Shown: one piece after another, positions 1-64,000 of the stretch | How the letters are laid out: every line of letters starts with the position of its first letter | Position numbering within the stretch: position 1 is the stretch's first letter | NCBI GenBank assembly: GCA_014905635.1 | Contig: JABVCE010000003.1 | Span: forward strand, 372,001 to 436,000 | Direction: 5' to 3' | Length of the DNA stretch: 64,000 bases | Origin: Scenedesmus sp. PABB004 | Taxonomy: Eukaryota | Translations under genes and position numbers: made by a program | Notes under the pieces: model-generated | What the model saw: only the letters and a program-made list of their open reading frames with translations | Databases searched by the model: none | Told to the model about the DNA's origin: nothing

Positions 1-30
1 TGCTGCTGCTGAACCGCCCGCGGCGCGCAG

Positions 31-250
31 TACGTGCTGATGCACTGCTCGGGCGACGCCGAGTGGGAGCCGGGCAGCAACCGCGCGCTGGAGGTGCCGG
101 CCTCGGCGGCGGCGCTCGAGGTCGCCGCGGCGTGGGGCGCGACGAGCGAGACGGACGTGCTGGAGCTGCGGCGCAGCAGCAGCGCGGCCGGGGGCAGCGG
201 CCGCGGCGGCGCCGCCGCCAAGCCCGCGAGGCCGCAGCAGCAGCGCCGTG

Positions 251-282
<32 letters not shown>

Positions 283-1064
283 GAGGCGTCGCCGGCGCGC
301 AGCGCGCTCGACGAGCTGCTGGACACGATCGACGAGGACAGCGAGCACCTCGACCAGCAGGCGCTGCTGGAACAGGAGCAGCTGCTGCGCGTGCTGCAGC
401 AGTGGCAGCGCCTGGAGCAGCGCGAGGCCGCGCGGCGCGGCGGCGCCGCCGACGGCGCCGGCGCCGACGGCGCCACCGCCGACGGCAGCGGCCCGCCGCG
501 CCGCCGCCGCCGCAGCGCGGGGCGGCGCGGCCGCAGCGGCGCGAGCAGCCCCGCGCGCGCGCGCTGCGCCGCGGACGCCGAGGCCGACGGCGCGGCGGCG
601 GCGGCGGCGGCCGCCGCCGCGCTGGGCCGGCTGCAGCACGACCAGGACGAGGAGCTCGCCCACATGGCGGCCGAGGCGAGCTACATGCACCAGGCCGCGG
701 CGGCGGCGGCCAAGGCCGCCGCGGCGGTCGCGGCCAAGGTGCTCGCCTCGGTCGACGACGCGTCCGCGTCCGACGGCGAGGCGGTGACGGTCGAGGAGCT
801 GGCCGCGGCAGAGGCGGCGGCCGCGGCCGCGGGCGCGGCCGCGGGCGCGGCCGCGGACGCGGCCGCCGTCGTGCGCGCGGGCGCGCGCGCGGGCGCGCTG
901 CCGGCGCTCGCCGACGCGCAGGAGGCGCTGGTTGCGACGCTGCTCGGCATGCGGGCGGAGCTGACGAGCAACATTGCGAGCGCGACGGCCGCGATGCTGG
1001 AGCTGCAGGAGGAGATGGCCGACGTGCAGCAGGAGGTCGCGCGGCTCACCGCGGAGCGCATCCT

Positions 1065-1099
<35 letters not shown>

Positions 1100-2531
1100 G
1101 CGCGCTGGGCGGCGGCGACGGCCCGGCGTTTGGCGACTCTGGCATCGCCGCCGCGCTCATGGCGGGCCTCGGCGCCGACGCGGTGGGCGACTGGTTCGGC
1201 GAGAGCTCGGGCAGCGACGACGACGATGACGTCGTCGCGCCCGCAGCGTGGCTGGAGCTCGCGCTGGAGGCGCGCGACGACGACGAGGCGGAGGAGGAGG
1301 CCGACGGCGAGCCGGCGCCCGCGCTCTCCAGCCGCCTTGGACAGGCGGCTGCCTCGCTCGCGACGTCCGACCTCACGCCCGCGGCGCTGTCGGGTCTGCA
1401 GTCGGCGGTGCTCAACTGGCGCCAGGAGCTGCTCACGTTCCGGCAGGAGTCGCTGCTGCTTCGCGCCGAGCTCAACGAGCTGCGCGACAGCCTCAGCACG
1501 GTGGAGCACCAGCTGCTCACCAACATGGCCGCGCTGCAGGGCCTCGGTGACATCGACGACGACGACGCCCCGGGAGCCGCCCCCGCCACCGCCGGCGCCG
1601 CACCCGCGCCGCGCGTGCCACGCGCGGCCGCGCGCGCCGCCGCGGCCGCCGAGGCCGCCGAGGCCGGCGGCCGCAGCGCCGCGCGCGGCGCGGACGGCGC
1701 GCCGCCGCCGGCGCGCCGCGAGGCGCCCGGGCCCGAGCGCGGCGCGGCGGCGCCGCCGCCGCCGGCGGCGCTGGCGCCGGCCGCGCCAGCGCGCGCTGCG
1801 TCGCCGGCGTACGAGGAGCTTATGTCCAGCGTGATGTCCCAGCTCTGGACGAGCGTGCCGCCCGAGCAGCTCGAGTCCACACTGGCCGCCGAGCTCGACG
1901 CCGCGGCGGCAAGCGCGCAGGCTCAGGCGCAGGCGCAGGTGCAGGCCGGCGTCGACGCGGAGCTGCTCGTGTCGCGGCTGCTCGGCAGCGGGCACGCGCA
2001 GCACCACCACAAGGGCCTGCTGCTGGGCGCCATGCTCGCCGCCGGCGTCTGGGAGGACGGGCTGCACCACCTCGTGAAGGGCGAGCCGATGCGGTGCGGC
2101 CGGCGCGCGCCGCTGCTGTCCCCGCCGCTGCGCGCTGGGGCAGCGCGCGCCGTCGCCGCCGCCTGCACGCCGCTCACGCGCCGCCGCCGCCCGCTGCGCT
2201 GCGCGTCGGGCGCAGGCTGACGTGGCGCGCGTACAAGGCGGCCTGGTCCGACCGCGCGGCGTTTGCGTGGAAGTCGCAGCTCGTGTCGCCGCACGCCGTC
2301 ATCATGGCGCTGCGCGGCCTGGGCGGCGCGAGCGACGCGCAGCTGGCGACGCACGTGCTGTGGTCACTGCGCGAGCTCGCGACCCACAGCGGCAAGGTCG
2401 CGCAGCTGCTGGCGCGCGCGGCGGACGAGGAGGAGCTGGAGGTGCTGGAGCGGCTGCGCCCGGGCGCCGTGGACAAGCGCTGCGCGGCCATCCTGCGCCG
2501 CTGGATGACCGTGGCCCACGGCGGCGCGTGA
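31..2531 (+). CDS. CBM20 (starch-binding) + coiled-coil protein, 5' part outside the window; exons about 31-2093 and 2216-2531
   Basis: Acceptor cgcgcag ends at 30. YVLMHCSGDAEWEPGSNRALEV resembles the C-terminal half of CBM20 (Y-V...WE.G.NR). Heptad-rich segments follow (LELQEEMADVQQEVARL; LRAELNELRDSLSTVEHQL). A GT-AG intron at 2094-2215 restores the frame to TGA at 2529-2531. Confidence 0.7.
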
Positions 2532-3149
2532 GCTGCGCGCGCGTGCGCGCGCGCGCGCGCGGGCCGCGCTGCGGCGGCGCATAGCAGCCGCCGCAGCGTT
2601 GAGGACGGCACAGCCTGGCTCTCGCCCCGACCTGCCCGGGCCCTGGCCCGTGTTTCCCTGCTCCCTTTCATTGGGCCGCGCGGCGCGCGGCTGCCGCGCC
2701 GGCTCAATACTACGCGGCAGTGCCGCGACGGGCGCCGCCACGCGCGCGCACGCCGCCGCGCGCGTTTGGACGCGCACCGCCTGCGTCTGTGGCTGCTGCA
2801 AACGCACGTGGCCCAGCCCTCCCCCATTTTGGACGACGGCACTCGATCCCCTTTGTCTCTTCTTCTGCGTGCGATGTAGTACCACTGGCAGTTTTGGCGC
2901 GCGCCTGCTGGCACGCGGCGCGAGCAGAGCCACGCGAGCGACACCCCCGCGCTCCGTCGGCGGCGGGCGGCGAATGAAGGCGGGAGGGACACGATTTTGA
3001 CCGCGGGTGCACTCATCTGCGCGCAGCGTGAGCAGCAGGAGGCGATGGATGGCGGCGGCGGTCGGCGCAGCCTGGCGTCCGCTGCGCGCCGCAGCCTGGC
3101 GGCGCGCGGGCCCGTCGTTGTCGGGCGCGCGGTGCAGGCCTGGGGCCAC

Positions 3150-3154
3150 TGTAA
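3150..3154 (+). promoter_or_regulatory. TGTAA polyadenylation signal (chlorophyte type), probably for the CBM20 gene
   Basis: TGTAA downstream of the stop at 2531; UGUAA is the established chlorophyte poly(A) signal. Confidence 0.5.
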
Positions 3155-3520
3155 ACGTTTCAACCGCGCTCGCTCGAGTCCCGACGAAGGCTGGGGGAAG
3201 GGGCGGACCAGCCTGAACACCACCGAAGGCCGAAGGAAGGCGCGGAACTCGTCACTCAACTCGCCGCCCGCGCGCGCCTCGCCCTGACACGGCCGCACGC
3301 CGTGCGTTCTCCCAGTAGCCTTTACGTCCTCTAGCGCACCCGCCCCGTCCCCGTTCGCACCCCCGCCCAACGCGGCGCGTAGCAGAGTACCCGGCCTCGC
3401 GATCATCGCGTCTCCCGGGGCTGCTCGCCGGGCGCAGGGCCCACTCTCCGGCTCGGGCGCCGCCCGCGGGCGCGCCGGGCGCAGGCCGCAGGCCGCAGCG
3501 GACCCACGCACAAGAGAGAG

Positions 3521-5890
3521 ATGGCGCCCGCGCGCCGCGGCGCCGCCTGGCCAGCAGCAGCGCTGCTGGCGCTCCTCGCGGTTGCTTTGATCGGCGGCGG
3601 ATCTGGTGCGCGCGCGGCGCCGTGTACTTCGCGGCGCGGGGGGTACTCCGCCAGCCGCCGCGAAGCTGCTCACCCGCCGCGCGCCGCCGCCGCCGCAGCC
3701 GCCCGCGACGCCGACGACGACGGCACGGTGCTGGTGCAGCTGGAGGAGGGCGCCGACGCGACGGCGTCGTCGGCCGGGCTGGCCGCGCTCGCGGTCGGGA
3801 AGCAGGAGCTGTCTTCCTGCGAGCCCCTGCCGGGCGTGCGTGGCTGGGCGGCGTGCCGGCTCGCGCCCGCGGCGGCGGCGGAGCCGGCGGCCGCCGACCG
3901 CGTCATCGCGGCGCTGTCCTCGCTCGAGGGCGGCCTCGGCGCCTCGCCGCCGCGCGCCGGCGCGGCGGCGGCGGCGGCCGCGGCGCCGCGGCGCCGCACG
4001 TTCCGGCGCGTCGGCCGCGGCAAGAAGCTCTTCCCCGCGGCGCGGCGCCTCGCGCAGGCCGATGGCGCCGGGGCCGCCAACGGGCTGCCGCCCGAGTGCG
4101 CCGGCGGCAGCTGCCCGCGGCAGTGGGGCATCGACCGCATCCGCGCGCCCCAGGCGTGGACCGCGCTCGCGGCGGCGGGGCGCATGCCGCTCCCCACGCC
4201 CCTGCCGCGCCCGCTGGGCATCGTGGACACGGGCGCCGATTTTCTGAACAACAATGTCGCGAGCCAGGTCAACACGTCCGCGTCGGCGACCATCACCGCG
4301 CCCGCGCAGCAGAGCGCCGCCTCGGACGGCGGGCGCGCGGGCAAGTCGAACCACGGCACGCACGTCTTCGGCACCGCCGCGGGCGCGTGGGCCGGCGGCG
4401 ACGCGAGCGGCGTCGCGGGCGTGCTCGGCCCCGCGCCCGGCAGCGTGGTCGTATGCAACCCCTTTGGCGACAACGGCGACGAGACGGGCGCGGCGGTGTC
4501 GGACATCGTAAAGTGCCTCGCGCACGTGCGCGACGTGGGCGCGGGCTCGGTCGTCAACCTCTCCCTCGGCGGCAAGTGGGAGCGCGGCAGCACGACCGCC
4601 GCGCTGCTGCGCGACGCGCTGCGCGCCGTGTGCGACGCGGGCGGGCTCGTCGTCGTCGCGGCGCACAACTTTGGGGCGAACGTCGACGACCCCGCCGACA
4701 CCAAGGCCGTCTACCCCGCCGCGTTTGCCGGCGGCGCCGCGTTTGCGAGCGGCGACGTGCCCTGCCTGCTCGCCGTCGCGGCGATCGACCGCAGCGACCA
4801 GCTTGCGACCTTCAGCAACTGGGGCACCAAGGTCGCCATCGCCGCGCCGGGCGTGGACATCCGCAGCTGCGTCAACTCCAACGGCGGCGCCAACGTCTGG
4901 GCGGCGCAGCTGATGAGCGGGACGAGCATGGCGTCCCCCCACGTTGCGGGCGCGGCGAGCCTGTTGCGCAACGCGTTCCCCGCGGCGTCCGCGGGCGACG
5001 TGCTGGGCTGCCTCACCAGCACCGCGGCCGACCGCGTCGGCCTCAAGAACTTTGACTGGCTCCCCGCCGCGACGCTTGGCGGCGGCGTGCTCAACGTCGA
5101 GGCGGCCTACCGCTGCCTGCTCTCGGCCCAGGGCGGCGCCGCGCCGCCCGACTGCACGGCGCAGGCGGTGCCGCCGTGCGTGGACGCGGCGTCGGGCGTG
5201 CCGGACGCCGCCTGCGTGGCCGGGCCCGGCACGCACTGCCTCGCCGTGGGCGGCGCGACGTGCCGCTACGCGCTGGCGAGCAGCGCCACCGTGTGCGACG
5301 CCGCGAGCGGCACGCGCTGCACGGGCGCGGCGGCCGCGTGCCCCAGCGCCGCGCCGGTGGTGCCCGAGGCGCCGACCGCGTGCGCGGCCGACGCGCGGCA
5401 GCGCTGCGAGCTCCCCGGGCTCTGCACCGCCGCGCAGGGCTGCCGCTGCAGCGCGGCGGGCCCCGACTGCGAGTGCAACGCGGCGCTCGGCTTTGTGCCG
5501 CACCGCGCCAACGGCAGCGCGGCGCGCTGCCGCTGGGGGCTGACCTTCCGCGGCGCGCGGCTGCTGGAGGTGCCGCTGGACGCGACCGTCGCGATCCCGC
5601 TGAGCCTCTCCGCGCCGGGGCTGGCGGGGACGGTCTGCCCCGCCGCCGGCGCGCGCGTCGTCGCGTCGGTCGCCATCCTCGACGCCGTGCCCTGCCCGCA
5701 GCGGCCGCAGAAGCGCCTCGCCGCGGCCGCGGGGGCCAGCCCCACGGCGGCGGGCGGCGGCGTCGCGGAGAGCTGCGGGGAGGTCGTGGTGAGCACGGCC
5801 AAGGCCGGCGCGGTGGCGGGGGCCTGCTACCGCGTCAAGGTCTCCACCACGGACCGCCGCTCCAATGACCTCACCTTCATCTACGTCTGA
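3521..5890 (+). CDS. Secreted subtilisin-like serine protease (S8) with Cys-rich C-terminal region; probable in-frame intron 3606-3698
   Basis: Signal-peptide-like N-terminus; catalytic motifs GIVDTG (Asp), HGTHVFG (His) and SGTSMASPHVAG (Ser); also VVNLSLG and FSNWG...IAAPG. Confidence 0.9.
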   Translation: MAPARRGAAWPAAALLALLAVALIGGGSGARAAPCTSRRGGYSASRREAAHPPRAAAAAAARDADDDGTVLVQLEEGADATASSAGLAALAVGKQELSSCEPLPGVRGWAACRLAPAAAAEPAAADRVIAALSSLEGGLGASPPRAGAAAAAAAAPRRRTFRRVGRGKKLFPAARRLAQADGAGAANGLPPECAGGSCPRQWGIDRIRAPQAWTALAAAGRMPLPTPLPRPLGIVDTGADFLNNNVASQVNTSASATITAPAQQSAASDGGRAGKSNHGTHVFGTAAGAWAGGDASGVAGVLGPAPGSVVVCNPFGDNGDETGAAVSDIVKCLAHVRDVGAGSVVNLSLGGKWERGSTTAALLRDALRAVCDAGGLVVVAAHNFGANVDDPADTKAVYPAAFAGGAAFASGDVPCLLAVAAIDRSDQLATFSNWGTKVAIAAPGVDIRSCVNSNGGANVWAAQLMSGTSMASPHVAGAASLLRNAFPAASAGDVLGCLTSTAADRVGLKNFDWLPAATLGGGVLNVEAAYRCLLSAQGGAAPPDCTAQAVPPCVDAASGVPDAACVAGPGTHCLAVGGATCRYALASSATVCDAASGTRCTGAAAACPSAAPVVPEAPTACAADARQRCELPGLCTAAQGCRCSAAGPDCECNAALGFVPHRANGSAARCRWGLTFRGARLLEVPLDATVAIPLSLSAPGLAGTVCPAAGARVVASVAILDAVPCPQRPQKRLAAAAGASPTAAGGGVAESCGEVVVSTAKAGAVAGACYRVKVSTTDRRSNDLTFIYV

Positions 5891-6355
5891 TGACGCCTCG
5901 GACGTCAAAACGAGCTCCGCGCGCAGCTGCGAGCGCTGCGCCACCAGACCTCCCGCGGCGCTGGATGCCGCCCGCACATACATGACGATCGGGATTGGAT
6001 GGATGATGGTCGCGAACCCAACCCCCCTGCTGGCCTGTGCACCACCAGCCGGCGTTCTGCAGCGTGTGCAGTGTGCAGCTGGACAAACTCAATTCTTTTT
6101 TCATAGCGTGACCGAGCGGCGGCGCGGGCTCGTGCTTTTTGCTTAATCCCTTCACGCAGCGCGACCCGCGCCTGCCGAACCCGCCCCGGTCAGCGCGCCG
6201 CTTGTGCCCCGCCGCCGCGCCCCGCCGCCGCGGCGTCCAGCAGCGCCCGCCCTGCAGCGACCCCCCCTGACCGCGGCCTGCCCACCTGCCACCAGCGCCG
6301 GCGCCCACGCACGCTCCGCCGCGCGCGGCGCTACTGTTGGCAGCGGCGCGCCGCC

Positions 6356-8084
6356 ATGTCGGGCGTGATGAAGCCGCCAGGCGCGGCCGCAAAGGCCGCC
6401 AACCTGCGCAAGCAGGCCCTGCTGTCGGGAGCCGGAGGCCTGGGCGGCGGCCTGCAGCCGATCAGCGACGACGACGCCGTGCAGTCGGGCTTCGACTGCT
6501 CCCGCCTCTCGCTGGACGCTGGCTCGCGCGCGCCCATCGAGCAGCACGCCTGGGACGAGTACTGGGACGAACGGCGCAGCTTGGAGCTGCCCGGCAGGCG
6601 CGGCGCACGCGAGCGCGGACGCTGCCGCGCCGCCGCCGCTGCCGCGCTGCCGCGACCGGCCGGCCGGCCGCTGCAGGGGCTCGTTCAACGTCTACACCGC
6701 CGGCGGTGAGGGAGCCGTGGTGCTCTGCCTGCACGGTGGCGGCTACACGGGCCTCACCTGGTCGCTCGTCGCCCGGCAGCTCAAGGACAGGCGCGCGCAG
6801 CGCGGCGCGGCCCGGCGCTGGTCGCACACGGCCGCGCGGCAGCCGCCCATTCGCACGCGCTGCCGCCACGGCGCAGGTACCGCGTCGTCGCGCCCGACCT
6901 GCGCGGCCACGGCGACACGCACACCGCGGACGACCTCGACTTTTCGGCCGAGGTGCGCGCCCGGGCCTGCGCCGGCGCGCCTGCGCGCACGCGCGCACCG
7001 CCGCCCACCGCCGCGCCGCGCGCGCCGCGCCCGCGCGGCTCGCCAGACGATGACGCGCGACATCGTGGAGCTGTGGAAGGCCCTCTTCGGCGGCGCGCCC
7101 GCCCGCACGCCCACGCTCGTGGTGGGGCACAGCATGGGCGGCGCGCTGGGCGTGTGGGCGGCGGCGACACGCGAGCTGCCGGGCCTGGACGGCGTCGCAG
7201 TCATCGACGTGGTCGAGGGCACCGCGCTGGGTGCGGCCGCCACGCGCGCCGCGCTGGGCGCGCGCGCAGCGCGCAGCGCCCCGCCGCGACGCGCGCGCCC
7301 CGCCGCCGCCGCCGCGCAGCCGCGCTGCCGCACATGATGGGCGTGCTGCACAGCCGGCCGGCGGCCTTCCCGAGCATGCAGGCGGCGCTGGAGTGGGCGG
7401 TGCGCAGCGGGACGTGCAAGAACCGGGAGATGGCGGGCGTGTCGCTGCCGTCGCAGCTGGTGCCGGCGCCCGACGGCGGCGGCGCGCTCGCGTGGCGCAC
7501 GCCGCTCGCGGCGAGCCGGCCGCACTGGGAGGGCTGGTACCGCGGCCTGAGCGACGCGTTCCTGGGCCTGCCGGTGCCCAAGATGCTGCTGCTCGCCGGC
7601 ACGGACCGCCTGGACCGCAGCCTCACAATCGGGCAGATGCAGGGCAAGTTCCAGCTCGTGCTCATGCCGACCGCGGGCCACGCGATCCAGGTGCGAGCGC
7701 GCGCGCGCGCCTGCGCGAGAGCGCGCCGCCGGCCCGCCGCCTGGGCCCCGGTGGGGCCGCCCCGAGCCCCGGCGTCGCGCGCCCACGCGCCGCGCCCCGG
7801 CCCGCCGCCGCCGCTGGCCGCCGCAGGAGGACGAGCCGCTGAAGACGTCTGAGTACCTGCAGCAGTTCCTGCACCGCCAGCGCATCGGCGAGCCGCCGAT
7901 GGTCATCCCGCGCGCGGCGCCGGGCGTGCGGCCGGTGCTGCCGGTGGTGGGCGGGCCGCTGTTCGCGAAGCCGCAGGCGCTGCAGCAGCAGCCGCCGCCG
8001 CTGGAGCCGCCGCCGGAGCAGCCGCCGCCGCTGGAGGCGTCGCCAGAGCAGCCGCGGTCGGCCGGTGCGCAGTCCAATATTTAA
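6356..8084 (+). CDS. PPME1: Protein phosphatase methylesterase 1 (PME-1), 6 exons
   Basis: Spliced product contains WDEYWD, LCLHGGGYTGLTW, APDLRGHGDT, VVGHSMGG, DVVEGTAL, W.GWY.GLS..FL, KMLLLAGTDRLDRSLTIGQMQGKFQL and GHAIQED.P. Introns 6598-6676 and 6791-6876 have GC donors. Confidence 0.93.
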
Positions 8085-8290
8085 CCGCCGACGCTGACCG
8101 CCCGCGCGCGCGTGAGCAGGGCCGCGCCGCACACAGCCACACAGATGCTCGAAGACAGATTATCTGACGACGACAAACGAAGAGCACGGGCTGCGCGGGC
8201 CCAAAACCGCAGTGCTCGCCGCGCGCAGCGCACAAAGACCGCCGAAACGCCGCTCGGCGCGAGCGGCCACGACACTGGAGCCCGCCGCCC

Positions 8291-11248
8291 TCACCACATC
8301 ACCCCAGGCTGCGCCATCGGCACGCCGCCGGGCATGCTGCTGCCCGCCACGCCCGCGCTGCCGCCCGTCGCCTGGTTGCTGCCGCCGGGGGCGTTCATCG
8401 TCGCCGCGGCGGGCGCGGCGGCCAGGCCGGGCAGGCCCTGCTGCGCCGCGGCCGCCAGCAGCCCCCAATACGCATCCGTCGGGCCCGTCCCGAGCGCCGC
8501 CGCCTGCAGCGCCGCCGCCTGCTGCGCCGCCGCCTGCTGCGCCGCCGCCTGCGTCGCCGCCGCGACCAGCTGCGCCTGCAGCGCCGCCATGAACTGCGCG
8601 CCGGGGTCGCCGCCCTGGGCGGCCGCCAGCTGGGTGGCCATGGCCTGCAGCTGCTGCAGCTGCGCCTGCGCCTGGGGCTTGCCGGACAGCTGCGCCTGCG
8701 CTTGCGCCTGCTGCTGCTGCTGCTGCTGCAGCAGCGCCTGCTGCGCCTGCGCTTGCGCCTGCTGCTGTGCCTGCTGCTGCGCCTGCTGCTGCTGCTGTGC
8801 GTGCGCCTGCTGCTGCTGCTGTGCGTGCGCCTGCAGCTGCTGCAGCACCCAGTCATGCGGCGGCGCGCCGCCCGCGGGCCCAGCCGCCAGCGCCTGCAGG
8901 AGCATTGCCTGCTGCACGGCGGCCAGGTCGGCCGCGCTCCCCCACGGCGGCAGCTGCGGCGCGGGCGGCGCCAGCTGCGGCGCGGGCGGCGCCAGCTGCT
9001 GCGCGTGCGCAGGCGGCTGCTCGTGCGGTGCCTGCGCTGCGGCCGCCGCCAGCGGCTTGGCAGGCGGCGAGTGCGGCGGCGGGGGGCCCATCGCCTGCGC
9101 CTGCTGCGCCGGCTGGTGCGCTCCCCGCTCCGGCACGTCCGCCAGCGCCGGGCTGGCAGCCGCTGCCTCCGCTGCGGTCGCACAGCCCGGCCCCGGCTCG
9201 TTGGAGCCCCGGCGCTGCCGCACGCGCCGGCCGGCGTCGCCGTCTGCATCGGCGGCTGCCCCGACCGGCGCACCCTCCGTGTCCAGGGCCTGCCGCTCCA
9301 CACCCTCCGCGGCCGGTTGGGGGGCCGCGCCAGCTGTGCCGCCACTGGCCGCGGCGGTGTGCTGCCCGTTGGTGTTGGACGCGTCGGCCGCTGCCGGCGC
9401 GGGCGCCTCGCCGGCGGCGAGCCCCCCACGGGCGGCCAGCCGCTCGCACCGGGCTGGGTGCCGGCGATGGTGCCCACCGTCGTCCCCGCCAGCATGCTGC
9501 CCGGCTGCTGGGGCGCCGGCTGGGCCGCCGCGATGGCCGCAGCCAGCGCGGCGACCTGCGCCGCGCCGGCGGCGCCGGGGAACATGCCCGGCAGCCCCGG
9601 CAGCACCAGCTGCTGCAGCTGCTGGAGCTGCTGGAGCTGCTGGAACTGCTGGAGCTGCTGCAGCTGCTGCAGCTGCTGCGCCTGCGCCTGCTCCTGCTGT
9701 GCCGCCGCCGCTGCCGCCGCTGCCTGGGGCGCCCCGCCCAGCATCTCCTGCAGCGCCGGCGCCAGGCCCTGCAGGCCCGCCAGCAGCGCTGCGACCTGCT
9801 GCTGCTGCTGCTGCAGCTGCGGGCTGAACAGCCCCAGCGCGGCGGCGGCAGCGGCCGCCGCCGCCGCGGGGCCGCCCTGCGCCGCGGCTGCCGCGGCCGC
9901 CGCCGCGAGGTCCAGGCCGTCCGGCACGAGGCCGGCCGCCGCGGCCGCCGCCGCCATGGCCGCGCCATAGTGCTCGAGCATCTGCGGCGGCCCCTGCTGC
10001 CCCGCCGGCGGCGCCGCGCCGGCCTGCGGCAGCAGCCCGGGCACGGCGCCCTGGAGCACGCCGCGCGCGGCCGCGAGCGGGTCGCCCATGCCCGCCGCCG
10101 CCGCCGCCGCCGCCGCATAGGGGTCCAGCACCTGCCTGAACGCGCCCAGCGGGTCAAACCCAGGCCCCGGCGGTGCGGCCTGCTGCTGCTGCTGCTGCAG
10201 CAGCAGCTGCTGCTGCTGCTCAGTGGCGGCCGCCAGGATGCCCGCCAGCGGATGCGCGCCGTCCAGCCCGCCCAGAAGCGGGTGCTGCGCCAGCGCGGCG
10301 GGGGCCACGCTGCCGGGCAGCGCGGGCATCATCATGGCGGCCGCCACGGCCGGGTCCAGCGCGCCGGCCGCCGCCGCGGCCGCCTCTGCGGCGCTGGGCT
10401 GCCGCGACAGCGCGGCCTGCTGCGCCGCCGCCGCCGCCGCCGCCAGCTCGGCCGCCACGTCTGCCTGCAGGCCAGCCGCCTCGGCGGCCGACGGCGCGTG
10501 CAGCGGCGCGTCGGGCGCGGTGTCGTGCGGACGCGGCGGCGGCGCGGCCTTGGTCTTGCGCCGGCCCGCGCCGGGCGCGATCTGGCGCAGCGTGCCGCCC
10601 ATGGTCCAGTAGCGCTGGCAGTCCTGCGAGGCGGGGCGGCGCAGCGGCGGGGGCTCGGCGGCGCGCTGCTGCGCAGCGCGCGGGCCTCGGCGCGCCGCCG
10701 CCGCTGCGCAGCGCCGGCGCGCGGCGGCCGGCGCGCGCACCCGGCAGTAGTAGCGGGGCTGCTTGATGTTGTAGTTGTTGTAGTAGCAGAACTTGGTGTT
10801 GTTGCTGTTGCAGCGCGGGCACTCCTGGCTGCGCGGGCGCTTGGCCTTGGGCGGCCGCGGCGTGCCCTCGTCCTCCGTGTCGCCGCCGTGGCCCTCCGCC
10901 GGCACGGGCTCGCACTCGCCCTGCTGCTCGTCCAGGCCGTGCCTGCCGGGCGGCCGCGCGGGCGGCGGCGCCGGCGACGCCGCAGCAGCGCCGCCGGCGC
11001 CCGCGCCGGCCGCGCCAGCGGGGGCTGCCGCCGGCAGCGCGCCCGCCGCTGGCAGCAGGCCCTGCAGCGGACAGGCCGCCCGGGGGGACGCGGAGCCGGG
11101 CGCGGGCGGCCGTGAGCGGGGCAGCGACGCCGGGGCGGTGCTGTCGAAGCGCGCCGGCCCGCGCCAGCGCGCGCGCCGCGCTGCCCACCTGCCCCGGATC
11201 GTCCTGCTGTGCCGGGCGCCCGCCCGGCCCCAGCTCCAGGCTCTCCAT
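8291..11248 (-). CDS. Dof zinc-finger transcription factor with long Q/A-rich C-terminal region
   Basis: [48 protein letters not shown] is a Dof domain, split by intron 10740-10624. The first intron is 11188-11062. A frame change near 9450 fits a 59-nt intron (9449-9391) or an indel. Confidence 0.9.
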
Positions 11249-12532
11249 CAGGGCAGCGCGCCCCCGAGGCCCGCACGGCCCCGCCCCATGCACCCGCTGT
11301 CCCTCTGGGGTGCGTCAGCGACTGCGGTGCGCTCTCGAACCTTTCGCCCGGCGGTCAGGCGGTGCGCGGTGGCGGCGCGACGCTGCAGAAGCGCGCGCGA
11401 CGCGGCGTTTGACGGAAGCGCGGTCCCGCGGAGCGGCACCCCTCTCCCGAGCTGGACCACCGGCACGGCACCCCGCCGCCGTTGCCGGCACCGCCGCCGC
11501 AGCCGCGCTGGGCGGTCGCTGGCGCGCCGCGCGGCGCCGCGCGCTCGCGGCCTGCCGTCGGCGGCGTGGCCCGCCGAGCGTCTGCTGGGCGGGGCCTGCT
11601 GCCCGGACCACGCTCGTGTGCGCCAGGCGGCGCGCGTTGGAGGCGTGCCGCAGCCGCGGTCGCGCGCGGTCGCGCGCGAAGTCGCGGCGACGCGGGGGCC
11701 GACGAGCGACGCTGAGGTGTCACAGAGCTGCGCGGCAGCGCAGGCAGGCGAGCCCAGACTGCGCGGCGGGCAGACAGGGCTACCTGCGCGGCGCGCGGCG
11801 CCGGCGCTGCTGCCACGGCGCCGCCGGCGCGGGCGAGCAGCACGCCGCGCCGCGCCGCGTGTCGGACGGAGCTCACGCTGCCCAGAAGCCAGGAGCACGC
11901 TGCCAGGGCAGCCCGCGACCGCGCGACCCGGGCGACGGCTGCGCGCGATCGGGGAGCCTGCGCCGGCCAACGCGCCCGCGGGCGGGCTTCGCGGTGTGCC
12001 ACGAGCTCGGGGGTCGCAGTGGGCGCGCGTGGGACCTCGCACAGCGTGCGGTGGTGCACACTCGTTGAAAGCCGTCGTTCACGTGATTGGCGCAACGCGC
12101 GTCTGGTGGCGCGCCCCCGCCCCCTACTTAGCCGGCGACCGCCCCGTCACTCTCCCAACTCGCCGCGCCGCGCCACGCCCCTCCTCCGCCTCCCTGCGCT
12201 CGGCTACTGCTCCCCGGCCTTCGTGCTCGCTGCGCCGTCGACCGAGCGCCCTCCACCTCTCCCTCCTCACCCGTAAGTTTGTGGCGCGTCCATGCTGCCT
12301 TTGCGCCCACTGCCAGCGCCTCAGCGCCGCTCTGCGCGCCGCGGGAGGGGGGCGCGCGCCGGTGCCCATCACCCCGCCCCCCGCCGGCGCCGGGGCGCCG
12401 CGCCACCGCCACTCCGCCCTCCCGGGCTCGCGCGGCCCGCCACGCAGCTCCCCCGCGCGCCGCCTGACGCCCTCACCGCCCGCCGCCCCACGCCGCCGCC
12501 GCCGCTGCCGCACGCAGGCGCCGCTGCCCACG

Positions 12533-15000
12533 ATGGCCCTCGCCGCCCGCACCACCCGCGCCGCCGGCACCGCCGGGCGCTCCAAGACGCGCGCCGGTGA
12601 GCGCCCCGCACGCCCCGGCCCCTCCCGGCCGCGGCAGGGCCGCTCCCGCGCCGCGCGGGCCGGCGCCTAGGGTTGCGCGCCTCACCGCCCGCCGCGCCCG
12701 CCGCCGCGCTCGCCGCCCACAGCGCCGCGCCTGGCGGGCGCCGCCGCGACCGCCCCGCGCCGCGTGGCGCTGCTCGTGCGCGCCGCCGCCGCGCCCGCCG
12801 CCGCGGGCGCCAAGGTCGACACCGCGCTGACCCCCAAGGCCCAGGGCTTCACCATGCCCGGTGCGCCGCGCGCCCGCGCGCCCCCTGCGCGCTCCCGCTT
12901 CGCCCTGCGCGCCGGCTGGGCTCGCGCCGCCGCCGCCGCCTGACCCGCCGCCGCCCTCCCTCTCCCTCGTTCTCTACCCTCTCTCTTTCACTCTTCCCTC
13001 TCCCTCTGTCTCCCGGCGCCCAGGCGAGTTTGAGAAGCACGCCGGCTGCTGGATGGGCTGGCCGTACGACAAGTACCTGTGGCGCGAGGACGCGGTGCCC
13101 GCGAAGAAGCAGTACGCCGCGGTCGCCAAGGCGATCAGCCAGTTTGAGCCCGTCACGATGTGGACCGACCCCTCCGTCGTCGACGAGGCCAAGCAGTACC
13201 TCGCCGACGCGCCCAACGTCTCCGGTGCGCCGCGCGGCGGCGCCGGCCGGCCGGCCGCCGCCCCGCGCGCGCGCGCCGCGTCGCGCCGCCTGCCCCGTGC
13301 TGGCGCGCTCACCCCCTCCCGCCCCGCTCCTCCCCTCCCCGCGCGCGCGCGCAGTCGAGGCCATGCCCATCAACGACGGCTGGCTGCGCGACTGGGGGCC
13401 GAGCTGCATCGCGCGCGTCGACCCCGAGACCGGCAAGCGCCAGGTCGCGGGCGTGCACTGGGACTACGACTGCTACGGTGCGCCCGGCAAGATCGCGCAG
13501 GGCCGCCCCGCGATGATGCCCAACTGGGACAAGGACTACAACGCGGGTGCGCGCCGCGCGCGCGCTGGCAGGGGCCGCCCGCGCACCCAGCGCCGGCCCG
13601 CCAGCGCGCTGCGCCGCCCGGCGGCGGGCGCGGGCTCCGAAGAACTGACCGCCGCGCCGCCCGCCCGCCGCGCCCCGCCGCCGCAGGCCGCCTGGTCCTC
13701 GAGCGCAACGGCCTGCCCGTGTTTGAGTGCCCCCTGCACCTCGAGGGCGGCTCCATCCACAGCGACGGCGAGGGGTGCGCCGCGCCGCCCGCGCCGCGCA
13801 CACTGCCCGCCCGCGCCCCACGCGCGCGGCGCGCCCGCTCCACACGCGCGGCCTGCTGACGGCGCCGTCCGCCCCCGCGCCCGTCCTCCCGCCCCCGCCG
13901 CCGCGCCCGACCTCCCTGCGCGCAGCACGCTGATGGTGACTGAGGAGTGCCTGCTCGACCCCAGCCGCAACCCCCACCTGGGCAAGGAGGGCATTGAGAA
14001 CCTGCTCAAGGAGTACCTCGGCATTGACAAGGTGCGTGTGGCGTGTGAGACTGTGGACTGACTGTGTTTTCACTGGTTGTCGACTGGTTGTCGACTGTGT
14101 GTCGACGGAGTGTGGGCGCCTAGCTGTGGGCACGCGGCGGCGCGCTCACGTGTGCGCGCCGCCGGCGGCGCCGGCGCCGGCAGGTGATCTGGCTGTGGAA
14201 GGGCATGGCGGGCGACACCGAGGTCGTCAACGGCCACGTGGACAACATGGCCTGCTTCATCCGCCCCGGCGTCGTCGCGATGAGCTGGACCGAGGACAAG
14301 ACCGACCCCCAGGTGCGCGCAGCAGGGCTGCACCACGCAGGGCCCGCGCCGCCGGGCGGGCCGCCGCCCCGCGCCCGCGCGCCCACGCTGCCCCGGCCGC
14401 GCTCACGCGCCCGCCCACCCGGCCACCCGCCCGCGCGCGCGCGTGCATGCGCGCAGTACGAGTGCTCCAGCCGCAACCTGGAGATCCTGGAGAGCACCAC
14501 TGACGCCAAGGGGCGCAAGATCGAGGTCATCAAGGTCCCCTGCCCGCCGCCCATGTTCCGCACCCACCACGAGGCCGACACCGTCGACGTGAGCGCCCGC
14601 CCGCGCCCGCCCGCCTGCCCGCTGCTCGGGGCGCCCCTGCGGCGCGCGCTTGCCGAGCGCCGAGCGTGGGCCGCCGCCGACGCCTGCCGCCGCCGACGCC
14701 CGCCGCCCGCCGCGCGCGCGCCGCCGCGCCGCGCAGCCGGAGCACATCACCAAGGGCTACGTCCCGCGCCTCGCGTGCGCGCGGCTGCCGGGGAGCTACA
14801 TCAACCACTACTGCGCCAACGGCGGCGTCGTGGTGCCCCAGTTTGGCTACCCGACCGACCAGCAGGCCATCGACGTGCTGCAGGCCGCGTACGGCCCCGG
14901 CTACAAGGTCGTCGGCGTGCCCGGCGGCACGCGCGAGGTGCTGCTCAACGCCGGCAACGTGCACTGCATCACGCAGCAGCACGTGCTCGGCGGCATCTGA
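12533..15000 (+). CDS. AIH: Agmatine deiminase (agmatine iminohydrolase) with predicted organellar transit peptide; about 9 coding exons; probable 5'UTR intron about 12273-12517
   Basis: GFTMP|GEFEKHAGCWMGWP, NDGWLRDWGP, LEGGSIHSDGEG, TEECLL.P.RNP, NGHVDNMACF, SYINHY.ANGGVVVPQF and GNVHCITQQ (catalytic Cys). Confidence 0.95.
14050..14108. repeat. Short degenerate tandem repeat (about ctggttgtcga) in an agmatine deiminase intron
   Basis: cactggttgtcgactggttgtcgactgtgtgtcgac; less GC-rich than the other introns. Confidence 0.55.
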
Positions 15001-15285
15001 GCGGCGCGCCCTGCAGCTGGCTGGTTCAGCGGCGCAGCGGCTGCCGGCGGCGAGACGGCGAGAGAACCCAACCCAGACCCGTGTTTGAGCGTTGACCCGA
15101 CCCGTCCAATGAACTGATGGTGGTGCGCGCCAGGCCCGCCCGGACGGGCGGCGCCGCGCGGCAGCGTGGCGCGATTGTGTTGGGCTGTGTACAGGGCTTG
15201 CTGTGATGGGCGCGCGCGCGCGGGCGCGTGGCTGCCGCGTCGGGAGAGGGCTGCGTCGACCGTGTGCAGGCTGGCTCGAGCGGTG

Positions 15286-15290
15286 TGTAA
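15286..15290 (+). promoter_or_regulatory. TGTAA polyadenylation signal of agmatine deiminase
   Basis: TGTAA about 290 nt after the stop codon. Confidence 0.55.
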
Positions 15291-15342
15291 CGCCGCACGA
15301 CCCGACCGCTCGCTCGCTTACCGCGCGCGCACCCGGTCGGCC

Positions 15343-17289
15343 TCACGTCGCTGGGCCCTGCGCGGCGGCGGCCTCGACGTCTGCGATGATCTGGCCCACG
15401 ATCCCCCGCAGCGCCGCCGCGCTCGGCGCGGCGCGGGCGCCGGCTGCCGCTGCAGCCTCCTCCGACAGCGCCAGCACGGAGCGCCCCTCCTCCGCGGCCT
15501 GCCCCAGCAGCGGGTCGAGCGGCACGCGGCCCAGCAGGCGCAGGCCGAGCTGCTCGCACATGCGCGCCGCGCCGCCGCCGGTGGGCAGGAAGACGTCGGT
15601 GCTCGCGGACACGTCGCCCAGGTCGCCGACGAGCCCGCCGCCCACGAGCGCCGCCTGCAGCGCCGCCTGCACCGCGGCGGTCACGTCGGCCTGCCCCGCC
15701 GCGAAGCGCAGCGCCGGCAGCGACACCTGCAGCGTCGACATGTTCTCCACCACGCCCAGCACCTGCGCCGGCCGGGCGGCGGCGGCGCTCGGGGCTCGGG
15801 GGCGTCGCGGCGCCCCGTGCGCGCACACGAGGCGCCCCACGCCCTGCCCCCCCCCCCCCACGCGCGCGCGCGCGCCGCCGCACCTCGAGCTCCACCTTTC
15901 TGCAGAAGCTGACCTCCTTGCGCACGTCGATGATCGACACCTCCTGCGCGCGCCACGCGCGGCGCCGGCCGCAGGCGTCGGCGGCGCGGGGGTCGGCGGC
16001 GCGCGCACGACTTGCGATGCGCCGCGCCGCGCATGCCGCGCCGCGCCCCGCGCCGCGCCGCGCCGCGCCTGGGGCGTCGTGACGATGACCGCCGCGTCGA
16101 GCCCGCCTGCGATGTTGCGCCCCGCGGACGCGCCGCCGCCCGGCGCGGCGGCGGCGCGCAGGAACTGGGCGATGGAGATGTGCTCGTCCGACGTCCCCGG
16201 CGGCGCGTCGACGACCAGGAAGTCCAGCGGGCCCCACACGACGTCGCGCAGGAACTGCTTGATCAGCGCGTTCTTGCTGCGCGGCGCGGAGGGCGGCGTG
16301 CGGCGCGGCGTGCAGGGTGTGCGGCACGTGCACGTGCGCGGCGACGGCAAAGGCGAGCGCGGCGCGCGCACCGCGGGCCGCGCCAGATGACGGCGTCGTC
16401 GGGGTTTGGCAGCATGAAGCCTGGCGGGCGCGGCGCGGCGCGGCGGCGGCGGCGGCGGCGGCCCTGGGCGCTCGGCGCGCGGCCGCACGCTCGGGCTGGC
16501 GGGCGCCGCGCGCTGCGGCTGGGCCACGCGGTCCGCGCCGCCGGCGCGCGGTGGTGCGCGGGCTGCGCCGGCGGGTGGTGCCTCTGCCGCGCCGCACCGA
16601 TGCTCATGACCGCGAGGTTGTCTTCCACGTACACCGGGGACCAGCCGCTCGCGCTCTGGTGCACCTCCTGGCCCTCCAGGCCGGTGAGCTTGGGTGCCGA
16701 GGGGCCGCAGATGTCAATGTCCAGCAGGCCGACCTGCGGCGGCCGGCGCGCGCGCGCGCGCCTCGCACCCCTCGGGCGGTCCAGGCCGGGCCCGCCGGGG
16801 CGCGGCCCGCCGGCACCGCCACGCGTGGCGCGTGGCGGCGGGCGCGCCGCGCGCGCACCTCCTTGCCCTGCGCCGCGAGCGCAAACGCGAGCTGCGTCGC
16901 AAAGGTGCTCTTGCCGACGCCGCCCTTGCCGGACAGCACCAGCAGCTTGTTTTTCACGCTCGCCATGCGCTCGGCAATGGCCGCCAGGTCTGCGGCCGGC
17001 CGGCGGGCGCGGCGGCGCGCCTGGGCGCCGAGCGGCGGCGCCCGGGGCCGGCGGCAGCTGGCACGCGCTGCGCGCACCCGGATCTGGGCCCTTGGGCGCG
17101 GAGGCGCACACGGCCTGGTTGGGGCAGCCCGCGCAGCCCGCCGCCTTGCCCGCATCCTCGCTCTGCGTCCCGGGGCAGTCTGCGCGGGGCGGCAGCGGCG
17201 CGATATCAGCAGCAGCGCCCGCGCCGCCGCGCGCCGGCTGGCGGCCGCTGCCACGCACGCGCAGGCGCGTTGCTCGGGACGTCGCCCAT
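15343..17289 (-). CDS. NBP35: Cytosolic Fe-S cluster assembly factor NBP35, about 9 exons
   Basis: [25 protein letters not shown] (N-terminal Fe-S Cys motif), [48 protein letters not shown]...[11 protein letters not shown] and GVVENMS. Confidence 0.95.
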
Positions 17290-18300
17290 GGCGTCGTACG
17301 GGCGGCGGGCGCTGGCCAGCAGGGCGTGTGGCGGCAGCAGCGGCGGCAGCAGCGGCGGCGTGCAGAGCGCAGTGCGGGCGGCGCGGGGAGCGCGTGGTCC
17401 ACGGGAGGCGCAGAGTGCTCTGGCCGGGTGAGGGAGCGCGGCTCGTGGGCGAGCGACCATCCGCGACGCGCTCGTGTGCCGGCGGCGCCAGGGCTCAAGC
17501 ACGCCCGCGCGCAGCAGCCGACCAGGCGTGCTGGCTCACCAGCGCGCCGCAGCCCCCACCGGGGTGGCTGCCGCCAGCCGCCGCCGCCAGCGCTGGACCT
17601 GCGGCAGGCCGGGCCGGTGTGCACGGCACGGCGTGCGCAGCGCATGACCCAAGCACGCACCACGGCTCCAGCGGCCGCGCCTGGCCGACCCTCGTGGCGA
17701 GGCCCCCACCCAGTCGGCGCGCCCGCTCTCTGGCGGCTGTCGGCGCGCCGGCTGCTCGCCGGCGGCGCGCGCGCGCGCCGTGCCGCGCGGCCCGTTGCTG
17801 CGCCGCAGCCGCCCGCGGGCCGCTGGTGGCGCAGCCGCTGGTGAAGCAGGCAAGGACCGCCGTGGACGACGTCCCGAGCTCCGCGCTGGGAGCAGCCGCG
17901 TGCCGGCGGCGGTGCGGGCGCGCGCTGCTGGTGGCGCGCCGCCCCTGTGCCCCTCGGGGACTGCCGCGGGCCGCAGAGCGAGGCCGGGGCAAGGAAGACA
18001 CCATGCCAAGATCACTTTAACATAAAAAGCCACAACTGCCGATAGCCGAATCGTCAGCCCCGCCGCGCGCGCCGCGCCCGGCCCGCCCCCGCGCCGCCCC
18101 AGACCGGCCAGGCATCGACCCCGCACACCTCCAGGGCGCCGCCACAGCGACCAGCCGATTTTCGCGCTCGCTCCCCCGCGCCCCGCCCCGCCCCCGCCCC
18201 GCCCGTGCCCGCCGCGCGCCGCCGTCGCGGGATCTCGGCGTTCCGCGGGAGCCTGGCCACCGGCCGCCCGCCGCCGCGCTCCGGCTCGCCCGGCCCACCG

Positions 18301-21074
18301 ATGGGCGCGGGCCCGGAGCCCATGGGCAGCGACATGGCCTCCCCCGTGCCCCTGCCGCTGGACGGCAGCGTCGTCAAGGTGGGGCGGGGCCCGCCCGGCC
18401 CGGGCGGCGCGGGCGCGCGCCGCGGGGCGAGCGCGCAGCGGGGCCGCGCCCGCCCCGCCGCCGGGGCGCGCGCTGGGGCGCGCCCGAGCCGCCCCGGGCG
18501 CCGCGCAGATGAAGGGCCTGCCCTTCAAGGCGTGCAGCGAGGACGTGCTCAAGTTTTACGGCGGCTTTTCCATCAAGGCCTCCTGCATCTACCTGAAACG
18601 CCACCCCGACGGCCGCCCCAGCGGCGAGGTGCGCGCGATTAGGGCCGGGGCGTGCCGCGGCGGGGCGCGCCGGGGGCGCGGGGGCGCCCGGCACGCAGCG
18701 GCACGCAGTCGGGCCCCCCTCGCCGCTGCGGCGCGCGGGCGGCCCGCCTGGCGCGCCGGGGACGCGGCGGGCGGCCTGGGGGGCTCAATTACGGAGCGGC
18801 GGGGGTTTGGGTGCGCGGCGCGACGGGCGGCAGCAGCAGAGCTCGCGCGGCATCTCCCTCCCGGCCGGCCGCCCACGCCGGCCGCCGCGGCGCCCGCCCC
18901 GCTGCGCCCGAGCAGGCGTTCGTGGTGTTCGAGTCGCCGGACGAGGCGCAGCGCGCCTGCCAGAAGGACCGGGAGACGTTTGGCGAGAAGTTTGGCGACC
19001 GCTACGTCCGCGTCTACCCCACGCTGGAGAGCGACGTCGCGGACATGCAGCAGGCGGTGCACGTGCAGAACATGGTCGCGCAGGTGCGGGAGCCGCGGGG
19101 GGCCGCGGCGGCGCTGCAGGGCGCGGCGCAGGGCGCAGGCGAGCTGGAGCGCAGGAGGCAGCCGGAGCAGCCGCGGCAGCCGGAGCAGCAGCATGCGCAG
19201 CCGCGGGAGCGGCCGCGCGAGCAGGCGCGGCAGGCGGGGGCGCGGCAGCCGACGCTCGCTCGCGCGCTGCCGGCGCGCGCAGGGCCACTCGCACATGCAC
19301 ATGGACAGCGTGGTCAAGATGAAGAGCCTGCCCTTTGACGCGACGCAGCTGGACATCATCCAGTTCTTCGAGGCGTACCGCCTCAAGCCCAACGGCGTGC
19401 AGCTCGTCGTGCGCTCCGACAACAAGCCCACGGGCGAGGTACGCCGCGGCGCGGCGCGGCAGCGGGCGGCGGCGGTAGCAGCGGCGGGGCCCGCGCGCGG
19501 CGCCGTGGCTGAGTCCCGCGCGCGCGCGCCGCGCCCCCGCACAGGCGTTTGTGGACTTTGAGAACTACGAGGAGGCGGCGCGCGCGATGCGCGAGAAGGA
19601 CCACAAGGTCTTCAACGAGAAGTTTGGCGACCGCTACGTGCGCCTCATCCAGGTGCGCCTCGCCCGGCGGCTGCGGCGGCTGCGGCGCCGGCAGCGGCGG
19701 CAGCTGTTGCAGCAGCAACGCGGGCGGCCGCAGCTGCGGCGGCAGCACCGGCGGGCGAGCAGCGGGGGCGCGCGGGCAGCTGCGGCGGGCTCAAGCAGCG
19801 GCGGGCTCACCCCGGCCCGCGCCGCGCGCCGGCGCGCAGGTGTCGCGCAAGGAGATGCAGGCGACGCTCGCGCTGCGCTTTGGCGGCGAGGGCATCCTCA
19901 AGGTCAAGGGCATCCCGTTCAAGGCCGGCGCGGGCGACGTGCGCAAGTTCTTCAACGGCTACAAGATCAAGCCCGAGGGCGTGAGCTTCATCATGCACGC
20001 CGACGGCCGGCCCACGGGCATGGCGTTCATCGAGTTTGAGACGCCCCAGGAGGCCGTGCGCGCGATGGTGCGCGCGCGCCGCGCTGGCGCCGCGCTGGCG
20101 CCGCGGGCGCGCGGCGGCGCGCTGCGGCACGGCGGCGCTGCGGCGCAGGCCCGCTCCCGCGCCGCCGCGCTCACCGCGCGCCCCCGGCGCCGCGCTGCGC
20201 CCGCCGCAGGAGAAGGACCGCGCCAAGTTTGGGCCCGAGTACGGCGACCGCTTCTGCATGCTGCAGCTCGTCGGCCGGCACGAGATGGACAAGGTGCAGC
20301 TGCAGCACGAGAGCGAGAGCAACCACAAGATCATGGTGAGCCGCCCGCCGGGGCGCCGCGCGCCGGGGCGCGCCGCGCACCGCCGGCTGCCGGCGCCGCG
20401 CCGCTCACCCCGCGCGCGCCGCGCCCCGCGCGCCCGCAGAGCGGGCTCAACGGCGTGCCCGGCCTGGGCGGCATGGGCGGCGGGCTCAACGCGGCGGGCA
20501 TGAGCGGCATCAGCGGCATCAACGCCGCGGCGCTCGCGCTGCAGGCGCTCGCGGCGGCCAACCCCGCGCTGCTGATGAGCCAGAACCCCTGGCTCGCGAG
20601 CCACATGCACCAGATGCTCGGCGGCATGGCCGGCCCCATGGCCGGCGGGCACCCCGGCCTGGGCCAGCTCGGGCAGCTGCCCGCGACGGGGCCGATGGCG
20701 ATGCCGCCGGTCGACCACGCGCAGCTCGCCGCCGCGCAGCAGCTCGGCCAGCAGTTCAACGGCGGCGGCATGAGCGGCCTCACGAGCGCGCTCAACGGCC
20801 TCGGCCTGCAGGCGTCGCCGCCGCCCGGCCAGGGCGCGCCCGGCGCGGCGGAGGGGGCGGCTGGATGCCCGGCGGCGGCCCGCCCGACGACATGGTCTTC
20901 TACAACGGCGGCGCCGGCGGCCAGGGCTGGGGCGACAGCCGCCGCATGCCGACGTCGGGCCAGGTGGCCGCGGCGTCGTGGGCGGCCGCGCACAACAGCC
21001 CGCCCGCGCACATGGCCGCCGCGCTGTCGGCGGGCCTCGGCGCCGGCGGCGAGCAGGGCTACGCGACGATGTGA
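18301..21074 (+). CDS. hnRNP F/H / ESRP-like RNA-binding protein with three quasi-RRMs and a Gly/Met-rich tail; apparent 1-nt frameshift near 20845
   Basis: Three repeats of the type VVKMKGLPF...D...FF....I....V.......GRP.GEAFV.F.....A.RA..KD...FG..FGDRY, spread over 8 exons. Confidence 0.88.
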
Positions 21075-22674
21075 GGCGCCCGCGGGCGCGCGCGCGCGCC
21101 GCCCGCGCGCGCCGCCGCGGCAGGGGCCCGGCGGCGCGGCGCGGCGCGGCGCGGCGCGGGGCTTTTGCTTGTGGGTGGGGGCGGGCCCGCGACGGCGCAT
21201 TTGCACGTCGCGCGGCCCCGACCGTGCACAGGAGCTGGACGCAGCGGCGCTCTCTTGTTGTTCCCGACATTCGCCCGAGGTGCATGACTGAGTGCTGGTG
21301 CTGCTGTGTTCAGTGTCGCGGGGAGGGCCGTCCCACGAGCCGCCCCCGCGGGCCCGGCGCCGCGCCCCCCGCGCGGGGGCCGGCGCGGGCCGCGTTTGGT
21401 CGCGCGCGCGCGGTGTTGCTGGTGAGCCCTTGTCGGAGGGTGTTTGCGGCTCGCCGGTGTTTGTGTGCTGCTGCGACGACGACGCTTGCCGCTTTGCTCG
21501 GAGTGTGCGTCTCCCCTGCTGCTGCGCGGAATCCCCTCTATAGCGCGTGTTGCTGGTGGTCGCGGGAGCGAATCCCCAGTGTCCTGCTGCCCGCGGCACG
21601 CGCGCGCTGCTCACCCCGACAGCACACGTTGGCGCTGCTGCACGGCCAGCACGGCGCCCGCCCTGGTGCACCAGCACCCGCGGCGGGCGGCCCCGCAAGA
21701 CTGGCGCCCCGCGCGCGCGCCGCCGCCGCGCCGCCGGGCCCCTGGCGCGCGCGCGCGCGCGCGCGCGGGCGCGCGTGGGCAGCCTCTCGCTTGGCGCTCC
21801 AATGAAAGCGCGTCCGCGCGCTTGCAGGCAGGCAGTCCCTGCACGGAGCGAGACCCTTGCATCCCCTCTGCTGGAGGGGCCGCCCCACCGGGGCGCGGGC
21901 GCGTCGTCTGTTCGTCGCCCGCGCGTCGCCGGCGGCGGCGGCCCCGCGCGCGGGGCCTTCCCGCGCGCGCCCCTGTTTGCCGCTGATATCTCAGCGTTGA
22001 CTCAGCCCCCGTGCCGCGCCATGTGGGGTATTCGTCCTGTATCCGCGCGCGCGGCCCGCACGTTTTGCTATGCGGGCGGGCTTTTTAGACTCGACGGCGG
22101 CGGCGGCGCCCCGGCCCCGCCCCCACCAACAAACCGACGACGACAACCCATTCCATCGGCGTGGTGTGAGGCTCGCTTGGTCGCATTCGGATCAGCCGGC
22201 GGCGCTCCCCAGTCCAGTTTGCAGCCCCCCTCGTGGCGCCGTGGTGCTGCCCGCGGTCCGCCGCCCGTGGCGGCCGCGGGGCCCGGCGCTCCGAGGCGCG
22301 TGCTTGCGTGCTCCCGCGCGCCCCCACGCCCCGCGCGCGCCGCGTTTGTGTGGTCCGCCGGCGGCCGTGTTTGGTGGAGCACTGACATTTGCCGTTCTTA
22401 CGGCGGCCCTTTCGAAGAGCAAGCAGGGAAAGAGCGCGAGGGCGCGCGGGCCGCGCGGCGGCTCCTTGGTCGCCGGCGGAGGTCGCGCTCGCGCATGCGC
22501 ACGCACACAGGTTTGTCAGCTGTCCGCCCAGGTTTGCGGTGGAGTTGTGTGCCGGAGTGGTGCACTGTGGCGGCGCTGGAGAGAGGAGTAATAGCGTTGC
22601 GCGCAGCGTGCACACAGCTGAGCCGCGAGCCCTGGTCGCTGCGCCCCGACGACGCCCGCGCGAGCTCGCCAGTC

Positions 22675-22884
22675 GCTGCTGCTGCTGCTCGTGGGCGGCA
22701 GGTCAGAGCGACGGAAGGCAACTCGTGGCGGGCGGGCTGCGGTGTGCGGCGGGCCGAGCGGCCGCGCGCTGGCCGCGGGCGCGCCGGCGCCGCGCCGTCA
22801 GTCCACAGAACCCGGCCTGCCCCGCCCGCACGGCTCGTGCGCCCGGACACGAGCGCCACCCCTGGTCGCACACGAGTGTCGCTG

Positions 22885-22918
<34 letters not shown>

Positions 22919-22973
22919 CACCGCCCGCGCGCCGCTGCCGCTTCCACGAGCGCACGCCGCCGCTGCCGCCACG
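22675..22973. repeat. Dispersed repeat copy 1 (about 270-300 bp, MITE-like)
   Basis: Colinear match to 35510-35801, including aggtcagagc, ctcgtggcgggcgggctgcggtgtgcggcggg, cgccgtcagtccacagaacccggcctgccccgcccgc, ggtcgcacacgagt and ccacgagcgcacgccgc. Confidence 0.85.
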
Positions 22974-23000
22974 TGCGCCCCCGCCGCCTGGCGCCTGCCC

Positions 23001-24321
23001 ATGCGCGGCGCCCTCATGCACGTCTGCTTGCACACCCCCGCACGCGCGCCTCTCGCCCATGCGTGGGCGTGCGGCGGCCCAGCGCGCCGCGCGGCAACCG
23101 CTGCAGCAGCCGCCGGCAAGCGAGACGCGCTGCACTGGGTGGATCCGGTGCACAGGAAGGATGTAGCGGCCATCGTGGAGGCGGCGGAGCGCGCGGCGCA
23201 GCGCTGGGAGGTGCGCTGCCGTCGCCCCGCGGCGCGCCGCTCCCGCGGCGCGCGCCGTTGGAGCGACGCGCCCGCGGCGCCGCGCCAGGTGACCTACACG
23301 CACTTCCACACGCCGCCGGTGGTGGCCGACGCGCTCGCGGCGCTCGCGGGGCGCGGCGACGTCGCGGGCGTGCCGTGGGGCGGCTACGCGCAGGCCGAGC
23401 GCGTGCGGCTCGCGCTCGGGCGCGACGAGGCGCTCGCGGGCGCGGCCGAGGACCCGGCGGGGCAGCTGCCTGGCGCCGTCGCGGCGCTGGAGGTCCGCGG
23501 AAACTTCATGTTTGACCCCGCGGGCCACCGCGACTTCCTGGGCGCGATCCTGGGCACGGGCGTCGTCCGCGACCGCGTGGGGGTGAGCGAGCCCGCGGCG
23601 CGCCCGCCGGGCCGGCGGTCCGGGCGCTGCGCGCGGCGCGCGCGCGCGCGGGCTGACGGGGCCGCGCCGCCGCCGCTCGCAGGACATCCTCGTGCAGGGC
23701 GAGAGCGGCGCGCAGATCCTGGTGGGCGGGCGGGACCGCGCCCGGCAGCGTGGGCGCCGCAGTAGCCACGTGCTGCGCCGCAGCCGGCACCCGACGCGGG
23801 CCCATGCTGCCTGCTGCGCCCGCCCGCGCGCGCGCCCAGGTTGACCCGGAGCTGGTGGAGCACTTTGAGGCGGCGCTCACCCAGGTCCGCACGGTGCCGG
23901 TCGAGACGCGCGGTGTGCCGCTCGCGCAGCTGCGCGTGCCGCCGCCGCGGCGCGAGGAGGTGCACAGCACCGAGGCGTCGCTGCGGCTCGACGCGGTCGC
24001 GAGCGCAGGTGTGCGGCGCGGGGGCCCCGAGCGCGCCGCCGCCGCCGCCGCCGCTCGGGCCGCGCTGTCGCGGACCCTGAGGCGTCGGTCTGCCAACCGC
24101 GCCCCCCTCCCCACGCAGGCTTCCGCATGTCGCGCGGCAAGATGGCCGACCTGATCAAGGCGGGCGACGTGCGCCTCAACTACCGCCCCGCGGCCAAGGC
24201 GAGCGTGGAGGTCAAGGTCGGGGACGTCGTCGCGTGCGCGGGCAAGGGCCGGCTGGAGGTGATCAGCATAGCCACGACCAAGAAGGACCGCTTCGCGGTG
24301 CACATGGTGCGCTCGACGTGA
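23001..24321 (+). CDS. YlmH/Sll1252-like S4-domain RNA-binding protein (photosystem II S4 family), plastid-targeted, 5 exons
   Basis: WGGYAQAERVR, GNFMFDPAGHRDFLGAILGTG..RD.VGDILV, EASLRLDAVASAGFRMSR.K...I..GDVR.N and GKGRLEV. Ala/Arg-rich N-terminal transit-like peptide. Confidence 0.9.
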
Positions 24322-24461
24322 GCGCGCGCGCGCGCGGCGGGCGCGGACGGCGTGGTTACCCGCGCGCGGCCGCCTGTGTGCGGCGCGAGTAAGGGTGACT
24401 GGTCACAGCCGGCGCCGCCCGGCAGCAGCTGCTGCCGCCAGCGCCGGAACCGCCGCCGCGC

Positions 24462-26131
24462 TCACGGCACGGCCTCCGCCGCGCCGCCGCCCTCCGCGCC
24501 GCCGCCGGCTGCCGCGGCGACGTCCGCGCCGGGCGCGGCTGCGCCCCCGCCAGCCGCGCCCGCGCCCGCGCCGCCCGCCGCCGCCGCCGCCGCTGCGGCC
24601 GCCGCTGCCGCCGCGGCGCCGGCGCCGCCGCCGCCGGCGAGCGCGTCGGGCGCGCCGGGCCCCGCGCCGCCGCCGGGCGCGCCGCCGGCCGCGACTGAGC
24701 TGGACACGCGCACGAAGAGGTAGAGCATGGTGAACACGCAGCCCATGGTGGCCGCGACCAGCAGCAGGTTGCGCACGTCAAACGCGGGCCGCCGCCCGCG
24801 CCGCCGCCGGCCGGGGCGCCCGCTGCCGTCGCCCGACTCCTGCGCGTCCCTGCGCGTGCCGGCGCCCGGCGCGCCGGCGCGCGTCGGCGCCGCGCAGGGA
24901 CGCGCCCGACGCGGCGCCGCGCCGCGCGCGCCGCCGCCGCCGCCGCTCACCGCGCCGTGACGGGCAGCCCGGGCGCAAACATGCCTGGGAAGAGGCGCTG
25001 CAGGCTGCGCTTGAGCGGGTGCGCTCGCCGCGCGTACTTGTTGTGCGCCTCGTCGTCCGCGGCGTAGCTGGCCGACCCCGCCGGCAGCAGGCCGTCCGCG
25101 CTGACCACGACCTTGTGCCGCTCCGTCGCGAGGCTCTGCCGTGGCGGGCGGGCAGCGTGGCAGTCGGCGGTGGGCCGCAGCGCGGCGCGCAGCGGCGCCG
25201 CCGCTCCCGCCATGCCCGCCGCCGCGGCCGCTGGCGCCGGCGCGTCCGCGCACCTGCTGGCGCATCGCCGACGACGCGCCCGGCAGCGCCGCGTCGTGGG
25301 CAGACTCCAGCAGTATCGGCGCGCCCGCCGCCGCAGCAAACACGCTGCCGCCGCCGTTGGCGCTCGCGACGTCCGCGCCCTGCGGCGCCGGCGCTCGTGC
25401 TCGCGCTGCGGCAGAGCGGCCAGCGGTGGCGCGGCTGGCGACGCGTGCGCGCGCGGCGCACCTCGACCACGCACAGCTCATCGATGTCCTGCAGCTCGCC
25501 CACGCCCCGCACGGGCTGCCCGCTCTGCGGCGCGGCGGGGCGGCAGCGGCGCGGTCGCGCGGCGTGCGCGCGCACGCCGAGGCCCGCGCGCCGCTGGCAG
25601 GCGGCGCTGGCTGCACGCGCGCACCGCGCTGAAGTAGATCTCTGCTATGCCCGCGAGCTTGAGCTTGGCTTTGACCTGCGGCACGCAGCCGGGCACGCTC
25701 GGGCTCGGCTGTGCGCGGCGGCGGCAAGCACACGCGCGGTGGGCGCACCGCCGCCTGGCGCCGCGATCGCGCGCGCGCCCACCTGGTCGCAGAACTGCTC
25801 CCAGGTGTAGCTGTCAGGCACGGGAATCGCCACCTTCCTGCGGGCGCGCGGAGCGCTAGACGGTGAGCAGCGAGCAGCGGCGGCGTGCTGCTGCTCACGC
25901 TCCTGGCGCCTGGGCGGCCCGCACCGCTTGGGCTTGGAGTCTCGCACGAAGACAAACACCAGGCGGCTCGCCTCCTGCGGCGCCGGCGCCCGGGTCAGCG
26001 GCTGTGCGGCGGGGCGGGGCCCAACCACTCCGGAGATGGCAGCAGGCCACCGTCCCCGTGCAGGCCGCGCCCCGGCTGCCGCGCACCATGTCGCTACTGG
26101 ACAGCCCCAGCCCTCGGCTGCGCGCCGCCAT
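24462..26131 (-). CDS. Uncharacterised protein with an N-terminal ubiquitin-like (KHA/DCX-like) domain and a C-terminal transmembrane helix; start ATG at 26131 or 26089
   Basis: Spliced EASRLVFVFVRDSKPKR|KVAIPVPDSYTWEQFCDQ|VKAKLKLAGIAEIYFSA|SGQPVRGVGELQDIDELCVVE with consistent GT-AG junctions; hydrophobic LLLVAATMGCVFTMLYLFV after a basic cluster. Confidence 0.7.
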
Positions 26132-26393
26132 CGCTGCGTCTGGAGCTGCACGCTCTGCCGCCGCCCCCCGCGCTGTTGCTCCGGCTCTGCCGGGCAGGGC
26201 GGGCAGTCGCGGGCGCTCGTCAGCTGCCGTTGTTGCTGCTGCTGTGGCAGGGTGGCGAGGACGCAGCAGCAGCTCGGAGTGCCTGCTCTGCGCGCCGGCG
26301 TGGGCGTTGGGGCGCAGCGACCAGGGCTCAGGGGTCAGCGCTTCGTGTCCACGCGCAACTGTGACTCCTCCAGCTCCCACCGCCACTGGGAGC

Positions 26394-28867
26394 TCACATC
26401 AGCTCGCGCGCGCGGTCCAGCACGTCCTGCACCCGACTGACCGCCAGCCACGCGTCCACCGCCTCGCCCGCGCCCTGCGCGTCCCCGGGCACGCGCGTGC
26501 GCTGCCCCGGCTGCGTGCCCCCTGCCTGCTCATCCGGGCGGCCCAGCGCGTCGTCGGCGCTGGCCGCCGACAGAGCCTGCAGCGCCTCCGCCACGGCCGC
26601 TGACAGCACCGACAGCGGCTCGCGCAGCCCCCCCCGCAGGCCGTCGCCGTCGTCGGCCGCCGCGCGCCGCTGCAGCAGCGCCAACCGCACCACCGCCAGC
26701 GCGGCGCACAGCGCGTTGGCCTGCACCGCCAGCTGCTCCGCGTCGCGCCAGCCCGCGGCGCCGCCGCGCTGAAGCCAGGGCAGCACGAGCTCCACGCAGC
26801 CCGCGGCGCTAAACGGCCCGCCGCCTGCCGCGCCCAGGGCCAGCTGCTGCCGCACCTCCTGCATGAGCAGCGCCGCGACCTCCGGGTGCGCTGCCCTGCC
26901 GCCGCCTCCGGCCAGCAGCGTGCGGAGGCACGCGTGCGCCACGGCCACGCCCGGCGCGCGCAGCAGCTGCTGCAGCGCGAGCGTCGCCTGGCTGCGCAGC
27001 GCGCCGCTGGGCGCCGAGGCGATGGCGCCGGCGAGCAGGCCGACGCAGGGCTCCAGGTCAGGCAGCAGCCGCGCCGCGTCCGCGTCCGCGTCCGCGTCTG
27101 CATCTGCGTCCGCGTCCGCGTCCGCGCCTCCGCCGCACGCCGCCGCGCGCGCCGCCGCCAGCTGCAGCAGGGCGATGGCCTTGAGCACCACCAGCGCGTC
27201 GCCGCCCGAGGCGCCCGCGAGGCTGCTGCACCAGCGGCAGTGCGCCCGCAGCGCCTCCAGCGCCGACGGCGGCGCACCCGGCAGCTCGACCGCGGCGGGC
27301 AGGCAGGAAGAGTAGAGCGCAGCGAGCGCTGCGCCGGCGCCCTCCTCGCCCTCCGCACCCGCCAGCTCCTCCCACGCGCCGGCACCGCTCTCTTGCAGCA
27401 CGCGCAGCAGGGCGCACGCCGCCGCCGCCGCCGCGTCCGACTCTTCCTCGTCACCACAGCCTGGCTGGCCGCCCGAGGCCGCCCGACGTGCCACCATGGG
27501 CGCCGGCGCAAGCACGCTCGCCGCGTCCGGCAGCGGCGCCGCCGCCGGCGCGCGCAGCACCTGGGCGGCGACGCCCGCCAGCGCCGGCGGCGGCCACGAT
27601 GCCGTGAGGTGCAGCAGCTGGCGCAGCACCAGGCGCCCCAACCCCCGGGCACACGCCTGGCGCGCCGCCGCGTCGCCCTCACGCGGCAGCACCTGCGCCC
27701 CGGCGGCAGCACGCGCGGACGGGTGGCCCCTCGGCGGTGCTGGGCGCGGCAGCTGGCGCCGCGGCGCGCCGCCAGCGCCGCTCGCCGCGGGCTCGCACCG
27801 TGCGCAGCAGCTCGGCCGAAAACTCCTCGTGCAGCCGCCAGCTGGCGGCCAGAAAGGTGTCGACGCGCCGCAGCACGTCCGCCGGGCGCTCGCCGCCGCG
27901 CTCGTCAGAGGCGGCGAGGCGCAGCTGGGCCCCCGCCCAGCCGCCCAGCAGCTCGCCGTGCACCTGGCGCGCGCGCGCGAGGAGGGCGGACGCAGGCGGG
28001 GGTGGCCTCCGCCGCTCGCAGGCGGCTGGCGGCGCCGCTGGCTCAGAGCCCCCGCCCACCTTGGCCACCGCCGCGGCGGGCGCGAGGCACTCTGTGGCAA
28101 ACGCCGCCGTTCGCCGGCTCAGCCGCGCCAGCAACGGCGGCAGCTGCGCCAGCAGGGCGCACAGCAGCTGCACGCCCGCGGCGCTGCGGGCGCGGGGCGG
28201 CGTGGAGCACGCGTGTCAGCGGCCCGCCGGGCGCGCGCGGCGCGGACCAAGCACGTGCGCGGCGGCGCGCCGCGCCTGGCGCCGTCGGGCCGTTGCTGCG
28301 CCGCCGCGAGCAGCTGATCGATGGCCTCCAGCAGCGCCGTCACCGCGTCGCGCGGCGCGGCCGCGCCCGCAGCGAGCGCGGCAAAGCGCTCCAGCTGCCG
28401 CGCCGCGCCGTCCGACGCGCCCGCGAGGCCCACCAGCGGCGGCAGCACCTCCAGCAGCAGCGCGTCCAGCAGCTCCTGCGCCCGGGCGGCGCACGCGCGC
28501 GGGTGCCGGGTCGCGCGCGCTGGCCGCCGCGCGGGCGCTGCCCAGCAGCAGCGGCGGCGGACGCGGCGCGCGGCGCCGCCGCACCCTGCCGCGCTCGCCC
28601 GCCGCGGCGAACGACTCGGTCACGCACGACAGCAGCGCCTCGCACTGCGCGCCGTCGTCTGCCGGCCGGTGCGCGGGGCCGCACGTGAGCGGCGGCGGCG
28701 GCAGCGGCGGCGCGCGGCGCGCCACGGCAGCGCCGCGCACCGGGCGGCGCGGCGGCGACCGCCGCCGCCAGCGCGCCGCGCAGCGCCTCTGCGGCGGCGG
28801 GGTCGCCCGGCACCGCGCCCTGGATCGCCGCCGCGAGGCGCGGCAGCGCGCTGCCGTGTGCCGCCAT
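26394..28867 (-). CDS. Alpha-helical protein, probably ALF4/glomulin family
   Basis: Leu/Ala-rich helical exons. LLLEVLPPLV...APRDAVTALLEAID resembles the SPRD.L..L.EAL region of plant ALF4 as recalled. The exon structure is only partly resolved. Confidence 0.5.
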
Positions 28868-29807
28868 GGCACCCACGGCGGTGCGGGGCGACGGACTGGG
28901 TGCGGCGAGCGGGGCTCGGCGGCCTCCGCCGCCGCGCGCGAGCGGTTGCGCCGCGGCGCAAGCCGCTGCGCCGCCGCGGCGCAGCGCGGCGCGCCGGTCG
29001 CGCAAGCGCGCGGGATCGCAGCAGCGGCCGCCAGTCTGCGCGCTTCACCCCTCGCGCGCCGCGGCCCCCGCGTCCGCGCACGGCGCGCCGCAGCAGCAGC
29101 AGCAGCGCCCCGGGAGCATCCACCCCCGCCCGCGCCTCGCCCGGCCGGCTGCGCGCCCGCGCGAGCGCAAGGCCCAGGCGTAGCGGCACGCCACACCAGC
29201 AGGCGTGCTCAGGCACCTGCAGGAGAGCGCGCCGCGCGGCCCCAGGTGGGCGCCAGGCGCCGCGGCGCGCCGGGCCAGGCGGGCAAGCGGGGCGGCAGCG
29301 CAGGGCGTCGCTTGGGGCGTCGACGGCTCGCGTCGCGCAAGCGCACGCGCCGGGCGGCCGCCCAGCAGCGGCGGGCGGGGTGGTTGCGCGGCCGGCCCGC
29401 GCGGGGGGGCCGCCCGGCGCCCCGCCGCGTGGCGTGTGTGCACAGCGACGTCGACTTCAGCGGCGAGACGCGGCAGCGCGGGCTCGCGGCGCCCCGGGGC
29501 GGAGGGGTGGCAGCCGATGCTGATCAGTTTGATGTGCCCCGCCTGCGCCGGCCGGGGGGCCCCTGGCGCGCCGCGGGGGCGCGAACCGGCGCTCACTGCT
29601 CGCCGCGCCCTCGCCTGACCCCGAGCCGCCGCGCCGGCCCGCCGCCCCGCCGCCGCAGGCTCCGCGGCGCAGCGGGAGCAGCAGCAGCAGCGGCGGCGCG
29701 CGTGCGCCGGAGCAGGAGCGCGGGAGCCGCCGCGCCGCGCGCACCGGCGCCCCACCCGCCGCCGAGGCCGGCCAGCGCGCGCCGCACGCACCGACGCAGC
29801 CGGCGCG

Positions 29808-32800
29808 ATGGCGTCGACGCCGGTGGAGGTCACGCAGCTGCTGCTGCACGCCCAGGACCCTGATGCCAACGTGCGCAGCCTGGCGGAGCAGAAGATCGCG
29901 CAGTTCCAGGAGCATGACTACCCCGGCTTCCTGGCGAGCCTCGCGGCGGAGCTGTCGAGCACGTCCAAGCCCGCCGACAGCCGGCGGCTCGCGGGGCTGG
30001 TGCTCAAAAACACGCTCGACGCCAAGGACGAGGCGCGCAAGGCCGAGCTGCAGGCGCGCTGGGGCGCCGTCGACGCGGGGCTGAAGACCCAGATCCGCGA
30101 CGCGCTGCTCAGCACGCTGCAGATGGAGCCCCAGGACGTGCGGCACACCGCCGCGCTCGTCATCGCCAAGGTCGCGGCGATCGACCTCCCGCGCCGCGAG
30201 TGGCCGGGCCTCATCGCGGCGCTGCTCGCCAACATGAGCGCGCAGCCGCCGCACCACGGCGTGCGCCAGGCGACGCTCGAGGTGCTCGGCTACGTGTGCG
30301 AGGAGATGGGCGCGGTCAGCGAGGAGGTGCTGTCGCCGGAGCAGATCAACATGATCCTCACCGCCGTCGTCGCGGGCATGCGGCCCGACGAGCCCAGCGA
30401 CGACGCGCGCCTCGCCGCGACGACGGCGCTGCAGAACGCGATCGAGTTTGCGGAGCACAACTTTGAGAACGAGCAGGAGCGCACCTACATCATGCAGGTG
30501 CGCGCACGCGCGGCGTGCCTGATGGGCGCGGCGCGGCCGGCGGCGCGGCCAGCAGCGCAGCGGCGGCACGCGCGGCCGGCGGCGCGCCCGGCGGCGCGGC
30601 GACGCGCGGGCGGGCGGCGCAGCTGCGGCCCCTGACCGCCGCGTTCGCGCCGCGCGCGCCGCGGCCGCCGCAGATGGTGTGCCAGGGCACGTCGGCGCGC
30701 GACGAGCGCATCCGCATCGCGAGCTTCACCTGCCTGCACGAGATCGCGACCAACTATTACGCGACGCTGCCGCCGTACATGACCGAGATCTTCAACATCA
30801 GCGTCAAGGCGGTGCAGGAGGACAGCGAGGACGTGGGCCTGCAGGCCGTCGAGTTCTGGTCCACGCTCTGCGACATCGAGCTCGACCTCGCCGACGAGGA
30901 CGACCCGACTGAGGCGCGGCGCGGCGGCGGCAGCGCGGCGGCGGCGCGGCGGCCGGGCGGCCGGGGTCGCCGGGAGGCGCTGCGCGCGCGCCGTGGCGCC
31001 GTGGCGCGGCGACGCCGCGCTGTGCTGCGCGGCTCACGCGCGGCGGTGGCGTCCCGGGTGCGCGCAGGTGAACCACCACTTCATCGCCGCGGTGGTGCCG
31101 CACCTCGTGCCGGTGCTGCTGAAGCAGCTCACCAAGCAGGAGGAGGGCCAGGAGCAGGACGACACCGCGTGGAACCTCGCCATGGCCAGCGGCACCTGCC
31201 TCGGCCTGCTCGCGCGCACCGCGCAGGTGCGGCGCGCCCGCCGCCGCGCCGCCGCGCCGCCGCGCCGCCGGCCGCTGCGCCGCGGGCGCGCTGCCGCGCC
31301 GTGGCCGCGACGCCGACACGGCCGCGCCGCGCGCCGCGGCAGGACGCGATCGTGCCGCACGTCATGCCGTTTGTGACGGAAAACATCGGCAAGAACGGCG
31401 GGCCCGACGACTGGCGGCTGCGCGAGGCGGCGACGTTTGCGTTTGGCAGCATCCTCGAGGGCCCCAGCCCGCGCTGCCTCGCCGACATCGTGCGCCAGGC
31501 CATGGGCTTCCTGCTCGCGGTGCGCGCGGGCGGCCGCGCCACACGCCGGCCACGACCCCGGCGGCCCGGCGGCCGCGCCGCCGCCGCCGCGCCGCCGCCG
31601 CCGCGCGCCGCCGACCCGCCGCCGCGGCCGCCCGCGCGTGCGCGCCGCCGGCAGGCGATGAAGGACCCTCACCCCTACGTGCGCGACACGACGGCGTGGA
31701 CGATCGGGCGCGTGTTTGAGTTCCAGCACGACGCGGGCAACAGCGACGTCCCGGAGCTCATCACGCGCGAGACGCTGCCGCAGGTCGCGCAGGTGCTGGT
31801 CGGCGGCCTCGGCGACAGCGTGCACATCGCGGTGCGCGTGTGCGACGCCGTCGGCCGCCTCGCCGAGGGCTTCGCGGGCTACCCGGGTGCGCCGCTGGTG
31901 GCGGCGCGGCGCGGGCCGCAGCCGCGCGCCCGCCCGCGCGCGCGCCGCGGCGCCGCGGCCTGCCGCCGCCGCCCACGCGCGCCGCCGCTCCGGTGCTCCG
32001 CGCTGCGCGCAGGCCAGTCGAGCCCGCTGTCGCCGTTCTTCAAGGAGATCATCACCGTGCTGCTCTCCACCGCGCAGCGCAGCGACCCCAGCGCCGTCGA
32101 CAGCACGCGGCTCGCGATCAGCGCGTTTGAGGCAATCAACGACATGGTCCGCGCCGCCAGCCCCGACACGCTCGACACGGTCGGCCAGCTCACGCCCGTG
32201 TTCCTGGCCGAGATCAACAAGACCTTTGCCATGCCCGCGGGCAGCGGCGAGCTGCGCGAGAAGCAGGCGGAGCTGCAGGGCCAGCTCTGCGGCGTGCTGC
32301 AGGCGCGGGCCGCGGCGGCAGCGCGGCGCGGCGCGGCGAGCGCGGCGCGAGCGCCGCTGCCCCGCGCACGCGCGCGCGCGCTCACGCGCCGCCCGCGCCG
32401 CGCCGCGCCGCGCGCCGCGCCCCTCTCTCCTGCGTGCGCGCAGGTCATCATGCAGAAGCTGTCCGAGGTGGAGCAGTACAAGGCGGCGGTGCTGCAGTAC
32501 GCGGACCAGATCATGGAGACGCTGCTGCGCGTGTTCAGCGGCCAGGCGGGGCAGGCGAGCGTGCACGAGGAGGCGATGCTCGCGGTCGGCGCGTTCACGT
32601 ACGCCTGCGGCCGCGCGTTTGCAAAGTACCTGCCCGCCTTCTACCCTTTCCTCAAGATGGGGCTCATGAACCACGCAGAGTGGCAGGTGCGCGCGCGTGT
32701 GCGACACCGCGGCTCCGCTGTGTGTGGGTCTGTGGGTGTGTGGGTGGGCGTGGGTTGGCAGATGGGACCTGCCCGCGGCTGGTGCGGGGGCGGCGGCCGT

Positions 32801-33963
32801 GCGCGCTGACCACCGCGCCGCCGTGCGCCGCCGCCGCGCGCGCGCGCGGCCGCCAGGTGTGCCTGTCGACGGTGGGCGTGCTCGGCGACGTCGCGCGCAA
32901 CGTCGAGTCGGACCTGCTGCCCTACTGCGACGAGATCATGCAGCTCCTCATCCACAACCTCAGCAGCAACGACGTGCACCGCAGCATCAAGCCGCAGGCG
33001 CGCGGGGGCGCCCCCGCACCGCCCCGCCCCGCCCCGCGCGGCGCCCCGCGCGCGGCGCACCCTCCCTGCCCGCCGCGAGCCCGGCCCGGCCCGGGCCCGG
33101 CGGCTCAGCCCCCGCGCCGCGCCGCCCCGCGCCGGTGCGCGCAGATTCTGTCGACGTTTGGCGACCTCGCGCTGGTGCTGGGCGACGCGTACGAGAAGTA
33201 CCTCGACACGGTCAAGCGCATGCTCGCGCAGGCGATGCACCTCAGCGTCATGCAGGCACGCCCGCCCCGCCCGCGCCCGCCTCGGCCCGCGCGCTGCGCC
33301 TCGGCCGGCGGCAGGCGCCGCGGCTGCGCCGGCCCGCCCGCTCACACAGCCACGCCCACGCGCCGGCTCACGCGCCCACTCACGCGCGCGCGCGGCCGCC
33401 CTCTCGAACCCGCGCAGGCGCAGGCGAGCGCGGACGACGACTTCCTGGACTACAACAACGAGCTGCGCATCGGCATACTCGAGGCCTACTCAGGCATCTT
33501 CCAGGGCCTCGGATCAGGCGCGATCACACGCCGCGCCGCTCGCGCCCGCGCCCGCCCGCGCTGCGCGCCGCGCGGGGCCGCGCCGCGCGCCCGCGCCTCC
33601 CCGCGCTGCGCGCGCCGCGGCGCGTGCCCATGCCGCCGCCGCGCCCGCGCCCGCGCCCGCGCCGTGCGCGCAGGCAAGGCGGAGGCGTACATGAAGGGCG
33701 AGGTGCCGCTGATCGTGGAGTTTGCCAACAGCATAGGCCGCGACGCGACGCCCGACGACACGGTCGTGCGCAACTGCGTCAACCTGCTCGGCGACATCGC
33801 GACCGTGGTGCCCGGCGTCGGCCCGCTGCTGCAGGCGTCGAGCAGCAAGGACTGGGAGAAGCTGCTCGCGTACTGCCACGACAGCGGGCACCTGCTCGGC
33901 GACACCGAGTGGGCGATCAACGCGGTCAGCGCGGCGGTGCAGCAGGGCGGCGCGGCGTCGTGA
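29808..33963 (+). CDS. KPNB1: Importin subunit beta-1, 11 exons
   Basis: IBN_N region RRLAGLVLKNTL; IAKVAAIDLP..EWP.LI; TLEVLGYVCEE; QAVEFWSTLCDIE; WNLAMASGTCL.L.A; WRLREAATFAFGSILEGP; VRDTTAWTIGR; VHEEAMLAVGA; IKPQILSTFGDLAL; YNNELRIGILEAYSGI. Confidence 0.96.
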
Positions 33964-34174
33964 GCGGGGCGGCGCGCGCGGCGCGCCGCGCGGCGCGCGC
34001 GCGGGGCGCGCAGCGGCGCGCCCCGCGCCGGCGCCGGCGGCGCCCGCGGGGTGGCGGCGGTAGCGTAGCTGGGCGGAGCGGCGCGCGCGGGGCGGGGCGG
34101 CGGCGGGCGCGGGGCGGGGTCCCCTGCAGTGCACATGCGAGCGCCGCCGTCGTGCATGCCGGGGAGAGCGTGAT

Positions 34175-34235
34175 TTACATGTACAGGCGGCCCGCCGCTT
34201 GGCTTGGGGCGCAGCCGCGGCGCGCGCGTGTGTAA
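34175..34235. promoter_or_regulatory. Opposed TGTAA poly(A) signals: minus strand 34179-34175 (ALG13) and plus strand 34231-34235 (importin beta)
   Basis: ttaca at 34175 and tgtaa at 34231, between convergent stop codons. Confidence 0.6.
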
Positions 34236-34295
34236 CGCCCGCGGCTGCGGCCCTCCCGCGCGCGCCGCGCCGCCGGCAGGGCCCGCCCGTCGGCG

Positions 34296-34860
34296 TCAGT
34301 CCGCCGCGCTGCGCCGCCCCATGAACGCGTCGATCGCCGCCACGATGCCGCCCGCGCCGCCGCCGTCGGGCGGCAGCGGCCGCAGCGCGCCCGGCTCCAG
34401 CGCGCGCACCGCGTCCAGCAGCTGCTCCGGCGCGGCGCAGACCTGCGCGGGCAGGCGGGTGGGCCGTGCGCGGCGGCGGGCCGGCCTCCTCCGGTGTGCT
34501 GCCGCGGCCCGCGCGCGCCGCACCACGGCGTGCAGCGCCGCCAGGTGGTCGCCCAGCTCGGCCTGGTGATTGTCCATGAGCAGCGGGTTGGGCACCACCA
34601 CGAGCGGCTTGCCCGCGCCCAGCGTCTCAAAGATGCTGCCCGAGCCTGCGCGCCGCGCGGCACGGCGCAGGGCGCGCGGGCTCGGCAGGCGCGCGCCGGC
34701 GCCGCGGCGCCCGCGGCTGCGCGCCGCTGGCGCGGCCGACGCGGGCGCGCGCCGCCAGGACCCCCTGCGCGCCGCCGTACCCGCGTGGCTGATGATGAGC
34801 GCTGCGCTGGCGATGTGCGCAGCGAGCGACGGCGAAAAGTCAAAGACCCTGCGGCGCAGC

Positions 34861-34896
<36 letters not shown>

Positions 34897-35291
34897 TGAC
34901 GCGGCCGCTGCCCCGGCTGCCTGCCTGCGGCCGGCCCTGCGGCGCCCGGCTGGCCGCGCAGGCGCCGCGGCGCCGCGCCCTCACTCGACGTGCAGCCCGC
35001 TCGCCGCGTGCCGGCCCGCCGTCGTCGCGCCGGGCGGGAGCAGGCGCGCGGGCGCGTACGCGCCGGCGCCCTTCTGGATCACGAGCTTGGTGTAGCCCTT
35101 GGCCGCCAGCGCCGCCGCAAAGTCGGGCGAGTCCACCGCCCTGTGTGCGTGGGCGGGGGCATGGGCTCGGCACGCGCGGCGTGCTGCGATGCTGCGAGGA
35201 CCGGCGCCGGTGCCGCCGCCGCTGCGCAAACCCACTTGATCAGCGCCTCGAACTTGGTGGTGCCCACGGTCACAAACACGGAGCGCTCCTG

Positions 35292-35322
<31 letters not shown>

Positions 35323-35351
35323 CCGGCGGCGGCGCCGCGCGTCTGCACCAT
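34296..35351 (-). CDS. ALG13: UDP-N-acetylglucosamine transferase subunit ALG13
   Basis: [32 protein letters not shown]...[37 protein letters not shown]. Confidence 0.95.
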
Positions 35352-35509
35352 CGGCTGCAGCGGTTGCGAACCGCCGCCGACCGCGGTGCCGCCGCTGGCC
35401 GCAGGTCCTGGAGAGCTTGGCGGCGTAGCGGTGCGCTGCTTCAGCGGCGGCGCGGCGGCGGGGTGGGGATGCAGGGCGGGCGGCGAGTGCCGCTGCGTTC
35501 GCTGCTGCT

Positions 35510-35801
35510 CCTGCTGCTGCTGCTCGCTGGCGGCCTCTGCGCGCGTGTGGGTGAGGTCAGAGCAACGGCAGGCACTCGTGGCGGGCGGGCTGCGGTGTGC
35601 GGCGGGCGAGCGGCCGCGCGCGCGCCGGCGCCGCGCCGTCAGTCCACAGAACCCGGCCTGCCCCGCCCGCTGGGCTGCTGCGCCACCCACAGCGCCGCAG
35701 CGCCGCCGTGGTCGCACACGAGTCCCGCTGCGCCACCGCCACCGCCGCCACCCACCGCCCGCGCGCCGCTGCCGCTGCCACGAGCGCACGCCGCTGCCAC
35801 G
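35510..35801. repeat. Dispersed repeat copy 2 (about 270-290 bp, MITE-like), in the divergent ALG13/small-gene intergenic region
   Basis: Colinear match to 22675-22973; imperfect inverted ends ctcgtggc (about 35575) and gccacgag (about 35777). Confidence 0.85.
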
Positions 35802-35884
35802 CGCCTGCCACCGCACGCCGCCGGAGCTCCAGACGCAGCGCAGGCTGGGAATTGGAGAGAGCGGGAGAGACAGCGCTCGCAGCC

Positions 35885-36470
35885 ATGGCCGGCGCGGGCG
35901 GCGCCAGCAGCGGGAGCAGCAGCAGCGGCGGCAGCGGGCCGCCTGTCGCGCCGGCAGGGCTGCCGCTGAAGGAGCTGCTGCTCGCCAGCGGCGCGGCGTG
36001 CGTGCTGGGCATGTTTTACTTCAGGGCCAAGAAGCAGACGGTGCCGTACAAGGTCCGCCGGCGGCCGCCGTGCTGCGCGCCGCGCAGGGCAGGCGGGCAG
36101 CGGCCGCTGCGCGCCGCGACCCCGGCCAGGCCCCCGCGCACGCTCGCCGCCTCGCCCTGCGTCCGCCTGTGCAGGTGTGCTACGGGCTCATGTGGCCCAC
36201 TCTGGGCGGCGGCACCATGCTCGCGGTCTCGCCCTCGCCGGAGCAGATGGCCGAGGTGGGCGGGCCAGACGCGGCGGCGCGGCGCGGCCCAGCAGCAGCG
36301 CGCGGCACCGCCGGCGGCAGCGCCGCCCCACCGCGGCCGCCGCCCGTCGCCGGCGCGCCGCGCAGCGGCTGGAGCACTCGCGCGCGGTGTCAAAGGACGA
36401 CCTGCGCCGGCAGCGCGAGGCCAACGCGGCGACGATCGAAGCGATGCGCGCGCAGTTCCAGGGGCGGTGA
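35885..36470 (+). CDS. Small (about 115 aa) predicted membrane protein of unknown function, 3 exons
   Basis: MAGAGG...LKELLLASGAACVLGMFYFRAKKQTVPYK|VCYGLMWPTLGGGTMLAVSPSPEQMAE|RLEHSRAVSKDDLRRQREANAATIEAMRAQFQGR*; both GT-AG introns are phase 0; TGTAA at 36505. Confidence 0.7.
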
Positions 36471-36490
36471 CGGCAAGCCAGCGGCCGCGC

Positions 36491-36509
36491 TTACACGCAG
36501 CTGTTGTAA
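36491..36509. promoter_or_regulatory. Opposed TGTAA poly(A) signals: minus strand 36495-36491 and plus strand 36505-36509
   Basis: ttaca...tgtaa between convergent stops at 36470 and 36583. Confidence 0.6.
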
Positions 36510-36582
36510 CGCCCCGCCGCGCCCGACGCCGCCGCACGCGGCCCAGGCCCAGCGCGCGGCAGCTGGCGGCCCGCAGCGGGGC

Positions 36583-39066
36583 TCACGCGTGCGCGGCGTG
36601 CGGCGGCCGCGCGAGCGCGTGCCGCGCCGCCCCCGCCGCGCCTCCGCCAGCGGCCGCGGCCGCGGCCGCCTCGCCGCCGCCCGCCTCGTCATCCGTCTCC
36701 TCGTCGTCCGTGCCGTCGCCGTCGCCGTCGCTGCCGCCGCCCGGCTGCGCGTGCTGCGGCGGCAGCAGCGCGTCGGGCAGCAGCGGGACCTCCTTCTTGA
36801 GCAGGACGTTGTAGAAGAGATTGTGCTGCTGCATCGGCGCGTCGCCGCCGTCGTCGCAGGCCCCGCCGTCCGAGGCCTCGCCGTCGTCCGAGGCCTCGCC
36901 GCCGGCCGGCCGCCGCCGCCGCCGCCGCCGCCGCCCCGCCGGCGCGGCGCGGTGCGCGACGCCCGCGTCGACGCGCTCGACGGTGAACCCCTCGGCGCCG
37001 CGCAGCGCGAGCACGTGGTTGAGCTGCTGCATGACGAGCACCTTGACCGCCTCCATCTCCTGCAGCTCGGGGCCCTCGATGCACTTGAACCCAGTCTCCA
37101 GGTAGAGGCTGTCGTAGTAGGTCCGCACGCCCGGGCACGGCGAGACCGCGGCCGCCGCGACGCGCGCCTGCAGGCCGGGCAGCCGGTAGAACGCCGCCTC
37201 GCGCGCCAGCGCGCCCAGCTCGCTGCGCGCGCGGCGCGGCGGGTGGCGCGGTGCGGCGCAGCGGGTGAGGAGGCGCGGCGCGCGGGGCGCCGCGCGCGGC
37301 GCGTGGGGTGCGCGTGCGCGCAGGCCGCACCGCGCGTCGCTCGGCAGCGGCGGCAGCACGGGCTCGTTTGCCGCGACTGCGCGGAGGTACTCGAGCACGT
37401 GCCCAAACACCTCGCCGCTGCGGTCGACCAGCACCTCGCCGCCCGGCAGCGCCGTCGCGAGCCCGGGCGGGCCGCCGCCCTGCACGAGCTGCCAGAAGAG
37501 GCTGCCCTCCACTGCGAGCAGCGTCGACAGCACCGTGCGGAAGCGCCGCCCGCCGACGTCGAGCGCGATCGGCGCGGTCAGCCCACCCGATGCGATGGCC
37601 GCCGCAAAGGGGCTCCCCGACGCGGCGCCGCCGCCGCTGCCGCCGCCGCCCACGCCATGCACGCCGCCGGTGCCCTGCTGCGCCGCCGCCGCCGCGTGCG
37701 CCGGCAGCCCGCCGCCGCCACCCGGCGCGTCACCCTGCGCGGACGGCGGGCGCGGGACAGGGGGTTCAACGTCCGCGCGCGCGCGGCGCGCCGTCCAGCG
37801 CCGCACGTGGGCTGCCCGCCGCGCTCACCACGTCGCCCATGGCGCCCGCGTCGTCGTCGTCGCCGCCGCCGCTGCCATAGCCGGCCATGGCGCCGCCCAG
37901 CTGCATGAACCCCGGCCCGCCCAGCACCTCGCCGTTGAGCCCCAGCCAGGGCAGGCCCGGAAGCAGCCCGCCGCTGCCTGCGGCGCGGCGCGGCGCGGGC
38001 GCGTGGGAGGGGCGCCTCGCTGCCTGGCCGCGCGCGCAGGTGAACCGCGCTGCGGGTGCGGCGCGCCCACCTGCGCGCCGCTTGGAGAGGTGCGCCACGA
38101 GCGCGGGCGCGCCGCGCTTGAGGCCGCCTGCCCGGCGCAGCGGCGGCGGCGGCGGGCGCCGTGAGCGCGAGCGCGGCCGCGCACCCCCGCCGCCGCCGGG
38201 GCGCCGCGCTTGCGCCGCCGCTGCTAGCTGCGGCCCCGCCCGCCGCGCGCCGCACCCTCTGGGCGCTTGTTGCGGTTCTCCCACCAGCGCTGGATCTGGG
38301 TGACCGTGATCTGCAGGTCCGCCATGACCGCCTCTGGGCTGGACTCGGGCTTGAGGCAGTCCGCCACGCTGCTCACGACGCGGCTGATCGCCTCAAACTC
38401 GGCCGCCGTCTCCGGCAGCCGCGCGCCCTGCAGCGCCTTAAGCTGCGTGCCCTGCACCCTGCGCGCGGCGCGCGCCGGGCGGCGGCCGGCCGGGGGGGGG
38501 GGGGGGGTCGGCGCGGCACGGCGCCCGCGCCGCGCCGCGCGGCGGCGCAGCGCCGGCGCCGGCGCCGGCGCCGCGCCGCGCTGCGCGCGCGCGCGCGCTG
38601 TCGCGGCGCACCGCGGGCGCCAGGTGTCGAGCCCCAGGTCGCTGCGCACGAGGCGCCAGAAGCGCTCGCAGCCGAGCATAAACTCCTCGCGCACGTGGCG
38701 CTCGAGCAGGCCAAAGATGTTGCTCTCCTCGCCCGCCATGGTCACCACGGGCGCGGAGTAGGGCGCGGCGGGGTCGCACTTGATCGCGAGCACCTGGCCG
38801 AGCAGGCGCTGCACCTCCTCCTTGCGCGCGGTCGGGACCTTGGCTAGGAAGCCGCCGCTGCGCGTGCCGTGGCCGTGGCCCGGCGGCACCGCCCCGCCAA
38901 AGTCCAGGTCGCCGCCGGCGCCGCCGGCGCCGTGCGCGAGGGCCATCGCGGCGGCGGCGAGCGCGTCGTGGTGATCGTGGCGCTCGCCCGAGCCGCCGTG
39001 GTCGCTGCCGTCTGCGGGGCCGACCTGCGCGTCCGGCTCGCCGCCCTCGCTGGCGCTGCTGTCCAT
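36583..39066 (-). CDS. Protein with an atypical homeodomain-like region and a KCTD/T1-type BTB domain, 6 exons
   Basis: BTB: IALDVGGRRFRTVLSTL....GS.F...LVDRSGEVFGHVLEYLR...L.REAAFYRL..L. Homeodomain-like: RPR..GTQLKALQ and LQITVTQIQRWWENRNKR. Phase-compatible introns 38255-38128, 38070-37978 and 37828-37735 join the two parts. Confidence 0.75.
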
Positions 39067-39753
39067 GGCGCCGCGGTCGGGGGCGGGCGCGGGCTGCGCG
39101 CTACGGCTGGCGCGGCGACGCGGGCGCCGCTCCGTCGCCGTTTCGAACACGGCGCCGAGCGGCAGCGCGCTCGTGGCGCGCCCGACAGCACGCGGTTAGG
39201 GGGGCGGTCGACGGCGCAGGACGGGGCGATGGACCGCTGCTCGCCTGCTGCGACGCGGCGGCGGCGCGGCAGCGGAGCGCTGCTGCTGCTATGCCGGCTC
39301 GCCGCGCGGCGTCTGCGTGGCGAGATGGGGCCGCGAGCGAGGGGCGACACGGAGGTTGTGCAGGGACCGGGGACATGTGGTTGCGCATGTAGCGGGCGCT
39401 GCATGGAAGGCCCGCGGCCGTCGGCCCTGAACCGCCGCCGCCGCCAGCGACGCACGCGCGCGGGAGCTGCTAATTACCACAACCGCGAGAGCGCGCTCGA
39501 GCGCGCGCCGCGTGGCGGCGACGGCAGCGCGCAGCACCGCCGCCGCGTGCACGCCGCGCCGCCGCGCCGCGCCGGCTGCCGGCCGGGCCGGGCACCCTAC
39601 TACCGCCCGCCCGCGCCCGCCGAGCGCGCCCGCTGCATACCCGCCCGCCGCGCGGCGCCGCGGCGGCGCGCCGGTGCGGCCTCGCCGCGCCCGCCGCGCC
39701 AGCCGCCGCCCGGGGATCCCCGCCCGCCCGCGCGCGTGTCGCGCGCGCGCCGC

Positions 39754-42700
39754 TCACAGCTTGTCCTCGTACTCGGACAGCGCCGCGGGCTCGGGCTTGA
39801 TGCCCTTGCGCTTGCGGATGTCGAGCACGAGCTGGTGGGTCTGGCTGCCGGCCTGCTGCGGGTCGGCCTGCATGATGTCCCAGTGGTCAAACACGCACTG
39901 CGGGAAGGCCTGGCCCGACGTCGCGGCGCGCAGCGTGGCGGTGAAGCCAAACGACTCGATGACGGGGAGGTAGGCCTTGATGTTGTACATCGGCGTGCCC
40001 GGGCGCTGCATCTCCTCAAACACCATGCCGCGCTTCTGGTTCAGCACTGCGCGGCGCGGGCGCGGCGCGGGGCGGGGCGGGGCGGGGCGGGGAGGGAGGG
40101 CGGCGGGCGGGGGCGGGGCGGGGGAGGTCGGCGCGGGCGGCGGGCGGCGGGCGGCAGCAGCAGCAGCGGCGGCTGCGGCTGCACCAGCGGCTGCGGCTGC
40201 AGCAGCGGCTGCGGCAGCAGCGGCAGCGGCTGCGCACCCGAGTAGATGCCGCCGAGCGCGTTCTCGGGCGCCTGGATCTCGACCAGGTACACCGGCTCGC
40301 ACAGGCGCGGCTTGGCGGTCAGCTCGGCGGCGTAGAGCGCGCGGCGGCAGGTGGGGATGATCTGGCCGCCGCCGCGGTGGATCGCGTCGGCGTGGAGCAC
40401 GACGTCGTGGAACTCAAACACAATGCCGCGCATGTTCTCCTCCGCGAGCACGCCCTCCTTGGTGGCCCACTGGAACGCGGCGACGCAGGAGTCCTTGATC
40501 TCGTTGAGGTACTGCACGCCCTTGGCGACGTCGACGAGCACGTTGGGCCCGGTCGTGTCGGGGCCGAAGCACCAGATCTTCTTGGTCAGCTCCTTGTCCC
40601 ACCCAAACTCCTCGCTCATGAGCTTGCTGCGGACCTTGGGGTCGTCGCGCGGGCCGACCTTGCCCTCGTCGATCGCCTCGGCCAGGCCGTCCTCCATCGG
40701 CCGCGCCTGCGCGGCGCGGGGGCGAGGGCGGCGGGCGGGCGGGCGGGCGGGCGGGCGGGCGTGAGCGCGCGCGCGCGAGCGGGCCGGCGGCTGCGCCGGC
40801 GGGACGGGACGGCGCCCGCGCGCGCGCCCGCGCGCCCTGCGCGCGGCCGGACCTGGAGGTACAGGCGGTTGTGCTTGTTGGGCGACTTGGACATCACGGT
40901 GTGGTCGCTCGGCGCCGACACGGTCTCGCGGAAGGACACGACCGGCTCCGACACGCGGATCTCGGCGCCGCCCATGAAGTCGTCCTGCAGGTCCTTCAGG
41001 CAGATCTCGAGGTGCAGCTCGCCGGCGCCTGCCGGGGCGGGGCGCGCGCGGGGCGGCGGCGGCGCGTGAGCGGCAGCGGGCGTGGGGCGCTGCTGGGCGC
41101 CGCCGCGGTCGCGCTGCTGCCGCGCGCAGCCCCGCCGCTGCCCGCCCGCTCCCGCTCTGCTGCGGGCTGCTGCCCGCCCGCTCCCGCTCTGCTGCGGGCT
41201 GCTGCCCGCCCGCCGCGCGCGCTGCCGCCCGCCCGCCGCGCGCGCTGCCGGCGCGCGGCGCGCACCGGCGATGATGTGCTCGCCGGTCTCCTCGATGATG
41301 CACTGCACCATGGGGTCGGAGCGCGCGAGGCGCTTGAGGCCCTCCACCAGCTTGGGCAGGTCGGACGCGATCTTGGGCTCCACTGCCACGCGCACGACGG
41401 GGCTCACGCTGAACTTCATCGCCTGCGGTAGAGCAGCAGCAGGGGCAGCAGCAGGGGCAGCAGGACAGCAGCATGAGCGCGGCGCCGGGCGCGGCGGCAG
41501 GCGCGGCCGCCGCTGGCCGCTGGCGCCGCGGCGGGCGAGGCGCGCGGGCGGGTGCGGCGGGTGCGGCGGGGTGCGGGTGCGGCGGGCGCGCGCCTTCATG
41601 GGGTGCGCGTCCTCGTTGCCCTCGTTGGTGATGGTCGCGGTCTTGGTGATGAACTGGTCGAGGCCGACCAGCGCGACGGTGTTGCCGCACGGCACGCTCT
41701 CGACCGCCTCCTGCTTGCGGCCCATGCAGAGCACGGTGCGCTGCACGCTCTTGTTGTAGAGGTCCTTCTTGGTGCCGGGCTCGTAGTTGGGGCCCATGAT
41801 GCGAGCCTGGGCAGGCGTGGGCGCGCGGGCGGGTGGGTGGGTGAGCGGGTGAGCGGGTGTGAGCGCGGGCGCAGGCGCGGGCGCAGGCGTGGGCGGGGCG
41901 CGCGCGGCCGCGCCGGGCGCCGCGCGCCAGGAGCCGCGCGCCAGGAGGGCCGCCGCCGGCGCCGCCGCCGCGCGGCCGCCGCGCGCCGCGCCGCGCCGCG
42001 GCGGGCGCGCGCACCTTCTTGCCGGTCGCGACGGTGCCGGCGAAGACGCGGCCGAACGCGACGAAGCGGCCCTTGTCGCTGGTGGGGATCATCTTGGACA
42101 CGTACATCATGAGCGGGCCGTCGGGGTCGCAGTTGCGGATCGCGGTCGCGTACGCGTCGTCGAGCGGGCCCTCGTACAGCGTGTCGACGCGGTACTTCTG
42201 CGCAAACGCGGGGCTGGGCAGGTGGTAGATGATCATCTCAAGCAGCGCCTCGCTCGCGGGCAGCCACGTCTGCGCGGCGCGGCGGCGGCGGGGGTGGCGG
42301 CGGCGGGGAGCGCGCGCGTGAGGCCGGCGGCGCGGCGGCGGCGGGGCGGGCGGTGGCGGGCGCTGCCGTGCGCCGCGCGCTGCCGTGCGCCGCGCGCGCT
42401 GCTGCGGTGCTGAGCCGCGCTCGTGCGGCGCGGCGTCGCGGCGCGCCTGCATGACGCGCTTCATGAGCGGCTTGCCGATGAGCTCCTTGTCCTCCGACTT
42501 GAGCTTGTGCAGGACGTTGATCTTCTCGAGCATGGCAAACAGCTTCTCCTTCTTGTCCTCCATCGCGAGGTCGATGACCTGCGCGCGGCGGCGGCGGCGC
42601 GGCGGCGTGAGCGCGGGCGTGAGCGCGGGCGCAGGCGCCGGCCCCTGCTGCACGCCCGCCCGCCGGCCCGCCGGCCCGCCGGCTGTGCCCCCGGCTGCCC

Positions 42701-44644
42701 CCGCGGTCGCGCGCGGCGGGGGCGCACCGTCTTGATGGGGTTGTAGCAGAACTGCACGAAGCCGCGCACGCAGGTCTTGGAGTCGGTCGCCTTCTTGGTC
42801 CACTTCTTGGTCGCGGGGTCAAAGAAGTTGTCGCCCCACAGCTTCTCCATCATCTTGGCCTCGTCCGTGCCAAACTTGGCGGCGTACATCTGGGCAAACG
42901 TGGTCAGCGTGAACGCCCACGCGTGCAGGCCGGCCGAGAACGACACGGTGCCCTTGTCGGGGTAGACCTGCGCGGCGGCGGGCGCGCGCGGCGCGCGTGA
43001 GCGGCGCGCGTGAGCGGCGCGTGGCGCGCGGCGCGCAGCGTGCGGCGCTGGGCTGCTGCCCGGCGCGCGGCCCGCGCGCTGCTGCTGCCGCGGCGCTGCT
43101 GCTGCCGCGGCGCGCGCCTGGAGGTCGCCCATGGCCTCGTCCTGGTAGGTCGCGAGGATGACGTTGGCGTTCTCGATGACGCGCAGGTAGGTCGTGTAGG
43201 CCTCCTCGCCCTCGAGCTTGAGCTCCAGGAAGCAGCGGTCCATCTTGTTCACCGTCAGCACGGGGCGGATGCGCTCCGCGAGCGCCTGGCGCAGCACCGT
43301 CTCGGTCTGCACGCACACACCCTCCACGCAGTCGACGACGACGAGCGCGCCGTCGGTGATGCGCAGCGCGGCCGTGACCTGCGCGGCGGCGCGCGCGCGG
43401 CGCGGCGTGAGCGCGCGGCGCTGCGGCGCTGCGGCTGCTGCTGCCGCTGCTGCCGCTGCTGCTGCGGCGGCGTGCTGCTGTTGCCGCGACGCTGCTGCTG
43501 CTGCGACGCTGCTGCTGCCGCCGCTGCGCCGCCGCGCTCGGCGCGCGCCTCGGACGAGAAGTCGACGTGACCGGGCGAGTCGATGAGGTTGACGAGGAAG
43601 GCCTGGCCGTCGCGGGCCTTCTTGAAGGCCTTGAGGCTCTCGTCGCTCATCTCGTAGTACAGGGAGATGCCGGTCGACTTGATCGTGATGCCGCGCTCCT
43701 GCTCGTCCGCGCGCGTGTCGGTCAGGCGCGCGTCGCCGGCCTGCGCGCGGGCGCGGGCGCGGGGTGCGGGGTGGCGGCGGGGCGGGTCGCGGCGGGGCGG
43801 GTGAGGGCGGCGCGGGTGAGGGCGGCGGCGCGGGCGGGCGAGGGCGGCGCGCTGCCGGCGCGCGCGCGCCGCTGCGCCCGCTGCGCCGCGTGCCCGCTGC
43901 GCCCGCCGCGCACCTGCTCGACCGCCATGATACCGGCGGCGGCCACCAGGGAGTCCGTCAGCGTCGACTTGCCTGCGGGCGCGGCGGGCGCGGGCGCGGC
44001 GGTCGGGCCGGGCCCCGCCGGCCACGCGGCGCAGCGCGGCGAGCCCGCGCGTCGCCCGCGCGTCCGGCCGTGTCGCGCGCGTGGTGCGCGCACCGTGGTC
44101 GACGTGCGCGATGACGGACATGTTGCGGATGTTGTCCTTCTTGTCCATCTGCGGCGCGCGGCGCGGCGCGGCGCGTGGGCGCGCGCGCGCGGCCGCCGCC
44201 AACTGCTGCGCCGGCCGCCGGCCGCCGCCGGGCGCGCGCCGCGGGGCGCCGCGGTCGCCCCCGGCCCGCGCTGTCGGCCCTTCCAGCCCGCGCCGCGGCC
44301 CTGGGCGCGCGCGCCGGGCAGCCCGCGCCGGCCGCCGCCTCGGCCCGCAAACGCCGGGGCCACTGCTGCCGATCAAGGCCGCCCGCCGCCCGCTGGCGCG
44401 CCGCGCCGCCCGCCACGGCGCGCGGCCGGGACGGCCCGGGCGCGCGACAGCCGGGACGCCATAGCGGCGGGGCGCGCGGCCGCGGCGCGCGCCGACAGGG
44501 GCGGCCTCGCATGCGGCGCCTGCCCGCCGGCGCCCGGCGCCGCCGCGGGCCCGCCCCGCGGCCGCGGTCGGAGGCTGGAGGTCCCGTGGCCCTGATCCGA
44601 GCGCGCACCAGCTTGCGGATCTCCTCAATGGTGAACTTGACCAT
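39754..44644 (-). CDS. EEF2: Eukaryotic translation elongation factor 2, 13 exons
   Basis: [74 protein letters not shown], diphthamide loop [30 protein letters not shown] and YEDKL*. Confidence 0.98.
41137..41213. repeat. 32-bp tandem duplication (about 2.3 copies) within an eEF2 intron
   Basis: gctgcccgcccgctcccgctctgctgcgggct repeated head to tail. Confidence 0.8.
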
Positions 44645-45082
44645 GGCTGCTCGCTTCCGGTGCCGGACGGCACCAACGGTCAAGGGGGGGAAGGGGGGGC
44701 TGCCGAACAGGCAGGAGAGGGCGAGGGCGGGGCCGCGCCGGCGGCTTGGCCTGCCGCGCCGACCGCGCGCAGCAGTGATGGCAGAACCGCGCACGCCCAG
44801 GCACGCTGCAGGCGTCACGCGCCCCTCCCGCGCACCGCCAGCCCTCGCGCAGAGCCAATGCGCCGCGCCCGGCACCGCAGCAGCGCAGCTGGCGGGCGCG
44901 GCCGCTGCGGGGTCGCAGGCGGGCGCAGCAGCGCGCCACGCGCGTCCCGGAGCTCGCTGTCGGGCGCGGGTCGGGACGGCGCGGGTGCCGAGACAGTTAC
45001 GCAGCGACGCCGGGCGACGCCGCGCCGGCGCCGGCGCCGCCGCTGCTGCGCGCAGCCGGCCGGCCGGCCGGCGCACCCCCGG

Positions 45083-47128
45083 TCACCGCCGTCGCCGGCG
45101 CCCCGCCCAGCCGCGCTGCCACCAGGCGCGGCCGCCGGCGGCGACCGCCGCCGCCGCGGTGCGGCGGCGCGCGACCGCGTCCATCGCGGCCGAAACCGCG
45201 CCGGCGACGGCGCCCGCGTCGAGGTCGGGCTCGCAGCGCACGGTCGTGTAGTTGTGGCCCAGCATGGCCGCCATGTTGTGGTAGTGGTAGTTGGACTCCA
45301 TGTTGAGCCACACCTCCACGACCGCGGCGCCGGGGGCGAGCCAGACCTGGTTGGCCAGCCCCGCGCCGTGCACGCCGGCGAGCACGCCCGTGCGCGCGAG
45401 CAGCGATACCTGGTCGGGGTAGAGGGGCAGCTCGGACAGCTCCGCCACCTGCAGCGTGAACAGCACGCCGCGCGGCGCGCAGCCGCTGCCCTGCGGCTGC
45501 CCCGGCACGCACGTCGCGGCGTTCCAGCGCGCGACCGCGCGCGTCAGCGCCACGAGCAGCTCCTCCTGCCCCGCCGGCGGCAGCCGCCGCGCGCGCTGCC
45601 ACGCGGTCAGCGACGCCTCGCGCTGCCGCTCGAAGCGCGCGCGGCTGAGCCAGAGCACGTGCAGGTGCTCCAGCGGCGCGGGCGACTGCGTGGGCGAGGG
45701 CTGCAGCGGCGCGAGGTCGGCCGCCGCGGCCGCGCCGAGGCTGTAAAAGCTGCTGCGCCAGCCGCCCACGCCGCCGGCGCCGGCGCTGCCGCCGCCGCCC
45801 ACGCTACCGCCGCCGCTTCTGTCGCCGCTGCCGCCGCCGCCGTCGCCGCTGCCCCGCTGCTGCTGCCGGCGCCCGCCGCCGGCGCTGGCCGCGGCGGCAG
45901 CAGGTCGCGGAAGAGGTGGCGCAGCCAGAGGCTCGCGCCGCGCAGCACCACGCTCTCGCACAGCACCTCGTCCGCGTTGCCGGCCTTGTACGTGAGCAGC
46001 GACTGCGTGTGCGCCGCGTACGGCGCGAGCAGCGCGGCCGCGAAGCACGTGCCCGGCGGGAAGGGCTGCGCGCGCAGCAGGCGCAGCGGGTGCGGGTGCG
46101 AGAGGCGGCGCCAGACGTCCAGGAAGAAGCCAGGCGGCCGGTCGTCCGCGATCACGACCTGCACCGCGGCGCGCGCGCGAGGCGGCGCGGCCGGCGGTCC
46201 GCGCGGCGCAGCGCGACGCGGCGCGCCCCGCGCGCGTGCCCGCGCCGGGCGCCCGCGCGCACCTCGAGCCCGAGCGCGGCGAGCGCGGGCGGCAGCTGCA
46301 GCACCGCGAGCGCGGCAAACGTGGTGACCACGGCCTCGAGGTTGTGGAACGCGTTCTCCGCGTCGACCCGCATCACAAACAGCACCGGGTGCGCCACGAC
46401 GCGCCCCGGCGCGCACGCCGCCGCCGCGTCGGCGGCGGGCGGGCCCGGCTCAAACGCCGGCGCCTGCACGAGCCACAGCCGGCTGCCCTCGTTGCTCGCC
46501 AGCCGGCCGCGCAGGAAGGCGCGCGGCTCGGCGGCGCGCGCGCACGCGAGGCGCAGGCTGCCCGGCGCGGGGTTGGGCAGGCCGTCGATGCCGCTGCCCG
46601 CCGCGCCGAGCAGCGCGCCCGTGCTGGGCAGCAGCGCGTCGCGCAGCACGCACGTCGACAGGTCGGCCTCGGGGTGCGCGTAGCAGGTGACGCTGCTCGC
46701 GCCCGGCTGCGCGCGCGCGTCGGCCGAGCCGTTGGCGCTTCCGCTGCAGTAGTCGCCCGACAGGCGCCGCCAGCGCTGCACGTAGCCCTCGCCGTAGTCG
46801 GCGGAGCACGGCGGCGCGTGCGCGGTGGCCGAGCCCGCGAGCTGCCGCGACGCCGCCCTGAGCCAGTGGTCGGGCTGCAGCTTGCGCACGTCGCGCAGGC
46901 GCAGCGGGGCGCCGCCCCGTGCGCGCCAACCGCCGCGGACGCGCGGTCGTCGCTGGCGCCGCCGGCCACCTGCGCCGCGCCGCCGCGCGCCACCAGCAGC
47001 AGCAGCACCAGCACCACCAGACGCAGCAGGGGCGACCCCAGCAGAGCCGCCGCCACTGGGCGCGCGCCGGCGCGGCTGCCGCAGCGGCGGCGCCGAGCGC
47101 GCGGACGCGTGCCCGCCGCGGCGCTCAT
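45083..47128 (-). CDS. Glycosyltransferase family 61 (EOGT/DUF563-like), type II membrane protein; one or two apparent frameshifts
   Basis: N-terminal TM segment LLRLVVLVLLLLVA; R.D.ENAFH; LWLSR; QVSLLARTGVLAGVHGAGLANQVWL.PGAAVVE...HY.NMA.MLG..Y, the GT61 signature. Confidence 0.85.
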
Positions 47129-47646
47129 GCAACGGGGCGCGCCGGCGGACTGGCCTGGACCCGGGTGCCGAGCCGATCGGTGTGGGCCGGCCGCTGCCGG
47201 CGCGCGCGGCCAGCGCCGAGGCCGCAGCAGCGGGCGGCACACTGGACCGCCGCCGCCCGTTCGGCTGCCGCCGCTGCTCGCCAGCGGTGGACGTGCATGA
47301 CCGGCGCGGCGCCCCGGCACCGTCATCGCATCAGCGCCCGCCCTCGAGCCCGCCCGCCGGCGCCCGCCTGCAATCAACACCACGGACACGCGCGCGCAGG
47401 CGCGTGGCCGGCCCGCCCTCGTCCTGCGCTCGGCCGAAGCGATCGCGACCGCACGCCCAGGCGCCCGGGCGCCGGGCCTGCCCCGCTCGCCGCGGCCTCT
47501 CGCGGCGCCGGCCGTGCTGCTGCCGGCCGTGCTGCTGCTCGCGCGCGCCGGAGCGCACCCGAGCCCCCGCGGGCCGGCCGCCGGCGCGGCCCGGAGGCTG
47601 ATGGCGCGCGGCCTGGCTAGAGCCGGCATCTGAGCGGCGCACGGCG

Positions 47647-50600
47647 ATGGCGGGGCCGAAGGCCCGGAAGGGCAAGGGCGGCGGCGCTGCTGCTGTCGGC
47701 CAGCGCCCGCTCGACGACGCCGCGCCCGGGCGCGCGCTCGACGACGCCGCGCTCGTGCGCGCGCGCAAGGCCCTCGCCGCCAACGCCAAGGACCCGCTGG
47801 CGCTGATCAAGGACCTGACGCAGGCGAGCAAGTTCAGCGACCGCCTCGTCGCGGCGCGCCTGGTGCGCGACCAGCGCGCCGCGGCGGAGCAGGCCGCCGC
47901 CGACCCCAAGGCCAAGAAGGACACGCACACCAAGCCGGTCGACTGGAACAAGCTCGCGGCGGCCGTGCTCGACCAGCTCAAGCCCGGCTGTGAGTGCGCG
48001 CTGCCCGGCGACGACCGCGCCTCGGCGAGCCTCGTCGCCGCCAAGGCCGTCATCTGGGCGGGCAAGCTGAAGGCCGAGCTCGGCGACGCCCAGCTCGGCG
48101 CTGACGCGGTCGCGCAGCTCGCGGCGGACGCCGCCGACTTCCTGGACTTTGTCGAGCCGCGCCTGCGCGCGCGCAGCGAGCCGGACGGTGACTGGGCGGC
48201 GGCGTGGCTCGACCCGCGCGGCGAGCTGCTGGACGACGGCAAGGCCGACATGCCGCCTGAGCTGCTGCTGGACGAGCAGCTGCAAGCCATGGCCGTCGCG
48301 TACGCGACCGTGGCGCTGGCGCTGGTCAAGCCGGGGCGCGACCACCCGGCGCTCGCCGCCGTGATGGACGGCCGCGCCCCATACTCGGCCTACAGCACTG
48401 CGCCCTGGTTCAAGGAGGTCAAGGTGCGCCGCGGCCGCGGCGCAGCGCGGCCCAGAGCGGGCAGGGCACGGTGCGCGGCGCGGTGCGCGCCCGCGCCGGC
48501 GGCGCCGCTGACGCGCCGCCGGCCCGCCGCCGCAGCCCGCCATGGCGAAGCACGCCGAGGCCAAGAAGGAGCACGAGGAGGCCAAGGAGAAGCACAAGCG
48601 CAACGAGGCGATCAAGGCCGCCGAGGCGCGCATGGCCACCGAGGCGCGCAAGGCCGCCAAGGCGGCGCTCAAGGCAGACGGCGGCGGCGGCGGCGGCCGC
48701 GCGGCGCGCTCAGAGCGCGGCGCGCGCGGCGGCGCCAAGGAGGCTGAGGACCAGCAGGCGCGGCGGCCCGAGGTGATTGAGCCGGTGAAGCGCGGCGCGG
48801 GCAAGCACCAGGCGGCGGTGGACGCCGCAGGCAGCAGCGAGCTCAGCGACGTGCGCGACGCGGAGCGGCGGCTGCAGGACGAGGCGGCCAAGGTGGGGCG
48901 CCGCGGCGGCAGCGCCGGCAGCGGCGCCAGGGAGGGAGGGCGGGCGGGGGCGGTGGGCGCGCGCGCCGCGCGGGCTCGGCGGCGGGCCCCGCTGCGGGCG
49001 CAGCCACAGCGGTCGCGGCCGCAGCTGGCGGCCGCCTCCTGCTGCTCCCGCGCACGGCAGCCGCGCCGTCGCCGACCCGCCGCCGGGCCGCCGCCGCCCG
49101 CCCGCCGCTGCGGCCCGCCAGGTGGCCGAGTTCCTGTCGCAGCGCTGCCTCAAGCCCGGCGCGAGCCGCGAGGCGCACCTGTCCGCGCTGCGCGAGCGCA
49201 CCACGCTGAGCGCGGCGCAGCTGCTGCACGCCGCCGAGGCCACGGCCAAGGAGGACTCGGCGCTCGCGCGGGTCATCAAGGAGCAGCTGGGCGACGTGAG
49301 CGCGCCGCGCCGCGCCGCGCCGCGCCGCGAGGCCGCGCCGCGACGCCGCGCCGTGCGCGCCGCGGCCTGAGCGGCGCGGCCGCGCCCTGCGCGCCGCGGC
49401 CGCGCGCTGCTGCTCACGCCGCGCTGCCGGTGCGGGTGCTGGCGCCGCAGGTCAAGACCGAGAAGCAGCTGGTGGAGCGCCTGCGGGCGGAGCTCGGCGC
49501 GCCGGGCGCCTGGCAGCAGTACCTGGACGCCGCGGCCCCGCCCGGCCACCCGCGCGTGCTCGCCAGCCCCGAGGCGTTTGGGGAGCACGTGACGCGCACC
49601 TACGTGGTGCGGCGGGCGCCCCCGCCCGCGGCGCGCGGCGGCGCCGCGCGCGCGAGCGAGCCGGCGGCGCCAGGCACACCCGCCAGCTGAGCCCTCCCTC
49701 CCCTCCCCCTCCCCCTCCCCCTCCCGCTCCCTCGCAGGACACCGCCTTTGCGGGCTGGGAGCTCCCGGCCTCCGCCTCGCAGCCGCAGGCGCTGTTCGAG
49801 CTGCAGCGCCTGGAAGTGCCGGACGGCGGCGAGGGGCTGCGCCTCGGCGCCGTGGAGGAGGGCAGCGCCTGGCTGGAGGCGTTTGGCGAGGTGCGCGGGG
49901 CCGGGCAGCGGCGCACACGCCGCCGCCCGCTTGCGGCGCGGTGCGGCGCGACAGCAGCCGTCGCTGCCCGCCGCCGCAGGACTGCCCGCTGGAGGCATAC
50001 CTGGACGCCACGTGGGACCTGCCGCTGTCCGGTGAGGCGACGCGCCGGCCAGCAAGTGCGCCAGGGCGGCCCGCCAGCGCGCCGTGAGCGCGCGCACGCG
50101 CCGCGCTGAGCGCCGCCACGCCCTGCCGCCGTGCAGACCGGTTTGAGACCAGTCCCACATACACCGGCCGCGCGGACGTGGCGATCGGCTTTGCGCTGCT
50201 GCAGGCGCAGCGCGGCGCACTGCCGGTGGGCCTGCGCGCGCTGTCGCGCGCCCCGGCGTGGGCGGTGCTGGCGCACCACACGCTCAAGATGGCGCCGGCG
50301 ACGCTGTTCAGCGACATCCAGGCAACGCCGAGGGACTGGCTGCTGTGGAACTTCTGGGCCAGCGAGCCGGTGGGTGGTCCCACGACTTCTGGGCCAGCGC
50401 CCGCTCGCGCCTTGGCAGCGTGCCGCGCCTTGCGTGTGCCGCACAAGGGCGCGTGCCGCGCCGCGCCCGACCGCCCCGCGCCTGCCGCGCGCGCGCTGCT
50501 GACAGGCGTCCAGGGAGGAGGAGGCGCGCATGCTGAACCCCAGCGCCGCGACGCCCGCCGACGGCGCGGCCGACGGCGGCGCGGCCGGCGGCGGTGGCGC

Positions 50601-53600
50601 CGCCGCGCGGGCGAGCGACGGCCTGGCGGAGGACAACGCCACGATGCTGCGCATGCTCGCGTGCGACGGGCTGCTGCAGGGCGCGCTGCTGGTGGCGGTG
50701 CAGGCGTTCCTGGCGCGCGCGGTCGGCGCCGGGCTGCCGCTTGAGCGCAGCGCCGCGGGGGGCCACAGCTCGGCGAGGGCGCACAGGAGCTGCTGGGGCG
50801 GCTGGAGGAGGAGAAGCAGCTGTCGCTGCGCAGGTTCCTGCTGCTGGTGCGTGGCCGCGGGCCGGGGCCGGGCGCAGCGCCTGCCTGCCGCGCCCGCGCC
50901 CGCGCGCGCAGCGGCGCCTCCGCCGCCGACGCGCGCTCGCCGCCGCGCGGGCGGCGCCGCGCAGGTGCTGCGGGCCCTCGTGGGCGGCGTCTCCGCCTAT
51001 CATCGCTTCCTGCTGGCGCTGCGCGACGAGGAGGAGCGCGACGAGCAGGTGGCGCTGGAGCTGGGCGCCAAGGGCGACACGGTGGCGCTGGCGCCGGGCT
51101 TCTACGAGCAGGCGCGGCGCGCCGCGCGCACGCGGCGCGCCGCTGCAGCGCCGTGCCGCCGCGCCGCCGCCGACCGCGCCGCCGCCGGCCACGCCGCCGC
51201 CGACCGCGCCGCCGCCGGCCATGCCGCCGCGCCGCCGCGCCGCCGCCGACCGCGCCGCCGCCCCGCAGGCGTGCCTGGCAGCGGCCGTGCCGCGGGAGGA
51301 GTCGGAGGTTTGCTGCAAGAAGCACCACGCGGCGCGGGTGCAGGCTGAGGCGGAGGGCCGGCCCTTCAGCAAGTTCAGCCCCGACCTGGCGCCCAGCGAG
51401 GTGCTCTGCGAGCTCACCGCCGCCGGCGTGCTGTGCATCGACGTCGAGCAGGTGCCCCCTGAGCGGGCCCGCGCCGCGGCTTCGAGCGCGAGCCGCCGCG
51501 CGCACGGCGCGCTCCGAGCCGCGCGCCGCCGCCGCCGCGCAGGAGGACGCAAGCCTGGTGCGGCGCTACCTGCTGCAGCCGCCGGCGCAGCTGGCCGAGG
51601 CGCAGGGCCCCGAGGTCGGCAGCAGGGAGGGCCTGGCAGCGCTCGTGCGCGAGCTCTTTGGTGCCAGCAAGGTATGTGCGGCCCGCTGCCGGCTGCCGGC
51701 GCTGGGGCGCGCCTGGGCTGCTGCACGCCGGCCCCGCCGGCGCCGCGCTCAGCGCCACGCTCAGCGCCGCGCTCAGCGCTGCTGCTCCGCCGCCCGCCCG
51801 CCGCGCCCCACCCGGCGCAGCACGAGGCGTTCAAGCGGGCGGGCCTGTCGCTGCCTGCCGAGGAGGAGCCCGTTGAGGGCAAGCGCGGCACGTGGGAGAA
51901 GCTGCGGGCAGACCTCATGGCCGCCGCGCTGCTGGTCGAGCACGCGCGCGAGCTGGCGGGCTTCATCGCAGAGTGCGAGCGCTGGCTGGGCTTGCCTGGC
52001 GTGAGCCTGGAGCGGCACGAGCGGCACGAGGTCCAGGGCGCAATGAGAGGTGAGCACGCCGCTGCCGCCGCCGTGGCGGCAGTGCCGCGCGCGGCGCCGC
52101 CCCGTCGCGGCGCCGTCGTCGACGCGCCCCGCCGCGCCGCCGCGCGCCTCCGCGCTTGGCAGTGCTGTTGCAGCTCCGCGTGGCCGGGCGCACCAGCGCG
52201 CTAGAGCTCCTGCAGCAGCTGTTCAAGCGCGATGCCGCGGCGCTGCGCGCGGCCAGCGAGGCGGCGGACAAGGCGGAGAAGGCGCTGGCCGACGGCGAGG
52301 CCAAGCCCGCCAGCAAGGGCAAGGACAAGGACAAGGACGCCAAGGAGGGCAAGCTGCAGCGCATCGCCGAGCGCAAGGCCAACGTGCGCACGGGCTGCGG
52401 GACGGGCACGCGCCGCTGCGCTCTGGCGCCGCTGCACACGGCACACGATCACGCGCCGCCCGCGCCGCCCGCCTGCGCGCAGCTCGAGCGGCAGCTGGAG
52501 GAGGTCGAGGCCCAGCTCAGTGCCATGGCCAACGAGCTGGCGGAGCTCGGCGCCCAGGCGGACAGCTACGCCGACCTCGTCACCGCCACGCAGGCCTCCA
52601 AGACCGGCAAGGTCGACCCCATGCAGCAGGTGCGGCGCCGGCGCAGCGCCCGCCGCGACCGCCGCCACGCCCGCCGACGCCCGCGGCGCCCGCCCGCGCA
52701 GATGCTGACGCTGATGTGCGGCGCGCTGCTGGCGCCGGCGGAGGGCACGCGCGAGGCGCTGACGGCGCAGCTGCGCGACACGGTATCGCTGTCGCGGCGC
52801 TCGCTGTTTGAGCTGGAGGTGGCCGCGCTGCACGCGTGCACGCGCGCGCGCGCGCGCATGCTCGATGCGATGTGGGCGCACCGCCACCCGGCGGCGCTGC
52901 TCCAGCTCGGCGCCGCGGCACTGCAGCACAGCCTGCGCGAGGGCGTGAGCAAGAGCGCAGGTGGGCGCCGCGCGGCGCGCCCGCGCGCGGCGACGCCGGC
53001 CAGCGCCGCGCCGCCGCGCCTGCGGCCGCCGCCGACGTGCCGCCGCGGCCGCCGCCGCCGCGGCCGCCGCCGCCGCCGCAGAGGAGGAGCTGCTGGCGCT
53101 GGTCGCGAGCGAGCCGGCGCCGGAGCCGGCCGGCGGCGGCAAGGGCGCGGCCAAGAAGAAAAAGAAGAAGGGCGGCGGCGCTAAGCCCGCGGCCAGGAGC
53201 GCACGCACGGCCACGGCCGACTCGGACGCCGAGGAGGAGGAGGACGACGACGGCGACGCCGGCGTCCGCGCCGGCAGCGGCGGCGGCGGCGCGGGCGCCG
53301 CCGAGCCGGCGCCGGCTGGGGAGGCGGCGCCCGAGAGCGGCGTCCCGCAGGTCGACATGAGCAAGCTGGAGTGGTCCGTCGCGGGGCAGGAGCGCGCCGA
53401 GCCCAGGCACGCGCCCGGCGCGGCGCGGCCGGGGCGGCCCGGCAGCGGCGCCGAGCCGCCCGCGGCGCGCGCGGGCCCCGACGGAGCGCCGCCGGGCGGC
53501 GGCCGCGCCGGCAGCAGCAGCGTCGGCGGCGGCAGCAGCAGCGGCGGCGGCGGCGGCGCGGAGCGCGCGGCGGCGCCGGGCGCGCGCGACGCGGAGCGCA

Positions 53601-56600
53601 CCTACGTGTACGGCCTCCGCCAGCAGGGCTGGGTGTGCACCAAGTGCGGCGAGGTGGGGCACCAGCCGCGCAACTGCCCTGTGCCGGCGTGCGGCAAGTG
53701 CGGCGCGGTCGGCCACGTCGCGGCCGAGTGCGCGGACGCGTGCCGCAAGTGCGCGCGTGTGCACAGAGGCGCCTGCGCCAAGATGTGCAACGCCTGCGGC
53801 CGGCGGGGGCACGTCTCGCGGGACTGCCCCGACGTGCCCTGCACCGCGTGCGGCGGCTTCGGGCACGTCTCGCCCGACTGCCGCGCGTGCAGCAACTGCA
53901 AGCTGCACCACGCCGTGGGGCAGTGCCCCGGCTTCTGCGGGCGCTGCAACGAGGCGGGGCACGACAGCGCCGAGTGCCCCCGCGGCGCGGCGGCGCCGCA
54001 GGCGGCGCGCGCCGGCACTGGCGCCGGCGCCACGGCCGCGCCGCGGCCGGCCGGGCGCCCCGCGGGCCGCGCGGCGCCGCCGCGGCCCGAGGCCGTGCGG
54101 CTGGAGCCGCCGAGCGACGCGACGGAGCAGCGGGGCAACGACCTCGTGTCGGCGCTGATGGGCCGCGGCGACGCGGCGAACGCCTTCGCGATGGCGCTGT
54201 TCGGCGACCCGGCGCAGCTGGGGCTGCTGGCGCGCGTGCCGCAGCAGGACCTGGACGCGATCCTGGCGCAGCCCCACCCCGAGCAGCTGCTCGGCGAGGT
54301 GTGGGCGCGGCACCGTGGCGCCGCCGCCGCGGCGGCGCCCGAGGCGGGCGGCAGCGCCGGCGGGCAGCCCGCGGCGGCGGCGCAGCGGCGCACGCCCAGG
54401 GGCGCGCGCGACCGCGCGCCGCCGCCGGGCCAGCAGGGCGAGGCCGCGGCGGCGGCGCACGACCGCGAGCGCCGCGTGCCGCAGCCCGCGCCCGTGGCGG
54501 TGAGCATCCGCGAAGCGCACGTGCGCGACGCGGGCGGCCACCACCAGCCCGCGTCAGGCGGGGCGCCGGCGGCGGCGCCCGACGGCCCCGGCCACGGCGG
54601 CGCGCCGTCGCAGCCCGCGCCGGGCGCGGCGCCCGGGTGGGGCGCGCCGGCGCCGCACCTCGCCCCCGACCTCGCGGGCCCGGCGGAGCCGTGGATGCTG
54701 TGGTGCCGGCCGGGCGTGGAGCACGTGGTCCGGCAGCTCGCCACGCTGGCGCCGGACGTGCACGCGCAGGTGCTGGCGGGAGTCCGCACCGCGGCTAGCG
54801 ACGAGGAGCTCGTGCCGGCGCTGGAGCAGACGACGCGCAGCGTGCTGAAGGTGGCGCTGGCGTCCCAGCAGGAGGGCGCCCTGACGCCGGCGCAGGACTT
54901 CTTCCTGTGGCTGGCCGAGCTGATCGAGGCGGCAAAGCGCCAGGGCTACACGCCGCCGCGCCTCGCGCCGGCGCCCGCGGCGGGGCCGCCGACCGCGGCG
55001 CACGCGGCGTCGCCCGGCTACGGCGCGCTGCCGCCGCACCTGCAGGCGCGGCCGGCCGGCGCGGCGCCGGCGCCGCAGGCGTCGCCCGGCGCGGGCGGCG
55101 GCAGCTCCGACTCGGACGACGACGCGCTCATGCACACGCTCGTCGGCGGCGACGCGCCCGGCGCGGGCGGCGCGCCCGGCATGGCGCCCGCGGCGCGCGC
55201 GGGCTCGTGGGCGCCCGCCGGCAACGGCGGCGGCGCCGGCGGCGCCGCCGCGCTCGGCGCCGCCGACTTCCCCGCGCTCGGCGAGGAGCCGGGCGTGCTG
55301 CGCGTCGGCGCGGCGGGGCTGGCCAACGCGACGGGCGAGTACAACTGCTTCCTCAACACCGTGGTGCAGTGCCTCTGGAGCTGCCGCGACTTCCGGGCGC
55401 AGGTCTTTGACATGCCGCCGCACCAGAGCGAGCACCCCGTCGTCGACGCGCTCATGCGGCTCTTCATCAGCATGCGCCGCGCCGAGGCAGCCAACGCGCC
55501 GAGCGCGAGCAGGCGCGGCCGCGCGGCGCGCGGCGCAGGCCGCGCGCGCGCGGCGGGCGCGGCGGCGGGGGCGCGCGCGGCGCCCCGGGACGCGGCGCCG
55601 CGCTGCACGTGGGCTGACGCGCCGCGCCGCGCCGCGCCGCGCTGCACGCCCGGCGCTGCGCAGGGCGGTCGTCAACCCCACGGCGCTGCGCGAGGCGCTC
55701 GCGGCGGCGACGCACTTCAAGGCGGCCGAGATGAACGACGCGAACGAGCTGCTCGACACGCTCTACGAGTGCTTCCGGCAGAGCCAGGCCGCGGGCGGCG
55801 TGCCCGGCAGCCGCGGCATCCTCGTCGACGGCGTGTTTGGCCTGCAGCTCAACGAGGCCATCGTCTGCACGCGCCCCGAGTGCGGCAAGGTCACGCACAA
55901 GATCCCCAGGCGCGCCGCGCGGCGCGCCGCGGCCCGGCGCGGGCCCGCCGACGCCCGCCGACGCCGCGCGCCTCGCCGCCGACGCCCGCCGCCCGCACCG
56001 CCCGCACGCCGCGCGCCGCCGCGGCGCAGCCACTGGGAGCACATGCTGGTGGTCAACACCACGGCGCTCGGGCTCGCGAGCTTCAGCTGCGACAACCCGC
56101 AGAACATGGGCGCCCTGCTGCGCGTGCTGTTTGACCAGGAGCAGAAGATGTGCGACAAGGACGAGGGCGGATGCGGCACGCCATACGTACGGCGCGCGCG
56201 GCGCGCGCGCGCGGCCGCGGCGGCGCGCCAGCACGCCCGCGCGGCGCGGCTCACGTGCCCCCCGCCCCGCCGCGCCGCGCCGCGCCTCGCCGCGCAGCCG
56301 GTGCACCGCCAGCTGCAGCAGCCGCCGAGCGTGCTCACGCTGCAGCTCGTGTGGAACCAGGACGCGAGCGGCGAGGAGATCGGGACGGCGCTGGGGCTGG
56401 TGCAGGAGCGGCTGGACATCACGAGCATGTACGAGCGCGGCTGCCTGACCGCGGCGACCACGTTTGAGCTGTCCAGCGCCGTCGCGTACTACGGCCAGCA
56501 CTACATGGCCTTCGTGCACAGCCCCAAGCTCGGGCAGTGGCTGCTCTTCGACGACGCGAGCGTGAGCGCGATCGGGAGCTGGCGGGACGTCGTCAAGAAG

Positions 56601-57488
56601 TGCGTGAGCGGCAGGATCCAGCCCAGCGTGCTCTTCTACCAGACGCTCGACCTGCAGGCCCTGGCCGACGACGCGCCGGCGCCGAGCTGGGGCGCGGCGG
56701 CGCACGCGCGCCACCCCGGCGCCGCGGCGCCGCCGGCGCAGCAGCCGCAGCAGCACCTGCCGCCGCCGCCCGGCGGCGCGGGCGCCGCGCCCTGGGGCGC
56801 CGCCGACGGGCCGCACGGCGGCCCGCCGCCGCAGCCGGCGCAGCACCTGCAGGCGGCGCCGCAGTTTGAGCAGCAGCCGGCGCCGGCCTACCAGCAGCAG
56901 CCGCAGGCGTACGTGCAGCCGCATCCGGCGTACGGCCAGCCGGTGCCGGGGTATGAGCAGCAGCCGGGCTACCACCAGCACCACCAGCAGCACCCGGCGT
57001 ACCACCAGCCGCCGCAGGCGTACGAGCAGCCGCCGCAGCAGCAGCGAGGGCCGCCGCATGGGGGCGGCTGGCCCGGTGCGGGCGGCCACGGCGCGCAGCC
57101 GTACGGCGCGCCGCAGCCCCAGCGCGCGGGCAGCGGCCCGCCCGGTGCCGCGGCGCCGTCGCCACGCAAGGCCGGCGACGGGCCGCCCAAGGTCTCCATC
57201 GTCGAGTCGACCCGCGCAGCGGCGGCCGCCAACGCGGCCGCCGAGGCAGCCGGCGCTGGCGCGCCGCCCACGCCCGCCAGCAGCGCCAGCGGCGGCGGTC
57301 GCGGCAGCGGCGGCGGAGGCGGAGGCGGCGGCGGAGGCGGAGGCTGCGGCGGCCGGGGCGCGTCGTCCAGGTCTGCCGGCGGCCCGCGCCCCGCAAGCAG
57401 CGGGCGCGGCGGCACCGGCCCGGGCGCGGCTGGCAGGAGCATCGAGCCTGGCTACGGCCGCGCGCGCGGCCGCGGCGGCCGCAGCTGA
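47647..57488 (+). CDS. Very large multidomain protein (about 17 exons): helical/coiled N-terminal half, CCHC zinc-knuckle array, USP53/54-like peptidase C19 domain, Q/P/Y-rich region and RG tail; apparent 1-nt frameshift at 50757-50762
   Basis: Cys box GLANATGEYNCFLNTVVQCLW, MNDANELL, and His box YYGQHYMAF...WLLFDD..V..IGSW.DVV.KC..GRIQPSVLFY. Exons chain in phase from 47647 to TGA 57488 apart from the one indel. Confidence 0.8.
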
Positions 57489-57718
57489 TGTGGGGCCGAG
57501 GCGGCGCCGGGCGCCAGGCACGGGGCGCGGCGCGGGCGCGCAGGCGGGCAGTGCCGCCGCGCGGGCAGGGGGGGCGGCCGTGGGCGCTAGGGCCGCGGCC
57601 GCGGGGGCGGTGTGCAGGCGGCGCTGACAGCGGGGCCGGCGAGGGTGGGCGCTTTGACCGGCCTTTTCTTGCGCGCTGGTAATTGTGATTGTGATTGACA
57701 ACGGCCCAGCCGGCCAGC

Positions 57719-59031
57719 TCACTCGGCCGCGTCCGCACCCCCCGCCGCGGCCGCCGCCGCCGCCACCGGGCGCGCCTGATAGTCGCCGGGCTGCAAGCTT
57801 GCCACGTCGTCGGTCAAATAGTGTGCCCACTGGTCGACGATGGCGTCGCTGCCGTACCTGCACGGCGGCGCGCCCCGCGGTCAGCGTGTGGGCGCCGCGC
57901 GCGGCCAGGCCGCCGCACAAGCGGGCGGGCGCGCGCGCGCTGGCGCGGACGGGCGCACGCGCGGGCGGACGCACCAGGGGCCGAAGAACTTGAGCTTGGC
58001 CCCGAGCGGCGAGTGGAAGCAGCCGTCGATGTCGACGTTGATCGCGCCCGGCAGGTGCGCGGCGGGCAGGGGCACGATGAAGTCGCCCCACACCTCGGCG
58101 TCGCCGCACACCTGCGCGTAGCCCGCGCCCGCAAACTTGGCCAGCAGGCTGCCCTCGCCCCGCAGCTTCGCGCCCTTGACGAAGCGGCCGCCGATCGTGA
58201 CGTACTTGATCTGGGTTCAGGCGCGGGCGTGCGCGGGCCGGCGTGAGCGCGCGTGGGCCCGCGTGGGCCGTGCGCGAGCCGGCCGCGCCGGCTGCAGCCG
58301 CGAGCGCGCCCGCCGCCGCCCGCCGCGCCGCGCCGCGCCTCTGGGTGGTGCGCGCCGGGGCAGGCGTCCTGGACCCAGGTGAGGATGCCCCGCGTCTGGT
58401 CCACCACGCCCTCCGCGCCCGGCGGCGGCGGCGCGTGCGGGCTGCCGAGCGTGACGTAGCGGTCCACGCCCTCGATGCCTGGCCGCCGGCGGCGGCAGGG
58501 GCGCCAGCGGCGGCGGCGGCGGCGGGCGCGCGCGTCGAGGAGAGGGGCGCGCTGCGGGCGGGGGCGCGCCTGGGCCGCGGCGCGCGCCTCACCCACCCCC
58601 ACACCTCACCCCACCCACCCGCCCGCCCGCCCGCGCCCAGTCGCACCAAAGTCGAGCAGGAACACGCGCCCCAGCCACCCGCCGGCGCTGTGGCAGAGCA
58701 GCGTGATCGGCGCGCCGTCGACGTCGCGCTTGAGCTCGTCCAGCGCTGCCGCGACGCGCGTGAGGTACCAGTCGACGGCCGGCCGCGGCGAGAGCGTCCC
58801 CGCCCACCACGCGCGGTCGGTCAGCGCGGCGGCGTTGCGGCCCCAGTCGGCGCGGCCGACGCCGACGACGCGCGTCGTGAGCCCCCGCGCCGCGAGGTGC
58901 GCTGCGAGGCCGGCGTAGTCGGCGGCGCTGTTGCCCAGCCCCGGCAGCACGAGCACGCCGCGGCTCGGCGCGGCGCCGCCGTCGGCGCCAGCTGCTCCTG
59001 CAGCAGCGGCGGCGCCGCTGGTGGGGCGAGA

Positions 59032-59067
<36 letters not shown>

Positions 59068-59275
59068 TGAGGGCGGCGCCGCTGCAAGCGCCGAGCGCGC
59101 GGCCGGCAGCAGCGGCGCCCGACGCCAAACACCTGCGGCTCGGCGCGCGGCGCGACTGTGCGGCGCGGCAGCTGCAGGGCGCCAGGCGGGCCGCCGCGGG
59201 CGCCGCGGGCGTCGCCGCCGCGGGCGCTGCTTGGCGCTGCCGCAGCAGCGGCGCGTGGTGCGCTGGCAGCAGCAT
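57719..59275 (-). CDS. Alpha/beta hydrolase (PGAP1/lipase-like), probably plastid-targeted, 5 exons
   Basis: LVLPGLGN.A.DY, W.GTL.PRP.VDWYL, LLCHSAGGWLGRV (nucleophile Ser), VTLGSPH.PPP, DQTRG.L, GY.QVCG.A.VWGD..VP...AHL.GA and FHSPLG. Confidence 0.88.
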
Positions 59276-59601
59276 GGCGCGTGCTGGCCGGTGCTCGCTG
59301 TGCGCGCGTGGGTGGTGAGACAGTGACTCGAGCGTCGCTGCGTCAGGAGCTGTGCAGCGTTGCGCGTGGGGTTGTGCGGTTCGGCGCAAACGAACGCGGA
59401 CCAGGTTGCTCCCGCGCCGGCGCGCAGTGCCACACAGGGGGTTGCACGCGCCGGATACCGCCGACACGCACCACCGTGCGCCAGGCACACACACGGGCGC
59501 CGCCCGTGCGAGGCGCCAGCGCCGCCGCTCCGGGGCGCCGACAGGGCGCCACGCCGGGCAGCTCGCGGAGCGTCAATGAAGCGCGCTGATCCGTCTCTCT
59601 G

Positions 59602-62145
59602 ATGGCCGTGATGCAGGCCTGGCGCGCCCGCGCGCGGCGGGGGGCCCTCGGGGCGCCCGAGCCGCGCCGGATGCGCCGGGGCGTCGCGCGGGCTGTCAGG
59701 GTCCAGGTGAGGCTGGGGCGCGCAAGCACAAGGGGCTGCCGGTGGCCGTGGACGGGCGAGCGCGCAGCGCAGTTGGCATGCGCCCTTTCATGCCCGCCGC
59801 CCGCCTCGCCGCCGCACCGCGCCGCGACGCCACACCCACAGGCCGTCGCGCAGCCGCGTGGGCTGCCGCGACGCCAGGCGTCGACGGCGGCGGACCCGGC
59901 GGCGGACCCGGCGGCGGCAACGCGCGCTGCTGCCGCGCGCCTCGACGGAGGCGCCGCCGCGGCCGCTGGCGCGGCGGCCCCGGGGGCCTCCGCCGAGACG
60001 GTGGCGCTGCGCTGGAGCATCGCGTGCGCCTGCGCGTTCGGGCAGCGCCTCGCGCTCGTGGGCAGCGCGCCGGAGCTGGGCGCGTGGGACCCGTCGCGCG
60101 CCCTGCTGCTGGAGTGGGCGGGCGCCGACGTGTGGCGCGCGCGCGCGGAGCTGCCGGCGCCGGTCGTGGGCAGCGCGGTGATCGACTACAAGTACGTCGT
60201 GCTGGACGCGGACGGCAGCGTGTCGCGCTGGCAGGAGGGCCCCAACACGGTGCTCGCGCTCTCGCGCGCGGCGCAGCACGCCAGCGCACGCGGGCCGCGG
60301 CCGTCACTGCTGCTGGTGGAGGACGCCTGGGCGCCGCCGCAGCGCGGCGCGACGCGGCACCACCTGCTGCTCGCGCCGCGCGCGGTCGACGCGGCGGCGG
60401 GCGCCGCGCGGCCGCAGCCGGCGAGAGCCACCGACCCGGCGCCGGCGCCGGCAGCCGCCGACCGGGCGCCGGCAGCTGTCGGCCCGGCGACGGCGACGGC
60501 GGCGGCGCCGGCGGGGCGCGCAGCGACGGCGGCGGCGTCGCCGCCGCCAGGGCCGGCGCGGCCCGCTGCACCGCCGCCAAAGCCGGTGCCGGCAGAGCGC
60601 GCGGCGCAGCCGCATGCCGGCCGGCACGGCCGCGCGGCCGGGCCAGCCGCGGCCGGGCCGGCCACGGCCGCGCCGGCGCGCAGCAGCGGCGGCGCTGCAG
60701 CCGTGCGGCGGAGCAGCAGCGAGCCGGCCGTTGCCCCTGGTGTGCCCACGCCCGCGGCCGCCGTGCACGCTGCCAGCGCAGCCGCTGGGGGCGGCGCGAC
60801 GCAGGCAGCCGGCAGCGGCGGCGACAGCCGCCTGGAGGGCGTCCGCGCCACGCCGGTCGCCGCCAGCCCGCCACTGCACTCTCAGGACGGGGGCAGCAGC
60901 GAGGCGGCGAGCAGGGCTGCGGGCGCGGCGGCTGCCAGCGCTGTTGGCGCGCCGCCGCCCAGCGTGGTAGTCAACCCCTATGCCAGCCGCCCCGCCCCCG
61001 GCTCCGCAGCTGCCGCCCCGACCGCCAGCGAGAGCTCGAGCGCTGGCGTCGGCGGCGCAGCGACCACGAGGGACGCCGCCACCGTCGGCGCCAGCCCGGC
61101 GAGCGCGCCCAGCGCGGCCCCGGGCGCTGCTCAGCCCCGGGCGCTGCCGCCGCTGCCTGCCGGGTGGGGCACGGCCGCGGCGGTGCTGGCCGAGGCCGCC
61201 GCCGGCGCGGCGGGGGTGGCCGCGCGCGCCGCTGCCACGGCCGCCGCGGCGGTCGGCGCCGCCGCAGCGGCGGCCCAGCAGGAGGCGGCGGCCGCGGCGG
61301 CAGCCGGCAAGGACGCCGGCGGCGGCGACGCCGCCAAGGCTGCGGCCAACGCGGTCGGCGCAGCGCTGGGGGCGGTGCTCAGCGGCATACAGAGGAGCGC
61401 GATCAGGAGCGGCGGCGACAGCGCCGACGGCAGCGCCGGCGACGGCGCCGCGCAGCTCGCGCAGGCGGGCGCCGCCGCGGGCGCCGCTGCGCGCGGGGCG
61501 TGGCGGGCGCTGCAGGCGGCGGCGAGCGGCGCGCTGGCGCACGCGCCGGCGAGCAAGCAGGCCGCGCCAGCCGGCGCCGCCTGGGCCGACGCCGCGCCCC
61601 CGCCGGGCGCGGCGCCTGCTGCCGCCCCGGCCCCGGGCGCCGTGCCGGCGCCGGCGGCGCCGCAGCAGCGGCAGCAGCAGCGCGCGCGCGCGGCCACGCG
61701 CGCCCGCGCCGCGGCGCGGCTTGACCGGCTGGCCGAGGCGCAGCGGCGGCTGCAGGAGCAGCGCGCCGTGCTGCTGCAGCACAAGGCCGAGCAGGCGGCG
61801 CTGCTGGCGCATCAGGCCGAGCAGGCCGCGCTGCTGGCAGAGCTGGAGCAGGCGCTGCCGCCGGGCGCGCTCGACCCGACCGCGTCGTGCGACGACCCCG
61901 CCCCGCTGGGGGAGGCGCCCGAGGTGGCGCGCGGCGTGCTGGACGCGCTGGCGCACTCGGCCGGCCTGCGCACCGCGCTGGGCCCGTGCGACCCGCACCT
62001 GCTGGCCGCCGACCGGCGCCTCGCGGCGGCGGCGGACGTGTTCCGCAGCCTCGGCCGCGACGAAGCCGGCGGCGGCCAGCGGGCGGCGGGCGCGCGCGCG
62101 GGCGAGCCCAGCAGCGCGCAGCGCGCGGAGGCCAGCGTGTGGTGA
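59602..62145 (+). CDS. CBM20 starch-binding protein with long Ala/Pro-rich linker and C-terminal coiled coil; possible in-frame intron 59707-59841
   Basis: V.LRWSI.C.C.FGQRLALVGSAPELGAWDPSRALLLEWAGADVWRA...IDYKYVV.......WQEGPN is a CBM20; RLDRLAEAQRRLQEQRAVLLQHKAEQ is coiled-coil-like; no catalytic domain recognised. Confidence 0.85.
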   Translation: MAVMQAWRARARRGALGAPEPRRMRRGVARAVRVQVRLGRASTRGCRWPWTGERAAQLACALSCPPPASPPHRAATPHPQAVAQPRGLPRRQASTAADPAADPAAATRAAAARLDGGAAAAAGAAAPGASAETVALRWSIACACAFGQRLALVGSAPELGAWDPSRALLLEWAGADVWRARAELPAPVVGSAVIDYKYVVLDADGSVSRWQEGPNTVLALSRAAQHASARGPRPSLLLVEDAWAPPQRGATRHHLLLAPRAVDAAAGAARPQPARATDPAPAPAAADRAPAAVGPATATAAAPAGRAATAAASPPPGPARPAAPPPKPVPAERAAQPHAGRHGRAAGPAAAGPATAAPARSSGGAAAVRRSSSEPAVAPGVPTPAAAVHAASAAAGGGATQAAGSGGDSRLEGVRATPVAASPPLHSQDGGSSEAASRAAGAAAASAVGAPPPSVVVNPYASRPAPGSAAAAPTASESSSAGVGGAATTRDAATVGASPASAPSAAPGAAQPRALPPLPAGWGTAAAVLAEAAAGAAGVAARAAATAAAAVGAAAAAAQQEAAAAAAAGKDAGGGDAAKAAANAVGAALGAVLSGIQRSAIRSGGDSADGSAGDGAAQLAQAGAAAGAAARGAWRALQAAASGALAHAPASKQAAPAGAAWADAAPPPGAAPAAAPAPGAVPAPAAPQQRQQQRARAATRARAAARLDRLAEAQRRLQEQRAVLLQHKAEQAALLAHQAEQAALLAELEQALPPGALDPTASCDDPAPLGEAPEVARGVLDALAHSAGLRTALGPCDPHLLAADRRLAAAADVFRSLGRDEAGGGQRAAGARAGEPSSAQRAEASVW

Positions 62146-62768
62146 GCGCGCCTGTTGGGAGTCGGCGGCTGCTGGCGTGTGCAGGAGCAGCGGCATGAAC
62201 CCAAACGACCGCGCCACAGGACCGGCGGGCACGCATGTGCCCTCAAGAGGGGGAGCGGCGGCGCGCGTGCTCCGAGCGCGCACGGAGCGCCCTTGCACAC
62301 GGCCGATTCAGTTCGCTCACGAGGCAGAGGAGGGTCACACGAGCACGCGCCACGGAGCGGAGGGGTTTTACTAGGTCGGTCGGGGGGTTGTGCATTCGTT
62401 GTGTGGTGCAGTACAGCGTGGTCGGGGTTGATGATGTTCCAACGCACGCACGCGCAGCTTGTACAGCACCCGTCTTCTGCTGCCGCGCTCACGGCCTCTC
62501 TCCCTGGAGTATGTACCGCCGCCCTGACGCCACGGTGGCGATGACGACACCCTGTGTAGACGTTTTTAGGACACCACTTCTGCACGGCGTGACCCGCGCA
62601 CCCGCGGCGACTGCTGGCCGCGTGCACACCGACTGACCGACAAGGAGGAGAAGAATGGCGCATGCAGAGTCTGTGTGGATGCAGAGACGAGCTGAAGAGG
62701 AGCGGCAGCGCTGCATTCACGCGCGCGTGAGCTCAAGGCGACGGCCGCCGCGCGCGTTGCGCCGCAGA

Positions 62769-62794
62769 CAAGACTGGAGTAAGACTGGAGTAAG
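62769..62794. repeat. 11-bp tandem repeat (aagactggagt x2.4) upstream of the SR gene
   Basis: caagactggagtaagactggagtaaga. Confidence 0.6.
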
Positions 62795-62974
62795 AGCGCC
62801 GACGACCGCTGGCCGGCGCTCTCCCACCCTCGCAGCAGCCAAGGCCGCCAGCTGAAGCGCCGGGGTGCCGCGCCGCGCTCGACGCTGCGCCGCCGCACCC
62901 CGCAGCGACCGCCGCCGCACCCTGCACACACCCGGCTCGCCAGCAGGCCGAGCGCGCACGACGCAGCAGGCATC

Positions 62975-63954
62975 ATGGGGGACGCCTCCGAGCGACCGGT
63001 GCGCGCTTGGGCGGGCCCGGGCGCTCGCCCCTGTGATTCCAAGCGCGGCGCGGCGCCCGGCCGCCCACGCGTCCTGCCGGCCGCAGATCTTTTGCGGCAA
63101 CTTTGAGTATGACGCGTCGGAGCGCTCCATCGTGGAGCTGTTCGAGAAGTACGGCAAGGTGACGCGCATCGACATGAAAACTGGTGAGCCCCGCGCCCAC
63201 AAGGCACATCTCGCGCCGCCCGACCACGGAGGCTGATCAAGTGACCGGCAACCATCGCGGGAGCACGCGCTCTGGCACCCGGGCGCCCGCCGCGGCCGCC
63301 ACGGCGGAGCGAGCAGCGGCGGCGGCCGCCAACGCGAGGCAGCGACTGTCGGCAGCGCCCCTTGGCCCATCCGGCATCCCTCCCAGCGCATCACCCCCAC
63401 CGCATCCCGGTGCCCCACCAGCCATCACCGGCAGCCGCGCATCCCTCCCCCGCACGACAGCGGCAGCCGCCGACTGCCGCCGAGCGCCAGCCGCCAGCGG
63501 CAGCGGCATCCCGCAGAGCGGCAAGGCCATCATGCGCACACACACGCATCCGTCTCTCTGCTGCGGGCCACATGCTGCGCATCGCGGCGCCGTTCGTGCC
63601 CAACCCCCATCCCCGCTGCCCTGCCGCTCACCCCGCCGCTCCGGCGAGGTATGGCGTCCTCCTGCTCTGCACCCCCCCCCCCACACACACACCTCACACC
63701 ACTACCCCACACCACTCGCACGCGCACGCACGCACCTGCACCTGCACCGGCGACCGGGCAGCGGGGGCGGCTCGGGCGTGGATCGCCGCCACGGGGCGCG
63801 GCTGCGCTTGCTGGCCGGCGCCGCGCGCCTGCCGCTGACGCCGCCCGCCCCTGCCCGCCCGCCCGCCCCCCCCCCTTGTGGCGCACGCAGGCTTCGCGTT
63901 TGTCTACATGTCTGACGAGCACGACGCCAAGGACGCCATCCGCGCCCTCGACAG
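62975..63954 (+). CDS. RS-subfamily SR splicing factor (RS31/RS40-like), 5' part only; exons 62975-62998, 63087-63183, 63891-63954
   Basis: MGDASERP|IFCGNFEYDASERSIVELFEKYGKVTRIDMKT G|FAFVYMSDEHDAKDAIRALD matches RRM1 of plant RS-subfamily proteins (RP.F.GNFEY...D.KSG.AFVY.EDERDAEDAIR.LD). Confidence 0.92.
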
Positions 63955-64000
63955 GCAAGACCTGGCCGCCGCGGCGCGCTGCGGGGAGCAGCGGCGGCAG

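Follow-up and report, generated by a model that had tools for sequence, protein, structure and literature searches.

Comparison with homologous proteins confirmed that nuclear GC–AG introns of Scenedesmus sp. PABB004 are genuine as judged by colinearity. The analysis covered a single 64 000 nt stretch (the window; positions are counted from its first base), and the share of introns predicted to start with GC, between about a sixth and a third, is an estimate for this window and not for the genome as a whole. The introns are probably ordinary U2-type introns that carry C at +2 at an unusually high share, which would represent a tolerated mutation rather than altered splicing machinery. The window is 76–81% GC per 4 kb; the genome of this organism is listed at 78.5% GC in a published table (PMC12571836).

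Alignment, gene finding and controls

Reference proteins were aligned to the window with a purpose-written protein-to-genome aligner in which GC donors could be either allowed or forbidden. With GC donors allowed the aligner created spurious GC introns in low-complexity regions, and junctions were therefore counted only within well-aligned domains. GC introns placed at 51817, 53013, 53150, 57150 and other positions in the USP run lay in such regions and were rejected as spurious. As a control, those of the 80 metagenome eEF2 loci with a length of at least 4300 bases, 39 in all, were aligned using a 4-point GC-donor penalty; GC donors were used in 0 of 43 introns of these loci, many of which are near-duplicates and intron-poor, and the window eEF2 retained all four of its GC donors under the same penalty. 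The closest of the 80 loci had 87% protein identity, so none of them belongs to Scenedesmus sp. PABB004.

A gene finder run in leave-one-gene-out mode reproduced 41 of 42 introns exactly and 14 of 14 GC introns; its GC-class weight matrix, trained on the other GC donors, is independent of the initial annotation of the window but not of the hypothesis. When GC donors were forbidden in the gene finder, each of the five genes with GC introns lost between 19 and 162 bits and the one gene without them lost 0 bits.

Intron counts in the window

The initial annotation had listed 17 GC donors, all with an exonic AG before the GC. Read-out of the sequence gave AG/GC (the slash marks the exon–intron boundary) at 17 of 17 positions on the strand given, continuing as AG/GCGCG at 15 of them, as GCACG at 33256 and as GCAAG at 63955. 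The accompanying claim that conserved proteins need these donors was borne out by protein comparison for 14 (importin-beta five, eEF2 four, PME-1 two, USP two and NBP35 one); those at 51112 and 58338 are ab initio predictions only, and the acceptor for 63955 would lie beyond the window. The shares given for importin-beta (five of ten introns) and eEF2 (four of 12) were both exact.

GC donors accounted for 14 of the 42 homology-anchored introns, the other 28 being GT, and all 14 had GC at +1/+2 and AG at the 3′ end. Among ab initio predicted introns the GC share was 39/138 overall and 17/72 at high confidence, with which the earlier figure of about 17 in roughly 100 introns is compatible. That GC donors always follow an exonic AG held for every homology-anchored case; it did not hold outside the six modelled genes, where GC occurred in four of 36 high-confidence predictions, none of the four after AG. 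The heptamer AGGCGCG is scarce (81 occurrences in the window, both strands together) and 13 of the 18 genomic copies that lie in sense orientation within the six modelled genes are homology-defined donors, so chance matches are excluded as the source of the AG/GCGCG donors.

Importin-beta gene

The gene model and its GC–AG introns, each supported by the deposited protein and four further references, are as follows.

29808..33960, + strand, importin-beta gene, 11 exons and ten introns (five GT, five GC), identical to deposited KPNB1 of Scenedesmus sp. PABB004
30914..31067, + strand, intron 2, GC–AG, 154 nt
32303..32443, + strand, intron 6, GC–AG, 141 nt
32998..33144, + strand, intron 8, GC–AG, 147 nt
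33256..33417, + strand, intron 9, GC–AG, 162 nt, cag/GCACGC
33518..33673, + strand, intron 10, GC–AG, 156 nt, phase 1

The deposited 890-residue protein (P0121) is 100% identical to the window gene model and was reproduced (890/890) only with five GT and five GC introns. The GC donors were placed exactly at 30914, 32303, 32998, 33256 and 33518, in agreement with the four further references. The deposited model is itself an annotation. A GT lying 9 nt upstream of the donor would remove the residues VLQ at intron 6, which are kept in the deposited protein, and VMQ at intron 9. In GT-only mode intron 8 was read through as a 49-residue insert.

eEF2 gene

The aligner gave the following model.

39757..44644, − strand, eEF2 gene, 13 exons and 12 introns (eight GT, four GC)
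43379..43548, − strand, intron 4, GC–AG, 170 nt, not a multiple of three
42968..43117, − strand, intron 5, GC–AG, 150 nt, coding potential −0.46 bits/nt in the reading frame
42270..42446, − strand, intron 7, GC–AG, 177 nt
41423..41593, − strand, intron 9, GC–AG, 171 nt, aag/GCGCGC

With GC donors allowed the alignment had 12 introns and was colinear over 845 residues, the number of gap columns being 0, and the GC donors fell exactly at 43548, 43117, 42446 and 41593; with GT donors only it contained 110 gap columns. The result was the same with five references. At intron 7 a GT 9 nt upstream of 42446 would remove the conserved residues VMQ. Intron 4, which is GC in the window, has a GT counterpart of identical codon position and phase in the algal metagenome locus L074; this was the sole informative shared position, the metagenome eEF2 loci being mostly from intron-poor picoalgae.

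PME-1, NBP35, USP and agmatine deiminase genes

Five further GC–AG introns were anchored by homology, and one gene with GT introns only served as an internal contrast.

6598..6676, + strand, PME-1 intron 1, GC–AG, 79 nt, cag/GCGCGG, aligner with P0257 and gene finder
6791..6876, + strand, PME-1 intron 2, GC–AG, 86 nt, cag/GCGCGC, aligner and gene finder
15944..16068, − strand, NBP35 intron, GC–AG, 125 nt, cag/GCGCGG, junction compared with 6g2g_A
55513..55663, + strand, USP catalytic-domain intron, GC–AG, 151 nt, aligner with P0241 and gene finder
55910..56029, + strand, USP catalytic-domain intron, GC–AG, 120 nt, aligner with P0241 and gene finder
13017..14979, + strand, agmatine deiminase-type gene (PAD_porph), six introns, all GT, from Pfam tiles and junction enumeration

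The PME-1 donor at 6598 was backed by one of four references, and the sole in-frame GT option (6559) removes 13 aligned residues. Several adjacent GC donors fitted nearly as well at this intron, and the exact site was picked by consensus. Three of the four references backed 6791, for which the GT alternative at 6821 adds ten residues; with the fourth reference a GC donor at 6815 fits, and GT-only alignment moves to 6821. The NBP35 junction TTPQ/EVS is colinear with residues 166/167–168 of PDB chain 6g2g_A, the second exon alone giving a weak match (E = 0.74). GT options for 16068 would lose five residues or gain about 20, and the remaining five NBP35 introns are all GT. The USP donors at 55513 and 55910 were supported against one reference, P0241.

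Three further sites from the initial annotation are listed as candidates.

51112..51268, + strand, candidate GC–AG intron upstream of the USP domain, 157 nt, ab initio prediction only
58211..58338, − strand, candidate GC–AG intron in a hydrolase-like gene, 128 nt, ab initio prediction only
63955..64000, + strand, candidate GC donor in an RRM/SR-like gene, cag/GCAAGA, read from the sequence, acceptor beyond the window end

Candidate 51112 fails the high-confidence filter at its downstream flank, and the USP protein search for a reference returned no protein from the organism itself. Candidate 58338 fails the filter on one flank and has in-frame GT alternatives at 58374, 58404 and 58407; a Pfam search of its two flanking exons matched no family. 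Among ab initio predictions, GC donors were rarer and less certain beyond the six modelled genes.

Donor context and intron composition

The donor signal of this species is G/GTGCG, and the GC donors carry this signal with C in place of T at +2. G at +3, C at +4 and G at +5 were matched by 26, 27 and 28 of the 28 GT donors and by 13, 14 and 14 of the 14 GC donors, respectively, and the acceptor GCAG is common to both classes among the 42 homology-anchored introns. All 14 GC donors have an exonic AG at −2/−1, compared with 12 of the 28 GT donors (Fisher p = 0.00019), and C stands at −3 in 11 of the 14 GC donors. The context of the GC donors is thus stronger than that of the GT donors, which would compensate for the +2 mismatch with U1. 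The initial annotation had regarded compensation as absent given that the consensus GCAAG(T) is missing; this does not stand, as the species' own GT donors read GTGCG and not GTAAG, and the local form of compensation is present in the +3/+4/+5 consensus and the invariant exonic AG. The U12-type donor box is [AG]TATCCTT. All 14 GC donors are GCGC-rich from +3 to +7 and have no T from +3 to +6, and are therefore not U12-type.

The GC-class segments and the GT introns had nearly the same coding potential (−0.43 and −0.44 bits/nt, p = 0.82), and exons scored +0.59 (GC versus exons, p = 1.8e-8); by this measure the GC-class segments resemble GT introns and are unlike exons. The lengths of six of the 14 GC introns (170, 154, 79, 86, 151 and 125 nt) are not multiples of three, so that their removal is required to keep the reading frame. 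Lengths divisible by three were found in eight of the 14 GC introns compared with six of the 28 GT introns. At least those multiple-of-three segments through which the GT-only alignment ran contain no stop codon, and their read-through would leave the frame intact.

Origin of the GC donors and alternative explanations

Removal of the GC segments from the mRNA is suggested by colinearity with homologous proteins, by the deposited protein and by the six lengths not divisible by three. In the history that we infer, strong GC-biased substitution pressure would have converted T at +2 to C. Such a change would survive where AG at −2/−1, in most cases preceded by C at −3, together with G at both +3 and +5, preserves pairing with the U1 5′ end, and later with U6, that is sufficient for recognition; where the exon does not end in AG, the change would be purged by selection. 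The proposed origin by mutation and the proposed pairing with U1 draw on what is established for GC–AG introns.

To our knowledge, standard spliceosomes splice GC–AG introns in all eukaryotes studied. A share of 14 in 42, far above the usual 1%, could point instead to splicing machinery altered in this lineage (the U1 5′ end, U1-C, the U6 ACAGA box, PRP8 or a base modification) such that strict reading of +2 has been lost; GC donors would in that case reflect a novel spliceosomal property instead of mutations that are tolerated. We consider such a change unlikely. AG before every GC donor, against 12 of 28 GT donors, is what compensation under ordinary recognition predicts, and this strict requirement argues for ordinary recognition with compensation over a relaxed reading of +2. 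An Rfam scan of the 64 kb window found no RNA family and hence no snRNA. The U1 5′ end reported for the GC-rich algae Aureococcus and Micromonas is the canonical 11-mer (PMC3033335). Iwata and Gotoh left U1 snRNP proteins and base modifications open as an explanation of the abundant GC–AG introns in Aureococcus and Micromonas pusilla (PMC3033335). It is also doubtful that the GC introns, instead of being a product of mutational drift alone, form a functional set of weak, retention-prone or alternatively spliced regulatory donors, perhaps read by a lineage-adapted U1 snRNP. Hints of a distinct set are their clustering in eEF2 and importin-beta, the excess of multiples of three (eight of 14 versus six of 28) and a GT exactly 9 nt upstream of three GC donors (42446, 32303 and 33256).

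The same excess bears on the possibility that the eight multiple-of-three GC segments are in-frame low-complexity coding insertions or are often retained, which would leave fewer true GC–AG introns; several of them read through without a stop in GT-only mode, and in Emiliania a high level of intron retention was reported together with the GC donors (PMC4028052). This explanation is improbable, since all eight are non-coding in frame (−0.39 to −0.69 bits/nt, exons being at least +0.07), start with AG/GC[GA]CG and end with GCAG as other introns do. Five eEF2 and five importin references have no insert at these places, the segments are left out of the deposited importin protein, and the six other GC introns are unreadable without a frameshift. 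It is very improbable that the real donors are GT, with C at +2 arising through faulty assembly or polishing or being converted to U by RNA editing: random errors would not hit the donor T of 14 of 42 introns and would be independent of the exonic −2 base, yet the association with AG is strong (p = 0.00019), and the public annotation rests on the same bases. Ordinary U2-type introns with a tolerated C at +2 thus remain the preferred explanation.

Significance for annotation and splicing

In the annotation of PABB004 or of similarly GC-rich genomes, GT-only gene models will be incorrect for many genes. GT-only models of eEF2 and importin-beta inserted 29 to 57 false residues or dropped three per missed intron, and stop-poor reading frames conceal such mis-annotation. 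For splicing biology the window contributes an observation from a genome of extreme GC content. Although this genome has 78.5% GC, the GC-donor share in the window does not exceed that of Aureococcus (69.5% GC) or Emiliania (65% GC), and GC donors occur only after AG in the homology-anchored set; these two findings speak for selection on U1 pairing, and against composition as the sole determinant of the share.

Comparison with known systems

No relevant paper on GC–AG introns in Scenedesmus was found in literature outside the subscription journals, and none of the papers listed there for Raphidocelis, Sphaeropleales, Scenedesmus, Tetradesmus and Chromochloris mentions GC–AG; judged by titles and abstracts, none of the listed PABB004 papers deals with splicing. 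Supplementary tables list major non-canonical sites at 19 of 67,746 in Monoraphidium neglectum and 7,090 of 124,435 in Chlorella sorokiniana (PMC6310983).

In plants and animals GC–AG introns make up about 1% of all introns (Pucker and Brockington 2018, PMC6310983; Frey and Pucker 2020, PMC7072748). The PABB004 introns resemble them in being apparently U2-type, with C at +2 in an otherwise strong donor context, whereas the share in the window exceeds theirs by a factor of 15 to 30. The context that compensates also differs, being AG/GCGCG in PABB004 and AG/GCAAGT in plants and animals, because the GT donors of PABB004 themselves follow GTGCG. The same studies report that genome GC correlates with splice-site GC and that GC–AG and GT–AG interchange at homologous positions.

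Much higher shares have been reported for algae: 39.6% in Aureococcus anophagefferens, 22.2% in Micromonas pusilla and 7.7% in Chlorella sp. (Iwata and Gotoh 2011, PMC3033335). Aureococcus and Micromonas share with PABB004 a high-GC nuclear genome, a GC–AG share (for PABB004, as estimated in the window) in the tens of percent and a retained AG acceptor. PABB004 differs from them in belonging to the Chlorophyceae (Scenedesmaceae) and in its GC content (78.5% versus 66–70%); for those two algae the U1 sequence was checked and its 5′ end found to be canonical (PMC3033335), and the PABB004 share comes from one window, not genome-wide. In Emiliania huxleyi about 60% of donors are GC, which makes GC the major class (Feldmesser et al. 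2014, PMC4028052), and the GC donors were validated by ESTs, RNA-seq and RT-PCR. GC likewise replaces GT at the donor there and the acceptor stays AG; in the PABB004 window, by contrast, GT is still the major class and the GC donors are defined by genomic sequence and protein comparison. Iwata and Gotoh tie abundant GC–AG introns to genomic G+C (PMC3033335), and the authors of the Emiliania study name high GC content as the cause and state that ab initio annotation assuming GT–AG mispredicts genes (PMC4028052). The link drawn in the initial annotation between GC donors and extreme GC content fits both the window sequence and this published association. Abundant GC–AG introns in GC-rich algae are thus already published, and PABB004 probably adds another case.

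Methods

Proteins were aligned to the genomic sequence with our own dynamic-programming aligner, which places introns in three phases and in which the permitted donor dinucleotides are adjustable; in GT-only runs GC donors were forbidden. For the agmatine deiminase-type gene and NBP35, models were built by placing tiled translations on Pfam profile coordinates and then enumerating the junctions. As a control, the aligner was run with GC permitted at a 4-point penalty on 39 of 80 metagenome eEF2 loci, namely those of at least 4300 bases, many of which are near-duplicates and most of which hold 0–1 introns.

The coding-potential score compared a coding model (3-periodic, second-order Markov) with a non-coding one trained on GT introns only, the gene under test being left out of both. 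These models were also the basis of a simple hidden Markov gene finder in which GT and GC donors each had their own matrix. Because other GC donors supplied the training data for the GC matrix, the test does not depend on the initial annotation but does depend on the hypothesis. Predicted introns passed the confidence filter if both 45-nt flanks scored >0.3 bits/nt, the interior scored <0.05 bits/nt and the length was 50–400 nt.

Results

Composition and gene models

Each 4-kb bin of the window was 76–81% GC and contained no N. A search of sequencing runs yielded only four, containing 5–8% of the sampled words. Six genes were modelled:

6377–7895, PME-1
13017–14979 (+), agmatine deiminase-type gene (PAD_porph)
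15463–17150, NBP35
29808–33960 (+), importin-beta
39757–44644 (−), eEF2
55334–56666, USP (catalytic domain)

Their coding sequences had GC1 of 0.61–0.73, GC2 of 0.39–0.52 and GC3 of 0.96–0.98, and intron GC (89%) lay far above exon GC. Because stops are rare, many introns of these genes are open in frame and concealed within long ORFs. A short AT-rich patch at 10747–10828 stands out in a window otherwise at 78% GC; in the coding map its translations, on either strand, are rich in Asn, Tyr and Lys.

GC donor sites

The initial annotation had listed 17 GC-AG donors, all following an exonic AG. On the strand concerned, each of them reads AG|GC (15 AG|GCGCG, one GCACG, one GCAAG), and 14 were borne out by homology. 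With GT and GC allowed, eEF2 aligned to the Monoraphidium minutum protein over 845 residues without a gap column and with 12 introns (8 GT, 4 GC), the GC donors falling exactly at the annotated 43548, 43117, 42446 and 41593; the same four were obtained with five references despite a 4-point GC penalty. The GT-only alignment had 110 gap columns, dropped three conserved residues, introduced a pair of tiny spurious introns and read through two segments, which became inserts of 50 and 57 residues. A search with one importin-beta exon retrieved a deposited protein (KPNB1 [Scenedesmus sp. PABB004], 890 residues, 100% identical), which the spliced alignment reproduced at 890/890 residues and which could be fitted only with 5 GT and 5 GC introns; the GC donors were precisely the five annotated ones (30914, 32303, 32998, 33256 and 33518), and four more references concurred, two of them derived from transcript-length contigs.

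The USP donors 55513 and 55910 were supported by alignment to a homologue from Scenedesmus sp. NREL 46B-D3. In PME-1, donor 6791 was picked with three of four references, and the GT-only run used 6821 in its place, adding 10 residues; donor 6598 was picked with one of four, several neighbouring GC sites fitting nearly equally, and its sole in-frame GT option removes 13 aligned residues. At NBP35 donor 16068 the flanking exons match neighbouring residues of PDB chain 6g2g_A (166, then 167–168), the second match being short and weak by itself (E = 0.74); GT alternatives remove 5 residues or add about 20. Donors 51112 and 58338 are plausible: both were predicted ab initio, each failing the confidence filter on one flank. 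The USP search found no reference protein for 51112, and 58338 had no Pfam match and has in-frame GT alternatives. The acceptor of 63955 lies beyond the window end.

A GT occurs exactly 9 nt upstream of GC donors 42446 (−), 32303 (+) and 33256 (+) (context GTCATGCAG|GC twice, GTGCTGCAG|GC once); use of this alternative 5′ splice site would lose three residues in frame.

The two donor classes

The homology-anchored set comprised 42 introns (28 GT, 14 GC) and is skewed towards genes flagged by the initial annotation. The deiminase gene had 6 introns, each with a consensus GT donor, and NBP35 had 5 GT introns and 1 GC intron.

Comparison of homology-anchored GT and GC introns
Feature; GT introns (n = 28); GC introns (n = 14)
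C at −3; 13/28; 11/14
Exonic AG before donor; 12/28; 14/14
G at +3; 26/28; 13/14
C at +4; 27/28; 14/14
G at +5; 28/28; 14/14
G at acceptor −4; 24/28; 14/14
C at acceptor −3; 28/28; 14/14
Mean length; 156 nt; 142 nt
GC content; 89%; 89%
Phase 0; 17/28; 9/14
Length a multiple of 3 (counts alone); 6/28; 8/14

The classes were separated by the exon end (AG association, Fisher p = 0.00019). The GC introns with lengths that are multiples of 3 lay in eEF2 (42968–43117, 42270–42446, 41423–41593), importin-beta (32303–32443, 32998–33144, 33256–33417, 33518–33673) and USP (55910–56029); their excess could reflect chance or retention tolerated at weaker donors.

Gene finding and the share of GC donors

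In leave-one-gene-out prediction, 41 of the 42 introns were placed exactly, among them every one of the 14 GC introns; the donor missed was a GT of the deiminase gene. At intron 2 of this gene, where the Pfam profile jumps from 100 to 112 at the junction, the gene finder favoured a GT donor (13547, +) 69 nt downstream of the consensus-picked GT donor (13478). When GC donors were forbidden, the GC-bearing genes lost 162, 156, 59, 19 and 99 bits and the gene without them lost 0 bits, and replacement GT donors were shifted by 9 to 271 nt.

Over both strands of the window 138 introns were predicted (99 GT, 39 GC), 71 GT and 25 GC of them outside the modelled genes, where many GC predictions fell in weakly coding stretches or gene merges. 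After filtering, 23 GT and 13 GC remained inside the six genes and 32 GT and 4 GC outside. These four (430 gcc|GC, 36957 gtc|GC, 50713 ctg|GC and 57214 ccc|GC) are distrusted because none follows AG; each is a misprediction or else breaks the AG rule. The share of GC donors in the window can fairly be put between about one in six and one in three, with which the earlier manual count of 17 in roughly 100 agrees. Grouped post hoc, GC donors appeared uneven by gene: 4/12 in eEF2, 5/10 in importin-beta and 0/6 in the deiminase gene, and among predicted genes 0/8 at 21284–24320 and 0 or 1/8 each at 18301–21073 and 24463–26131.

Discussion

The GC-AG segments of the window are, judged from sequence, most likely ordinary U2-type GC-AG introns. 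Were they coding inserts, they should score as exons do (+0.59 bits/nt, minimum +0.07, n = 47); read in frame they scored −0.43 bits/nt (range −0.69 to −0.21), like GT introns (−0.44 bits/nt; p = 0.82) and unlike exons (p = 1.8 × 10⁻⁸). All eight multiple-of-3 segments scored non-coding, and the other 6 of 14 would destroy the frame unless removed. Consensus error is countered by the AG rule, because assembly errors, being random, would occur regardless of the exon −2 base. The 7-mer AGGCGCG occurs 81 times in the window on both strands, its rarity following from that of A; in sense orientation the six genes contain 18 genomic copies, comprising 13 donors, 3 exonic and 2 intronic occurrences. 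The metagenome eEF2 control returned 0 GC donors in 43 introns. One metagenome eEF2 locus carries, at the codon and phase of the window GC intron 43548 (codon 115, phase 0), a GT intron of 52 nt (gag|GTACTC). This one case would fit mutation of T to C in an old intron. Two other loci share the position of the window eEF2 GT intron at codon 411.

The initial annotation held that the usual compensation for a GC donor was missing and proposed that the spliceosome reads +2 less strictly. Compensation does occur, in a species-specific form made up of the donor consensus and the exonic AG, and relaxed reading is not needed to explain these donors. Extreme GC pressure probably makes GC-AG introns frequent, GC donors being retained only at exons that end in AG.

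PABB004 (Scenedesmaceae, Sphaeropleales; NCBI taxonomy) has a nuclear genome among the most GC-rich on record, the assembly being tabulated as 77 contigs with a total of 39.8 Mb and 78.5% GC (PMC12571836). In a literature search outside subscription journals, no paper dealt with GC-AG introns in Scenedesmus or with splicing in PABB004. These introns carry practical weight for annotation; their scientific novelty is modest. Genome GC has been correlated with splice-site GC (Frey and Pucker, 2020; PMC7072748), and GC-AG introns are reported at 39.6% in Aureococcus anophagefferens (genome 69.5% GC), 22.2% in Micromonas pusilla (65.9% GC), 7.7% in Chlorella sp. and only 2.7% in Micromonas RCC299, with a canonical U1 5′ end in both Micromonas and in Aureococcus (Iwata and Gotoh, 2011; PMC3033335). 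The supplement of Pucker and Brockington (2018; PMC6310983) gives 7,090/124,435 major non-canonical sites for Chlorella sorokiniana and only 19/67,746 for Monoraphidium neglectum. In Emiliania huxleyi about 60% of donors are GC, validated with ESTs, RNA-seq and RT-PCR and attributed by the authors to its 65% GC (Feldmesser et al., 2014; PMC4028052). The PABB004 window extends this published pattern to a chlorophycean alga.
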